In this document: piece after piece, positions 1 to 46,632 of the stretch
How positions within the stretch are numbered: position 1 is the stretch's first letter
Layout of the letters: each line of letters starts with the position of its first letter
Program-made: the position numbers and the translations under genes
Notes under the pieces: model-generated
The model's input: only the letters and a program-made list of their open reading frames with translations
Database searches by the model: none
Told to the model about the DNA's origin: nothing
DNA from: a virus
Taxonomy: Duplodnaviria; Caudoviricetes
Reading direction: 5' to 3' (one strand)
Length of the DNA: 46,632 nt
Virus record (IMG/VR): IMGVR_UViG_3300025838_000056
Location: 1 to 46,632 of that record

Positions 1-31
1 CAATTTCGGGACAATTAGAGGTTACATCGCC

Positions 32-490
32 ATGCCAGCTCTACCCAATCAAAGGCAAGAAAGATTTGCTCAAGAGCTTGTAAAAGGCAATCCTCCATAC
101 AAAGCTTATGAAGAAGCAGGATATACTAAACACAGAGGCAACTGTTATCGCATGAGAGACAATGAGCGAGTTAAGGAAAGGATCACAGAGCTTCAGGATG
201 AAGTGTTGTTTGATCTGAGAATTGACTTGGAAGAGCTCACGAATATGTGGCTGAATGATAGAAAATCAGCAAGAGAAGCTGGTCAGTTTGGAACTGCAAA
301 GGCTTGCGTGGATAGTATTGCGAAGGCTCACGGTTATATGATTGACCGCAAGGAGATTGGTTCCGTTGGAGAGTTCGACCAGTTATCGACAGAAGAGCTT
401 ATCGAGAGAACAAGAGCGATTGCGCTTGAGCTTGTTGAAGATGAACGCGGAGCTTTCGTTCCGTCAGGAGCGGGAGAGGCTACAGAGTGA
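32..490 (+). CDS. terS: terminase small subunit
   Basis: N-terminal 'RQERFAQELVKG..YKAYEEAGY' HTH typical of TerS; overlaps the start of terL. Confidence 0.85.
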   Translation: MPALPNQRQERFAQELVKGNPPYKAYEEAGYTKHRGNCYRMRDNERVKERITELQDEVLFDLRIDLEELTNMWLNDRKSAREAGQFGTAKACVDSIAKAHGYMIDRKEIGSVGEFDQLSTEELIERTRAIALELVEDERGAFVPSGAGEATE

Positions 491-2138
491 TTTCTCTGCG
501 TTCGTTCGATCTGCTTGGGAGATTGTAGAGCCTAATCCCTTGGTTTGGGGTTGGCACATGCAGGCGATCTGTATGCATCTCGAGGCTGTTCGTGATGGCG
601 AAGTCAGCCGCCTGTTGATGAATGTGCCGCCTGGTATGTCGAAGTCGATGCTGACCTCTGTTATGTGGCCAGCCTTTTGTTGGACAACGCAGCCTCACTT
701 GAGGTTCTTGTGCTGCTCTCACAGTCTGGACTTGGCACTGAGAGACAGTGTTCGTTGCCGACGCTTGTTGCAGAGCGACTGGTATCAGAAACGATGGCCG
801 ATACAGTTGGTTGGCGACCAGAACGCTAAGGCCAAGTTTGAGACCACTTCTAATGGCTTTAGGCAGGCCGTGGCTGCGGGTTCAGTGACTGGTGCTAGAG
901 CAGATCACTTTATCATCGACGACCCTCACAGCGTCGAATCTGCGGCCTCTGAGCAGATGCGTAAAACGACTGCTGACTGGTTTCTTGAGGCTGTCCCAAC
1001 ACGTATGAATAACCCTGCTGCTGTTTATGATGACGAGGGCAATGTTATCAAGCCAGCAAGCAGTATTGTTATCATCATGCAGCGTCTTCATGAGGACGAC
1101 GTGTCTGGATTGTGTTTGTCTCGCAACCTTGGCTATACGCATCTGATGTTGCCGATGGAGTTCGAGGCTAACCGCAAATGTGTGACGCAGATCGGTGATT
1201 ACGTATTCGAGGATCAGAGAAGCGAGGATGGAGAGCTTTTATTTGAGGAGCGTTTCCCTCGAGAGGTTGTAGAGCGAGACAAGAGGGTGCTTGGTCCGTT
1301 TGCTTATTCGGGCCAGATGCAGCAGCGTCCTGCTCCAGCTGGTGGCGGCATCATCAAGCGGGAGTATTGGCAACTGTGGGATGACGCAGAGGCTCTTGCC
1401 CAAGGCGTTAATGATGCCTCGGCCTATCCACCGATGAGCTACATTCTGATTAGTGCAGACACGGCATACACGACCCGTCAAGAGAACGACGCCAGCTACA
1501 TCACTGTGTGGGGATGTTGGGACAGAGGCGGTGCGTCTGCCAAGGCGTTCCTGAGTCGGGAGGGCGTGAAGCTTGAGCTGGTGGACAGCCGCGACACGAT
1601 CCCCTGCGTCATGCTGATGTGGGCTAAAGAGCTCAGGGTGCCTATGCATGGCGAGACCATCGAGAGGCTATCCGGTGAGCCTCTAAAGGCGTTTGAAGAG
1701 CGTCAGAGAAGACACTGGGGGATTGTGCAGTGGATTGCTCATGCTGCCAAGACGTATAACGCAGACAAGATACTGATTGAGTCCAAGGCGAACGGCATCA
1801 CTGTCGCTGACGAGATCAAGCGGCTATACAAGGCCGCCAGTTGGGATGTCGAGCTCGTGAACCCAGGATCCGTTGACAAGGTTGCTCGCGTGTATGCCGT
1901 CCAGTCGGTGTTCACCAACAGCCAGATCTGGTGTCCAGACAAGAGCTGGGCAGATCACCTGATGACGCAGTTCGAGAGCTTCCCCAAGGCCAAGCACGAC
2001 GACGGCGTTGACAGCACGACGCAGGCAATCCGGTGGCTGCGCGACCGCAAGTTCCTCGAGCGGCAGGAAGAGATCGCCGCCAGTATCAATCTCAGCGCGG
2101 CGTGGAAACCCAAGACCAAGGCAGTCTACGACGTTTAG
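441..2138 (+). CDS. terL: terminase large subunit
   Basis: Walker A-like 'NVPPGMSKS', Walker B 'FIIDDP', 'IIMQRLHEDD', nuclease motifs 'ISADTA' and 'FPKAKHDDGVD'; ATG at 441 preferred, frame is open from 342. Confidence 0.95.
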   Translation: MNAELSFRQERERLQSDFSAFVRSAWEIVEPNPLVWGWHMQAICMHLEAVRDGEVSRLLMNVPPGMSKSMLTSVMWPAFCWTTQPHLRFLCCSHSLDLALRDSVRCRRLLQSDWYQKRWPIQLVGDQNAKAKFETTSNGFRQAVAAGSVTGARADHFIIDDPHSVESAASEQMRKTTADWFLEAVPTRMNNPAAVYDDEGNVIKPASSIVIIMQRLHEDDVSGLCLSRNLGYTHLMLPMEFEANRKCVTQIGDYVFEDQRSEDGELLFEERFPREVVERDKRVLGPFAYSGQMQQRPAPAGGGIIKREYWQLWDDAEALAQGVNDASAYPPMSYILISADTAYTTRQENDASYITVWGCWDRGGASAKAFLSREGVKLELVDSRDTIPCVMLMWAKELRVPMHGETIERLSGEPLKAFEERQRRHWGIVQWIAHAAKTYNADKILIESKANGITVADEIKRLYKAASWDVELVNPGSVDKVARVYAVQSVFTNSQIWCPDKSWADHLMTQFESFPKAKHDDGVDSTTQAIRWLRDRKFLERQEEIAASINLSAAWKPKTKAVYDV

Positions 2139-2172
2139 TAGAGAGTTGTTGCGGCTGGAAGTTTTCAAAACG

Positions 2173-2361
2173 ACCCCCATACCCCCCCCCGCAGCGGGAT
2201 CGAGGGAGATAAAAATCCCCTATCCCACCACCCCCAAAATTTTCAAATTTGACACAATTTGAGACAATATATCCTATTACCGTCTCATAATTATCCCACT
2301 TGACACAATATCGGGACAGGTATAGGACAGTTACGGGACGTTATTGAGATAATTTGTCTCA
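2173..2361. other. poly-C tracts followed by short direct/inverted repeats (possible packaging, origin or operator region)
   Basis: C-runs 2173-2235; TTGACACAAT at 2249 and 2300, TTGAGACAAT at 2259, GGACAG repeats, near-palindrome 2345-2361. Confidence 0.4.
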
Positions 2362-2377
2362 TTAGATTGGGATAGTA

Positions 2378-2668
2378 ATGATTAGATACAAGGAAGTTAA
2401 GGAAGAGACATGCAAGTTGACATCATCTGCCAGTGGTGCAGAGGAACAAAGTTTCGAGTTACCAGTCTCCCTCATAGAATACTTTTGGAGTGCTCTATCT
2501 GCCGAGCAAGAACAAGTAGGCAGCACCTTGGATGGGTTACAACCTCGTCTGGGCAAGCCGCTGAAGGGACGGGAGCATTTAACACTGACAGCTCAAAAGC
2601 CGTGGGCGAAGGATGGCCTATCTCGGAGCACGTGGTATCGCCGCAGGAAAAGACTGGGCCTGTCTTAG
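2378..2668 (+). CDS. small putative DNA-binding protein with C-terminal HTH-like tail
   Basis: C-terminal 'KPWAKDGLSRSTWYRRRK' resembles the HTH tail of phage/plasmid proteins. Confidence 0.5.
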   Translation: MIRYKEVKEETCKLTSSASGAEEQSFELPVSLIEYFWSALSAEQEQVGSTLDGLQPRLGKPLKGREHLTLTAQKPWAKDGLSRSTWYRRRKRLGLS

Positions 2669-2985
2669 AAGTTAAGATTACACCGCAGAGCCAGATATGG
2701 GAATTGGAGCTTAGTATGAGGGCTGACAATTGCCTAAGGGAAGAAAAGATAGAGACGGTTGGCGACCTTTTGAAATACTCGGAGGCAAACCTTCTGCGTA
2801 TTCCAAGGTTGGGATTGAAGACGATAAAAGAGATACGGGATGTTTTGAGAGCAAACGGGTTGTTTCTGTCAGAGCAAGGCATCCCCTTCGACTGGCAGCC
2901 ATGTTTTTTATATTGGTCGCGGGTAAACTCTGGATCATCTCAAGAAAATTCAGACACGGAACCGGTGGAGATGGCGAGTGAGTGA
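2410..2985 (+). CDS. RNA polymerase alpha-subunit C-terminal-domain-like protein with N-terminal CxxC/CxxC
   Basis: 'ELELSMRADNCLREEKIETVGDLLKYSEANLLRIPRLGLKTIKEI' matches the alpha-CTD pattern; CQWC...CSIC at N-terminus; start uncertain. Confidence 0.75.
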   Translation: MQVDIICQWCRGTKFRVTSLPHRILLECSICRARTSRQHLGWVTTSSGQAAEGTGAFNTDSSKAVGEGWPISEHVVSPQEKTGPVLEVKITPQSQIWELELSMRADNCLREEKIETVGDLLKYSEANLLRIPRLGLKTIKEIRDVLRANGLFLSEQGIPFDWQPCFLYWSRVNSGSSQENSDTEPVEMASE

Positions 2986-3925
2986 GATTTTAATTGGCGA
3001 CACAAGAGAGTTGCTAAAGGCACTTCCGTCAGATCATTACGACTGCGTTGTCACCAGCCCTCCTTATTGGGGATTGAGGGACTATGGCGTTGATGGGCAG
3101 CTAGGTCTTGAGCCGACGATGCAGGGCTATCTGGATACGATGGTCGGCGTGTGCCGTGAGTTGCGCCGAGTGCTGAAGCCAGAGGGGACGTTTTGGTTGA
3201 ACATTGGGGATAGTTATGCGGCACCACCAGTTGGTCGTTTCAATGGTGGGGGGGTTAAAGATACTTCCGCTAAAAATGGAACTAGAGATTTAAGTGGAGT
3301 GGCTACAAGCGGCATAGCTAATAAGCTAAAAGGTTCTGGACTAAAACATAAAGACCTTTGCATGATTCCCAACCGCCTAGTAATCCTGCTTCAAGAGGAT
3401 GGCTGGTATGTCAGGTCTGAAATCATCTGGGCTAAACCCAACCCAATGCCTGAGAGTGTGAGAGACAGGCCGACATCAGCACATGAGAAAGTTTGGTTGC
3501 TAACTAAAAGTCCGAAGTATTTCTATGATGCGGATGCGATAAAAGAAGACGGTGTTATCCCTGCTGGCACTAAAGGGGCTAAGGGCAGCGCGGAAAGATA
3601 TAACACTGAAGGCGTCAATTCAAGGCCACCAGAGTATAAGATCTATGATGGCAAGCGGAACGTCAGGAACGTCTGGTCTATATCCCCAAAACCATTTCGC
3701 GGAGCTCACTTTGCCACCATGCCGTCAGAGCTTGCGGAGCGATGCATAAAGGCCGGATGCCCTGAGGGTGGGCACGTGCTTGATCCATTTGGTGGAGCAG
3801 GAACCACAGGATTAGTCGCGAATAGATTGGGTAGACAATACACGCTACTTGAATTAAACGAAGAATATGCCATGATGGCAACAAAACGTATACACGAGGA
3901 AGCACCTTTGCTGGAGGGCGTATGA
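2978..3925 (+). CDS. DNA methyltransferase (N4-C/N6-A, beta class)
   Basis: Catalytic 'TSPPY' N-terminal; SAM-binding 'VLDPFGGAGTT' C-terminal. Confidence 0.95.
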   Translation: MSEILIGDTRELLKALPSDHYDCVVTSPPYWGLRDYGVDGQLGLEPTMQGYLDTMVGVCRELRRVLKPEGTFWLNIGDSYAAPPVGRFNGGGVKDTSAKNGTRDLSGVATSGIANKLKGSGLKHKDLCMIPNRLVILLQEDGWYVRSEIIWAKPNPMPESVRDRPTSAHEKVWLLTKSPKYFYDADAIKEDGVIPAGTKGAKGSAERYNTEGVNSRPPEYKIYDGKRNVRNVWSISPKPFRGAHFATMPSELAERCIKAGCPEGGHVLDPFGGAGTTGLVANRLGRQYTLLELNEEYAMMATKRIHEEAPLLEGV

Positions 3926-4239
3926 CTGTAAAAGAGTTGGCGGGAGAATTAAGAAAAACCCCCGCGAATATGTTGGGCACAGAACTAGAGCAGCATTACT
4001 GGGACTGCCAAAAAGCGGCTGACATGCTTTTAAAGCTTAACCAGCAACTGGAGGATCTTCGCAAGTCGCACGACCGCAGCGAGGAAAAGTCTGAACGTAA
4101 CGAGCGTATATACCAGAGGCGAAAGTCAGGAGAGAAAGTCCGAGACCTTGCCATAGAGTATGGCGTGACACCGCCAGCAATATCCAAAATCTATTACCGC
4201 ATAAAAGAATTTCGCCGTAGGGAGGCTCTTAAGAAATGA
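3922..4239 (+). CDS. hypothetical protein with C-terminal HTH (Mor-like)
   Basis: 'RNERIYQRRKSGEKVRDLAIEYGVTPPAISKI'; coupled ATGA start. Confidence 0.65.
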   Translation: MTVKELAGELRKTPANMLGTELEQHYWDCQKAADMLLKLNQQLEDLRKSHDRSEEKSERNERIYQRRKSGEKVRDLAIEYGVTPPAISKIYYRIKEFRRREALKK

Positions 4240-4448
4240 CCGACGTTGCTTTGATCCTAGAACAGCTAAAAAGCTGGAAGAACGGTTACCTGCCCCCGTC
4301 TGCGGCAATCCTTATGGGAGAGGCTCACGACCTTATCGAAGAGCAATCCCAACAGATTGCAGACCTAAAAGATTCACTGAATAGCGCCCTCTCACGTTTG
4401 GAAGAGAAGTGTTCGTTTCCAAAACGTAAAGCAGACCCACAATGGTGA
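4236..4448 (+). CDS. hypothetical protein
   Basis: ORF coupled to both neighbours. Confidence 0.6.
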   Translation: MTDVALILEQLKSWKNGYLPPSAAILMGEAHDLIEEQSQQIADLKDSLNSALSRLEEKCSFPKRKADPQW

Positions 4449-4888
4449 GGCCATTATTTGAAACACAGGGTGATCTCGCCAAGGAGAGGGCTGTCATTGA
4501 AAGAGTAGTTGGCGACAAGTTTGAAGTTCGCAAACTGCCTATCAAGTATCAGGCTGACTTTGGATTATTTGAAAACTCAACAGGTAACCTAAAGCGGTGG
4601 GTAGAGGTTAGATGCAGAACGACGGCCAGTCACGCATACCCAACACTGATTGTTAGTCTAGACAAGATTATGGCTGCTGAAAACCTTGTGAGGTCTACGG
4701 GCATCCCGTTCGTATTTATGTGCGAGTGGACGGATACAACCGGCACGGTGAGAATAAACAAGGCAAGCGACTACGATATTAAGTGGGGTGGACGCAATGA
4801 ACTCAGAGATTGGCAGGATGTCGAGCCTGTATGCCACATACCAATCTCTCACTTTAAAATGATTAACAATGAGAGACAACATGATTAG
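4442..4888 (+). CDS. putative PD-(D/E)xK nuclease-fold protein
   Basis: 'YQADF...WVEVRCR' D...ExK-like motif. Confidence 0.55.
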   Translation: MVRPLFETQGDLAKERAVIERVVGDKFEVRKLPIKYQADFGLFENSTGNLKRWVEVRCRTTASHAYPTLIVSLDKIMAAENLVRSTGIPFVFMCEWTDTTGTVRINKASDYDIKWGGRNELRDWQDVEPVCHIPISHFKMINNERQHD

Positions 4889-5042
4889 CGACAAAGACAG
4901 AGTAAAGCTCCTTCAGGAAATGGTCTTGCGATATCAAGAGGAGGTTGAGCAACTCCACAAGGAAATGGCTGAACTATACGCTCAGATTGAGAAGCAGAAA
5001 GACCGCATACAAGAGTTGGAAGACATGCGGAGGATGCACTGA
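4881..5042 (+). CDS. small coiled-coil hypothetical protein (53 aa, not in ORF track)
   Basis: MISDKDRVKLLQEMVLRYQEEVEQLHKE...; overlaps both neighbours. Confidence 0.6.
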   Translation: MISDKDRVKLLQEMVLRYQEEVEQLHKEMAELYAQIEKQKDRIQELEDMRRMH

Positions 5043-5272
5043 TGAAGTTTAGAGTTTTTGATCCCTACAAAGAGGTAAGCGATAAAAAGGCCAAGGAAAG
5101 ATTTGAGGAGCGGAAAGCTGCTAAAGAGGGGCTTAAAAGGATACAAGACAACCTACACAAAGACCCCCTCAAGAAAGCCTTTAATGCCCTAAAGGGTCAT
5201 CAGGGTAGAAATAAATCCCTTGGCAACGTGAAGGTTACGCTGCCTAAGCTAAAGTTCCTCGATAATGAATGA
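5042..5272 (+). CDS. hypothetical protein
   Basis: TGATG-coupled ORF. Confidence 0.6.
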   Translation: MKFRVFDPYKEVSDKKAKERFEERKAAKEGLKRIQDNLHKDPLKKAFNALKGHQGRNKSLGNVKVTLPKLKFLDNE

Positions 5273-5381
5273 AGACTTAGCACCCAAAGATAAAGACCCT
5301 ATTGCAGAGCTAATTAAAGAAGTTAAGAAGCTACGCAAAAAAATAAAGAAACTGAAACACACGATAAGGAGAAAGAAATGA
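5265..5381 (+). CDS. small basic hypothetical protein (38 aa, not in ORF track)
   Basis: MNEDLAPKDKDPIAELIKEVKKLRKKIKKLKHTIRRKK fills the gap with coupled start and stop. Confidence 0.5.
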   Translation: MNEDLAPKDKDPIAELIKEVKKLRKKIKKLKHTIRRKK

Positions 5382-5632
5382 CGACAATCGATAATAAAGT
5401 AAACAAAGATATTTACCGCAAGATCGGTATTATGTTGAACGAAAATGTTATGAACAATCCCCAACATGCTACTCTCCAGAACATAAATGTTCTGTGCTTA
5501 CTTCTGGGGGCGTATATGTGCATGATGGAAAAGGATAAAAAAGAAGAAGTAATAAATCAATTAAACAGCATAGCAAATCAGAAAAATCTTAAAGAAATGA
5601 TGATGAAAGAACGCAGGATGAAAAGCAATTAG
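5378..5632 (+). CDS. hypothetical protein
   Basis: AGGAG RBS, coupled ORF. Confidence 0.6.
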   Translation: MTTIDNKVNKDIYRKIGIMLNENVMNNPQHATLQNINVLCLLLGAYMCMMEKDKKEEVINQLNSIANQKNLKEMMMKERRMKSN

Positions 5633-5642
5633 GATTAATGAC

Positions 5643-5906
5643 ATGCAGAAAAACAAAAGACGATTATCTGACATGGCAATATATCCAGAAGATATCAAAC
5701 CGACAAAGAAGAAGAAGAAAAAGAAAGAAAAGGAAGACGCTTTATGGGATTTAATGTGTATGAATAAATTTATTGCATTCAAGAAAATGCTGCTTTTTGA
5801 CGAGCAGTCTAAGCCTGTAGAAGAACAAGACGAAATGAGAATTAAATATTTAACCATCAGCATAAATTGGCTAATGAAAGAATATAACGAAATGGTGGGG
5901 AAATGA
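5643..5906 (+). CDS. hypothetical protein
   Basis: ORF in co-directional run. Confidence 0.55.
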   Translation: MQKNKRRLSDMAIYPEDIKPTKKKKKKKEKEDALWDLMCMNKFIAFKKMLLFDEQSKPVEEQDEMRIKYLTISINWLMKEYNEMVGK

Positions 5907-6112
5907 CTGACGAACATGTTAAGCACCTTGAACGCATGCTAAAGGAAAAAGAACGGCAGCTGGCGGCTACGCGTAATGCAATTGAAATATACGCTAAAGA
6001 AAAGCAAGACCTGCGCCAATGTTTAGAATGGTTTGTATCTGACAGACGTGAAATGTCTTTAGAGAAAGCGATTAAATCATCAAAGGCCGTATTGAGAGGT
6101 AAAGGCTTATGA
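5903..6112 (+). CDS. hypothetical coiled-coil protein
   Basis: ATGA-coupled ORF. Confidence 0.6.
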   Translation: MTDEHVKHLERMLKEKERQLAATRNAIEIYAKEKQDLRQCLEWFVSDRREMSLEKAIKSSKAVLRGKGL

Positions 6113-6375
6113 CTGACTATTCAGAACTTATACTCCTACTTCGCCAAACAAGGGCGTCGCTGCTGGGGACTTTTGACGAAGATATATATGTTAATTGTCA
6201 GGAAGCCGCCCATGTTATTGAAACGCAAGCAAAGCGTATAGCAGATTTGCAAAAAGTATTAAGCAAAGCTGATGAAAAAATGGAACGACTTGAGCAATAT
6301 ATGGATAGGATTCAGAACTTAATTGCGTTCTTCCATGCCGACATACAGGTTGCGATTTGTAAGGATAAGAAATGA
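6109..6375 (+). CDS. Ead/Ea22-like hypothetical protein
   Basis: 'MTDYSEL..LR...AA..IE.Q.KRIADL' shared with the 7108 ORF. Confidence 0.6.
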   Translation: MTDYSELILLLRQTRASLLGTFDEDIYVNCQEAAHVIETQAKRIADLQKVLSKADEKMERLEQYMDRIQNLIAFFHADIQVAICKDKK

Positions 6376-6788
6376 CTGAATGGAAGGGAACAATAAAGGG
6401 CACTGAGGATACATACCCTCATCTTTCTTCTGTAAGAGATAGGTTTAAAGAAAACGATGATATTGTTCATGCAGCCATTTGTGACGCGGCATTATCACTA
6501 ATTAGTGAACAATCATTGGAAATACACAGGCTGCGTGAGTCGATGAGAATTTTGTCGTATCTAGACCCAAGTATAAAAAACTACGTCGACAATCCGTGGG
6601 CTGTGGCTCATCAGGTTCGTGAGCATGTTAGGGGTCGGATTGCTGAACTAGAAACAGCGTTAAATCCGTTTGCTTTATCAGCAAACGAATATGATAATCC
6701 GTGTTTTCCATACCATGATAGTAGCTTGCAGACAGGTCTTCCTGTTGGGTGGTTGCGCCAAGCTCGTAAGGTATTGGGAGAGAAGTAA
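6372..6788 (+). CDS. hypothetical protein
   Basis: C-terminal 'RIAELETALNPFA...LRQARKVLGEK' shared with the 7735 ORF. Confidence 0.65.
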   Translation: MTEWKGTIKGTEDTYPHLSSVRDRFKENDDIVHAAICDAALSLISEQSLEIHRLRESMRILSYLDPSIKNYVDNPWAVAHQVREHVRGRIAELETALNPFALSANEYDNPCFPYHDSSLQTGLPVGWLRQARKVLGEK

Positions 6789-6994
6789 TGAGTAATATTA
6801 TAGATTTTGACGAAGTAAGAGTAAGAAAATATCTTATTGACGCTTTATACAGCTTCAAAAGAAATTTTCCTGATAGCGATTATCAACGTGGATATTTAGC
6901 GGCTTTATGCGCTGTTTATCGTGAGGCATTAAACGGGGGTTCCGACGAGCTTTTAGTATTTTGTAGGACGTTATCGGAGTTAAGCGATGAGTGA
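6788..6994 (+). CDS. hypothetical protein
   Basis: TAATG coupling, GGAG RBS. Confidence 0.6.
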   Translation: MSNIIDFDEVRVRKYLIDALYSFKRNFPDSDYQRGYLAALCAVYREALNGGSDELLVFCRTLSELSDE

Positions 6995-7103
6995 TTTTAT
7001 TGAGCAGCTTATTGAAGCTATCGAATATATTGGAATACTACCTTCTGTTTTTTTTGTGACGATATGGCTTGCCACAATCCGATTTATTATTTGGGGGTGC
7101 TGA
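6987..7103 (+). CDS. small membrane protein (38 aa, not in ORF track)
   Basis: MSDFIEQLIEAIEYIGILPSVFFVTIWLATIRFIIWGC, GGAG upstream. Confidence 0.45.
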   Translation: MSDFIEQLIEAIEYIGILPSVFFVTIWLATIRFIIWGC

Positions 7104-7107
7104 AAAA

Positions 7108-7464
7108 ATGACTGACTATTCAGATCTTGTTCAGCGATTGCGTGACTATCCAGTATGGACTGGTGACTGCCACGACGCGGCAGACGCTATTGAGGAGCAA
7201 GTAAAACGCATTGCGGATTTAGAACATCAACTGAGAGTCGAGTGTGACGCATATCTCTGGAACCGCAAACGTATGTCGAGACGTATTGCGTTTTTAGAAT
7301 ATTGGATGGAGAAATTGTTTAAATTTTGCAGTTCTCCCGAAGCCCAACGCAATCATCTGACAATGGCGACAGAGATTCCTGACTATTTAATTATGGAAGG
7401 TGAGGATATTCTGCAACATCTTGAGGAAAGATCGGATTTGGAGAAAGTTGATGGGATTATTTAA
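7108..7464 (+). CDS. Ead/Ea22-like hypothetical protein
   Basis: 'MTDYSDLVQRLR...DAADAIEEQVKRIADLE'; start re-called to ATG 7108. Confidence 0.65.
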   Translation: MTDYSDLVQRLRDYPVWTGDCHDAADAIEEQVKRIADLEHQLRVECDAYLWNRKRMSRRIAFLEYWMEKLFKFCSSPEAQRNHLTMATEIPDYLIMEGEDILQHLEERSDLEKVDGII

Positions 7465-7735
7465 TGGACCACCAGTAACCGACGCACAGAGAGACCTAGT
7501 GGCAATGACAGATGCACGAACCAGAGAATGGTATCTGGAAGCTAAAATTGCAATGTTGAATATGCGTATTGCTGAGTTGCAACAAATAGTAGCACGAATT
7601 GTAGAACACAACGACATAGACAGCCAAATTCCTGAGTATAAAAGATGGGAAATATTAGTGGCTGATGCTCGTAAAGTAATAGAAGATAATGTGGCAGATT
7701 GGGAGGCGGCATGTCGCGATTTAGGAGAGAAGTGA
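7451..7735 (+). CDS. hypothetical protein
   Basis: GGAG RBS then ATG 7451; 'RIAELQ...ARKV...LGEK' related to neighbours. Confidence 0.6.
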   Translation: MGLFNGPPVTDAQRDLVAMTDARTREWYLEAKIAMLNMRIAELQQIVARIVEHNDIDSQIPEYKRWEILVADARKVIEDNVADWEAACRDLGEK

Positions 7736-7947
7736 TGGCTGGCAACTATGCAACTGACGAACAAATTGACGCCTTAGAAGAAGAAGTATCGGAATTATTA
7801 GCCCGCATTGCTGAATTAGGGGTAGCATTAAAACCGTTTGCTGACGCCAGCGACCTTCATCTTGGCAGCGAGGATATGTCGATAGCGTTTGGCATAACTA
7901 TTAAAGACCTACGCCAAGCCCGTAAGGTATTGGGAGAGAAGGAATGA
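7735..7947 (+). CDS. hypothetical protein
   Basis: TGATG coupling; 'RIAELGVALKPFA...LRQARKVLGEKE'. Confidence 0.65.
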   Translation: MAGNYATDEQIDALEEEVSELLARIAELGVALKPFADASDLHLGSEDMSIAFGITIKDLRQARKVLGEKE

Positions 7948-8263
7948 TATTTCCCTATCGGGAATAACATGGGTAAAACTAACCCATAAAGGTAATATTT
8001 TACTGAGCGGTAAATATCACAAATCCCGCATAAATAAAGATTATGTCAAATCTCACATACGGCAAAATGCCGTATTATAAAACAAACTGAGCTATGAGAA
8101 ACAGTTCTATAAATCAGACCGCAGTTTGTGCGTAGAATATTGGTGCTAAAATCCGCAAATGATGCCGAGTAACGACAATATAAAGTGTCGCCTTTCTACT
8201 ACAAATGTCTCATATATGGATCACGAAGGCTACTAAAGAACCAAATTTGATACGGAGAGAACG

Positions 8264-8527
8264 ATGGCTGATATAATAACTAGACTAAGAACAGAGGGGT
8301 CATATGATGGAGTTTTTAATGCCCCTAAAATACAAATAGAGGCAGCAGAAAAGATTGAAGAACAGTTAATAATGATGGAAACACTAATAACTTTTTTAAC
8401 CATTAAAGCTGAAAAAATTAATAAATTAGAATCAGCGATAGATAAAGCGGCTGAATTGGCATACGAACACTGGCATAGTTGGCCAGCGGATGAAATTAAA
8501 GCTGCTATTTTAGAGTTAAAAAAATGA
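8264..8527 (+). CDS. hypothetical protein (Ead/Ea22-like N-terminus)
   Basis: GGAG RBS; 'DIITRLR...EAAEKIEE'. Confidence 0.6.
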   Translation: MADIITRLRTEGSYDGVFNAPKIQIEAAEKIEEQLIMMETLITFLTIKAEKINKLESAIDKAAELAYEHWHSWPADEIKAAILELKK

Positions 8528-8721
8528 CAGATATTACAAAGTTAATCCGATCTATCCCTATCTGGAAGTTTCCAGTAGACGAAAAGATAGACGGTGAGCT
8601 TTGGTATAACTGGAACGAGATATTATCGGATGCTGCCGACGAGATATCTATGCTTAGAGATATTCTGACGGATGATCAGTATAAGAAAGTATACGGCAAA
8701 AAGAGAAAGAAAAAAGAATGA
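8524..8721 (+). CDS. hypothetical protein
   Basis: ATGA-coupled; 'DAADEISMLR'. Confidence 0.6.
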   Translation: MTDITKLIRSIPIWKFPVDEKIDGELWYNWNEILSDAADEISMLRDILTDDQYKKVYGKKRKKKE

Positions 8722-8816
8722 TAGACGCGACTTGGCTATTTATAAGCTTTGTAACGGGTGCATTCTTTGGCCTGCTGCTAAAGCTATATTTTGATGAAAT
8801 GAATGACAGAGAATAG
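8718..8816 (+). CDS. small membrane protein (32 aa, not in ORF track)
   Basis: MIDATWLFISFVTGAFFGLLLKLYFDEMNDRE; ATGA overlap. Confidence 0.45.
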   Translation: MIDATWLFISFVTGAFFGLLLKLYFDEMNDRE

Positions 8817-8835
8817 CTAAAATATAGAGGGAAAA

Positions 8836-9093
8836 ATGATTAATCCAATCACATCTAAGGGTGTTTACGATATATCTGGAAATATATCTGGAAATGTTGA
8901 AAGAGCTGCTGATTCCATTTCTGAAACAAGCCAAGAGAAAGCATTTAAAGAGGGTTGGAACAAGGCAATAGAGTCGGCAGCGATGACAGCCAAGCAGTGG
9001 GGACCGCCAAAATGGTCATGGAGCGAAAGCTCGCTTATTTATAATGACGCTTGCGATGAAATATCAGAGGCCATTAAAGGATTGAAAAGATAA
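8836..9093 (+). CDS. hypothetical protein
   Basis: GAGG RBS; 'EGWNKAIESAA' common small phage-protein motif. Confidence 0.6.
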   Translation: MINPITSKGVYDISGNISGNVERAADSISETSQEKAFKEGWNKAIESAAMTAKQWGPPKWSWSESSLIYNDACDEISEAIKGLKR

Positions 9094-9851
9094 TGGGTAT
9101 AGACATTTCTGGATTTACCCCAGTTTTTAACGAGGCTAGGAAGGAAGTCGGCATGTCTTATGATAATTTCCGATCAGATCCTGCCTTTCATTTCCTTAGG
9201 CCAGTCAGAGAGCAAGTATACGCAGTTGATCACGAGGCATTAAAGATAGCATTAGACACAAATGTTGAGTTGGCTCTTAAATATTTAAGATTGAAAAAAC
9301 CTAATTTTGGATATGAAGGGATGGAGTATCACCCACTTGATATGATTGATTGCCGTCACATTATGATGAGCACAGTATTGTTCGACCACCTACCAAACGC
9401 CAACAGAGTTATTGAAATTGGTGGTGGGTTTGGCAATTGGGCTAGGTTAAACATTAAAATTCATGGGATTAGAACATGGTCTATTATAGATTTGGATTTT
9501 GTTCTTAACTTACAGAGGTGGTATTTAGAAAAAACTCTAAGTCCAGAAGAATTTTATAAAGTTTATTTTACAGACATAGATGAAATAAAAGAAATTATTC
9601 CGCTTTGGGATGATACGGCTGATGTTGCCATATGCTCGCATAGCTTAAGTGAGGTAAGCTTAGAATATTTTATGGGATATTTACCGTTATTGAAGAATAT
9701 TCCTTATATATTTTACGCTAGGCATCAGCATTACCCAAATCCAGATCTTTCAAAACAGAAATTAGATATTTTATTGGAGCATTTTAACATTACAAAGAAC
9801 ATTACCCACGAAAACGGGTTAGTAGACAACTTTATCCTGAAAAGAAAATAA
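9093..9851 (+). CDS. SAM-dependent methyltransferase, putative sugar O-methyltransferase
   Basis: Motif I 'VIEIGGGFGN', 'IIDL', 'HSLSE'. Confidence 0.75.
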   Translation: MGIDISGFTPVFNEARKEVGMSYDNFRSDPAFHFLRPVREQVYAVDHEALKIALDTNVELALKYLRLKKPNFGYEGMEYHPLDMIDCRHIMMSTVLFDHLPNANRVIEIGGGFGNWARLNIKIHGIRTWSIIDLDFVLNLQRWYLEKTLSPEEFYKVYFTDIDEIKEIIPLWDDTADVAICSHSLSEVSLEYFMGYLPLLKNIPYIFYARHQHYPNPDLSKQKLDILLEHFNITKNITHENGLVDNFILKRK

Positions 9852-9932
9852 AATGATCCCAATTAAAGTTATTGCGGTGTCTCTTTTTGCGTGTTTATTT
9901 GGGTCAATATTAACAATTTGGGAGATATTGAA

Positions 9933-10307
9933 GTGAGTAGAATATCCGATGCAATCACGGCTGCTGCCAAGGAATATGACATCCCTAGAGACCAGATTTT
10001 TGGGCTGAAAAGAGTAGGGACTAAAAAGGATATCCGCGTTTGTGCGGCTCGGTGGCGTGTAATCTATACACTCAGGAGCATGGAGAAGCCGTTGACCTAT
10101 CCCCAAATTGGCAAAGTATTAAACTTAGACCATACAACTTGTATTAATGCATATAAAAAGATGAAAGAAACAAACGGAACCTATTTTGACAATCAATTAA
10201 ATAACCTTAATAAGGGAACAATAAGGCTGCATAGAAATAGAAAGAAAAAATGGATACTTGCTGCGTTAAAACAACAATTTGATAAGGGAATATTTATAAA
10301 AGTTTGA
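9933..10307 (+). CDS. DnaA C-terminal-like HTH DNA-binding protein
   Basis: 'ARWRVIYTLR...LTYPQIGKVLNLDHTTCINA' matches the DnaA domain IV pattern; GTG start after GGAG. Confidence 0.8.
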   Translation: MSRISDAITAAAKEYDIPRDQIFGLKRVGTKKDIRVCAARWRVIYTLRSMEKPLTYPQIGKVLNLDHTTCINAYKKMKETNGTYFDNQLNNLNKGTIRLHRNRKKKWILAALKQQFDKGIFIKV

Positions 10308-10326
10308 TTTCGGAAGGAGTTTTAAC

Positions 10327-10608
10327 ATGATTACAAGGGAAGCGTTGCTAGACAAAATGTCTCAACAAATATCAGATGAATTAAGTGTCCCGAATAGCCC
10401 AATTATCACGAAGGCGTCACAAGTAGCATTTAGGGTAGTCGCCTTAAATGTGATTCTACCTCTACTAGATGTGCTAGAGTTTGATGCCAAGCCTGTATTT
10501 CGTGAGGTTACCATTAACCAAGTACGAGATTTGCTTACTGAACCGGAAACCCCACAACTCGACAGGGAAGAAAGGTTGAAATCTATGGAGGTATTAAATG
10601 ACTTTTGA
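10327..10608 (+). CDS. hypothetical protein
   Basis: AAGGAG RBS. Confidence 0.65.
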   Translation: MITREALLDKMSQQISDELSVPNSPIITKASQVAFRVVALNVILPLLDVLEFDAKPVFREVTINQVRDLLTEPETPQLDREERLKSMEVLNDF

Positions 10609-10705
10609 TAACTTCTTTATGATTATCCTCTTCATGCAGTTCTCAGTCGGCATTATTATCTCGGCGTGGGCTCTGACTATATTAAATAAGCGCGATCAAA
10701 ACTAA
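10598..10705 (+). CDS. small membrane protein (35 aa, not in ORF track)
   Basis: GGAGG RBS; MTFDNFFMIILFMQFSVGIIISAWALTILNKRDQN. Confidence 0.55.
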   Translation: MTFDNFFMIILFMQFSVGIIISAWALTILNKRDQN

Positions 10706-10717
10706 GGATTAAGTTAT

Positions 10718-11323
10718 ATGTCTAACCCGTTGTTTATTCCTGCCTATTGGCCGCTGTTTAAAACTCACGAACTGCGTCGTTTTGACTACTCAGCCCCAGA
10801 CGCACCGAGTTTTACCAGTGTTTTTAGCTATGATGTTGGCTCCGACTCAATGTTATATAACAATTACGGGGCGGACTTATCGTGGCTTAACAAGTGGTAT
10901 TACCAATACCGCACCGGATTTGGAATAGCCGAGTGGCGTGATGACTATCCTAACAATAAAAAGGTAGTTTTAAGCCCTCCGATTGGGTGGGGAGAGTTTC
11001 AAGCCATTGGATCGGTATATCGAAATCAGCCAAAGTTTGATTTCTTTAAATCCTCCCCTCCAGCAACGGGCTCTGGCGAGCAAATTGTTAGTTTTGAGCA
11101 GCTTCTTACCTCATATACGGCTGCTGGCGTTACGTATGACAACGTTTTGGTGTTTTCGTATCTGCAATCGTGGAACGGAAAGCCAGCTAGTGGAGCTCGT
11201 TACTGGATGCAGCTAGGTTTAGGACCGGTCGCTACGCAGTTTTTGACGCAAGATGCCAAAGATCCAACCAAGATTACCGAGACGGTGGTTTGGGAAGCTA
11301 AAGTAACAAGGGTAAATGCGTGA
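10718..11323 (+). CDS. hypothetical protein (aromatic, beta-rich)
   Basis: 201-aa ORF, TAAGGA RBS. Confidence 0.7.
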   Translation: MSNPLFIPAYWPLFKTHELRRFDYSAPDAPSFTSVFSYDVGSDSMLYNNYGADLSWLNKWYYQYRTGFGIAEWRDDYPNNKKVVLSPPIGWGEFQAIGSVYRNQPKFDFFKSSPPATGSGEQIVSFEQLLTSYTAAGVTYDNVLVFSYLQSWNGKPASGARYWMQLGLGPVATQFLTQDAKDPTKITETVVWEAKVTRVNA

Positions 11324-11525
11324 CAATAGAAGAAGCCATAGACGTTTGGTTCTTTACAGGGTTAATAATATTTTCTATCGCCGTCATATGGGTGTTACTG
11401 AATGCTGATTAAGGTTCTAGCCTTCATTGGTGCCTACGTGGTTATAAAGAAAGTTGTAAAACTTCTTTATGGTTTTCTCTTTGAGAACAAGCATCAGACA
11501 AAATACAAGAGGCATTGGCTGGACG

Positions 11526-11786
11526 ATGATTGATATACTTACCAGAATTAAAACAAAGCTTGGCAGAAGATCTTTTCTAAACCCATATGAAGATTTATTA
11601 ACAGACGCCAAGGATGAAATTATTGTTTTGCGGCGATCATTGAGAGAAGTGGTTGAGAAGGCTGCTAAAATAGTAGAAGAATACGAAGTTTATGACCCAT
11701 ATATCGTAGGCAAAATGAAAATTAAGGCCAGACGCGAGGAAATTGCCGCTCAAATCAGAGCGTTAGGTGCAGATTCTTCTAATTGA
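11526..11786 (+). CDS. hypothetical protein
   Basis: 'MIDILTRIK...DAKDEI..LR' related to the Ead-like paralogs. Confidence 0.6.
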   Translation: MIDILTRIKTKLGRRSFLNPYEDLLTDAKDEIIVLRRSLREVVEKAAKIVEEYEVYDPYIVGKMKIKARREEIAAQIRALGADSSN

Positions 11787-11858
11787 TAACACGACTTGAT
11801 TTTATTCAGTAAATTTAGTAGGATAATGCAGATTGCACAATTGTGAGATATATTCCCC

Positions 11859-12092
11859 ATGCACAATCTTGCGGATATAGAAGCTCGTTGTGACGAGATC
11901 AAAGTCCGTATAAATCAAATACTTAAAGAAATAAGCAAAGGCCCTGTTGAGGGCCAAAATGACGTGTGGACTTCTCTTACAGAAGAGATGGTTTGTCTTA
12001 TAGTCGAAGCTAAAGCATTAGACAGTAGTTTAATCAATGCTAGAGAAACAGCGGCACATCTTTTAATGTGTCCTTGTTCCGGCCCACATTAA
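11859..12092 (+). CDS. hypothetical protein
   Basis: 77-aa ORF upstream of portal. Confidence 0.55.
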   Translation: MHNLADIEARCDEIKVRINQILKEISKGPVEGQNDVWTSLTEEMVCLIVEAKALDSSLINARETAAHLLMCPCSGPH

Positions 12093-12161
12093 TTTTGTAT
12101 CATTACAACATCTTACGGCTCTTTAATAGCACTATTAAAATAGTGTGTCAAGGAATAAAAT

Positions 12162-14606
12162 ATGGAAGATCCTCGCCACCTCCGACTGCCTGAGCCAGAA
12201 GCTCCAGAGGCGGAAAAGGGAGAAACAATAGACCTAGGTGACTTAGATCTTATCAAGAAAAAGCCCGACGCTATTGTTGTTGACCTCCCAGACGGTGCTG
12301 TCACCATCAATTTCGGAGGATTATCTCTACCCAATGATGAAGAGGCGAGTGACCACGACGCTAACTTGGCTATGTATGTGGGTAGCGGCGTTCTCAGTGG
12401 CGTTTCAGATGAATTGCTAAGGCTTATACAGGACGACATCACCCGCCAAGAACAACGGTTGCAAGACGTCGTGAGAGGTATTGACCTCTTAGGCATTAAG
12501 CTCGAAGAGCCAAGGTCTGAACCAAATGACGAAGGCATATCGGTTGTTAGGCACCCTCTCTTACTTGAATCCGTTCTTAGGTTCCAAGCGAACGCTCGTG
12601 GAGAGATGCTCCCCGCAGACGGTCCGGTTAAGGTTTCGAATGAGGGTGATGGCACGCAGCAATTGGACGAAGAAGCGGATCAACTCGAGCAAGACTTCAA
12701 CCATTACCTCACGGTCGGTGCTCCTGAGTATTACCCCGATACGGATCGGATGTTCTTCTCACTGGGACATGGCGGAGAGGCTTATAAAAAAGTATATTGG
12801 CATCCACTCAAAAGACGTCCTGTCTCAGAAACGATTGATCGTAAGGACATTATACTCTCAGACGGTGCGGTATCACTTGAGGCTTGTGGCCGGATCACGC
12901 ATCGCTCAAGAATGCGTCCAAGCATCGTCAAGCAAATGCAGCTCGCGGGTGCGTGGCGGGATATCGCGTTAAGTAATGGCGTTACGATGCCCGACCTTAA
13001 TGTTGTTGATCGCAAGCTAGACGATATTGCAGGCTTAATGCCTAAGATGAATATCGGCCTAGAGGATAGTGACCGAGAGATATACGAGTGTTATTGTGAA
13101 CTTGATCTTAATGGTTTTGAGCACACAGAAGACGGCGAGAAAACGGGCCTACCGCTTCCATACAGAGTAACGATTGATAAGGATAGCCGCCAGATCCTTG
13201 AGATAAGACGCTGGTGGGCAGAGGGGGATAAAAGCTATGTCCGCCAAGAAGTCTTTGTTGAATACGTTTTCGTGCCAGCTTTCCCTGGGGTTAATCTTGG
13301 GTTGCTTCATATTCTGGGAAACGCTAGTCGCGCTCTTACTGCGGCTTGGCGAATTGCTCTTGATAATGGCATGTTGGCTAATTTCCCAGGCGGCATTATG
13401 GCTCGATCCACAGGTAAGCAACAGACGACCAGCATCCGAGTTGGCCCAGGCCAGGTTGCGCCTATGGATGTTGATGGCGTCCCGCTTAACCAAGCGTTTA
13501 TGCCCCTCCCCTACAGAGATGTAACAAGCGGGTTTATGAGCATCATTCAAGACGTAGAGCAAACATCTCAACGTCTGGCAGGAACCGCAGAGACGGCTGT
13601 CGGAGAGGGGCGTAGTGACGCTCCGGTAGGTACGACGATAGCTCTTATTGACCAAGCCCAAAAAGTTATTAACGCCGTCCACAAGCGTATGCACTCTGCC
13701 CAGCAAAAAGAGTTCAGCCTATTAAAAGATCTTTTCCGCCGAGACCCAGAGGCTATTTGGCGTAACAATAAAAATCCAAATTTCGAGGGTGATAAGCAGA
13801 ACCTTCTAGCAGCATTGAATAATAACGACATTGTTCCAAAGGCGGACCCTAACACGGCAAGCCAGTCAATGCGTATTCAAAAAGCCATAGCTATCTATAC
13901 ACTTGCACAGCAAAATCCATCTGCATTTAATGAGAAAGCTGTATACACCAAAATATTCTCAATGATTGGCATAGACGACGCTCAATATCTATTTAATGAA
14001 TCTCAGCCAGCTCCTCCACAGCCAGATCCGGTCCAAGAAATAAACGCTCAGGCTCAGATGGTTGCGGCTCAAGCCAAGATGATGGATGCTCAAACCAAGG
14101 CTCAGACAGCCCAAGTGGAAAGCGGCATTAAGGCTGCTGGAATTAAAACCAAAAACCTTGAAGCTATGACGAAGCAGCAAGCTGCGCAAACAGATGCGCA
14201 ACTGAGTGCTATGGACCAGCAAAATAAACTTCGCCTAGAGCACATGAAGTTGCAGCAGTCGTCGATTGTTCACGGAGACAAAGCAAGACAGGCTGACCGC
14301 CACAAGGCTGCGGAAATTAGTGCCAAAGAACGCATGAAGGCTAACGACCACATGCATCAGCTTAATCATCAAGAAAGACAGAATGCCCACGAAAACAATA
14401 TGAACGGTTTAGATTTGATGGCCGCCGTACGTGAGCATAACGCTAACTTGAATGAAGCTCGGCGCGAGCAAGAAACGCAGATTATCCATGACAGAAATCA
14501 AGAGTCTGCTCATAGGCAAAATGAATTAGAAATGGAAAAGATGCGTATCAACCGCGATATTTTAGATCGCTTGATGGCAGCTCCAAAGGGTGAGTCAGAG
14601 AGATGA
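12162..14606 (+). CDS. portal protein with long C-terminal coiled-coil
   Basis: 'HPLLLESVLRFQA', 'YKKVYW', 'APVGTTIALI' pattern of podovirus (P22-like) portals; size and position. Confidence 0.85.
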   Translation: MEDPRHLRLPEPEAPEAEKGETIDLGDLDLIKKKPDAIVVDLPDGAVTINFGGLSLPNDEEASDHDANLAMYVGSGVLSGVSDELLRLIQDDITRQEQRLQDVVRGIDLLGIKLEEPRSEPNDEGISVVRHPLLLESVLRFQANARGEMLPADGPVKVSNEGDGTQQLDEEADQLEQDFNHYLTVGAPEYYPDTDRMFFSLGHGGEAYKKVYWHPLKRRPVSETIDRKDIILSDGAVSLEACGRITHRSRMRPSIVKQMQLAGAWRDIALSNGVTMPDLNVVDRKLDDIAGLMPKMNIGLEDSDREIYECYCELDLNGFEHTEDGEKTGLPLPYRVTIDKDSRQILEIRRWWAEGDKSYVRQEVFVEYVFVPAFPGVNLGLLHILGNASRALTAAWRIALDNGMLANFPGGIMARSTGKQQTTSIRVGPGQVAPMDVDGVPLNQAFMPLPYRDVTSGFMSIIQDVEQTSQRLAGTAETAVGEGRSDAPVGTTIALIDQAQKVINAVHKRMHSAQQKEFSLLKDLFRRDPEAIWRNNKNPNFEGDKQNLLAALNNNDIVPKADPNTASQSMRIQKAIAIYTLAQQNPSAFNEKAVYTKIFSMIGIDDAQYLFNESQPAPPQPDPVQEINAQAQMVAAQAKMMDAQTKAQTAQVESGIKAAGIKTKNLEAMTKQQAAQTDAQLSAMDQQNKLRLEHMKLQQSSIVHGDKARQADRHKAAEISAKERMKANDHMHQLNHQERQNAHENNMNGLDLMAAVREHNANLNEARREQETQIIHDRNQESAHRQNELEMEKMRINRDILDRLMAAPKGESER

Positions 14607-16570
14607 CCAAGGGCTTTATAAAAAAAGCACTTCATATATCTCTTCACGCCCCTAAGAAGCCACGCGCACTCAAACTCCTTAAACTCGCAACACCCGCTGA
14701 TCTTCCGCAGATGAACGAGAAGATCAAAGAGGCACCATTTGCAGCTGGATGGAGACATAATTTTGACGATGGTGGGTTTATTCCTACACCTCCACGTCGC
14801 CCAGTAGAGCTATCAGGTGACGATGCATCACGTGCATTTCCCGCTATATGGAAGAATGTTAATCCTATTGTAAAATACAATATGGGTCGTCAGGGTGGTT
14901 ATGCTGAGACATACCCACCAAGAGAGACAGGCGACCCTAAAAACCCAAAATCAATACGACCTAAAGAGTTTGGTAAAGCTGGCCCGAATGCACGTACGGG
15001 TATTGAGGTATATCGCCCAGAAATGACTGGATCGGATTTGGCATTAGAACTTTTACATGCTGATCCAAGAGCTATCTCTACGCGAAATACACTTCTACCA
15101 ACAATGTCTCCAGAGCAATTGGCTGAGTTGCGTAATAGAAATGATTATAAATATTCTATTGAGGAAAAATTACCTCAGAAAAAAGCCTATGAAAATGCAA
15201 TGGATGCTGCGGCAAGATCATATTTAGCAAACAAACGAGACCTCCCTCATAATCAAGGCCCCGCAAGAGATATTGATTACATGAATTACACTGATGAGCA
15301 AAAGAAGCATCTAGATAATCTATATAATTACATGATGACGGGTGAATATGCTCGCGGTGGAGAGGTGTGGGATAAACCAAGACCAAAAGATTTAGGGAAG
15401 CCACACCATCTATCTTCAAAACAAAAAGCAAGCGCCAAGGCGGCTGCAAAAGCTGCGGGAAGACCGTATCCAAACCTTATTGATAACATGCGGGCTGCTA
15501 GAGAAGATGGAGGGTCCGTATATAACGCGTTAAGATTAGCAAATAACATTAATAGAAAAAATGGCGGACATGCTCCATACGGGGTTATAGATTATGGGGA
15601 TAAAATTATTATTGGGTCTCCTCATGGCGATCCTATAGAACTGTCCGACGACATAAAGAAAAGAGTTAAAGAAATCGCATCTAAGCACGGAGCTTGGTAT
15701 GAAGGTGATGGAAAAGATAATTCTGCTAATCATTCATTGTTTGGAGATAAAAAGGTATATAAAGGTTCTTGGGATGATGCTTCTGCACAAAATATAAGAG
15801 GTTATCCAACGGAATACCTTGCTCCGTTATTTAGTAATGTTGATGTGAATAAGCAGCACGAAACATTTGAGAACCCTCGACAAACTATATTTGATAGCCT
15901 TTTATCTAATCAAGCAAAGGCTCGTTATTTTAAAGACAGATCATACGATAAAGAAACCTTAGCAAATTTTCTTAAGCAGGGAAGTGAAAAAGACACCGAT
16001 CTTCTGCGTATGGCTGCATCTCCTGCAACAAAAGATAACTTGCAAAAGTTTTTTTCGACGGGTGAAAAATTAATGTGGCCAGATAACTGGCAAGAATATC
16101 CAAATAATTTAGGTAAAATAGCTAAAAAGTTTGAAGATTCTAGAAATAATTTTTTACACAACGCTCCCGCAGGAGTTTACATAACAGGCGCTGGTCATAT
16201 ACCTGAACTTCAAAAATCTTATAAAGATTTGAATGTTATTGGCGGAGAACGTGCGGGATACGCAAAGGGCGGAGGAGCATGGACCCGTAAGGAAGGTAAA
16301 AACCCAAATGGCGGATTAAACGCCAAGGGACGTGCTTCTTTAAAAGCTGAAGGTCATGACATTAAGCCACCACAACCAGAGGGTGGCGCAAGAAGAGATA
16401 GCTTTTGTGCTAGAATGAAAGGCATGAAAGCAAAGCTAACATCTAAAGAGACTGCAAACGACCCTAATAGTCGTATTAATAAGTCTCTTAGGGCTTGGAA
16501 TTGTCATGCGGATGGCGGCGTTATTACGGATGCCTTACGCCTAGCACACAAAATACAGCGGAAGAAATGA
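14603..16570 (+). CDS. modular (putative poly)protein of unrelated domains separated by GG motifs; last module DUF6321-like
   Basis: Six xxxGG junctions; module 'AWTRKEGKNPNGGLNAKGR...SFCARM...SLRAWNC' recalled as a stand-alone small phage protein. Confidence 0.75.
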   Translation: MTKGFIKKALHISLHAPKKPRALKLLKLATPADLPQMNEKIKEAPFAAGWRHNFDDGGFIPTPPRRPVELSGDDASRAFPAIWKNVNPIVKYNMGRQGGYAETYPPRETGDPKNPKSIRPKEFGKAGPNARTGIEVYRPEMTGSDLALELLHADPRAISTRNTLLPTMSPEQLAELRNRNDYKYSIEEKLPQKKAYENAMDAAARSYLANKRDLPHNQGPARDIDYMNYTDEQKKHLDNLYNYMMTGEYARGGEVWDKPRPKDLGKPHHLSSKQKASAKAAAKAAGRPYPNLIDNMRAAREDGGSVYNALRLANNINRKNGGHAPYGVIDYGDKIIIGSPHGDPIELSDDIKKRVKEIASKHGAWYEGDGKDNSANHSLFGDKKVYKGSWDDASAQNIRGYPTEYLAPLFSNVDVNKQHETFENPRQTIFDSLLSNQAKARYFKDRSYDKETLANFLKQGSEKDTDLLRMAASPATKDNLQKFFSTGEKLMWPDNWQEYPNNLGKIAKKFEDSRNNFLHNAPAGVYITGAGHIPELQKSYKDLNVIGGERAGYAKGGGAWTRKEGKNPNGGLNAKGRASLKAEGHDIKPPQPEGGARRDSFCARMKGMKAKLTSKETANDPNSRINKSLRAWNCHADGGVITDALRLAHKIQRKK

Positions 16571-19500
16571 CCATGAGCGATTTAATCAAAAAGGCATTAA
16601 AAGTTTCTTCCGGCAACATTCCAAGCGTAAAAGGAATCGCGGGTATACCCCACATTCATGGATACCGTGGGTCTAAAAAAATATCTGTATTGGACTATCC
16701 AAATCCAAATACTAAACTACGTCAGCATTTTGCGGCTGGGGGTAACCCAACATGTGTAGTCACATGTGACCCGAATAATCAGACATCTGGCCCATCGGGC
16801 GTTAACGCGGTAACAATTAACCCAATAGGTGGTCTTACTAATCCAACAGATCTTACCAAAGGTACTGGTATTGCAATACCAACAACAGCAAATCCAAATA
16901 ACTACGGACAATTTGTAAATTCATTATATAAAGCGGATTTCAATCGTGCAGCCGACACTGGCGGATCAAATTACTGGGCACAGCAATTACAATCTGGAGC
17001 AGCAACACCACAGCAGGTAGCACAAGCCTTTGCCGCTTCACAAGAATCCCAAAGCATGAAATCTGCGGGTGAAACTCCATCAACTTTTATTAATCCTACA
17101 GATTTTTCAAAACTTGATCTCGCCTCGATGGGTATTACAGACCCCACGATGGCTGGTATATCTAATCTAGGGCCGTCCCCCGTGACGCCTGCGGATACGA
17201 CGGGAGCTGGAACAAGTGATACAACGCCAGCAACAGACGGAAGTTTAACAACAACAGGTAATCCATTAAGTCCAAGTGACTACCAGAATTTTCTAACAAG
17301 TCTTTATCAGCAAGATCTAGGTCGCGCAGCAGACGTTGGTGGTCAGCAATATTGGCTTAATCAATTACAGACAGGAGCCCTAACCCCTGACCAAGTCGCA
17401 GCTAATTTTGCGTCGTCATCGGAAGCAGGCAATTACGACACAACTTCCATTAACAACATGATTACGAACCTGACAGGCGGTCAGTTGGGTTCTGCCGATA
17501 CTCAAGCTCTTGTCAATCAAATTCAATCCGGCAACATGAGTTTAAGCGATGTTGCAAGTTATCTTGGCCAGACTGCACAGGGGGCACAAGGCTATTGGAA
17601 TAGCTATAACGGAGTTAATTTAGATACATCTGCACCTACAAATACTGTAGGCCCAAATGATTTTGCGTCTGGAACAAATGTCAGCGGAAATGTTTCTAAC
17701 GCAAGTATTATTGACCCGTCAATAACAGCTCTTCCTGCATCTGTTAAAAGCAATATCGCAGATATGGGAAATCTTGGTTTTTCTCCGTCTGCCATTTCAA
17801 GTCTGTTATCTGGTCAAGGGTATAATATACCAGCGAATGCCATACAGAGTTCAATGTTTGGCCTGATTTCATCTCCAGCAACACCGGCTGCGTCAACAGG
17901 ATCTAGTTCTAGTGAAGGAACGCCAAGCACTGGCGGCAGTTTAAGCACGACCGGAACGCCGATAAGCACCGGAACGTATACAAACCCAACAACTAATGTC
18001 AGCACTGGCGTTCCGAACGCCAGTATGATTGACGCGTCTATTCAATCATTACCGTCTAATGCCCAGCAAGCAATTGTAGACATGAGTAGTTATGGCTATT
18101 CGCCGTCTACAATTTCTACTGTATTAAGCTCTCAAGGATATAATATTCCAGCAAATGCTATTCAATCTTCTTTATATGGGCTGGTTACGCAAAGTGGGAA
18201 TAATCTTATAACGGCAAATGATTTTGCTGGTAATATTGCATATCAAAAAGGTTTAGGTCAAACAACTTCTGGAATACCTACAGATCCGGCGTCACAAAAT
18301 ATTGTGCCGCTAAGTCAGCCAACAACGATGGTTGATGAGCCGACGACACCTAATGTCATTCCAAATGTGATGCAGCCACAGCAAACGCTGCCAGCTATTA
18401 ACATTTCGGGTAAGCCTGCGGCTATAGTTGATCAGCCAGCATCACCTAGTGGCATTCCAAATGTTATGCAGCCGGAAACACCGGCTCCTGCACCTAGTTT
18501 AATAGATCAAATTTCAGCGGGCATAAAAAATATTACGCAGCCTGTAACAAATACTATTCAGAACACAGGACAACAAGTAGTCGATGCAATTCAGGGAAAT
18601 GGTCAGGCAGCACCATCATCTGCGGATTATGGTTATCAAGGTTTTATGGATACATTAAACAGTGGGTTAAAATCTGCTGGAAATAATATTGGCGCAAAAA
18701 TAGATGCCGTCCAAAACGCTATACAAGTTCCACTAACTGCTGCTCAACAGGCAGCATTGGGGCTAATAGCAACAAATGAAAGCGGCGGCAATTACAATGT
18801 TATTCTAGGAGATCCGACTACACCCAATGGGGCAGCGCAAGGAGATATTGCAAAATCTGTTGGGTATACGGGCAATTTAGAGAATATGACGCTTTCGCAA
18901 ATTAATGCGATGCAAACAAAGATGTTAAAATCTCCAGCAAACAATAAAAATTCATCTGCCATAGGAGCGTATCAATTTACACAGCAAAATCTTTTTGGAT
19001 CTAAAGGAAAACCAGGGCAACTGGCACAACTTGGCATTACGCCAGATATGTATGACTCAATTAAGTTTACCCCTGCTCTCCAAGAAAAACTTGCCGCAAA
19101 TACTGCAATAGAAAAAAGAGGCATGAATTTATCTAACCCATCCTCTTGGGGGAAGGGAGCAAAGCAAGAATGGACGTCGGTAGGAAAATCACTAGCAGCG
19201 CCAGGGGCTATACAAAAGGTTCGCGCAGCAGGAAGTGGCCCTTCTCAAACAGTTGGCGGTCAACCGGCACAAGCATATAAACCAATCGTTCCTGTTAACG
19301 CTCCTATAGTGCCAAGCACCGTAACAAACGATCCAAACGCGGCGGCGGATGCGCTAAAAAATATAAATACGACTGCTGGAAATCAGATAATCCAGCAGAC
19401 GCAGGGATCTACGGCGCAAACTGGTTTGCCGACAAGCAATGTTTCAGGATCAGATGCACAAGGCACTCTAGAATCTTTACCCAGTGTAAATTCTGGTTCT

Positions 19501-21732
19501 ATTTCTACAGATCCAAATGCGGGAGCCCCATCAGATCAAGGAGCAGCGTTAAGTGGTGATGGGTCGCAAATGGTAGCCTCGACGTCCACCGTTCAAGTTC
19601 CGGTACAGGTTCAAGTGCCCAAAACGATAACTGTTCCGGGGCAAATGAAAACGTTTACGGGGCCGGATGGTAATAGCATTAGCTATCAAGAGCCTGCGAC
19701 AACCAAAACCGTCATGACGACACAGACGCAAATGCAGTCGAAGGACGTAACGACGCAAGTTCCGGCGTGGCAAAAAGAAGGATTTCAATCGCAGGCGGAT
19801 TATCAAGCAGCGGTGGATAATGGCAACACCAGCGCCAGCCAGTATTATGCTTCCCCTGAATATGCGCAGGCACAGCAAGAGCAGTTAAATGCGCAGGCAC
19901 AAAGTGAGGGGTTTTCTAGCTATGCAGAAAAGCAAGCGGCAAACGGCCAAAGCCCGGCAGATTATTACGCGCAACAAAATGGTTACGCTAATGCGGCAGC
20001 GGAAAATGCAGCCATAGAGTCAGTCCAAGAAGCAGATAGTGGTGAATATGGAGGTAGTGGGCGAGACATAGGCAATCGTGGCGGTCGCATGACTAAGAAT
20101 AAGCTACAGAAGAAAGCTTTAAAAATATCTGATGAGTTAACTCGCAGCGAAAAAGGCGGCGGCGGCCCTACAATTAGTCCTTACGGATTTGTTACCCCTG
20201 ACAGGTCAAAAAAGAACCCTATTCTAGAGCATAACCGTCTACACCCTAAGTCTTACGAACAGCAAAAAGCAGAAGCTGAAGAGTTGGCAAAACGTAAGCC
20301 GGTAGATCAGTGGTATGAACCGTGGTCTGAAAAAGAAGACCGTGGAATGGCCATATATCCTGAAGATTATCAAAAAGGTAATTTAGGACTAGGCCGATAT
20401 GCTATGAAAAAAGGCGGAACGATAGAGGATGCATGTGGAGGGGCATACAGCGGCCCCGCAAACACAGGAACAACAATTTCAGGAACGTTGACAGGTGTTA
20501 GCGGACAAGGGGCAGGGCAATCATATTCTTGGAAAAGAGGCGGTCGAGTTAATGACAAAACCGATACCCTAAAAAAACCCAATCTAGGAAGGACTGATAC
20601 AATGCATGATGATATTAAACACGCTCTTCGCCTAGCATTGGGACGTAAACACTATGCAAATGGCGGATCTGGAACTTGTAACGCGTCTAGTTCAAATAGC
20701 TTTACGCCTTTCCTAGATAACTTGTATCAGCAAGATTTAGGAAGAGCCGCTGACCAAGGCGGTGAGGAATACTGGGCTAACCAAATGGCTAACGGCATGT
20801 CGCCGGAGCAAGTCGCTGCTTCATTTTATAATAGCCAAGAAGCGCAAAACCGTAGACAAAATAATCCACAAATGCCGACACAGACACTAGGGTTGGGACA
20901 AGCTGCTTATAATAATCTCCCGCCATCTATGCAGGCACAAGCACAATCTTGTCAGCCTAATCCAGCACAACCTGCAATGCAATTAATGGGAGGGGGCTGT
21001 TCTACACCACAAGGGTTCTATGGGAATCGTGGTATGGATGGTAACAGAAATAATAATTTTATTAATAATCTGTATCAACAAGACCTTGGGCGTGCTCCTG
21101 ATCAATCAGGAGGTCAATATTGGCTTCAACAGATTCAAAGCGGTGCCATGACGCCACAGCAAGTTGCACAAAACTTTGCAAATTCATCCGAAGCTAAGTC
21201 ATATCAACAAGCAAACCCTAATAATCAACAATTCCAATTCCCATCTGGGCGTAACAATTTCGGAGGTTATGGTAATGGAACCAAGGGTGGGTATTCCATG
21301 CCGTCTCAACCAGTAGGCGGCGTTGGACAGCCTCCTAATATTGATCCTGCGTTATTACAGCAAATGCGCGGTCAGATGCAGGGTGCTCTAGGTCAAAATC
21401 AGGGAAGCAACGGCACAAAAAGCGGGTATGGTATGCCGCAGCAACCATACACTGGCCAAGGCAACGGCCTGAAAAACGGTTATAATCCTTCTCAGCCAAC
21501 TAATGTTCCGGCTATGGGTACAGGTCAGCCTATCGGCGGTGGAGGAGCTACCCCACAGGGATACGCTCAAGCAAACAATATTCCTTACCCACAACCTAAC
21601 GCACAAACAACCCCATTGAATGCACCTGCCGCTTTAGGATTTGCTCGAGGTGGTAAGGTAAAACAACGCAAGCATAAAAACGCGAAATCTAAGGCTCTTA
21701 GTGTTGTAAATAAATTTACAGGAAGAGAGTAA
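16567..21732 (+). CDS. large putative internal virion/ejection protein with DUF4214-like repeats and a lysozyme-like domain
   Basis: ATGA-coupled start 16567; four 'LY..DLGRA.D..G..YW...L..G.....QVA..F..S.E' repeats; 'ESGGNY...SAIGAYQF...KFTPALQEKLA' muramidase motif. Confidence 0.75.
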   Translation: MTMSDLIKKALKVSSGNIPSVKGIAGIPHIHGYRGSKKISVLDYPNPNTKLRQHFAAGGNPTCVVTCDPNNQTSGPSGVNAVTINPIGGLTNPTDLTKGTGIAIPTTANPNNYGQFVNSLYKADFNRAADTGGSNYWAQQLQSGAATPQQVAQAFAASQESQSMKSAGETPSTFINPTDFSKLDLASMGITDPTMAGISNLGPSPVTPADTTGAGTSDTTPATDGSLTTTGNPLSPSDYQNFLTSLYQQDLGRAADVGGQQYWLNQLQTGALTPDQVAANFASSSEAGNYDTTSINNMITNLTGGQLGSADTQALVNQIQSGNMSLSDVASYLGQTAQGAQGYWNSYNGVNLDTSAPTNTVGPNDFASGTNVSGNVSNASIIDPSITALPASVKSNIADMGNLGFSPSAISSLLSGQGYNIPANAIQSSMFGLISSPATPAASTGSSSSEGTPSTGGSLSTTGTPISTGTYTNPTTNVSTGVPNASMIDASIQSLPSNAQQAIVDMSSYGYSPSTISTVLSSQGYNIPANAIQSSLYGLVTQSGNNLITANDFAGNIAYQKGLGQTTSGIPTDPASQNIVPLSQPTTMVDEPTTPNVIPNVMQPQQTLPAINISGKPAAIVDQPASPSGIPNVMQPETPAPAPSLIDQISAGIKNITQPVTNTIQNTGQQVVDAIQGNGQAAPSSADYGYQGFMDTLNSGLKSAGNNIGAKIDAVQNAIQVPLTAAQQAALGLIATNESGGNYNVILGDPTTPNGAAQGDIAKSVGYTGNLENMTLSQINAMQTKMLKSPANNKNSSAIGAYQFTQQNLFGSKGKPGQLAQLGITPDMYDSIKFTPALQEKLAANTAIEKRGMNLSNPSSWGKGAKQEWTSVGKSLAAPGAIQKVRAAGSGPSQTVGGQPAQAYKPIVPVNAPIVPSTVTNDPNAAADALKNINTTAGNQIIQQTQGSTAQTGLPTSNVSGSDAQGTLESLPSVNSGSISTDPNAGAPSDQGAALSGDGSQMVASTSTVQVPVQVQVPKTITVPGQMKTFTGPDGNSISYQEPATTKTVMTTQTQMQSKDVTTQVPAWQKEGFQSQADYQAAVDNGNTSASQYYASPEYAQAQQEQLNAQAQSEGFSSYAEKQAANGQSPADYYAQQNGYANAAAENAAIESVQEADSGEYGGSGRDIGNRGGRMTKNKLQKKALKISDELTRSEKGGGGPTISPYGFVTPDRSKKNPILEHNRLHPKSYEQQKAEAEELAKRKPVDQWYEPWSEKEDRGMAIYPEDYQKGNLGLGRYAMKKGGTIEDACGGAYSGPANTGTTISGTLTGVSGQGAGQSYSWKRGGRVNDKTDTLKKPNLGRTDTMHDDIKHALRLALGRKHYANGGSGTCNASSSNSFTPFLDNLYQQDLGRAADQGGEEYWANQMANGMSPEQVAASFYNSQEAQNRRQNNPQMPTQTLGLGQAAYNNLPPSMQAQAQSCQPNPAQPAMQLMGGGCSTPQGFYGNRGMDGNRNNNFINNLYQQDLGRAPDQSGGQYWLQQIQSGAMTPQQVAQNFANSSEAKSYQQANPNNQQFQFPSGRNNFGGYGNGTKGGYSMPSQPVGGVGQPPNIDPALLQQMRGQMQGALGQNQGSNGTKSGYGMPQQPYTGQGNGLKNGYNPSQPTNVPAMGTGQPIGGGGATPQGYAQANNIPYPQPNAQTTPLNAPAALGFARGGKVKQRKHKNAKSKALSVVNKFTGRE

Positions 21733-21735
21733 CAG

Positions 21736-22260
21736 ATGAGTTTTTACACAGATGTTATTAAGAAAGACCCGCGTTTTTCTTCCGTAAATATTTGTAGGGA
21801 TATGGCTCTTCTTGAGCCATCCTTCCGCGCTAAGGTTCAGTCATTAGTGGCGCAAGCATCTAAAGATGGGCATGACATTAGAATTGCGGAAACATTCAGG
21901 TCTCAAGCTAGACAGGCTCATTTGTTCGAGCAAGGATACACTCAACTTAAGAATGTTGGCGTTCATAATTACGGACTAGCTTGCGACTTTAATTTGTTTA
22001 TAGATGGCGTTTATCAGTCTGACGGAGCCAAATATAAATTCCTGCACGATTACGAAAAGAAATTTAGAATAATTAGTGGTCAGTTGTGGGGAACGCCGTG
22101 GCAGAAGCACACGTTTACAGATTGGGACCACATACAGGGCATACCTGTATTTCGGCAAGGCTCTCTCTTTAATGGTTCTTGGTATCCTGATAATAACTAT
22201 GACCCAATAGCTGACACGATAACGCATTATGGATCTGTGGCTACAAAATATTATGGGTGA
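21736..22260 (+). CDS. M15-family peptidoglycan peptidase (endolysin)
   Basis: 'ETFRSQARQ', 'HNYGLACD', 'DWDHIQ' Zn-binding motifs. Confidence 0.85.
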   Translation: MSFYTDVIKKDPRFSSVNICRDMALLEPSFRAKVQSLVAQASKDGHDIRIAETFRSQARQAHLFEQGYTQLKNVGVHNYGLACDFNLFIDGVYQSDGAKYKFLHDYEKKFRIISGQLWGTPWQKHTFTDWDHIQGIPVFRQGSLFNGSWYPDNNYDPIADTITHYGSVATKYYG

Positions 22261-22264
22261 CAAT

Positions 22265-22492
22265 ATGAAATATAATATTAATCGTCACTTAAATATTATA
22301 CGCAGGAATAAGAAAACAACTTTCGTTGGACTTGCTGTATTAGCAGGAACCGGAATTAAATGGGGGCTAGGAGCTCCTAGTCCATCAGATATCCCAACGG
22401 TTGCCTCTTCTTTAGTAGAAGTATTGATTGGTCTAGGTTTATTACTTGCTAAAGATTATGATGTGCAGGGAGTTCCACATGACGAACAATAA
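22265..22492 (+). CDS. putative holin
   Basis: Two hydrophobic segments, 'KKTT..G' start, '..GLGLLLAKD' end; between two endolysins. Confidence 0.65.
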   Translation: MKYNINRHLNIIRRNKKTTFVGLAVLAGTGIKWGLGAPSPSDIPTVASSLVEVLIGLGLLLAKDYDVQGVPHDEQ

Positions 22493-22958
22493 TCTGCACA
22501 TTAGTGACAAAGGATTAAATTTAATTAAAAAGTCAGAGGGTTGTTCTTTAGAGTCATATATTGATACACACGATTCTCATGGAGCCCCACTATGGGCTAT
22601 TGGATATGGTCATACAAATAAAGCCGGACCTCCTAATGTTACGGCTGGTATGGTTATTACACAGGATCAAGCAGATCAAATATTAAAGCAAGATTTAATT
22701 CCATATGAAAATTCAATTAGAAATTTAATAACTGTTCCATTAAACCAAAATCAATGGGACGCATTGTGTTCTTTTACTTTTAATGCTGGAGCGGGTAATT
22801 TAAAAAAACTTGTATTGGCTAGCCAGCTAAATGACGGGGATTACTTGGGTGTGGCTCCGGCTATGATGAATTTTAATACCTCCCAAGGCAAGGTTCTTCT
22901 TGGTCTCACAAGACGTCGCAAAGCTGAAGGCGACTTGTTCAACACACCCGTATCGTAG
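22479..22958 (+). CDS. lysozyme, glycoside hydrolase family 24 (endolysin)
   Basis: 'GLNLIKKSEG', 'IGYGHT', 'LNQNQWDALCSFTFNAG', 'GLTRRRKAE'. Confidence 0.93.
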   Translation: MTNNNLHISDKGLNLIKKSEGCSLESYIDTHDSHGAPLWAIGYGHTNKAGPPNVTAGMVITQDQADQILKQDLIPYENSIRNLITVPLNQNQWDALCSFTFNAGAGNLKKLVLASQLNDGDYLGVAPAMMNFNTSQGKVLLGLTRRRKAEGDLFNTPVS

Positions 22959-22967
22959 GGCATTAAA

Positions 22968-24890
22968 ATGAACGAAGATATTAAATACGCTCTGCGTATC
23001 GCTAACCGCTTACCTTCTCGTCGTCGTTTTGCGACTGATGGCGGCGTTGATATTGGAGCTCCTTCACATGAAGAAGAGAAAGCCAGAAATAGATTTTTGA
23101 GGGAAGAACTAAAGGGCTCCGCTCCACAGTATGACCCTTCAGCCGGAATGATGACGGGAAAACAAGCCGCTCTGTTTGGAGCCGGACTATTACCAGGTTC
23201 CGGTATTGCTTCTGCGGCGGGTAAATTTCCTACTGCGGAAGGAGGATTTGAGCCTTCGTTAGCAGAAGATTTAAGAAATAAAGAATACTTATCAGCCGGA
23301 CTCAAAGGTCTTGGAGCTGCTGGTGACGTAGCGTCTGCTGTTCCCGTAGTAGGGACAGCACTTGGTTCTGCATTGAAACTACCGCTAGCCACTAAGATGG
23401 CTATGGCGATGGTTCCAAAAGCAAGCGGAGCGGTAAAGGAAGCTGTAGAACTAGCAAAATCTCGTCCGGCTAAGGCAGCAAAACCGTCTTCAGTAGCGCA
23501 ACCAGTAGTAAAATCAGCGCCACCTTTTGTATTGTCATCCACAATACAACCAGGTCAGGCTAAATCTCTAGCAAACGACACGCGTGTTTCTACAAGGTTC
23601 CCATTGGGTGTTTCTAAGGTTGGGGACGCCCTTAGAGATGATCTACAGATTGGCTCAGAGCATATGTCGTTGAGCCCAGAGGTTTTTGCTCACAACATGA
23701 GCCTTGTTTCAGAATACCCAGGGCTTTCTCATACTAAAGGCATGAGTCCTAAAGAAGCGCGTGAAGCGTTCTTACAGCACGGCACGAAGAACCTTGTATA
23801 CTTATACAATAATTCCCCTAAAGCCATACAGCAAAGGTCTCGGCTTTGGTATGAAGGTGCCAATAGAATATCTGACGAACTTGCAAAAAGATATGGTATT
23901 CCTAGACAGTCTATGTCCGCATCCATAGCAGCTCTTTCTCCTCAGAAAGACTGGAATATGAATGCTTCTTTGGCTGAACGGACGGCGGATATATTATTTG
24001 GCGATCAGGCTCACAAGCCTATGACGCGTCAAATGATAAAATACGCACAACGCCCAAGCACCAAACAAGACCCTAATTTTATTTTGGACAACCCAGCCAA
24101 CTTTGATCTTTATAGACAAATGAAGGGTGCGTCTTTGCATGACCTTCATGGCAATCCTGAAGCTCAGGCAATGTGGGTTAGATTATATGATGAGGCCCAT
24201 AATCCTAAAGCATTTAGGGCAATTACTCCTGAAGGAGAATATGGCGACTTCATGCGAAATGCCAACGGCAAAACTAGGAATGTCGCTTGGTCAAGCTTGG
24301 ATATGATTGAAAAGGCTATAAGATCGCTACAGTCAGGTGGTCATATGGATACCATATCTCCATTATTAGGAGATAAGCATAAGGTCAGAAGCTTCTTTAA
24401 TAATATAGAGTTGCCAAACGATCCACGTGGTGATTTTACTGGGGACACTCACCAAGTAGGCGCTACGCTATTACTACCAGTATCCCAAAAAAGTCCTTCA
24501 GTTTCTCATAATTTCGGTGTAGGTTTGTCTAAGAAAGACCAGCCTGAAGGCTACCGTGCCGCTAAAAATATTAAGCTTCACGGCGTTCACGGGACCTACG
24601 GGCTTTATGCAGATGCTGGAAGAAGAGCAGCCGCAGAATTGGGTATGCTTCCTAGAGAAGTTCAGTCTTCTACATGGGAACCAGTAAGAGAATTGTTTAA
24701 ACCTGAATATAAAAGAAGCGCGGATGCGGACTTAATAGAAAAAATATGGAGAGCTAAAGATGCAGGACAGATCACAGACGACCAAGCACGAGACGCAATC
24801 TTCCAATCCGCTGGCGGAATTGGAACACCTGAGTGGGCGAAGCTCAACTTTACGCCGATTGATCCGCGTCGGGGGTCCACTTACCGCTAA
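22968..24890 (+). CDS. GG-leader protein with C-terminal HhH DNA-glycosylase-like domain (DUF7178-like)
   Basis: 'WY...IAALSPQKDW..N', 'HKVRSFFNNI', 'TGDTH', 'Y...A..A...G..P...Q...W'; family recalled, unverified. Confidence 0.6.
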   Translation: MNEDIKYALRIANRLPSRRRFATDGGVDIGAPSHEEEKARNRFLREELKGSAPQYDPSAGMMTGKQAALFGAGLLPGSGIASAAGKFPTAEGGFEPSLAEDLRNKEYLSAGLKGLGAAGDVASAVPVVGTALGSALKLPLATKMAMAMVPKASGAVKEAVELAKSRPAKAAKPSSVAQPVVKSAPPFVLSSTIQPGQAKSLANDTRVSTRFPLGVSKVGDALRDDLQIGSEHMSLSPEVFAHNMSLVSEYPGLSHTKGMSPKEAREAFLQHGTKNLVYLYNNSPKAIQQRSRLWYEGANRISDELAKRYGIPRQSMSASIAALSPQKDWNMNASLAERTADILFGDQAHKPMTRQMIKYAQRPSTKQDPNFILDNPANFDLYRQMKGASLHDLHGNPEAQAMWVRLYDEAHNPKAFRAITPEGEYGDFMRNANGKTRNVAWSSLDMIEKAIRSLQSGGHMDTISPLLGDKHKVRSFFNNIELPNDPRGDFTGDTHQVGATLLLPVSQKSPSVSHNFGVGLSKKDQPEGYRAAKNIKLHGVHGTYGLYADAGRRAAAELGMLPREVQSSTWEPVRELFKPEYKRSADADLIEKIWRAKDAGQITDDQARDAIFQSAGGIGTPEWAKLNFTPIDPRRGSTYR

Positions 24891-25014
24891 GGCTTATATT
24901 GAATCAAATTGGGTGTCCAAATCTGATATTCCTGAAGAATTTGATCCAGAGGATCAGGAAATAATCAACGCATTAGATGATTTGCAAGAGATGATTAAGA
25001 CTAAACGTAAATAA
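24760..25014 (+). CDS. small acidic protein overlapping the 3' end of the glycosylase-like gene
   Basis: GGAG shortly before ATG 24760; 'PLTAKAYIESNW...PEEFDPED'. Confidence 0.55.
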   Translation: MQDRSQTTKHETQSSNPLAELEHLSGRSSTLRRLIRVGGPLTAKAYIESNWVSKSDIPEEFDPEDQEIINALDDLQEMIKTKRK

Positions 25015-25082
25015 TAAGATTATTTAAATAAAACGTTAATAATATAGTAGTATTATTACGTCTCTCATATCATGGAGATAAC

Positions 25083-25835
25083 ATGACTATATATAAATAC
25101 GGTTGGAAGCGACAGTCGCTTGACCACCGAGATATTAAATATAACGCATCTCCTGTAGACCCCCAAAACCCTATTGATCTACGCCCCCATATGCCACCTG
25201 TTTACGATCAGGGACAAACGTCTAGTTGTGTCGCTAACGCGACCGCTGGTGCTTTCCAATATTCACGCATGGCGCAAAGTCTAGAAAACTGGACGCCTAG
25301 CCGCTTGTTTATTTACTGGAATGCGCGTAGCTATGAAAACGGTACGGATACGGACGGTGGGTCTGAATGCCGTGATGGCGTAAAGGGTGTGGCACAATTT
25401 GGTGTTTGCCCAGAAGTTGAGTGGCCATTTGATCCGTCTTCTGTTGTTGCAAAGCCTAATCCTGAAGCGTATCAAACAGCGTTACACGCGAAGGCCACTC
25501 AATACGCCGCCGTTAATCAGAGCCTTGAGCATATCTTATCGTGCTTAAACCATAAGTTGCCCGTAATATTTGGGACTAACGTATTCCAAGCATTCGAAGG
25601 CCCTGAAGTCTCCTCAAACGGCATTGTTCCTATGCCGTCTCCGACTGAGAGAGCCATAGGCGGACACGCTATACTGATTGTTGGGTGGAAACCTGACACT
25701 CAGGAGTTTATTGTCAGGAATAGTTGGGGAGAAGGATGGGGAGATAACGGTTACTGCTACTTCCCAAGAGATTACATTCTTAACCCAAATTTATCATCCG
25801 ATTTCTGGGTGATTTACTTAACATCAAGGGACTAA
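25083..25835 (+). CDS. papain-like cysteine peptidase (C1 family)
   Basis: 'DQGQTSSC' (Gln/Cys), 'GGHAILIVGW' (His), 'RNSWG' (Asn); no signal peptide. Confidence 0.93.
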   Translation: MTIYKYGWKRQSLDHRDIKYNASPVDPQNPIDLRPHMPPVYDQGQTSSCVANATAGAFQYSRMAQSLENWTPSRLFIYWNARSYENGTDTDGGSECRDGVKGVAQFGVCPEVEWPFDPSSVVAKPNPEAYQTALHAKATQYAAVNQSLEHILSCLNHKLPVIFGTNVFQAFEGPEVSSNGIVPMPSPTERAIGGHAILIVGWKPDTQEFIVRNSWGEGWGDNGYCYFPRDYILNPNLSSDFWVIYLTSRD

Positions 25836-25838
25836 ACA

Positions 25839-26150
25839 ATGAAAAAGTTATTACTTATTCCGGTTTTGGCGTTTGTCTTAACTGGGTGCAACACAACCAG
25901 CCAAGCAAACCTGACGAAAATCATCTCTCAGGTTCAAGATGCAGCTGTTGCCGCTTGTCGCTTCGAGCCAACAGTAGCCACCATCACTTCCATTGTGACG
26001 GCTAATCAGGCTGCAACTGCTATTCAGATTGCTGATTTGATTTGCGGAGCAGTAAATGGAACGACCCCCACGCCCAAAGCGGGTGCTGGTCCTATGTATG
26101 TGACCGTTAATGGGCAGAAGATTGCCGTAACGGGCAATTTTGTAAAGTAA
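25839..26150 (+). CDS. lipoprotein (possible spanin)
   Basis: 'MKKLLLIPVLAFVLTGC' signal peptide II lipobox. Confidence 0.75.
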   Translation: MKKLLLIPVLAFVLTGCNTTSQANLTKIISQVQDAAVAACRFEPTVATITSIVTANQAATAIQIADLICGAVNGTTPTPKAGAGPMYVTVNGQKIAVTGNFVK

Positions 26151-26161
26151 TAACTAACACA

Positions 26162-26193
26162 AAGAGCGGTTTCTTTTACTTGGGGCCGCTCTT
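26162..26193 (+). terminator. hairpin, probable intrinsic terminator
   Basis: AAGAGCGGTTTC...GGGGCCGCTCTT inverted repeat after the lipoprotein gene. Confidence 0.55.
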
Positions 26194-26203
26194 ACTAACA
26201 TTG

Positions 26204-26232
26204 TTGATATTTATATAATATTTTAGTATAAT
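26204..26232 (+). promoter_or_regulatory. sigma70-type promoter
   Basis: TTGATA-17 nt-TATAAT. Confidence 0.75.
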
Positions 26233-26261
26233 GATTGAGAGTTTTGTCAATTTTGACGTTT

Positions 26262-26280
26262 TCGTCCTGCGCTAGGGCGG
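26262..26280 (+). promoter_or_regulatory. GCGCU-loop RNA hairpin in 5' leader
   Basis: UCGUCCU-GCGCU-AGGGCGG; same loop as three hairpins at 30691-30833. Confidence 0.6.
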
Positions 26281-26366
26281 CTTTAACGCTTTTGGTTGGC
26301 CACCAAGGGTATAAAAATCCTAAAGAACGCTTCATTAGGTGCCTTAATCCTATAGGAATCATCGAT

Positions 26367-27584
26367 ATGGCACATGAGTATAAAGAAGAAGCCAAGGCTT
26401 CTCACGAGAAAAAGCTTAAATTGTACGGCAAGGAAGATGAAGTCGGCAAAAAAGCTAAAAACTGGGCTGGATTTGACGCTCTGAATACTAATGAGCAGCG
26501 TGGTCTTAAGCCTATTGATAAGGAGCCAGAGCTTTCCAAAGATACAGCCCCACGCATCATGCGTAAAAAGGGTGGGCGTGTCCACGGAGCAGAATCTTTA
26601 AAAAGATTAGATAAGGCTCCTCGCAAAGGTAAACAAATGGGTGGGCCTATGGGGATGCCTTCGATGGCTCCGGCTATGGCAGCTCGTCCTGTCCCCACGC
26701 CAATGCAGGCATCTGCAATCGCCAACCGTATGCAACCATCTATTGTAGCACGTAAAAAAGGCGGGAAGGTAGAAGAGCATCCAGACGAGAGAGAAGATCG
26801 TGCTCTTGTTAAAAAGATGGTTAAAGAAGATGCTCTGACGGGTAAGTCTCGCGGCGGCATGGCTCGCAAAAAATACGCTGACGGTGGATTGCCGTCTCCA
26901 GAAGAGGCTATGCGGTCAGCACAGCGTCTAAAAGAATTGCGTTCAATGCCAACCCCCAACCGCCGCTCCCCTCCTATGGGTTCTGGAGTGCCTTCTGCTG
27001 ACAGAAATGCATTAGGTAACATGCTTCGCGCTCCAACTTCTGCTGATTATCGCAAGGGAAATCTTGGCGATGGTGAGTATGCAATGAAACGCGGTGGTCG
27101 TGCAAAGCGTGCTGACGGCGGCATGTTAGGCATGGGCGAGCACGGTAAATCCAGCAAAAAGGGCGGCGGTAAAACAACCGTTAATATTATTATTGGAGCC
27201 CCAAAAGGCAGTGATGCTGGCCAACAGGGTGCATTTCCTCCTCCAATGATGGCTGGATCTCCACCCTCTATGGCACCACCTTCTGCTCCTCCTATGGGTG
27301 CTGGACCGCAGCTTCCTCCTAATCTTGCTGGTGGTCCTCCAATGGCACCTCCAATGGGTGGTGCATTACCTGCAATCGCTGCTGGTATGCCGCAAGGTGG
27401 CCCTCCGATCCCACGCAAAGACGGCGGGACAGTAAAGGCAGGAATACAAGTGCCTTATAAAAAACCAAAGCATACGTCTGAGGGTTATCTAAAGATGGAT
27501 TTTGGTGCTGGCACAGGATTTGGCCGTATGCAGAAAGGCGATGCCTACGGAGCGAAGCCGATTAAAAGTAGAGACAATTACTAA
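26367..27584 (+). CDS. basic low-complexity protein with nine GG motifs (putative internal head protein)
   Basis: ATG 26367 after AGGA; RKKGG/YADGG/MKRGG/RADGG/RKDGG; K/R/M/P-rich. Confidence 0.75.
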   Translation: MAHEYKEEAKASHEKKLKLYGKEDEVGKKAKNWAGFDALNTNEQRGLKPIDKEPELSKDTAPRIMRKKGGRVHGAESLKRLDKAPRKGKQMGGPMGMPSMAPAMAARPVPTPMQASAIANRMQPSIVARKKGGKVEEHPDEREDRALVKKMVKEDALTGKSRGGMARKKYADGGLPSPEEAMRSAQRLKELRSMPTPNRRSPPMGSGVPSADRNALGNMLRAPTSADYRKGNLGDGEYAMKRGGRAKRADGGMLGMGEHGKSSKKGGGKTTVNIIIGAPKGSDAGQQGAFPPPMMAGSPPSMAPPSAPPMGAGPQLPPNLAGGPPMAPPMGGALPAIAAGMPQGGPPIPRKDGGTVKAGIQVPYKKPKHTSEGYLKMDFGAGTGFGRMQKGDAYGAKPIKSRDNY

Positions 27585-27588
27585 AAAT

Positions 27589-27623
27589 AAAGTCCCCAGC
27601 AGTGTATCGCTACTGGGGACTTT
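27589..27623 (+). terminator. intrinsic terminator
   Basis: AAAGTCCCCAG...CTGGGGACTTT. Confidence 0.7.
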
Positions 27624-27718
27624 CACTTCCTTGCAGAAGTAACCAAACCGCTCACCCTGTTTTCTAATAATGAACTGCTTGGCGAGATGAAATTATCTCG
27701 ACAGGGGAGACGCGTCAA

Positions 27719-27931
27719 CTGAATCTTGACCTACGACTCTATCAATTAATTGAAGAAGAATACGGCCTTTTATTAGAGAAGCTAGCTGCTGAACTAATAA
27801 GCGGTCGGGCGACTGACTATGCCGATTATCGGTATCGTGTCGGTCGTATTCACGGCGTTCGAGAAGCTCTCGATCTTGCCAAAGAAGCCAACCGAAACGC
27901 AATCGGATTGGAAGATAAACCAGAAAGGTAA
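27719..27931 (+). CDS. small protein upstream of GroES (CTG start, not in ORF track)
   Basis: GGGGAG SD then CTG; NLDLRLYQLIEEEY...GRATDYADYRYRVGRIHGVREALDLAKE. Confidence 0.65.
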   Translation: MNLDLRLYQLIEEEYGLLLEKLAAELISGRATDYADYRYRVGRIHGVREALDLAKEANRNAIGLEDKPER

Positions 27932-27936
27932 AAACA

Positions 27937-28350
27937 ATGCCCGCTGCATTGATGCTCCATGAAGAAGATCCACGCACGGAAATTCTTAACAAAGTCGGTA
28001 GTTTAGATGGTGTAGAAGTTTTTGGTTCGGATGTTTTAGTTGCTCTTTACATCAGACCTCAAAAGACAAAGTCGGGGATTATCCTCGCTGATTCAACAAG
28101 AGAAGAAGACCGTTGGCAGGGAAAGGCCGGACTTATCTTAAAGTTAGGCCCAACAGCTTATACGGATGATGAAGGAAATAAATTCAGAGATATTTCTGAA
28201 GGTGATTGGGTTGTTTTCAGACCTAGTGACGGATGGGCTGTAACTCTCAATTCATCAGCAAATTTAGCTTCAAAAGATGCAGTCGCATGTCGAGTGGTTA
28301 ATGACATTCATATTCGCATGAGAATATCCACGCCGGATGCAATTTACTAA
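27937..28350 (+). CDS. groES: co-chaperonin GroES-like protein
   Basis: 'KTKSGIIL' mobile loop, 'ILKLGPTAY', 'EGDWVVF'. Confidence 0.85.
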   Translation: MPAALMLHEEDPRTEILNKVGSLDGVEVFGSDVLVALYIRPQKTKSGIILADSTREEDRWQGKAGLILKLGPTAYTDDEGNKFRDISEGDWVVFRPSDGWAVTLNSSANLASKDAVACRVVNDIHIRMRISTPDAIY

Positions 28351-28362
28351 GGGACGCTCCCA

Positions 28363-29367
28363 ATGGAAGATATTAAAGAAGAAAAGCCGGTAAAGGTAAC
28401 CTTACCAGAAGATCCTATTGTTGAAGTAGATCTTAATGAAAGCAAGGCTAAGATTGACGAGCCTTCTGCTAAGATAGAAGAAGTTTCTGCCGATAAAAAA
28501 ACGCAATCTGTAGATGAAAGGGAAAGAGCCCTAAAGGAGCTTAAATCCCAATATGAACATCAGAAACGTATTGCGGAAGCAGAACGGGAAGCACGTAAGC
28601 AGGCAGAGTATTATGCCCACCAGCAAGCGCAACAAATTGGCTACGCGCAACACGAGGTTCAAGATTCAAATCTAAAGATTATCTTGAATGCGATTGACGC
28701 CACAGAGCAAGCGGCGGCCAATGCAGAGCGTGATTACGCTGATGCTATGGCAGTTAATAATCATGTTGCAGCAGCTCGCGCCCAACGTGCGATTGCACAG
28801 GCTGAAAGTCACTTGCTTCAGCTTCAGAACGGAAGACAAAGACTTGAGGAAACATTACAGGATACCACTGAAGGTTCTGTTTATGCTCCGCAGGTTCCTA
28901 GTTTTGAACCTCAAATACCTCAAGACCCTGTTGAAATGTATGCTTCGAAACTGGGTCCTAGAAGCGCGTCTTGGCTTCGGTCACACCCTGATGCGGTAAA
29001 CAAAATACCAAGACTTACACGAGCTCACCAAGATGCAATCGAGGATGGTATTGTCCCAGAATCGGACGATTACTTCCAGTATATTGAATCTCGTCTTGGT
29101 CTCACCAGCCGAGAAAACAGTTATGAACATCAACCAGTAGTTGCTCAGTCCTCTCCCTCTAGGAAGGCAATGGCGTCTGCACCCGTTACTTCTAATGCTA
29201 GTTATGCCTCCCCGCGAAGCAGCGGCAGCTCCAATACAATGACGCTATCGCCACAGGAAGTTGACGTTGCTCTTCTTATGGAGCCTGAATTGTCCCGAGA
29301 AAAGGCAATTGAGACTTACGCACGGAACAAGCAAATATTAATCAAGCAGGGGAAGCTTCTTGGGTGA
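28363..29367 (+). CDS. putative capsid scaffolding protein
   Basis: Acidic coiled-coil, C-terminal 'TLSPQEV..A.....E.YA' helix; position between portal and capsid gene. Confidence 0.6.
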   Translation: MEDIKEEKPVKVTLPEDPIVEVDLNESKAKIDEPSAKIEEVSADKKTQSVDERERALKELKSQYEHQKRIAEAEREARKQAEYYAHQQAQQIGYAQHEVQDSNLKIILNAIDATEQAAANAERDYADAMAVNNHVAAARAQRAIAQAESHLLQLQNGRQRLEETLQDTTEGSVYAPQVPSFEPQIPQDPVEMYASKLGPRSASWLRSHPDAVNKIPRLTRAHQDAIEDGIVPESDDYFQYIESRLGLTSRENSYEHQPVVAQSSPSRKAMASAPVTSNASYASPRSSGSSNTMTLSPQEVDVALLMEPELSREKAIETYARNKQILIKQGKLLG

Positions 29368-29893
29368 AATTACTAAATCTGCCGTGCATGGATAGTGATG
29401 CTTTTTTATAAGCATTGTGAGCATCATCGGCCGATTTAAATGACCCTAAGTAAACATTCTTATTGTTTATCATAATCTTGGATACCCAACGGTTACTACG
29501 TCTATCAAAGTAAACGCCTTTAAAACCAGAGGTGTTATTCTTATGTTTTCGAGTATTCCATTGGTTTTCAGATTTTGAAGCTAATCTAAGATTGGACAAA
29601 CGGTTATTATTTGGATTGTTATCAATATGATCAATATCATCAATCGGGTAAGATTCATAAGCAAGCAGCCATACAATTCGGTGCGCTATGTAATTTTTCT
29701 TATTGATGCGTATTTGGATGCCTTTGTGTTTTGTTTGGTTGCCAGCGGGTTTGTTAGCCCACCTTGTGTTCCAAATTTTAAAAGCTCTAGCATCAGGAAA
29801 ATGGTCAATTGGTCTTTTTTTCCAAATGAGATACCCAGTTTGAGGGTCATATTTAAGGATAGAAGTAACATAATCAAAGGTAAGATCACTCAT
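29342..29893 (-). CDS. HNH homing endonuclease with AP2 domain
   Basis: 'AHRIVW', 'IDHIDNNPNNNRLSNLRLA', 'NTSGFKGV...YLGSF'. Confidence 0.92.
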   Translation of the reverse strand: MSDLTFDYVTSILKYDPQTGYLIWKKRPIDHFPDARAFKIWNTRWANKPAGNQTKHKGIQIRINKKNYIAHRIVWLLAYESYPIDDIDHIDNNPNNNRLSNLRLASKSENQWNTRKHKNNTSGFKGVYFDRRSNRWVSKIMINNKNVYLGSFKSADDAHNAYKKASLSMHGRFSNFTQEASPA

Positions 29894-29972
29894 ACAAAAA
29901 CTTCCATATCATGCTGAAACTTGGAATGTTTGATCTTACTATGCCTATTCGACCACTTCAAGGAATTAATCC

Positions 29973-30542
29973 ATGATTAATGAAACAAATATAGACCTTC
30001 GAACCAAAGAAGGTAGGGCTTTTAAATCCGCTCAAAACGATGGCGACAATGCCTCGTCTTCCAAGCCAGCTATAGCAAAAGAAACATCTGAACAATCTAG
30101 AGCTAGAGCAGAAGCAAGAATACGAGCGATCCGAGGCAACCCCGATCTAGCGAACGGAACTGATCGCGATAAATATTGGGCACCACCACCGCCAGATGGA
30201 TTTGATTATCAATGGAAACTAAAGTCCGTTCTTAACCAAGACGACAATGATCGCATCCGACAAAATGAGTTAAACGGATGGGAAGAGGTTCCACTTAGCC
30301 GCCATCCAGAACTTATGCCTAAGGGCTGGAAAGGCGAGACGATAGAAGTCGGCGGACTTGTTCTCATGGAACGCCCAAAGGTGTTTACCGATGAGGCAAG
30401 GGCTGCGGAACGTCAGGCTGCTCGTGAGGCTATTATTACTAAGGAAAATCAGATGCGCGACGGTCGATCAAATGACCTTGGCCGCAGAGAAGTCCAAAAG
30501 TTTAATAAATCTTACGACCGGATTACCGTCCCTAACGAATAA
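29973..30542 (+). CDS. head-region hypothetical protein
   Basis: 'PPPPDGFDYQWK', 'GWEEVP..HPE', 'IEVGGLVLMERP'; type of protein seen before capsid genes. Confidence 0.75.
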   Translation: MINETNIDLRTKEGRAFKSAQNDGDNASSSKPAIAKETSEQSRARAEARIRAIRGNPDLANGTDRDKYWAPPPPDGFDYQWKLKSVLNQDDNDRIRQNELNGWEEVPLSRHPELMPKGWKGETIEVGGLVLMERPKVFTDEARAAERQAAREAIITKENQMRDGRSNDLGRREVQKFNKSYDRITVPNE

Positions 30543-30554
30543 TCAATAAGTAAT

Positions 30555-30581
30555 AAGGGAGGCGTAATGTCCTCCCTTTTT
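30555..30581 (+). terminator. intrinsic terminator
   Basis: AAGGGAGG...CCTCCCTT followed by T run. Confidence 0.75.
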
Positions 30582-30587
30582 AATCAG

Positions 30588-30616
30588 TTGACATAACCTA
30601 TTATAATTCGTATAAT
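30588..30616 (+). promoter_or_regulatory. consensus sigma70 promoter for the capsid operon
   Basis: TTGACA-17 nt-TATAAT. Confidence 0.85.
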
Positions 30617-30622
30617 TTAACG

Positions 30623-30871
30623 TGCCAATTATTCTAATTTATTGGCGAAAGCCGTTAGTGCATTTCTGCATTTCGGTAATCTGACATTTTGAATGTCCGC
30701 GCTGGATATTCTGGTTAGAAAATCGAGTAAAGTTTGGATGGTATTCCACCAAACGTCGGATAATTCCGAATTTTAGTATCCCGCGCTGGGATGCTTTCCA
30801 CCATACACTTGTAATTCACCCAACGCGCTGTTGTGGCAAATTACTCTCACTTCGAATAGGAGGAGGGGAAA
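30623..30871 (+). ncRNA. structured ~250-nt leader with three GCGCU-loop hairpins
   Basis: Hairpins at 30691-30711, 30775-30795 and 30821-30833 with different stems and identical loops. Confidence 0.6.
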
Positions 30872-31495
30872 TTGTCGAATAACTTCGCACCCTTCGGATT
30901 TAGACCTACTGCGACGAGCAATGGTCCGATGAACTTTCGGGTCTCTACGCGTCGTATTGCGTCTACGAATACAACTGCAATCTTTAAAGGCGATGCTGTC
31001 GTTCCAGTAACAGGCCCAGCCACTGGCTATATCACGCAGGCAACTGCGGGTTCTACCGTTGGTGCAGGCATTTTCTGGGGCTGTGAGTATCTCTCAGTAA
31101 GCCAAAAGCGCGTAATCTGGAGCCAGTATTGGCCGGGTTCTGACGCCCAGAATGATGTGCAAGCATACATCATCGATGATCCAAACTCACGTTTTCTTGT
31201 TCAGACGTCTGGCACAGCGTTCCAGATTTCTGGCACGATTTACAACTTTGGTTCTTCGCCAGTTGGTCAGCTTGCCCAGCTCTCTGTTGGCACGGGTTCA
31301 ACCCTTACCCAGCAGTCTGGCATGTATCTCAGCTCCGTAGGAACGACTAACACGTTCCCATTCATCATCACGGACATGGTTATTGATCCGCCTGGTGCTA
31401 ACGGAACTGATCCGACGTCTCAATACAACTACGTAGTTGTCGGCTTTAACAACGAGTGGCTGCGCGGCAACGCTGCGGTTACCGGCATCGCTTAA
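30872..31495 (+). CDS. putative minor capsid/decoration protein
   Basis: TTG start after AGGAGGAGG; 'PFGFRP', 'IFKGD.V', 'GIFWGCEY', 'DDP'; directly before the capsid gene. Confidence 0.7.
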   Translation: MSNNFAPFGFRPTATSNGPMNFRVSTRRIASTNTTAIFKGDAVVPVTGPATGYITQATAGSTVGAGIFWGCEYLSVSQKRVIWSQYWPGSDAQNDVQAYIIDDPNSRFLVQTSGTAFQISGTIYNFGSSPVGQLAQLSVGTGSTLTQQSGMYLSSVGTTNTFPFIITDMVIDPPGANGTDPTSQYNYVVVGFNNEWLRGNAAVTGIA

Positions 31496-31508
31496 GGAGT
31501 AGGCTCAC

Positions 31509-32423
31509 ATGGCAGTCAATTTATCAGCCATTAGGGACCTGCTTCTTCCAGGTCTACGTGGCGTTGAGGGTAAATATCCTCAGATCCCAGCTCAGTGGGA
31601 CAAAGTGTTCGAGCGTGCAAAGTCAAACATGGCTCTCGAACGCACAGCTGAAATGCGTTACCTCGGTCTTGCAGCAATCAAGACTGAAGGCGGTGCGGTC
31701 AGCTTCGACAACAACGCAAGCGAGCGTTACGTCTACAATCAGGAACATTATGAAATCGGCTTGGGCTATGCAATTACCCGTAAGGCGATTGATGACAACC
31801 TGTATAAGACACAGTTTGCTCCTACGAACCTCGGCCTTATCGAGTCTTTCGGTCAGACCAAGGAAATCTACGGCGCGAACATCTTCAACACGGCTCAGAC
31901 GTATAACGCGTCAGTCGGTGGCGACGGTCAGGCACTCTGCTCGTTGAACCATCCTATTGACGGTCAGGTTATTCCTAACACGCCGACAGTCCAAGTCGAT
32001 CTTAACGAATCTTCGCTGTTGAATGCTATGATCAGCATCCGCACGAACTTCCGCGACATCGCTGGCCTGAAGATGTTTGCTCGTGGCCGCAAGCTGATTG
32101 TTCCGCCTGCTCTTGAGCCTGTTGCTATCCGTCTTACAAAGACAGAACTACGCCCTGGCACTGCTGACAACGACGTTAATGCCATCCAGACAACCGCAGG
32201 CGGCTTGCCTGAAGGTTATATGGTCATGGACTTCTTGACGTCTCCTTATGCTTGGTTCTTGCTAACCAACATCAAGGGTCTCGTTTATATGGAACGCGTT
32301 CCATACGAGATGGACATGCAGGTCGATTTCACGACCGATAATCTTCTCGTGAAGGGCTATGAACGTTATTCTTTCGGGTATTACAACTGGCGTTCAATCT
32401 ATGGCAGTTTCCCAACGTCATAA
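31509..32423 (+). CDS. major capsid protein (Mu gpT-like HK97 fold)
   Basis: 'LLPGL', 'KTEGG', 'IT.KAIDDNLY', 'GGDG..L....HP', 'LIVPP', 'ERYSFG...WR'. Confidence 0.9.
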   Translation: MAVNLSAIRDLLLPGLRGVEGKYPQIPAQWDKVFERAKSNMALERTAEMRYLGLAAIKTEGGAVSFDNNASERYVYNQEHYEIGLGYAITRKAIDDNLYKTQFAPTNLGLIESFGQTKEIYGANIFNTAQTYNASVGGDGQALCSLNHPIDGQVIPNTPTVQVDLNESSLLNAMISIRTNFRDIAGLKMFARGRKLIVPPALEPVAIRLTKTELRPGTADNDVNAIQTTAGGLPEGYMVMDFLTSPYAWFLLTNIKGLVYMERVPYEMDMQVDFTTDNLLVKGYERYSFGYYNWRSIYGSFPTS

Positions 32424-32434
32424 AAATCAACAAC

Positions 32435-32460
32435 TTGGCGCTTGGGAAACTGAGCGCCAA
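32435..32460 (+). terminator. GAAA-tetraloop hairpin after the capsid gene
   Basis: TTGGCGCTTGG-GAAA-CTGAGCGCCAA; no clear U tract. Confidence 0.55.
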
Positions 32461-32555
32461 ATCTCCTAATGGTGTAACTAAAAGATACGAATTATTTGAC
32501 AGAGGGATATAATTCCTGTATATGAAGGCTACATTACTACGATGTAGTCAAACAT

Positions 32556-33254
32556 ATGAGGAATAAAATGTCTGAGTCAGATCAGGGTGTATCCATAGAA
32601 ACTGTAAAGGAGTTTCTTTCTTATGACCCTTTAACAGGGGTAATTCGGTGGAAGAGGTCGCCATCCAATAATATTTATGCGGGAGATGTCGCGGGGTGTG
32701 TAAAGGCTTTACGCAAAAACGCATCTGGGGAAAACAAATCCTATAGCTACATTCGCATAGAAGGGATGTCGATACCGTCTCAACGCATTGCGTGGGCACT
32801 CCACAACGGTGAATGGCCACCAAGTCGAATTACTTTTGTTGACGGTAACTCTCTGAATTTTAAGATCTCAAACTTAAAATTACAGAACTCACTTCCTCAA
32901 ACTTATGAAGAAGTGAAGAGGCATGAGAAGAACCAATATTACAGGGACCACCGTAAGGCATATAAATTATCGTATAGTGAGAGTGATCTAAAGCGTAAGT
33001 ATGGGATTGGTCTGTTAGAGTATAGCCAGCTTTTGTTATCTCAGAATGGAAAATGTGCCATTTGTGAAGGAACAGACGGTGGTCATAGGAACGGCGAACC
33101 TAAGGCATTAGCGGTAGATCATAATCACAAAACGGGTAAGGTTCGTGGGTTGCTTTGTGAGTCATGCAACCAAGGTATCGGTAAGCTGAAAGACAGCCCA
33201 GAAACCTGTCGCAAAGCAGCCGATTACTTAGAGAAACACGGCAGGAGCCTCTGA
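32556..33254 (+). CDS. endonuclease: degenerate HNH N-terminal part plus endonuclease VII-type domain
   Basis: 'KYGI....Y..L...Q.G.CAIC', 'LAVDHNH.TGKVRGLLC..CN.G.G'; N-terminal HNH has lost its His residues. Confidence 0.88.
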   Translation: MRNKMSESDQGVSIETVKEFLSYDPLTGVIRWKRSPSNNIYAGDVAGCVKALRKNASGENKSYSYIRIEGMSIPSQRIAWALHNGEWPPSRITFVDGNSLNFKISNLKLQNSLPQTYEEVKRHEKNQYYRDHRKAYKLSYSESDLKRKYGIGLLEYSQLLLSQNGKCAICEGTDGGHRNGEPKALAVDHNHKTGKVRGLLCESCNQGIGKLKDSPETCRKAADYLEKHGRSL

Positions 33255-33275
33255 TACAAGTCCCTGTCTTCATAT

Positions 33276-33343
33276 CTAGGATAGCCAGCCTTGCAGACCG
33301 ACCTAGCGGACTCTGCACAGACTACAAGGCGAACTCGTGCAGG
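33276..33343 (+). ncRNA. double-pseudoknot structured RNA (Mu-gpT-DE-like candidate)
   Basis: Three crossing helices: 33276-80/33302-06, 33288-96/33322-30, 33312-18/33337-43. Confidence 0.6.
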
Positions 33344-33409
33344 AAATAGTAGACAAAACATAGGTGTGTGTTAGAATGTGGGATGGACAACAATAGAGGA
33401 TTCTAGTTC

Positions 33410-34000
33410 ATGCCATACGCAGAAGATTTTTGTGGTGTTTATAAGATCATAAATACCCAATCAAATCTTTGTTATGTTGGGCAATCTCAGCGTGTTAAAA
33501 AACGGATTGCAGACCATTTCAAACTTTTGCGTATGAACAAACACGGAAACCAAAGGTTACAGAACGCATTCAACAAATACGGCGAAGAAAACTTCAAGTG
33601 GAATCTTGAAGTAATTTGCGAAGATCTTGAGGATATGGATGCTATAGAAAACGCTTTTATTTCCGGCGAAGCCGTATTTGTAGAGCCAGTTTTTTATAAC
33701 ATTGCACCTTTTTCGAAATCTCCGATGAGAGGGAAGTCCCACTCAGAAGAAGTGCGTAAAAGGATTAGTGAGGGAAGATCTAAAACTAAATTTGACTACG
33801 CTTCTGCGGAATACAGAAAGAAACTTAAAGACATTACGTTAGCAAGGGTTTTTTCTGACCAAAAATACGTAGAAAAAGTTAAGTTTATTCTTGAACACCC
33901 AGAAATGACTTACGCAGCGCGCGCTAAGGAAGTTGGGTCAGATACAAGCACAGTTCGCAAAATCGCTTTAAAGTATGCACACCTGAAAGGAACAATATAA
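33410..34000 (+). CDS. GIY-YIG homing endonuclease
   Basis: 'GVYKI.N......YVGQS...R...H', 'LQNAFNKYG', NUMOD3-like 'GKSHSEEVRKRIS'. Confidence 0.92.
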   Translation: MPYAEDFCGVYKIINTQSNLCYVGQSQRVKKRIADHFKLLRMNKHGNQRLQNAFNKYGEENFKWNLEVICEDLEDMDAIENAFISGEAVFVEPVFYNIAPFSKSPMRGKSHSEEVRKRISEGRSKTKFDYASAEYRKKLKDITLARVFSDQKYVEKVKFILEHPEMTYAARAKEVGSDTSTVRKIALKYAHLKGTI

Positions 34001-34443
34001 TGGGCGCTACAAATTTCACCGGCCCTATATATGCCGGTAATGTTTTAAATACAACAGGAACAACACCAGGGACGATTGACAACACGGGAAGCGTTCTGCT
34101 TTCTCAGTCTTCTCCAATCACTCAGTCGGCAACTGGCACTGCAACGTCAATTTGTATTCCAGCTGGCAGCACGATTGTAGATGTTTATGTTGGGGTAACG
34201 ACTGTTTTCAGTGGGGTAGCGGCAACGTTTACCATTGGCACCACATCGTCTAGCTCAAACGAGCTCGGTGGAGGCACGGGAGCGTCTCTAGGCGTTTCGG
34301 CAGTTTTGCCAACGACACAAGCGCAAACTAACCTCTGGTTCAATGTTGGAACCACAGATGTTATCATTTATGTTAAGTCTACAAATGCTGGCAGCGGTGT
34401 TGGTTATTTGAACGTGCAGTATGTACAAGGTCCCAACGGTTAA
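34000..34443 (+). CDS. virion structural protein (putative head decoration)
   Basis: 'T.F.GP' start, 'IPAGSTI' beta-rich; TAATG coupling. Confidence 0.65.
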   Translation: MGATNFTGPIYAGNVLNTTGTTPGTIDNTGSVLLSQSSPITQSATGTATSICIPAGSTIVDVYVGVTTVFSGVAATFTIGTTSSSSNELGGGTGASLGVSAVLPTTQAQTNLWFNVGTTDVIIYVKSTNAGSGVGYLNVQYVQGPNG

Positions 34444-34463
34444 CGTGATAAAGGATTAAGATC

Positions 34464-34874
34464 ATGAAGGGTAAGAAATACAAAGACGATATGGATCGTC
34501 ACTGCCGCGCTGATGGTGGTTCTGTTGAAGAAGGCGTTGAAGTTTCCGAGGAAGGTCCACGGGACGTATACGCTGGTGGTGATTCGCCAACCGTAAAGGC
34601 TGCGCGTAACACAAAGAGCCAGTTTAAAAAGGGCGGTAAGGTTTCTGCTTTTAAGCGTGGTGAAATGTCGGAAGGCATGAAGGAACACGACGAAAAGAAG
34701 AAAATGAAAAAGCATGGCGGCATGGCTGAAGGCGAAAAAGGCCATCACCGCGCTGACCGCGCTCCACGCAAGGCTGGCGGTCGCGTAGGCCGTGACATGG
34801 GTGGACCTATTTCTACGGCTGGTAAAGTTGATGTTCGCCCTAACTTCAAGGGCAACACAACGATTGCCGATTAA
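34464..34874 (+). CDS. small basic protein with multiple GG motifs
   Basis: RADGG, FKKGG, KKHGG, RKAGG. Confidence 0.7.
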   Translation: MKGKKYKDDMDRHCRADGGSVEEGVEVSEEGPRDVYAGGDSPTVKAARNTKSQFKKGGKVSAFKRGEMSEGMKEHDEKKKMKKHGGMAEGEKGHHRADRAPRKAGGRVGRDMGGPISTAGKVDVRPNFKGNTTIAD

Positions 34875-34882
34875 TATAGTCT

Positions 34883-34905
34883 GGCCCGCTTCGGCGGGCC
34901 TTTCT
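34883..34905 (+). terminator. intrinsic terminator with UUCG tetraloop
   Basis: GGCCCGC-TTCG-GCGGGCC-TTTCT. Confidence 0.8.
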
Positions 34906-34922
34906 CTCTACAGGGGATAATC

Positions 34923-35120
34923 ATGTCCGATAACTGGATAGCAGGCGCTATTAAGCATAAGGGTGCCCTCCATAAAGAATTGGGCGTCCCTGAAGGAAAA
35001 AAAATACCGGCCAAGAAGCTGGAAAAGGCTACGCATAGCGATAATCCCACGCTAGCAAAACGCGCCAATCTTGCAGAAACGCTACGCAAGCTCCACAAGC
35101 GTCACGGTGGTGAAATCTAA
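34923..35120 (+). CDS. small basic phage protein ending in KRHGG-EI
   Basis: 'WI..AIK..GAL...LGV..G.KIP..KL...A.LA.TL' pattern. Confidence 0.7.
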   Translation: MSDNWIAGAIKHKGALHKELGVPEGKKIPAKKLEKATHSDNPTLAKRANLAETLRKLHKRHGGEI

Positions 35121-35131
35121 GGAATATTGAT

Positions 35132-35785
35132 ATGAGGCCAATAACGGTAACGGCTGGACCATTCCCTGCTCCGGTCGCCAATGGCATTGCTCAAGCTCAG
35201 ACGCCAGCATCTGCGGGTAATCTTATTCTGAATGGGAGCTATGTAAGCGGTGGTATAGCCACCTTGGGGCCTTATCAGCGGCGTGTTATTATAACGTCTA
35301 CTGCAAACGACAGCGTTAATACATTTACAATAAACGGGCTTAGCCAAAGTGGTTCTGTTTTAACGGAAACTCTTGTAGGCCCTAATACCGCATCCGTTCA
35401 GAGTAATTTAAGCTACAAGACGGTGTCATCAATTACGATTAGCGGAGCTAGTGTTGGGACTATTACCGCAGGGACAAACACGGTAGGCTCTTCAACATTT
35501 GTCGCGTTTGATGCTTATGCATTCCCCCAAGTTTCAATTCAAGCCAACCCTAATGGTGTGACGGCTACGATTGAGCAAACGCTTGACGATCCAAATAGCC
35601 AGACCAACCCTGTTGCTACAGCTAATATGGTTTGGTTACCCCACCCAGATCCGGCTCTTAATACATTTTCCACGGCTGTGCAGGGCAATTACGGTTATGC
35701 CCCTGTGTATGCTCGCGTGACGGTCACGGCTGGCACTGGAACAGTAACAGCGACATTCATCCAAGCGGCTGCGGTACCGAAGTAA
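35132..35785 (+). CDS. virion structural protein
   Basis: Thr/Ala/Val-rich beta protein in the structural operon. Confidence 0.7.
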   Translation: MRPITVTAGPFPAPVANGIAQAQTPASAGNLILNGSYVSGGIATLGPYQRRVIITSTANDSVNTFTINGLSQSGSVLTETLVGPNTASVQSNLSYKTVSSITISGASVGTITAGTNTVGSSTFVAFDAYAFPQVSIQANPNGVTATIEQTLDDPNSQTNPVATANMVWLPHPDPALNTFSTAVQGNYGYAPVYARVTVTAGTGTVTATFIQAAAVPK

Positions 35786-35991
35786 TGGCAGACGAACCCC
35801 TTACCTCTGGACTTATTACAGGAAATTCAGGGCTGTGGGGTGGCGCGCCGGGGCTTTCTAATAACTTTGGTTTGTGGACGCCTCCTAACGGCCTTTTGGC
35901 GAACTCTGGCACGCAAGAGACATTCTTGCTGACAACTGAATCTCTCAATCAGATTACGACTGAGAGTTCTCAAGACATTACGACAGGATAA
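35785..35991 (+). CDS. small structural protein
   Basis: TAATG-coupled; 'LLTTES..ITTES' motif. Confidence 0.6.
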   Translation: MADEPLTSGLITGNSGLWGGAPGLSNNFGLWTPPNGLLANSGTQETFLLTTESLNQITTESSQDITTG

Positions 35992-35996
35992 ACCAC

Positions 35997-38708
35997 ATGG
36001 CATCGGTTGCAATATCGGGTCTCCCATCGACATCTACAGTTGATCCGACAAATGCCGCGATCCCTGTAACAAACAGCGGAACAACATATAAGGCAACCCC
36101 AACTGTTATTATTGGTTCTGCGTTAGGTTCTCCGCCTCCTATTGGAAATACGACACCTAATACGGGTTCGTTCTCCACTATGACGATCAGTGGAGCCTTT
36201 TCCTTGACTGGCGGTCAGGTAATACCGGTAGCTAATGGCGGAACTGGTTCTGGAACAGCTAGTGGGGCTAGAACTAATCTAGGCTTAGGCACAATATCCA
36301 CTCAGTCTGCATCTTCTGTAGATATTACGGGCGGCTCTATTGATAATACGACCATTGGCGGGAACACTGCTGCTAATGCCACTTTTAATGTAGTAAATGT
36401 TAATTCTTATCTAACACTTCCGGTTATTCAGCCGATTAATACATCAGGCGTATCATTTGAAGATACAAGCAATAACGTATTGGCTGTATACGGGGCGAGT
36501 AATTCTACAAATGTTTCTATAACGCCACCTAACGGTGTTGTTACTTTAAACCCAACCGGAACTGGCAGTGTTGTAATTAATTCTGGTGGGCCGACAAGCA
36601 CAATTGATAACGTAACTATTGGCGGAACAACGCCGAGAGCCGGAACATTTGTTAATCTCCAAGCAAACAACTCAGTATATGCTGCAACTGTTCGTCCCTT
36701 AAGTGCTTCAGGAGCCTTGTCTCTTTATAATTCAGCAGGCACCGCTCAATTATCTATTCCTGTTAATGGCGGTGTCAGCATGACTGGCAATCGCCCTGTA
36801 AATATTTCTCCCGCTGGATCGGTAGGTTCTTTAACCATTAATCCCGCTGGCGGAGGAAATATTGACAATGTCGTTATCGGAGAGACAACGCCGGTAGCCG
36901 GAACTTTTGATACTTTAAATGCAAACAATACTGTTACGCTTAGCCCAGAGAACGCGGTAGTTTATATAGCCCCGTATGGAACAAGCGGAGGAGTTATCAT
37001 TGACCCGTCTAACGGCGGAACAATGGATAATGTTCTTATTGGCGGCACAACCCCCACTGGGGCAACATTTACATCCGTTTCCACGACGTCTCTGGCAGCG
37101 ACAAGCGGAACTGTAACTAATGCACCAGTAAATACAAATGATATTGTAAACAAGGCGTATGTTGACAGCGTGGCGGTTGGCTTGCAGCCAAAGGCACCTG
37201 TTCAGGCTCTTGCGGCGTCAAATATTACATTGTCTGGATTGCAAACAATTGACGGATACACCACTGTTGCGGGTGACCGTATTATCGTTACCGGTCAGAC
37301 ACAATCTTACAACAACGGCATTTATGCGGCTAGCACGACTGCTTGGACACGAACGTCTGATGCTAATACTTGGAATCTTTTAATTGCAGCATTTGCTCAG
37401 GTTCTAAACGGAACCTTATATAAGGGAACTGGGTGGGTTAGTAATGCGGAGGCAGGCGGCACTCTAGGAGTTACGGGATTAAATTTCTTTCCGTTTACGG
37501 CTACGCAGTTTTACACTGCCGGCACGGGGTTAAACCTAAACGGTAACCAATTTAATATCTCAAACACTGGGGTAATCGCGGGTGGATACGGCAGCTCTTC
37601 CACTGTCCCCTATATAACACTGAATGCTCAAGGCCAAGTTACTGCGGCTAGTTCCCAAACAATAAATATAACATTGTCTCAGGTCAGTGGCGCTGGCACG
37701 ATTGCCTCTCAAAACGCATCATCCGTTGCGGTTACTGGAGGGTATATTGACGGCACGGAAATTGGGGCGACGACAGCATCTTCAGGAAAATTTACTACCT
37801 TAACTGCTAACACTTCTGTTTCGTTTGGAAATGGGTCTTCTTCAATTGTATGGAATGGCGTTGCAAGCGTATTAACGGGTGCAAGTAATTTCACTGGATT
37901 GACTGGAGGTAATCTCGTTTATTTTACGGGAGACAACACCGTCAACTCGCATCCGCAGCTTACAATTGGCGCTAACGACGTAGCTGGTGTTATTACCCTT
38001 AATACAAGCTCCATTTCTGGAGCCGCTACTGCCGACCTTCTTTTTAGTATGGGTGGCGTGTATAAGTGGGCGATGGGACAAGAGGGTGACTTTTTTGGCC
38101 CGACTTCTTCACCATCTCAAACAACAGGTTTTATTTATATTCCGGCTGCTGCTGGCGTTCCAACCGGAACACCGACTGGAGCTAACGGAAACGTCCCCCT
38201 GTATTACGACACTACAGACGGTGCCCTTTATGCATACAATGGGGCGTGGCAAAGTATTAACTTTCAGCCTAATCAGCTAGAGGCTCGCGCTGCTCCAATG
38301 ACAATCGCCAATACGACAGACACGGCGGTGTTGTGGACGACCGTAGATGTGAATGGCACAAAGCTGACATATGCGTCAGGTAAATGGACGAATAGCAGTT
38401 CACGCGCATTGACAGTTATTATCTCGACGACTATCGCGTGGGATAATGTGTCTGGAGGAGCCAGAGCTGTTTATATCACACGTAACGGTGACTCTACGAC
38501 GGGAACGAACCGCATGGCAGAGTTTGACGTTGACGCTGGAACGACTGATTTTGATGTTCAGAATGTTAACACAACTATTGCTCTTCAACCGAATGATTAT
38601 TTCCAAGTTTGGGTCTGGCAAAACTCAGGCTCCAATGTGGGAATAGGAAACGCAAGCGGCGGCATGAACTCAGGTTACTCGGTTAGATTGCAAGCAACAG
38701 TATTGTAA
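35997..38708 (+). CDS. tail fibre / receptor-binding protein
   Basis: Repeated 'IDN..IGG.TP..GTF', 'GGTG....SGARTNLGLG', 'NKAYVD', 'LSGLQTIDG' fibre motifs. Confidence 0.8.
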   Translation: MASVAISGLPSTSTVDPTNAAIPVTNSGTTYKATPTVIIGSALGSPPPIGNTTPNTGSFSTMTISGAFSLTGGQVIPVANGGTGSGTASGARTNLGLGTISTQSASSVDITGGSIDNTTIGGNTAANATFNVVNVNSYLTLPVIQPINTSGVSFEDTSNNVLAVYGASNSTNVSITPPNGVVTLNPTGTGSVVINSGGPTSTIDNVTIGGTTPRAGTFVNLQANNSVYAATVRPLSASGALSLYNSAGTAQLSIPVNGGVSMTGNRPVNISPAGSVGSLTINPAGGGNIDNVVIGETTPVAGTFDTLNANNTVTLSPENAVVYIAPYGTSGGVIIDPSNGGTMDNVLIGGTTPTGATFTSVSTTSLAATSGTVTNAPVNTNDIVNKAYVDSVAVGLQPKAPVQALAASNITLSGLQTIDGYTTVAGDRIIVTGQTQSYNNGIYAASTTAWTRTSDANTWNLLIAAFAQVLNGTLYKGTGWVSNAEAGGTLGVTGLNFFPFTATQFYTAGTGLNLNGNQFNISNTGVIAGGYGSSSTVPYITLNAQGQVTAASSQTINITLSQVSGAGTIASQNASSVAVTGGYIDGTEIGATTASSGKFTTLTANTSVSFGNGSSSIVWNGVASVLTGASNFTGLTGGNLVYFTGDNTVNSHPQLTIGANDVAGVITLNTSSISGAATADLLFSMGGVYKWAMGQEGDFFGPTSSPSQTTGFIYIPAAAGVPTGTPTGANGNVPLYYDTTDGALYAYNGAWQSINFQPNQLEARAAPMTIANTTDTAVLWTTVDVNGTKLTYASGKWTNSSSRALTVIISTTIAWDNVSGGARAVYITRNGDSTTGTNRMAEFDVDAGTTDFDVQNVNTTIALQPNDYFQVWVWQNSGSNVGIGNASGGMNSGYSVRLQATVL

Positions 38709-38718
38709 GGTAAAACGT

Positions 38719-39510
38719 ATGTCATTAAGCGGCACATTTACCTTTGACCCATCTTTGGGAAATATTGTTATAGGTGCCTTTTCGCGGTGTGGCCTGCGAC
38801 GGACACAGCTAACATCGCAGCATATGCAGGATGCATATTTTGAAGCTAATATGGTCCAGTCTGAGTTCCAAGGAGATGGTATTCAGACTTGGCAGGTTAC
38901 ATTAGAGACGCAAGATATTGTCGCCGGTCAAGGTGTTTACAATGTAAACCCAACGACTGTGTTTATGCTTGATGTTTATATTAGACAACAGGGTTCAGTT
39001 CCGTTTGTTATATGGGATAACACTAACGGATATACGAGCCAGTGGTTGAATCAAAATAATGCAATTGATTATTGGAGTGGCGTAACTTCCTCTCAACAGC
39101 AAACAGCAACTGACCGTATTATTCTCCCGATGAGCCGGACGGATTACGCGTCTATTGCCAATAAGTATCAGGAAGGATTCCCCACAACATTTTGGTGGGA
39201 TCGTTTAACACCGTCACAGCTTTACCTTTGGCCTATTCCACCTTCTGATATTCCTAATGGGCTGCAATACTATGTCCAAATGCGTCCAGATGATGCACAG
39301 TTATCAAATGGGACAAATGTTGACATACCTTACGAGGTTTACGATTACTTTACGTGGAACCTTGCTGAGCGTTTAGCTTTTATTTATGCTCAAGATAAAC
39401 TTGCAGCGATAGCCCAAAGAAAACAGCAGGCTTATGTTAAATACATGGCAGCCACGACAGAAAACGTTCCAATAACTATAAATACTAATATGATTGGATA
39501 TTATCGGTGA
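38719..39510 (+). CDS. putative tail tubular / head-tail adaptor protein
   Basis: 'SRTDY..I.NK...G.PT.FW.DR....LYLWP.P' pattern; position. Confidence 0.7.
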   Translation: MSLSGTFTFDPSLGNIVIGAFSRCGLRRTQLTSQHMQDAYFEANMVQSEFQGDGIQTWQVTLETQDIVAGQGVYNVNPTTVFMLDVYIRQQGSVPFVIWDNTNGYTSQWLNQNNAIDYWSGVTSSQQQTATDRIILPMSRTDYASIANKYQEGFPTTFWWDRLTPSQLYLWPIPPSDIPNGLQYYVQMRPDDAQLSNGTNVDIPYEVYDYFTWNLAERLAFIYAQDKLAAIAQRKQQAYVKYMAATTENVPITINTNMIGYYR

Positions 39511-39610
39511 AGTATAAGCGTCTTTCTTTGATTGAAAGATTAAGGAAATTCACGTATAAATTATGGCATTGGTCAGGTAAGATTGACTGCGATTTTGCGA
39601 GGACAGCATA

Positions 39611-40216
39611 ATGGGATATGCTTCGCAGTCTGGTCACGCAAAGACTAGTGCTACTTCACCGCGCGCTTTTGCCGTCTGTGACAGGTGTGCACGTTGGTGG
39701 AACCATCAAGACCTTAAGTGGCAGTATGATTACCGAGGAAGGTCACTGCAAAACATACGCATCCTCGTATGCGAGACTTGCTACGACACTCCGCAGCCGC
39801 AGTTAAAACCTAGAATTATACCGCCAGACCCCCTTCCGATTAAAAACGCCAGAACCGAATTATTCGAACAATACGAAACGAATAATCGTATTACATCGGG
39901 ACAGGATACGGTAGATTTCTTTACCGGTATCCCTATCTCACAGGGTAATAACCGTATTACTCAGGACTACAATAACCGCGTCACGCAAATGACTGGCGCG
40001 GCTTCAGGAAATAAAAATCTGTTCCCTGGCGTTAGATTTATGGTGCCTGGGGATGGTATTGATAATGTCCCCTACGGGTCATCCGGCGTGCCCAATACAG
40101 GATTAATTGTAGAAGAGACGACATATTCAGTTTGGACGAGTTCTCTAGTTAATCCAATGTATTTTGTTAATGACGCTGGATTTGAGATGTATTGGGGAAA
40201 CCCGCCAGAGACTTAA
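39611..40216 (+). CDS. hypothetical protein with CxxC...CxxC
   Basis: 'AVCDRC', 'LVCETCYD.PQPQL'. Confidence 0.7.
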   Translation: MGYASQSGHAKTSATSPRAFAVCDRCARWWNHQDLKWQYDYRGRSLQNIRILVCETCYDTPQPQLKPRIIPPDPLPIKNARTELFEQYETNNRITSGQDTVDFFTGIPISQGNNRITQDYNNRVTQMTGAASGNKNLFPGVRFMVPGDGIDNVPYGSSGVPNTGLIVEETTYSVWTSSLVNPMYFVNDAGFEMYWGNPPET

Positions 40217-40284
40217 CGTTGTATCTTGCACACGTTTTTTATTATAATATCAGCGTAATGCTGCCGACTTAAAGGGTAAATCTG

Positions 40285-42468
40285 ATGGCTAATTCGCCTT
40301 ATGAAGTTCCGTATACGTTTGCCACTGTTCCAAATGGCCAGACCATACCTCTTTCCCAATTGGATGCAAACTTTGCGTATATTGAAAATCAGATTGAACA
40401 GGGCGGTGGTGGAACAACGGGTCCAACAGGCCCGTCTGGAGCCACAGGACCGACAGGAGCAGCTTCGACAGTAGCGGGTCCAACCGGCCCAACCGGAGCG
40501 AACGGAACATCCGTAACTGGACCGACGGGTCCAACGGGTGCAGCGTCAACCGTCTCCGGTCCTACAGGCCCCACAGGTGTTGGCCCTACAGGTGCAACAG
40601 GACCTACCGGAGCGGTAGGTCCTACAGGCCCATCAAGTGGCCCAACGGGGCCAACAGGTGCGGCATCTAATGTCACAGGGCCAACAGGTCCAACAGGTTT
40701 TGGACCCACTGGCGCTACTGGTGCAACAGGCCCTACTGGTGCTGGAGGCCCTACAGGCCCAGCCAGTGGACCGACGGGTCCCACAGGTGCCGCTTCTTCT
40801 ATTACCGGACCTACCGGAGCAACTGGCGCGACAGGGCCAACTGGTTTAGCCGGACCGACAGGTCCTGCGAGCGGCCCAACGGGAGCATCTGGCCCTACCG
40901 GACCAACCGGCCCAACTTCCACAGTCGCTGGCCCCACTGGTCCAACAGGCCCTGCGGGTAGTGGTGGTAGCGGCACTGTTACCAGCGTTCAGGCTTCGGG
41001 TGGCTCTACAGGATTAACTTTTAGTGGTGGCCCTGTAACATCAACTGGAACATTAACTCTTGGCGGGACGTTGTTACCTGCTGCTGGTGGAACAGGCAGT
41101 AGTGGTGTTCCTAGCAACGGTCAGTTACTGATAGGAAACTCATCTGGAACGTATACTCCTGCAACATTGACGGCTGGTGCTAATATATCAATTTCCAATG
41201 GCAATGGTTCGATTACCATTGCAGCGTCTGGCGGAAGTAGTGGCGTTACGACATTTAGTGCAGGCACAACTGGTTTAACGCCTAATACACCTCAATCTGG
41301 TTCTGTTACGTTGGGTGGTTTTTTAAGTATTGCCAACGGTGGAACGGGTCAACAATCAGCGCAAGCTGCTCTTAATGCTCTTCTTCCCACTCAGTCTAGC
41401 GGAACTAATAATCAGGTTTTAACATCTAACGGAACGAACGCCGTTTGGGTTACGCCGACTTCTGGAGGGGCTGTTACCAGCGTTAATGGTGCTTCTAATG
41501 TTTCTGGCTTAACTCTTACTGGTGGTCCTATTACGTCAACAGGAACATTAACATTAAATGGAACATTACTCGCAGCTAACGGCGGCACTGGGTTATCATC
41601 TGTAGGCAGCAGTGGTCAGGTATTAGGATCTACCGGTTCATCTTATACTTGGCTTACCGTTCCTCAGTTAAGTGGAACGAATAGCTGGACAAACACAAAC
41701 ACGTTTTCTGGCACATTTAGTGTTACAACACCTAGCGGTTTTGCGTCGTTTACTCCGACAATACAGGCAAACAACGGTCTTATATCAACTAACGGGTATT
41801 TATTTATTAATGGTAGCACACCTACCTTAAATTTTCAGAACGCTGGGGGGACTGCATCCTACGGGCAAGTGTTATCAGGCCCAACGCAAACTTCCCTTGT
41901 TTTCGGCTCAAATGCTTTCTCAATTCAAAGTGGGGGGTCGTTTATTAGTACTAATCTTACAGTATCTAATGGAGAAATTGTTATTAACGCATCTGGGGGC
42001 GGTGGGTTATTGGCTTTCGGGCCAGGGGGCGCAACTGCTTCTGTCTATACCGCTCCTGGCGGTCTTATACAATTGGGTGTTCTATCCGGTAATATAACGC
42101 AATGCACGGCGGCTGCTAATTCTGGGACAACATCGACAGGTCCTTACAATAACGTATCGGATGCTCGAATAAAAGAGAATGTTACAGAGTTAACGAGTGC
42201 ATTAAGTCTTATTTCTCAATTAAAGGGGGTTTATTTCAATTATATTGATAGCCCAAGCCTTGGACGACAGATTGGTCTTATTGCTCAAGATGTTATTAAT
42301 GTTGTCCCAGAAGTTGTAACAAAAACAGAAATTCCTCTCCCAGCAAGTTATAATGAGACGGATACACAATATGCTGTTGCATATGCGTCACTTGTTCCCG
42401 TTCTGATCAATGCAATCAAAGAACTGGAAGAACGCGTAGCATCTTTAGAAGCTAAATCAAACTCATAG
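40285..42468 (+). CDS. collagen-like tail fibre with C-terminal intramolecular chaperone (peptidase S74)
   Basis: GPT repeats; 'SDARIKENV', 'GLIAQDV..V.PE.V', '[12 protein letters not shown]'. Confidence 0.88.
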
Positions 42469-42483
42469 TAACGGATAACGCTC

Positions 42484-43914
42484 TTGTCGAACGTCCAAAT
42501 CCCTCAGCTAACTCCTGCGATTGCCCTTAATGGGATGGAAGAGTTGGAGGCTGTTCAAAATGGCACATCCGTTCGGGTTACGTCAGGTCAGATAGCCGCT
42601 TTTGGTCAAGGATTAGGGCCTGTGGGGCCTACTGGTCCAATTGGCATTACTGGTCCCACTGGACCAACAGGTGCTACAGGACCAACAGGAAATACAGGTG
42701 CGGGAACTTATACTGAAAGTCCAGACCCTCCTATATACACTCCTATAATTAACGGAGACCGGTGGCTCAATACGACTACAGGTGTTGAGTATACGTGGAT
42801 TAGTGATTCAAATGGGTCTCAGTGGGTAGCACTCGGAGAGATTTCCGCAAATGGTCCAACTGGCCCAACTGGATCTACTGGCCCATCTGGTGTGAGTGTG
42901 ACAGGGCCAACTGGACCGACAGGGTCAGAAGGCCCCACTGGGCCTGCTGGTGGCCCTACAGGGCCGACTGGTGCAGCATCAAATGTTACTGGACCCACAG
43001 GGCCTACAGGTACAACAGGGTCTACTGGCCCATCGGTTACTGGCCCAACTGGTCCAACTGGTGCCGGTGGGCCAACAGGTCCTGCGAGTGGGCCTACAGG
43101 TCCCACGGGACCAACAGGGGCGGCATCAACAATTGCAGGTCCTACAGGCCCAACTGGATTATCTATTACAGGCCCAACTGGAGCTTCTGTAACAGGTCCA
43201 ACAGGCGTCACGGGGGCAATCGGCCCTACGGGTCCAACTGGCTCCGCTTCCACAGTCGCTGGCCCTACTGGACCAACAGGTGGCACTGGACCAACCGGTT
43301 CATCAATTACAGGACCAACCGGACCTTCGGTCACAGGTGCTACTGGCCCTACGGGATCGGCAGGCCCGAATACAATTACAAATGCTTCAACTGTTTATTC
43401 TGGTGGAACATCGACGGGATTAATTTATAACAACGCTGGCGTTGTTGGGACATCTTCTGGTGCTCTCTTAATAAATTCCGGTGCGTCATTATCGGTTGCT
43501 GGAACTGCATCGTCCCCCGCTTTCATATCTGCCAATATCATAGAAACGTCTAATGTTAGCGCGACTGCTGCTACGGGCACAATTAATTTCTATATTAATA
43601 CGGGCAGTGTTTTATATTATACAACCGCTGCTAGTGGAAATTGGACTGTTAATATAGCGTTTAGTTCTACTACTTCATTAAATACAGCCTTAGCTGTAGG
43701 GCAGTCTGTGGCGATTGCGTTTCTAGTTACCCAAGGAGCAACTCCTTATTATAATTCTGCGGTCACTGTGGACGGTGTTTCTGTTACACCAAATTGGCAG
43801 GGAGGTTCTGCCCCTACGGCTGGAAATGCAAGCGGGATAGATGTCTATACGTATAATGTTATAAAGACAGCATCCGCAACATATACAGTCCTAGCATCTC
43901 TAACGCAGTTTTGA
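42484..43914 (+). CDS. collagen-like fibre protein
   Basis: TTG start; long GPT repeats, beta-rich C-terminus. Confidence 0.85.
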
Positions 43915-43915
43915 C

Positions 43916-45028
43916 ATGCCTACGATAATCACTCGAGGAGGGGCATCATCAAAGTCTTTCGGTTTTACCGGAAGAAACGGCATATCCATGTGGGTAGCTG
44001 TCGGTGGCGCTAATACGACTGTAGGACAGCCCAAACTTTGGTATTCAAAAGACCCAACAGCAAATACTTGGACGGCGGTTACGACACCATTCACGGCGGC
44101 AAATATTGTTAGGCTTTATGATGTCGCGTATAGCCCAAAATTAAAACTTTTTTGTGCTGTTGGACAAGATAATACAGTCTCCCCTGGGCAGGTGACTATA
44201 CCATTTACGTCTCCTGATGGAATAAATTGGACACAACAGTCAGCGGGAATATTTATTTATTCAGCCCCTCAAGTGTGTATAAAGTGGCTACCAATAAACC
44301 AAGTTTTTATGATGTGCGGTTACGGTGGCACTAGCACACAAGGTGCCGAATCCCACTATTCCTCTGATGGAATAAATTGGACTTCATGGAGCTTAGCAGG
44401 AAGCACGACACCTTATGCAGCGTCCTGTGTTGCAGAAGCACCTAATGGAACAATTGTGTTTTCTTGCTATCAGGGAACATTTGCTAATGGTATAGCTACT
44501 CCTAACGGAACGGGAGCCTTAACTATATCATCCCCGTCATTGTCAGGAAATCTTACGTTTTCCACTATACCAAGCGTCTCTACAACTACAATAAATGCTA
44601 GTGCTATTTATTACTCCCCAACTTTTAATGAATTTATCATTAATACCAACACAGCATCGTCATGGAGTATTTTTTCAAGCGCGGACGGGACAAGTTTTTC
44701 ACAAATTTATAATTTACCGGTTGCGCTAACGGCTACATGGGCTCTTTACGCGAACAATTTAGATGTTTGTTACGCTCAACAGACAGCACCTTCTTATACT
44801 TATCCAGCATACTCTATTAGCGGCGGATCGTGGACATCAGGTGCCTCCAGACCCAATTTTGCTATGAACAGGGTGGCTTACGGCGGCGGCATGTTCGTGG
44901 GCAACAATCAAAACGTTACAACGACACCTGTTTCAGGTTTATATTATTCCCCAGACGGTTATAACGCCAGCAATTGGGGACCAGTCGCAAGCAATGTAAC
45001 AGCTTATGGTTTGTGCTATTCCGGTTAA
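43916..45028 (+). CDS. putative beta-propeller fibre-associated protein
   Basis: Repeated 'S.DG.NWT' Asp-box-like motifs. Confidence 0.65.
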   Translation: MPTIITRGGASSKSFGFTGRNGISMWVAVGGANTTVGQPKLWYSKDPTANTWTAVTTPFTAANIVRLYDVAYSPKLKLFCAVGQDNTVSPGQVTIPFTSPDGINWTQQSAGIFIYSAPQVCIKWLPINQVFMMCGYGGTSTQGAESHYSSDGINWTSWSLAGSTTPYAASCVAEAPNGTIVFSCYQGTFANGIATPNGTGALTISSPSLSGNLTFSTIPSVSTTTINASAIYYSPTFNEFIINTNTASSWSIFSSADGTSFSQIYNLPVALTATWALYANNLDVCYAQQTAPSYTYPAYSISGGSWTSGASRPNFAMNRVAYGGGMFVGNNQNVTTTPVSGLYYSPDGYNASNWGPVASNVTAYGLCYSG

Positions 45029-45049
45029 AATCGGCAAGGATATAAGATA

Positions 45050-46632
45050 GTGGCAACAATTAACTTCCCCGCAAATCCATATTTAGGACAAGTCTACACC
45101 TTCAATGGGAGGTCTTGGATTTGGAATGGAACTGCGTGGGATGCTGTTCCAAGCCCTATCATTATCGGGCCAACAGGACCAACGGGGCTGTCAATTACGG
45201 GTCCGACTGGTGCTACCGGAGCTACTGGTGCGACTGGTGCAACTGGTGCTCCATCAAGCGTTACAGGGCCAACAGGCCCTACAGGTGCAACGGGGCCATC
45301 TGTTACAGGCCCAACAGGAGCACCATCAACTATTGCCGGACCGACAGGGCCAACAGGAACACAGGGAAATGTCGGCCCTCAAGGGTCAACAGGTCCAACC
45401 GGTGCCCCGTCAACCGTACGCGGGCCAACTGGGCCGACAGGCGTTCAAGGTAATGTTGGCCCTCAAGGTCCAACAGGAGCCGCTTCATTTGTTGCTGGCC
45501 CCACAGGTACTACTGGGCCAACTGGCGTCCAAGGTCCGACAGGTCCGTCAGTTACGGGTCCTACAGGTTCTCCATCTAATGTCACAGGCCCAACTGGTGC
45601 GACGGGGCCTACAGGGTCTACGGGACCAACCGGAACGCAAGGACCTCAAGGGGTAACCGGACCAACAGGAACTCAAGGATATGTCGGTCCTCAAGGACCG
45701 ACGGGAGCTACAGGAGCCCCGTCTACGGTTACAGGGCCTACTGGACCAACCGGATTACAGGGGGGTATTGGCCCCACGGGTCCAACCGGATTGCAAGGTA
45801 TTCAGGGAAACGTTGGCCCAACTGGACCAACAGGAACCCAAGGAAATGTTGGGAATGTCGGACCCACGGGGCCAACCGGCAATCAGGGAGACTTTGGCCC
45901 TACGGGACCTACAGGGCCTACCGGAAGTCAGGGGGATGTCGGACCAACTGGACCTACCGGTATACAGGGCGTTACAGGACCAACTGGACCCACTGGACTA
46001 ACAGGAGCTCCGTCGAATGTTACGGGTCCTACTGGTAATTCTGGGGCTACCGGACCAACAGGGCCAGCCGGCGGCGGTATTCAGTATAAGGGTGCTGTAG
46101 CAACAGCCACAGACTTACCAGGGTATCCTTCATCATACGGGGGTGCTGTTGGAGATGCATATATTGCATTAGATACGGAAGACTTATGGGTTTGGGATGG
46201 CTCAACTTGGGTAAATAACGGCCCTATTGCCACTAGAATAACCGGACCAACGGGTCCCACTGGCCCTACTGGTTCTGCCGGAAATACAGGTCCAACGGGA
46301 TCGGTCGGAAATGCTGGACCTACCGGACCTACGGGGGCTGATTCCACAGTTGCTGGTCCAACAGGACCTACCGGAAATCAGGGAGACGCTGGAGCTACAG
46401 GCCCTACGGGTCCTACAGGCAATCAGGGCGGTGTCGGTCCTACAGGCCCAACGGGAACCCAAGGTAACGTGGGAAGCACAGGCCCAACGGGGCCAACAGG
46501 TGCAGGTTCTACTGTGGCAGGGCCAACCGGCCCGACGGGAAGTCAGGGCATTGCAGGTCCAACTGGACCGACTGGTCCTACGGGAACACAGGGCGGCATT
46601 GGTCCTACAGGACCTACGGGCATACAGGGGAA
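45050..46632 (+). CDS. collagen-like fibre protein (runs off window end; not in ORF track)
   Basis: GTG after AAGGA; [30 protein letters not shown] then GPT/GxQ repeats to the end. Confidence 0.85.

What the first reader, a model, noticed from the sequence alone, without database searches (positions are those of the whole stretch)
14603..35120. Candidate di-glycine polyprotein processing system: about 28 xxxGG motifs in six ORFs plus a papain-fold protease
Seen: a motif of the form (aromatic/Met/basic)-(A/K/D)-x-G-G recurs in six head-region ORFs. ORF 14603 has FDDGG 14762, YARGG 15347, REDGG 15500, RKNGG 15554, YAKGG 16259 and HADGG 16505. ORF 16567 has FAAGG 16729, NRGG 20074, EKGG 20149, MKKGG 20404, WKRGG 20530, YANGG 20653 and FARGG 21640. 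ORF 22968 has FATDGG 23028. ORF 26367 has nine (e.g. RKKGG 26562 and 26751, YADGG 26874, RADGG 27108, RKDGG 27414), ORF 34464 has four, and ORF 34923 has one. The motifs fall at boundaries between unrelated segments. A C1 papain-like peptidase (25083-25835) lies among these genes, and I see no classical prohead protease in the window. Established: cleavage after Gly-Gly matures adenovirus and ASFV structural proteins, and papain-fold C39 peptidases and deubiquitinases also cut after GG. Inference: these ORFs are precursors cut at GG to release separately acting virion cargo, a strategy I do not know to be described for tailed phages.
Basis: partly seen in the sequence, partly recalled or inferred. 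Interest (0 to 1): 0.92.

Follow-up and report, generated by a model that had tools for sequence, protein, structure and literature searches.

The report
Gly-Gly joints in phage cargo proteins
A short peptide built around two glycines marks the joints between swappable modules of proteins that this freshwater phage likely carries in its head and injects; it is likely a cutting and docking signal like the one at the mapped cut of phage T5's tape-measure protein, but the neighbouring papain-like enzyme is missing from complete relatives that carry the same peptide and is likely not the cutter.

Summary
The motif is real: 23 strict copies in the six ORFs against about 5 in shuffles and 1 in the other 47 ORFs. 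It is a seven-residue protein signal, [FYMR]-[KA]-[KRD]-G-G-[KRA]-[VI], often paired with an unreported short helix. It marks module joints: 35 of 95 homology breakpoints lie beside it (7.8 expected), and a natural strain variant lacks one module motif to motif. The enzyme assignment fails. The C1 peptidase is absent from 7 of 7 complete motif-bearing relatives, travels with lysis genes, and its family prefers bulky P2 residues. Cutting is still likely, but not after GG. The only match in T5 tape measure pb2 is its mapped cut (R1127/AEGG), and the portal-bound piece of crAss001 gp45 starts in that register. T4-like cyanophages put glutamate sites at the same joint. Best reading (0.45): a cut-and-dock joint of injected proteins, cut before [AK]-x-G-G by an unidentified host or phage enzyme; rival (0.35): an uncut handle. 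No cut or binding was shown here, and homology to the tape-measure motif is unproven. The scan noted this motif before on at least ten other genomes; I found no paper on it.

The parts
14603..16570 (+). 655-aa module chain directly after the portal gene; six motifs (14762, 15347, 15500, 15554, 16259, 16505) and three helix elements (14618, 15518, 16523); DUF6321 at aa 565-632
   Evidence: the modules recur shuffled in relatives
15493..16267 (+). Module missing in a natural strain variant: 775 nt replaced by 16 nt, an in-frame loss of 253 codons; the joint lands on the first Gly of the 16259 motif and rebuilds a motif
   Evidence: contigs of 2 of 4 runs (255 and 32 letters on the shorter side)
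16567..21732 (+). 1721-aa low-complexity chain with four DUF4214 stretches; five strict motifs (16729, 20404, 20530, 20653, 21640), helix elements at 16585 and 20614
22968..24890 (+). 640-aa DUF7178 protein with an N-terminal helix element (22980) and a one-residue-longer motif (23028); lies inside the lysis cassette
26367..27584 (+). 405-aa basic, Pro/Gly-rich core protein before GroES; six strict motifs (26562, 26751, 26874, 27084, 27108, 27414); three Gly-Gly pairs are invariant in 12 diverse homologs and insertions begin and end at motifs
   Evidence: 30 of 30 dereplicated homologs carry the motif
34464..34874 (+). 136-aa basic protein with five motifs (34506, 34623, 34707, 34767, 34791) spaced 8-39 aa apart
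   Evidence: 10 of 10 dereplicated homologs carry it
34923..35120 (+). 65-aa basic module with one motif two residues from its end (35097); weakly like crAss001 gp45 aa 391-421
   Evidence: 39% over 31 aa, pairwise E 2e-4
25083..25835 (+). C1A papain-family peptidase, catalytic residues intact, no signal peptide; part of the lysis cassette and likely not part of the motif system
21736..26150 (+). Lysis cassette: M15 peptidase 21736, holin-like 22229, lysozyme 22458, C1 25083, lipoprotein 25839; the same five genes in the same order, without ORF 22968, in relative G002
12162..14606 (+). Portal protein (phrog_1216; homologs hit SU10_portal); no motif
27937..32423 (+). GroES-like 27937, scaffold-like 28363 (inferred from position and sequence), conserved unknown 29973 and 30929, major capsid protein 31509; none carries the motif

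Best explanation
The motif is a seven-residue protein signal that sits at the joints between swappable modules of proteins that this short-tailed phage likely packs in its head and injects, and it is likely cut one residue into the motif (before [Ala/Lys]-x-Gly-Gly, as in T5 pb2) by an enzyme that is likely not the neighbouring C1 peptidase. Shown: the motif, its protein-level conservation, its place at joints and ends, its restriction to post-portal cargo, two basic core proteins and ejection proteins, and its independence of C1. Inferred: the chains are loaded into the prohead whole, probably through the short helix that flanks the motif (P22 loads its ejection proteins through the scaffold). 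They would then be cut so that each piece begins with [AK]-x-G-G-x-[VI], a new end that would dock or order the piece for ejection, while the helix handles and the basic proteins 26367 and 34464 would be reduced to short peptides like T4's core proteins. The enzyme is unknown: a host protease is the simplest choice, and a conserved domain of unknown fold encoded just before the ejection genes of relatives is the best phage candidate.
For: [quoted passage not shown] In crAss001 gp45 the portal-bound piece is reported as 425-552 and the tail-bound piece as 214-245 (PMC10172136, passages). Residue 425 is the Ala of an A-x-G-G joint, and both pieces fall inside single joint-to-joint intervals, 207-260 and 425-559; random placement does this in 0.4% of trials. 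The DUF6321 module that follows the motif at 16259 also ends module-chain proteins of T4-like cyanophages, where it follows glutamate sites and no GG motif occurs (2 of 2 examined). It occurs as a stand-alone gene starting at the same point, so it seems to work as a separate peptide. In the segments collected, GG lies between the helix and the cargo: helix first at N-termini, helix last at C-termini (the patterns sought these orders). Lambda gpH, cut by an unknown enzyme near its C-terminus (PMC12617516, passages), has three matches, all in its last 121 aa; a cut after F733 would free 12.5 kDa against about 14 kDa reported. The motif marks proteins annotated as DNA ejection proteins and ends the last ejection-block protein in 7 of 7 complete relatives. 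A host protease trims P22 gp7 (PMC8402733, passage).
Against: No cut has been measured in this phage family. No trans-acting protease was found by Pfam in 335 ORFs of 125 aa or more from the 7 complete relatives; hits were S74 self-cutting chaperones, one M15 and two inteins. Homology between this motif and the tape-measure motif is not established: a profile of 150 members of the linked domain did not reach lambda gpH, T5 pb2 or gp45, and only a 23-residue likeness to gpH was seen (probability 11%, pairwise E 0.003). The T5 link rests on one site, and an earlier scan note led me to it. A resolved domain may begin at a motif simply because the motif is its first strand, so the 0.4% overstates the gp45 evidence; the authors read gp45 as one chain threaded through the portal. 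Lambda's third match (842-846) lies inside a resolved stretch, 818-849, so it is uncut. Place 1 varies between Arg, Phe, Tyr, Met, Lys and Leu, which is broad for one enzyme. Motifs 2 residues (34923) and 7 residues (HTVC023P gp83) from a C-terminus would release almost nothing. Roseobacter phage CRP-901 has the same head gene order and almost no motifs, and crAss001 cargo gp46, gp47, gp49 and gp50 have none, so the motif is not needed for all cargo.
Confidence: 0.45

Rival explanations
1. The motif is an uncut binding handle: a strand-turn-strand, often continued by the helix, that binds the scaffold, capsid, portal or a reader domain. Proteins 26367 and 34464 would be multivalent internal scaffolds, and the modules would stay joined.
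For: Conservation runs on both sides of GG: selected on the N side alone, 60% of 85 sites have Val/Ile two places after GG; selected on the C side alone, 82% of 190 have Lys/Ala at place 2. The last motif lies within 45 aa of the C-terminus in 10 of 21 large cargo ORFs (2.5 expected). No trans protease in 7 of 7 complete relatives. The motif precedes a conserved folded domain in 102 of 150 members (22% at random places), as a first strand would. Lambda's third match is uncut.
Against: It does not explain why the single match in T5 pb2 is the mapped cut, or why the same module follows glutamate sites in T4-like phages. No N-terminal enrichment (4 of 13, 2.2 expected).
Confidence: 0.35
2. The motif is mainly a flexible hinge and a crossover point left by gene fusion (for example the old start of small genes), with no dedicated reader.
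For: Breakpoints cluster at motifs; a strain variant loses a module motif to motif; stand-alone copies of DUF6321 begin at the same point; CRP-901 does without it.
Against: Codons under the motif vary synonymously and follow the usage of other Gly-Gly pairs, so it is not a DNA signal. Three Gly-Gly motifs are invariant in a 26367 alignment with 35% mean column identity. Places 1, 2 and 7 are constrained, which a hinge would not need.
Confidence: 0.12
3. One reading: the C1 peptidase at 25083 cuts the six ORFs after Gly-Gly, as the adenovirus and ASFV proteases do.
For: The gene lies among the motif-bearing ORFs, has intact catalytic residues and no signal peptide. In the one other C1-bearing relative (G002) the cassette also follows motif-bearing ejection genes.
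Against: Present in 2 of 29 relatives, one of them 100% identical to the window; 0 of 7 complete ones. A profile of 120 homologs run on all six frames found nothing better than E 1 in the seven. In G002 it lies about 42 kb from the capsid gene inside the same five-gene lysis cassette. It belongs to a widespread cellular C1A group (3,971 homologs; closest solved structure 3OIS, E 1e-49), and papain-like enzymes mainly prefer bulky hydrophobic P2 residues (PMC9712828, passages), not Gly.
Confidence: 0.03

Closest known systems
T5 tape measure pb2, cut to pb2* and pb2C after R1127 (PMC10038345), and lambda gpH cut to gpH* and gpHC (PMC12617516)
   Same: An ejected protein is cut during assembly at (T5) or near (lambda) a match to the same five-residue pattern; the lambda paper states that its site and enzyme are unknown.
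   Different: Long-tailed phages, one to three matches near one end of one protein; here about two dozen copies in six head-region proteins of a short-tailed phage. Homology was not established by profile.
crAss001 cargo protein C1, gp45 (PMC10172136)
   Same: Internal cargo with seven A/K-x-G-G joints, a weak 34923-like module and an ALRLA helix; resolved pieces fall between joints.
   Different: Different phage order; only one of five cargo proteins carries the motif; place 3 is often aromatic; the authors describe no motif and no cut in the passages read.
T4 internal and core proteins with the capsid targeting sequence and prohead protease gp21 (PMC5694885)
   Same: A short signal linked to loading and trimming; basic or charged core proteins cut to short pieces; the DUF6321 module is shared with module chains of T4-like cyanophages.
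   Different: T4 encodes its protease and cuts after Glu; no such protease was found here or in complete relatives.
P22 ejection proteins gp7, gp16, gp20 (PMC8402733)
   Same: Short-tailed phage, scaffold-dependent loading, one protein trimmed by a host protease (OpdA) to an N-terminus that contains Gly-Gly.
   Different: No repeated shared motif is described; the gp7 end has the glycines one place earlier than the T5 register.
Polyvalent proteins of phages (Iyer et al. 2017, PMC5512222)
   Same: Mosaic chains of modules encoded among virion genes; one relative's chain carries an ART-PolyVal hit (below cut-off).
   Different: The passages read name zincin, assemblin, DD and LonC peptidases, contain no occurrence of 'papain' and show no linker motif.
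Adenovirus protease and ASFV pS273R polyprotein processing (recalled, not from a call)
   Same: Repeated Gly-Gly sites in core proteins.
   Different: Those enzymes are SUMO-protease-like and always virus-encoded, and they cut after Gly-Gly; here the candidate is C1A, is dispensable, and the best-supported register is different.

Membership tests
Adenovirus/ASFV-type Gly-Gly polyprotein processing | A virus-encoded protease always accompanies the substrates | tested here: not met
   C1 in 0 of 7 complete motif-bearing relatives
Adenovirus/ASFV-type Gly-Gly polyprotein processing | The protease belongs to a Gly-Gly-specific family (C5, C48, C39, deubiquitinases; recalled) | tested here: not met
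   Best hit Peptidase_C1 55.4 bits; C39_2 20.4 bits, below its cut-off of 24; closest solved structure a C1A enzyme
Adenovirus/ASFV-type Gly-Gly polyprotein processing | Cut falls directly after the second Gly | not testable with these tools
   No proteomics for this phage; look-alike sites in T5 pb2 and gp45 point to another register
C1A papain-family peptidase (ORF 25083) | Papain-family profile with Gln, Cys, His, Asn catalytic set | tested here: met
T4-type capsid targeting sequence with gp21 | Phage-encoded prohead serine protease | tested here: inconclusive
   No hit in the window ORFs scanned or in 335 ORFs of complete relatives; small ORFs and unknown folds not excluded
T4-type capsid targeting sequence with gp21 | Glu at the joints | tested here: not met
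   Joints carry the Gly-Gly motif; Glu sites stand at the same joint only in T4-like cyanophages
Tape-measure cut module (T5 pb2, lambda gpH) | Same short motif | tested here: met
   The window-derived pattern matches T5 pb2 once, at the mapped cut, and lambda gpH three times
Tape-measure cut module (T5 pb2, lambda gpH) | Homologous domain after the motif | tested here: inconclusive
   Weak 23-aa likeness to gpH; the profile did not reach gpH, pb2 or gp45; the domain's gene lies outside the window
Tape-measure cut module (T5 pb2, lambda gpH) | Cut during assembly | not testable with these tools
   needs virion proteomics
Podophage internal (ejection) proteins | Present inside the virion | not testable with these tools
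   Inferred from gene position and from the same motif on PHROG-annotated DNA ejection proteins of relatives
Polyvalent proteins | Several unrelated, swappable domains in one chain beside virion genes | tested here: met
Polyvalent proteins | Named effector or LPD domains | tested here: inconclusive
   Window chains show only DUF6321, DUF4214 and DUF7178

The most novel reading that the evidence does not exclude
One cut-and-dock code is shared by the injected proteins of unrelated tailed phages: podophage cargo chains, crAss001 gp45 and siphophage tape measures are all cut before [AK]-x-G-G by a host enzyme or by a phage domain of unknown fold. This would place the long-unknown lambda gpH cut at F733/A734 and would explain gp45's two pieces in head and tail as separate fragments rather than one chain threaded through the portal.
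Probability: 0.25. Interest if true: 0.87.

Novelty: new variant of a known kind. Interest (0 to 1): 0.6.

Why it matters
How short-tailed phages choose, load and order the proteins they inject is poorly understood, and the site and enzyme of the lambda gpH cut are stated as unknown in 2025 (PMC12617516). A short motif that marks cargo and module joints gives exact, testable predictions in cultured phages (T5, lambda, crAss001, HTVC023P). It also gives a sequence rule for spotting injected proteins among hypothetical genes: 282 copies in cargo classes against 1 in 70,225 aa of other virion genes. If it works as a loading or release signal, it would be a handle for placing proteins in phage particles used on laboratory bacteria.

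Tried and rejected
C1 as the enzyme: rejected. A viral-contig scan with C1 found only two identical copies and one distant hit (close relatives only). DNA-level signal (Chi-like or repeat): rejected, codons vary. Masking artefact in the breakpoint test: unmasked 31 of 113, decoy masks 8.4 on average over 15 runs. ORF 29973 as a hidden protease: no invariant Cys, His or Ser, model pLDDT 74, best PDB Z 3.9, only uncharacterised viral matches; nothing supports it, and a weak match excludes nothing. S74 domains (first ejection protein of 5 of 7 complete relatives) as the enzyme: where the site could be read (3 proteins, 2 genomes) it is not a Gly-Gly motif, and S74 acts on itself (own knowledge). 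The conserved domain before the ejection genes (7 of 7 complete relatives and G002; 3,511 representatives): model pLDDT 82, no PDB match (the wide search tested mainly residues 5-45); invariant Thr, Asp, Asn, Glu and a His-Asp pair, no function shown. No RNA holder listed. The gel assignment of crAss001 bands is a picture and could not be read; Extended Data Fig. 3 and Table 3 and one supplement of PMC10172136 were not readable; bioRxiv supplements were not seen; these could show whether gp45 is whole. Literature: nine full-text searches, of which 8, 69 and 82 asked for a Gly-Gly or short-motif cargo signal in phages; none listed a paper on this motif, but subscription journals are not covered. 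No virion proteomics of a cultured relative appeared in the listings. Atlas searches gave only unnamed or DUF7178 viral clusters. Rows dropped: 4 of 29 proteins before the breakpoint test (three 26367-family members, one tail-region ORF); 4 opposite-strand shadow ORFs before the Pfam scans; ORFs under 125 aa were not scanned, and my overlap filter hid a few real genes (for example GroES in G010 and G015).
Full report
Setting. The window is a 46,632-base virus record. It holds terminase (441), portal (12162), a GroES-like gene (27937), a scaffold-like gene (28363), the major capsid gene (31509) and tail genes. The capsid protein is 78-100% identical to those of 80 viral contigs and about 40% identical to those of the cultured phages HTVC023P and CRP-901, which share the head gene order. 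Homologs hit SU10 portal and adaptor families, so it is likely a short-tailed phage; GcrA genes in relatives suggest alphaproteobacterial hosts (inference). All 24 listed runs that hold the DNA are freshwater metagenomes of one year.

The observation. The strict pattern gives 23 copies in the six ORFs against 4.8+-2.0 in the hardest shuffle (0 of 2,000 reach it) and 1 in the other 47 ORFs. In dereplicated homologs it occurs 282 times in 32,910 aa of the six classes and once in 70,225 aa of twelve other classes. Codons vary synonymously, so the constraint is on the protein. A second element was not reported: a short helix, [IV]xxAL[RK][LI]A, found in 14603, 16567 and 22968 and almost only in the cargo and 34923 classes of relatives (29 of 30 hits). 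It often continues the motif directly, giving a linker of about 15 residues in 21 distinct segments.

Joints. Among 25 large motif-bearing proteins, 35 of 95 internal homology breakpoints lie within 12 aa of a motif, against 7.8+-2.9 for rotated motifs (maximum 20 in 5,000); unmasked and decoy-masked controls agree. In ORF 14603, five of six motifs have a breakpoint within 5 aa; for 16567 the test showed none. Contigs of two of four runs join 15492 to 16268 with 16 other letters, an in-frame loss of 253 codons that ends on the first Gly of the 16259 motif and rebuilds a motif (one contig has 255 letters on its shorter side, the other 32). In twelve 26367 homologs, three Gly-Gly pairs are among the 24 invariant columns and insertions begin and end at motifs.

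What carries it. In complete relatives the motif is concentrated in the variable genes after the portal, in the 26367 and 34464 families, and in the large genes after the tail block; three of the four tested from that block hit PHROG families named DNA ejection protein. The last large protein of that block ends with motif, about 40 residues, then a helix like the one above in 7 of 7 complete genomes. The window ends before this block. HTVC023P has such matches in several proteins, among them gp30, gp32, gp43, gp82 and gp83, the last seven residues from its end; CRP-901 has almost none. That the six ORFs are inside the virion is inferred, not shown.

The peptidase. ORF 25083 is a complete C1A enzyme from a group with 3,971 homologs, several named from cellular genomes. 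It is present in 2 of 29 relatives, one of them identical to the window, and in 0 of 7 that are at least 90% complete. A profile of 120 homologs run over all six frames of those seven found nothing under E 1, while each has 12-19 motifs. In G002 it lies in the cassette M15 peptidase, holin, lysozyme, C1, lipoprotein, the same five genes in the same order as in the window, about 42 kb from the capsid gene; there the cassette does follow motif-bearing ejection genes. Papain-like enzymes mainly prefer bulky hydrophobic P2 residues (PMC9712828, passages). Pfam scans of 335 ORFs of the seven genomes found no other trans-acting protease.

Cut or handle. I began with the handle reading. It is supported by two-sided conservation, motifs close to C-termini (10 of 21 within 45 aa, 2.5 expected), the lack of a protease, and a conserved domain that the motif precedes in 102 of 150 members. 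Four results moved me toward cutting in another register. First, T5 pb2 has one match in 1,219 aa, starting at R1127, and PMC10038345 maps the cut after R1127 (passage); earlier scan notes gave this lead and I checked it. Second, crAss001 gp45 has seven A/K-x-G-G joints; its portal-bound piece, 425-552, begins on the Ala of one, and its tail-bound piece, 214-245, lies between two others (PMC10172136, passages and section 22). This speaks against a cut after G427-G428 if the model is continuous, which I could not check, and fits the T5 register; it also fits a motif that is simply the first strand of a domain. Third, the DUF6321 module occurs in 520 phage records; in the two T4-like cyanophage chains examined it follows a Glu site and the chains have no GG motif. 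T4 gp21 cuts core proteins to short pieces (PMC5694885, passages); that it cuts after Glu is recalled, and the passages give Glu motifs for the related SPN3US and phiKZ enzymes. Fourth, lambda gpH has three matches in its last 121 aa and loses about 14 kDa by an unknown cut; a cut after F733 would give 12.5 kDa, while the third match lies inside a resolved stretch and is uncut (PMC12617516, passages). A host enzyme is plausible: OpdA trims P22 gp7, and P22 loads its ejection proteins through the scaffold (PMC8402733, passages).

The weak link is homology. The domain that could tie this family to tape measures is encoded two or three genes before the ejection genes in 7 of 7 complete relatives. 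It folds with pLDDT 82 and has no PDB match. It shows a 23-residue likeness to gpH, none to gp45, and its profile reached only Pag-Yong1 among the named phages tested. A five-residue pattern can arise twice. No binding prediction was obtained, so the reader of the motif is open.

Verdict. Observation confirmed; enzyme assignment rejected; cutting after Gly-Gly unlikely. Best reading 0.45: a cut-and-dock joint in the T5 register with an unidentified enzyme. Uncut handle 0.35, passive hinge 0.12, C1 0.03. It works like T4's loading-and-trimming signal and like tape-measure processing, and it fails membership of the adenovirus/ASFV and T4 systems on tested features. Nine literature searches listed no paper on the motif. 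Papers were seen as search passages only, plus section 22 and the review file of PMC10172136 and supplement parts of PMC6235969; PMC10721106, PMC5512222, 10.1101/2022.09.20.507954 and 10.64898/2026.02.24.707460 were also seen as passages. The scan has noted this motif on at least ten other genomes. What this window adds is the co-occurrence test against a named protease, the paired helix, a strain variant that loses a module motif to motif, and the Glu-for-Gly-Gly exchange at the DUF6321 joint. Interest 0.6; new variant of a known kind.

Noticed in passing
window 21736-26150; L082 (G002 45.4-49.0 kb): A five-gene lysis cassette (M15 peptidase, holin-like, lysozyme, C1A peptidase, lipoprotein) shared by two phages at different genome positions; a papain-family enzyme without signal peptide inside a lysis cassette is unexplained.
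   Followed up: partly
L084:3896-4426 and homologs (outside the window): Core protein of 7 of 7 complete relatives: a small widespread N-terminal helical module, a Gly-Gly motif, then a two-repeat domain of unknown fold with invariant Thr, Asp, Asn, Glu and a His-Asp pair; candidate reader or cutter of the motif.
   Followed up: partly
L122:5774-6445 (lambda gpI): The resolved part of gpI starts at residue 134 or 135, directly at a Gly-Gly (133-134); the F-pyocin homolog loses its N-terminal region. A possible cut after Gly-Gly in a tailed phage, separate from the motif studied.
   Followed up: partly
L118:2651-4240, L121:1433-4243: T4-like cyanophage proteins beside the terminase genes are chains of small basic modules separated by Glu sites and end in DUF6321.
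   Followed up: partly
L084:4913-11308, L111:11960-17254, L116:13410-17393, L092:5201-10669, L097:10772-14866: The first ejection-block protein carries a Peptidase_S74 self-cutting chaperone domain in 5 of 7 complete relatives, in three of them with a lysozyme or cell-wall hydrolase domain further on.
   Followed up: partly
window 29973-30542: Conserved 189-aa gene between scaffold and capsid genes, with invariant aromatic residues and no match to a solved fold.
   Followed up: partly
window 27937-28350: GroES-like gene conserved directly before the scaffold gene throughout the family, with invariant His8, Asp11 and Cys118 outside the usual core.
   Followed up: no
window 39611-40216: Conserved tail-region gene with an invariant CxxC...CxxC set, likely binding zinc or iron.
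   Followed up: no
window 32556-34000 and 29342-29893 (minus strand): Two homing-type endonuclease genes (EndoVII/HNH, GIY-YIG) directly after the capsid gene, and an HNH-looking ORF on the opposite strand after the scaffold gene (by eye, not scanned).
   Followed up: no
window 2410-2985: ORF with an RNA polymerase alpha C-terminal domain (PF03118, E 3.8e-17) between terminase and a DNA methylase.
   Followed up: no
window 16567-21732, aa about 730-880: A lysozyme-like-looking stretch between the DUF4214 repeats (by eye; no family hit).
   Followed up: no
L084:4431-4898 and homologs: A GNAT-like acetyltransferase gene stands directly before the ejection genes in 7 of 7 complete relatives.
   Followed up: no

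Follow-up and report, generated by a model that had tools for sequence, protein, structure and literature searches.

Exchangeable modules linked by a recurrent Gly-Gly motif in a likely virion cargo protein of a freshwater podovirus-like phage

The freshwater phage considered here is podovirus-like and a relative of pelagiphage HTVC023P. Within the window, by which the whole analysed stretch of 46,632 nucleotides is meant, an ORF at 14603-16570 begins in overlap with the stop of the portal gene. It had been described in a sequence-only reading as a single ORF of modules joined at GG motifs, and this architecture is borne out, since the ORF is present and six motifs exactly bracket four modules (A-D). 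The features of the locus and the other relevant genes of the window are as follows.

12162..14606, + strand: portal protein, phrog_1216, no motif
14603..16570, + strand: modular ORF, likely virion cargo protein, 655 aa, directly behind the portal gene
14603..14761, + strand: N-terminal leader, basic, its I-K-K-A-L helix resembling the starts of relatives' cargo ORFs
14762..14776, + strand: junction motif 1, FDDGG (residues 54-58)
14777..15346, + strand: module A, 190 aa, no family
15347..15361, + strand: junction motif 2, YARGG (residues 249-253)
15362..15499, + strand: module B, 46 aa, basic, phrog_34011
15500..15568, + strand: spacer with motif 3, REDGG (residues 300-304), an amphipathic V-x-x-A-L-R-L-A segment and motif 4, RKNGG (residues 318-322)
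15569..16258, + strand: module C, 230 aa, predicted to fold compactly
16259..16273, + strand: junction motif 5, YAKGG (residues 553-557)
16274..16504, + strand: module D, 77 aa, basic, DUF6321
16505..16570, + strand: junction motif 6, HADGG (residues 635-639), and a 16-aa tail with an A-L-R-L-A segment
16567..21732, + strand: second cargo-type ORF, 1721 aa, DUF4214 repeats, same motif and helix
22968..24890, + strand: third cargo-type ORF, 640 aa, DUF7178, A-L-R-I-A leader, FATDGG
26367..27584, + strand: conserved basic low-complexity protein carrying the motif eight times, encoded upstream of the GroES and scaffold genes
34464..34874, + strand: basic mini-protein behind the capsid genes, 136 aa, six GG spaced 8-28 residues

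An assembly chimera is unlikely for the four-module chain, because the A/B, B/C and C/D junctions are spanned by contigs from runs X5 and X6, which are not listed as possible sources but come from the same habitat and year; X5 also spans the leader/A junction.

The pattern [FYHR]-x-x-G-G, composed after the sequences had been viewed, is matched six times in the ORF, whereas 20,000 shuffles gave 0.50 matches on average and never as many as six. The ORF contains ten GG runs, four of which lie inside modules and not at junctions. Across five tagged window proteins, 21 of 55 GG runs fit the pattern, compared with 1 of 59 in 16 other late proteins; the scaffold contains no GG at all. The motif has a defined profile, with R at -6, R, Y or F at -3, A or K at -2, the GG itself and V at +2, and the motif also marks ejection-type proteins. 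A literature search found no description of it.

Module D matches DUF6321 (PF19846) across the whole model (positions 1-72 of 72; E 1.9e-17; 64.1 bits against a cut-off of 28.5), in agreement with its earlier designation as DUF6321-like, and module B belongs to phrog_34011, a family of 55 positions (E 1e-19). At the fetched loci, B is a complete gene in 18 of 38 copies and D in 22 of 44. That both occur as complete small genes elsewhere is confirmed by Synechococcus phage MinM2, which has B (55 aa) and D (81 aa) as two neighbouring whole genes, and by pelagiphage HTVC035P, where D is an 84-aa gene; such free-standing copies lack the tag. A tblastn search of the phage collection at E 0.01 gave no match for B, and the MinM2 gene is recovered by local blastp without the low-complexity filter. 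Stand-alone relatives exist for A and C as well. The one found for A has 197 aa; this module reaches a match of only 0.83 to an LPD23 cluster, and its conserved E-x-L-H, which resembles a zincin motif without the first His, offers a weak lead. Module C, with 57 free-standing relatives of similar length, is predicted to form a compact domain (pLDDT 95) in which H19, E45, D50, D69, N90, R192 and G207 are invariant and H210 nearly so (at least 90 %). Its residues H19, E45, R192, G207 and H210 were set beside the pattern of the TraB/PrgY/GumN-Tiki-ChaN superfamily (a His following strand 1, a Glu following strand 2, a late Arg and G-x-x-H), a comparison made by pattern and not by alignment to any member. 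The superfamily profile did not exceed its cut-off for module C (1 of 51 members at E 0.096), and the TraB/GumN/Tiki-like pattern may be regarded only as a lead.

Homology between relatives stops at the junctions and does not continue across them. Among 83 cargo ORFs, 86 of 526 homology breakpoints lie at most five residues from a motif, whereas 22.1 ± 4.4 are expected; near other, non-motif GG the corresponding values are 69 and 56.7 ± 6.9. The ends of 89 module copies in the fetched loci coincide with a start, a stop or a GG in 172 of 178 cases. Relatives carry the modules in different combinations, as had been anticipated, with the orders B-A-D, A-B-D, A-D-B, D-B, C-B and D-C-B, and their cargo ORFs in the same slot carry ART-PolyVal, InPase, PBECR5, LPD23 and tail lysozyme.

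In T4-like cyanophages the same slot is occupied by a different short sequence. There D follows V/I/L-x-E in all five records fetched, and the Glu, three to four residues before a conserved Trp, stands at the place of the first Gly in most GG forms. The flanks of 45 longer proteins holding module C are GG in 11, x-E in 23 and helix in 11. In the 23 x-E proteins, which are known without genomic context, [VILM]-x-E is found downstream in 22 and upstream in 20, with a GG motif on the flank of none; x-E is nevertheless a common tripeptide, also occurring nearby in 5 of 11 GG-class module C proteins. Leaders of the T4-CTS-like form F-x-x-F/Y-x-x-E start 5 of the 57 free-standing C relatives. The V-x-E and P-x-E sites depart from the L/I-X-E after which T4 gp21 cuts, as described in PMC9026906. 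Sequence comparison establishes the independence of the modules, their reordering at the motif and the presence of x-E in the same slot of T4-like phages. Exchange at Gly-Gly together with this x-E makes it likely that the motif serves as a cargo tag of head assembly.

The notion of a cassette-like polyprotein with swappable cargo holds for the cassette and its exchange; a chain cut at GG is a hypothesis, no conserved protease having been found. A papain-like (C1) gene of the window was matched in none of 48 loci holding both portal and GroES, and is not conserved, and none of five genomes examined contains Prok-JAB. Clustering of 10 genomes revealed no common family recognisable as a prohead protease in the part of the common families scanned, several shared core proteins belonging to no family. 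No gp21-type (S77) prohead protease occurs among 33 window proteins scanned, from terminase through tail fibres, and a Ulp1-like cysteine protease was not detected among the scanned window proteins.

Carriage of the chain inside the phage head is likely, judging from its position behind the portal, the polyvalent domains of relatives and the motif on ejection-type proteins. The tentatively preferred reading, given a little under even probability, is that the four independent modules of this head cargo are joined, and exchanged, at a conserved Gly-Gly peptide that would be read during head assembly as an address-and-cut mark, as a counterpart of the T4 CTS/gp21 system. The A-L-R-L-A helix would have a targeting role, and cutting by an enzyme would release small basic peptides (B and D, possibly DNA-binding) and folded domains (A and C) for ejection. 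A small conserved domain, encoded beside relatives' ejection genes, is a candidate for the reader. Scaffold and portal without the motif and free-standing B and D without the tag speak against this reading, as do the protease search described above and the departures and commonness of x-E.

A possible alternative, held to be somewhat less probable, is that the motif is an uncut docking peptide: its many copies would attach to a portal-vertex receptor (the portal wing or the small tail-proximal domain) and gather cargo, basic and ejection proteins, the chain being ejected whole. The unsuccessful protease search across the 48 loci, the five genomes examined for JAB and the ten clustered genomes is in line with it, as are the close spacing of motif copies in the 136-aa protein and the finding that 20 of 62 cargo ORFs have a motif 13-27 residues before their C-terminus. 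Nine of 12 genomes encode the small domain, which co-occurs with the motif: they have 0.35-1.74 motifs per 1000 residues against 0.00-0.17 in the three genomes without it; these three nevertheless represent about two lineages, and the domain's own motif is among those counted. The GG segment of the small core protein itself is modelled with low confidence (residues 42-48, pLDDT <50). In crAss001, cargo protein 1 (gp45) is resolved in pieces at 214-245 in the tail and 425-552 at the portal, as reported in PMC10172136, and similar motifs lie between them at 263, 332 and 373, so that cutting would explain the pieces in different compartments. The portal-bound piece, on SH3-like portal wing loops, starts at A-F-G-G; since it is reported from residue 425 it includes A-F-G-G428, which suggests a copy that is ordered and uncut behind GG, on a reading of the reported residue range and not of coordinates and for a motif only similar to that of this clade. 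Against docking, a tag need neither bracket each module on both sides nor occupy the x-E place of T4-like phages.

That the motif is a mere flexible hinge and recombination handle, with exchange through short similar linker DNA and no reading protein, appears improbable. The clustering of breakpoints agrees with it, as do the weak similarity of helix- and motif-coding DNA stretches (68-83% over 23-33 bases) and a contig of run X22 that has A and B in common with the window but is unlike it as far as 14779, immediately after motif 1. However, residues are position-specific from -6 to +2, the Gly codons of motif copies vary synonymously, and copies occur at protein ends, in module-free proteins and within a restricted set of late proteins. 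It is very unlikely that a host protease or the GroEL groove reads the motif once the chain has been ejected, with modules released or refolded in the cell: the missing phage protease (48 loci; 10 clustered genomes), the GroES encoded by the phage and the conservation of a GroES-like gene in 8 of those 10 genomes would fit, and the motif may resemble the GroES mobile loop, but motif-bearing phages infect cyanobacteria, alpha- and gammaproteobacteria and Bacteroides, while CRP-901, QDWS535 and MW202796 keep GroES and lack the motif.

A still broader proposal, which we consider unlikely, is that one Gly-Gly cargo code is common to HTVC023P-like, crAss-like and siphophage lineages, that the motif is read or cut by a small G-P..D..G-E-[FY]-V domain found in ejection and tape-measure proteins, and that any domain between two motifs would be loaded and released. 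Very abundant aquatic phages would then possess a maturation system of a new kind, with a bearing on the unexplained cleavage of lambda gpH.

As a loading tag, the motif would give podoviruses a packaging signal that can be moved between proteins, as the CTS does in T4; if cutting takes place, a phage protease is still to be discovered. At single-residue level the comparison shows how phages of an abundant aquatic group assemble likely head cargo from a pool of modules on which T4-like cyanophages also draw, with a separate junction code fitted to these modules in each lineage. The cultured members MinM2, HTVC023P, DSL-LC04, GB2A and crAss001 put loading and cutting within direct experimental reach.

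Among known systems, the tape-measure C-terminal region of siphophages shows F/Y-A-T-G-G at 736 and 781 of lambda gpH, with G-E-F-V between, and a search with the small domain from Caulobacter phage GB2A hits tape-measure PHROGs (E 8e-9). According to PMC12617516, gpH sheds a C-terminal piece of ~14 kDa, with site and enzyme both unknown; however, the link is weak (hhalign 12%), the estimated cut (about 691-730) precedes the first motif, and gpH is packed in the tail. The crAss001 gp45 (PDB 7QOG) is proven to be cargo of the virion and contains, read by eye, seven similar motifs, which separate small basic segments and the portal-bound domain, but no sequence homology was detected between this domain and the clade's small domain (hhalign 0.2-1.6%), and PMC10172136 mentions neither cleavage nor such a role of the motif.

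Adenovirus and African swine fever virus (pp220/pp62) release core proteins by cutting behind Gly-Gly and encode a Ulp1-like cysteine protease for which no equivalent was detected here. The T4 CTS/gp21 system likewise combines a short helix-like targeting peptide with a short site at cargo ends (as outlined in PMC9026906 and PMC5694885), and elsewhere among phages the same modules C and D come with a CTS-like leader or an x-E site. Unlike T4, the junctions here have Gly-Gly and not Glu, so that L/I-X-E is not found, the 33 window proteins scanned include no gp21 homologue, and the head module is P22-like; moreover, T4 gp21 cuts scaffold and capsid protein, whereas scaffold and portal here have no motif. 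Phage-type polyvalent proteins are long variable chains of unrelated domains in portal-terminase phages, predicted to be packaged and injected (Iyer et al. 2017, as presented in PMC5512222). The ORF is likewise a variable-order chain of several unrelated domains near the head genes of a phage with portal-terminase packaging, and relatives' ORFs in the same slot carry the ART-PolyVal, InPase, PBECR5 and LPD23 domains. It differs in that a profile scan found none of the Pfam polyvalent domains and no MuF in it; moreover, PMC5512222 attributes processing to built-in MPTase domains, and the word 'glycine' is absent from its main text. The ORF may be regarded as a variant of polyvalent and T4-type cargo proteins.

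The ORF at 14603–16570, behind the portal gene, does encode a modular protein of cargo type, and the code at its junctions is conserved. The window covers the late genes of a podovirus-like phage, including those for terminase, portal, GroES, scaffold-like protein, major capsid protein and tail fibres. The capsid protein shares 38–40 % identity with those of HTVC023P, CRP-901 and MinM2 and 80 % with that of MW202675, and the runs containing this stretch are freshwater metagenomes.

12162–14606, portal
14603–16570, + strand, cargo ORF (655 aa; modules A 14777–15346, B 15362–15499, C 15569–16258, D 16274–16504)
31509–32423, major capsid protein

Several neighbouring genes were also observed. The 1721-aa protein at 16567–21732 contains four repeats of DUF4214 and, by eye, a lysozyme-like stretch near residue 740; its gene has internal duplications of 96 and 318 bases. 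A lysis-type block (21736–26150; M15 peptidase, holin-like protein, lysozyme, C1 peptidase, lipoprotein), mostly private to this genome, sits amid the cargo genes. A conserved gene of ~70 aa before GroES (27700–27930), found in relatives, lacks an ATG start here and reads from N-L-D-L-R-L. The phage protein encoded at 2410–2985 includes the C-terminal domain of RNA polymerase alpha (E 4e-17). Homing-type endonuclease genes (32556–34000 and 29342–29893; HNH/endonuclease VII, GIY-YIG) surround the capsid gene; in relatives, they are often found among the cargo genes.

Six [FYHR]-x-x-G-G motifs in the ORF bracket modules A–D and match exactly the borders proposed in the sequence-only reading. Shuffled sequences gave 0.50 matches on average and none of 20 000 reached six, with a pattern composed after the data had been seen. 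The pattern is limited to five late proteins, where it accounts for 21 of 55 GG runs, versus 1 of 59 in 16 others. The junctions are bridged by contigs of two sequencing runs. The motif profile comprises R (-6), R/Y/F (-3), A/K (-2), GG and V (+2); an amphipathic A-L-R-L-A segment lies beside it in the window's subclade, and no such segment was seen next to the HTVC023P or MinM2 motifs. Literature searches found no published description of the motif.

The assignment of module D to DUF6321 was confirmed (509 matching phage records), and B corresponds to phrog_34011. That both exist elsewhere as complete small genes, as stated in the sequence-only reading, is borne out by adjacent 55-aa and 81-aa genes in cultured MinM2, which have no flanking motif. 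Both modules are strongly basic and possibly bind DNA. Module C has 57 relatives of 201–340 aa; in 50 aligned relatives, the first invariant His is preceded by 16–53 residues (18 in the window, counted from the GG), and the stretch after the last His has 10–28 residues (20 in the window, up to the module end). In many free-standing C relatives (P0001–P0010, P0036–P0053) the leader is of G-L-L type; in others it is A-A-K-S-I or W-K-K/S-I. The predicted fold of C is one compact domain (pLDDT 95), and with its invariant His, Glu, Asp, Asn and Arg residues C is likely an enzyme; its TraB/ChaN matches are weak. Module A, with one free-standing relative (197 aa), may be a degenerate zincin, a weak lead.

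Module ends coincide with the junctions, as anticipated: among 89 copies of A–D, 172 of 178 ends fell on a start or stop or had a GG within 12–14 residues, three had Met only and three neither. These copies came from loci found via portal and capsid proteins (80 each) and from fetched genomes. Exact duplicates were removed, as were records of the window itself and five T4-like ones; near-duplicates remain. The expected differences in module combination were likewise found in relatives (D-B in 14 ORFs, B-A-D, A-B-D, A-D-B, C-B, D-C-B). Domains in their cargo ORFs (ART-PolyVal, InPase, PBECR5, LPD23, M15, tail lysozyme) link this slot with the polyvalent proteins (PMC5512222).

The 316 ORFs between portal and GroES yielded 203 without near-copies and 83 cargo ORFs (at least 150 aa, with motif or helix, outside the conserved basic family upstream of GroES). 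In these, a motif lay no more than 5 residues from 86 of 526 homology breakpoints, where 22.1 ± 4.4 were expected; for other GG the count was 69 (56.7 ± 6.9 expected). Since the majority of the 526 lie away from the motif and linkers break homology anyway, the clustering shows location, not function. That the motif serves only as a hinge is improbable.

The proven cargo protein gp45 of crAss001 (L276:30988–33516) carries similar motifs, by eye, at 209, 263, 332, 373, 427, 562 and 828. Its resolved pieces lie in the tail (214–245) and on the portal wing (425–552) (PMC10172136), and GG motifs bound both. A-F-G-G opens the piece on the portal wing, which speaks for an ordered copy left uncut; the separate locations of the pieces favour cuts in between. 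Cleavage is not mentioned in the main text or supplement 2 of PMC10172136. An uncut docking peptide is a possible if rather doubtful explanation of the motif. Our tentative preference is that the motif would serve as an address-and-cut mark.

The papain-family gene in the window is not a conserved one (matches in 0 of 48 loci), and JAB is absent from five genomes. Clustering of ten genomes recovered terminase, portal, GroES, scaffold, capsid, tail and GNAT families plus unknowns, with no prohead protease recognised among the shared families. The scaffold lacks GG and the portal lacks the motif. A candidate reader is a conserved ~188-aa protein without family, encoded before the GNAT and ejection genes, beyond the window's end, and comprising an A-L-x-x-A helix, a GG and two copies of a small G-[ES]-Y-V domain; the model of this protein has pLDDT 77, with the GG segment below 50. 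Reading by the host is very improbable.

L177:14399–14965 (G002), ~188-aa core protein
L187:3576–4172, the same
L180:13443–13976, the same
L183:14420–14986, the same
L171:8091–8684, the same

Single copies of the domain end ejection-type proteins of HTVC023P, MinM2, GB2A and DSL-LC04, the GB2A copy matching tape-measure families. Nine of the 12 genomes have the domain, and eight of these nine seeded its profile. The three without it, roughly two lineages in a weakly resolved tree, have 0–2 motif matches (0.00–0.17 per 1000 aa versus 0.35–1.74); GB2A has the domain and few motifs.

In lambda gpH (L090:1543–4104), a motif-like pattern occurs at 736–781, and its profile link to the small domain is weak. 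The cleaved-off C-terminal piece contains F-A-T-G-G (736), Y-A-T-G-G (781) and M-R-D-G-G (845); the cut's site and enzyme are unknown (PMC12617516).

The same modules also occur under other junction codes. In all five T4-like cyanophage records fetched from the 509 matching D (four filed as Kyanoviridae), D starts behind V-D-E, V-E-E, L-P-E, V-D-E or I-D-E. Across 48 distinct rows, the residues before its conserved Trp comprise GG in 13, Met in 27, x-E in 5 and others in 3. Among 45 longer proteins with module C, many of them close kin and taken without genomic context, 11 have GG flanks (nine on both sides by pattern, one on one side, one by eye), 23 have x-E flanks and 11 a Q-L-A-K-A-L-A helix behind C. 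Helices of E-L-A-A-G-L / Q-L-A-K-A-L-A type form a third junction code for C (P0063–P0066, P0068–P0073, P0102). In x-E-type chains (P0076, P0078, P0081 and others), a small Cys-containing module opens with N-F-A-D-G, a sequence similar to the GG motif. Two small basic HTVC023P genes, gp51 and gp52 (L082:22481–23133), resemble, by eye, modules within x-E-punctuated T4-like cyanophage proteins (L086:957–3737), a likeness suggesting a module pool common to both phage groups beyond B and D. The T4 protease gp21 cleaves after L/I-X-E, and the capsid-targeting sequence both targets and is itself removed (PMC9026906, PMC5694885). The apparent equivalence of GG and x-E at the C and D junctions, drawn from sequence comparison, is the main argument for cutting.
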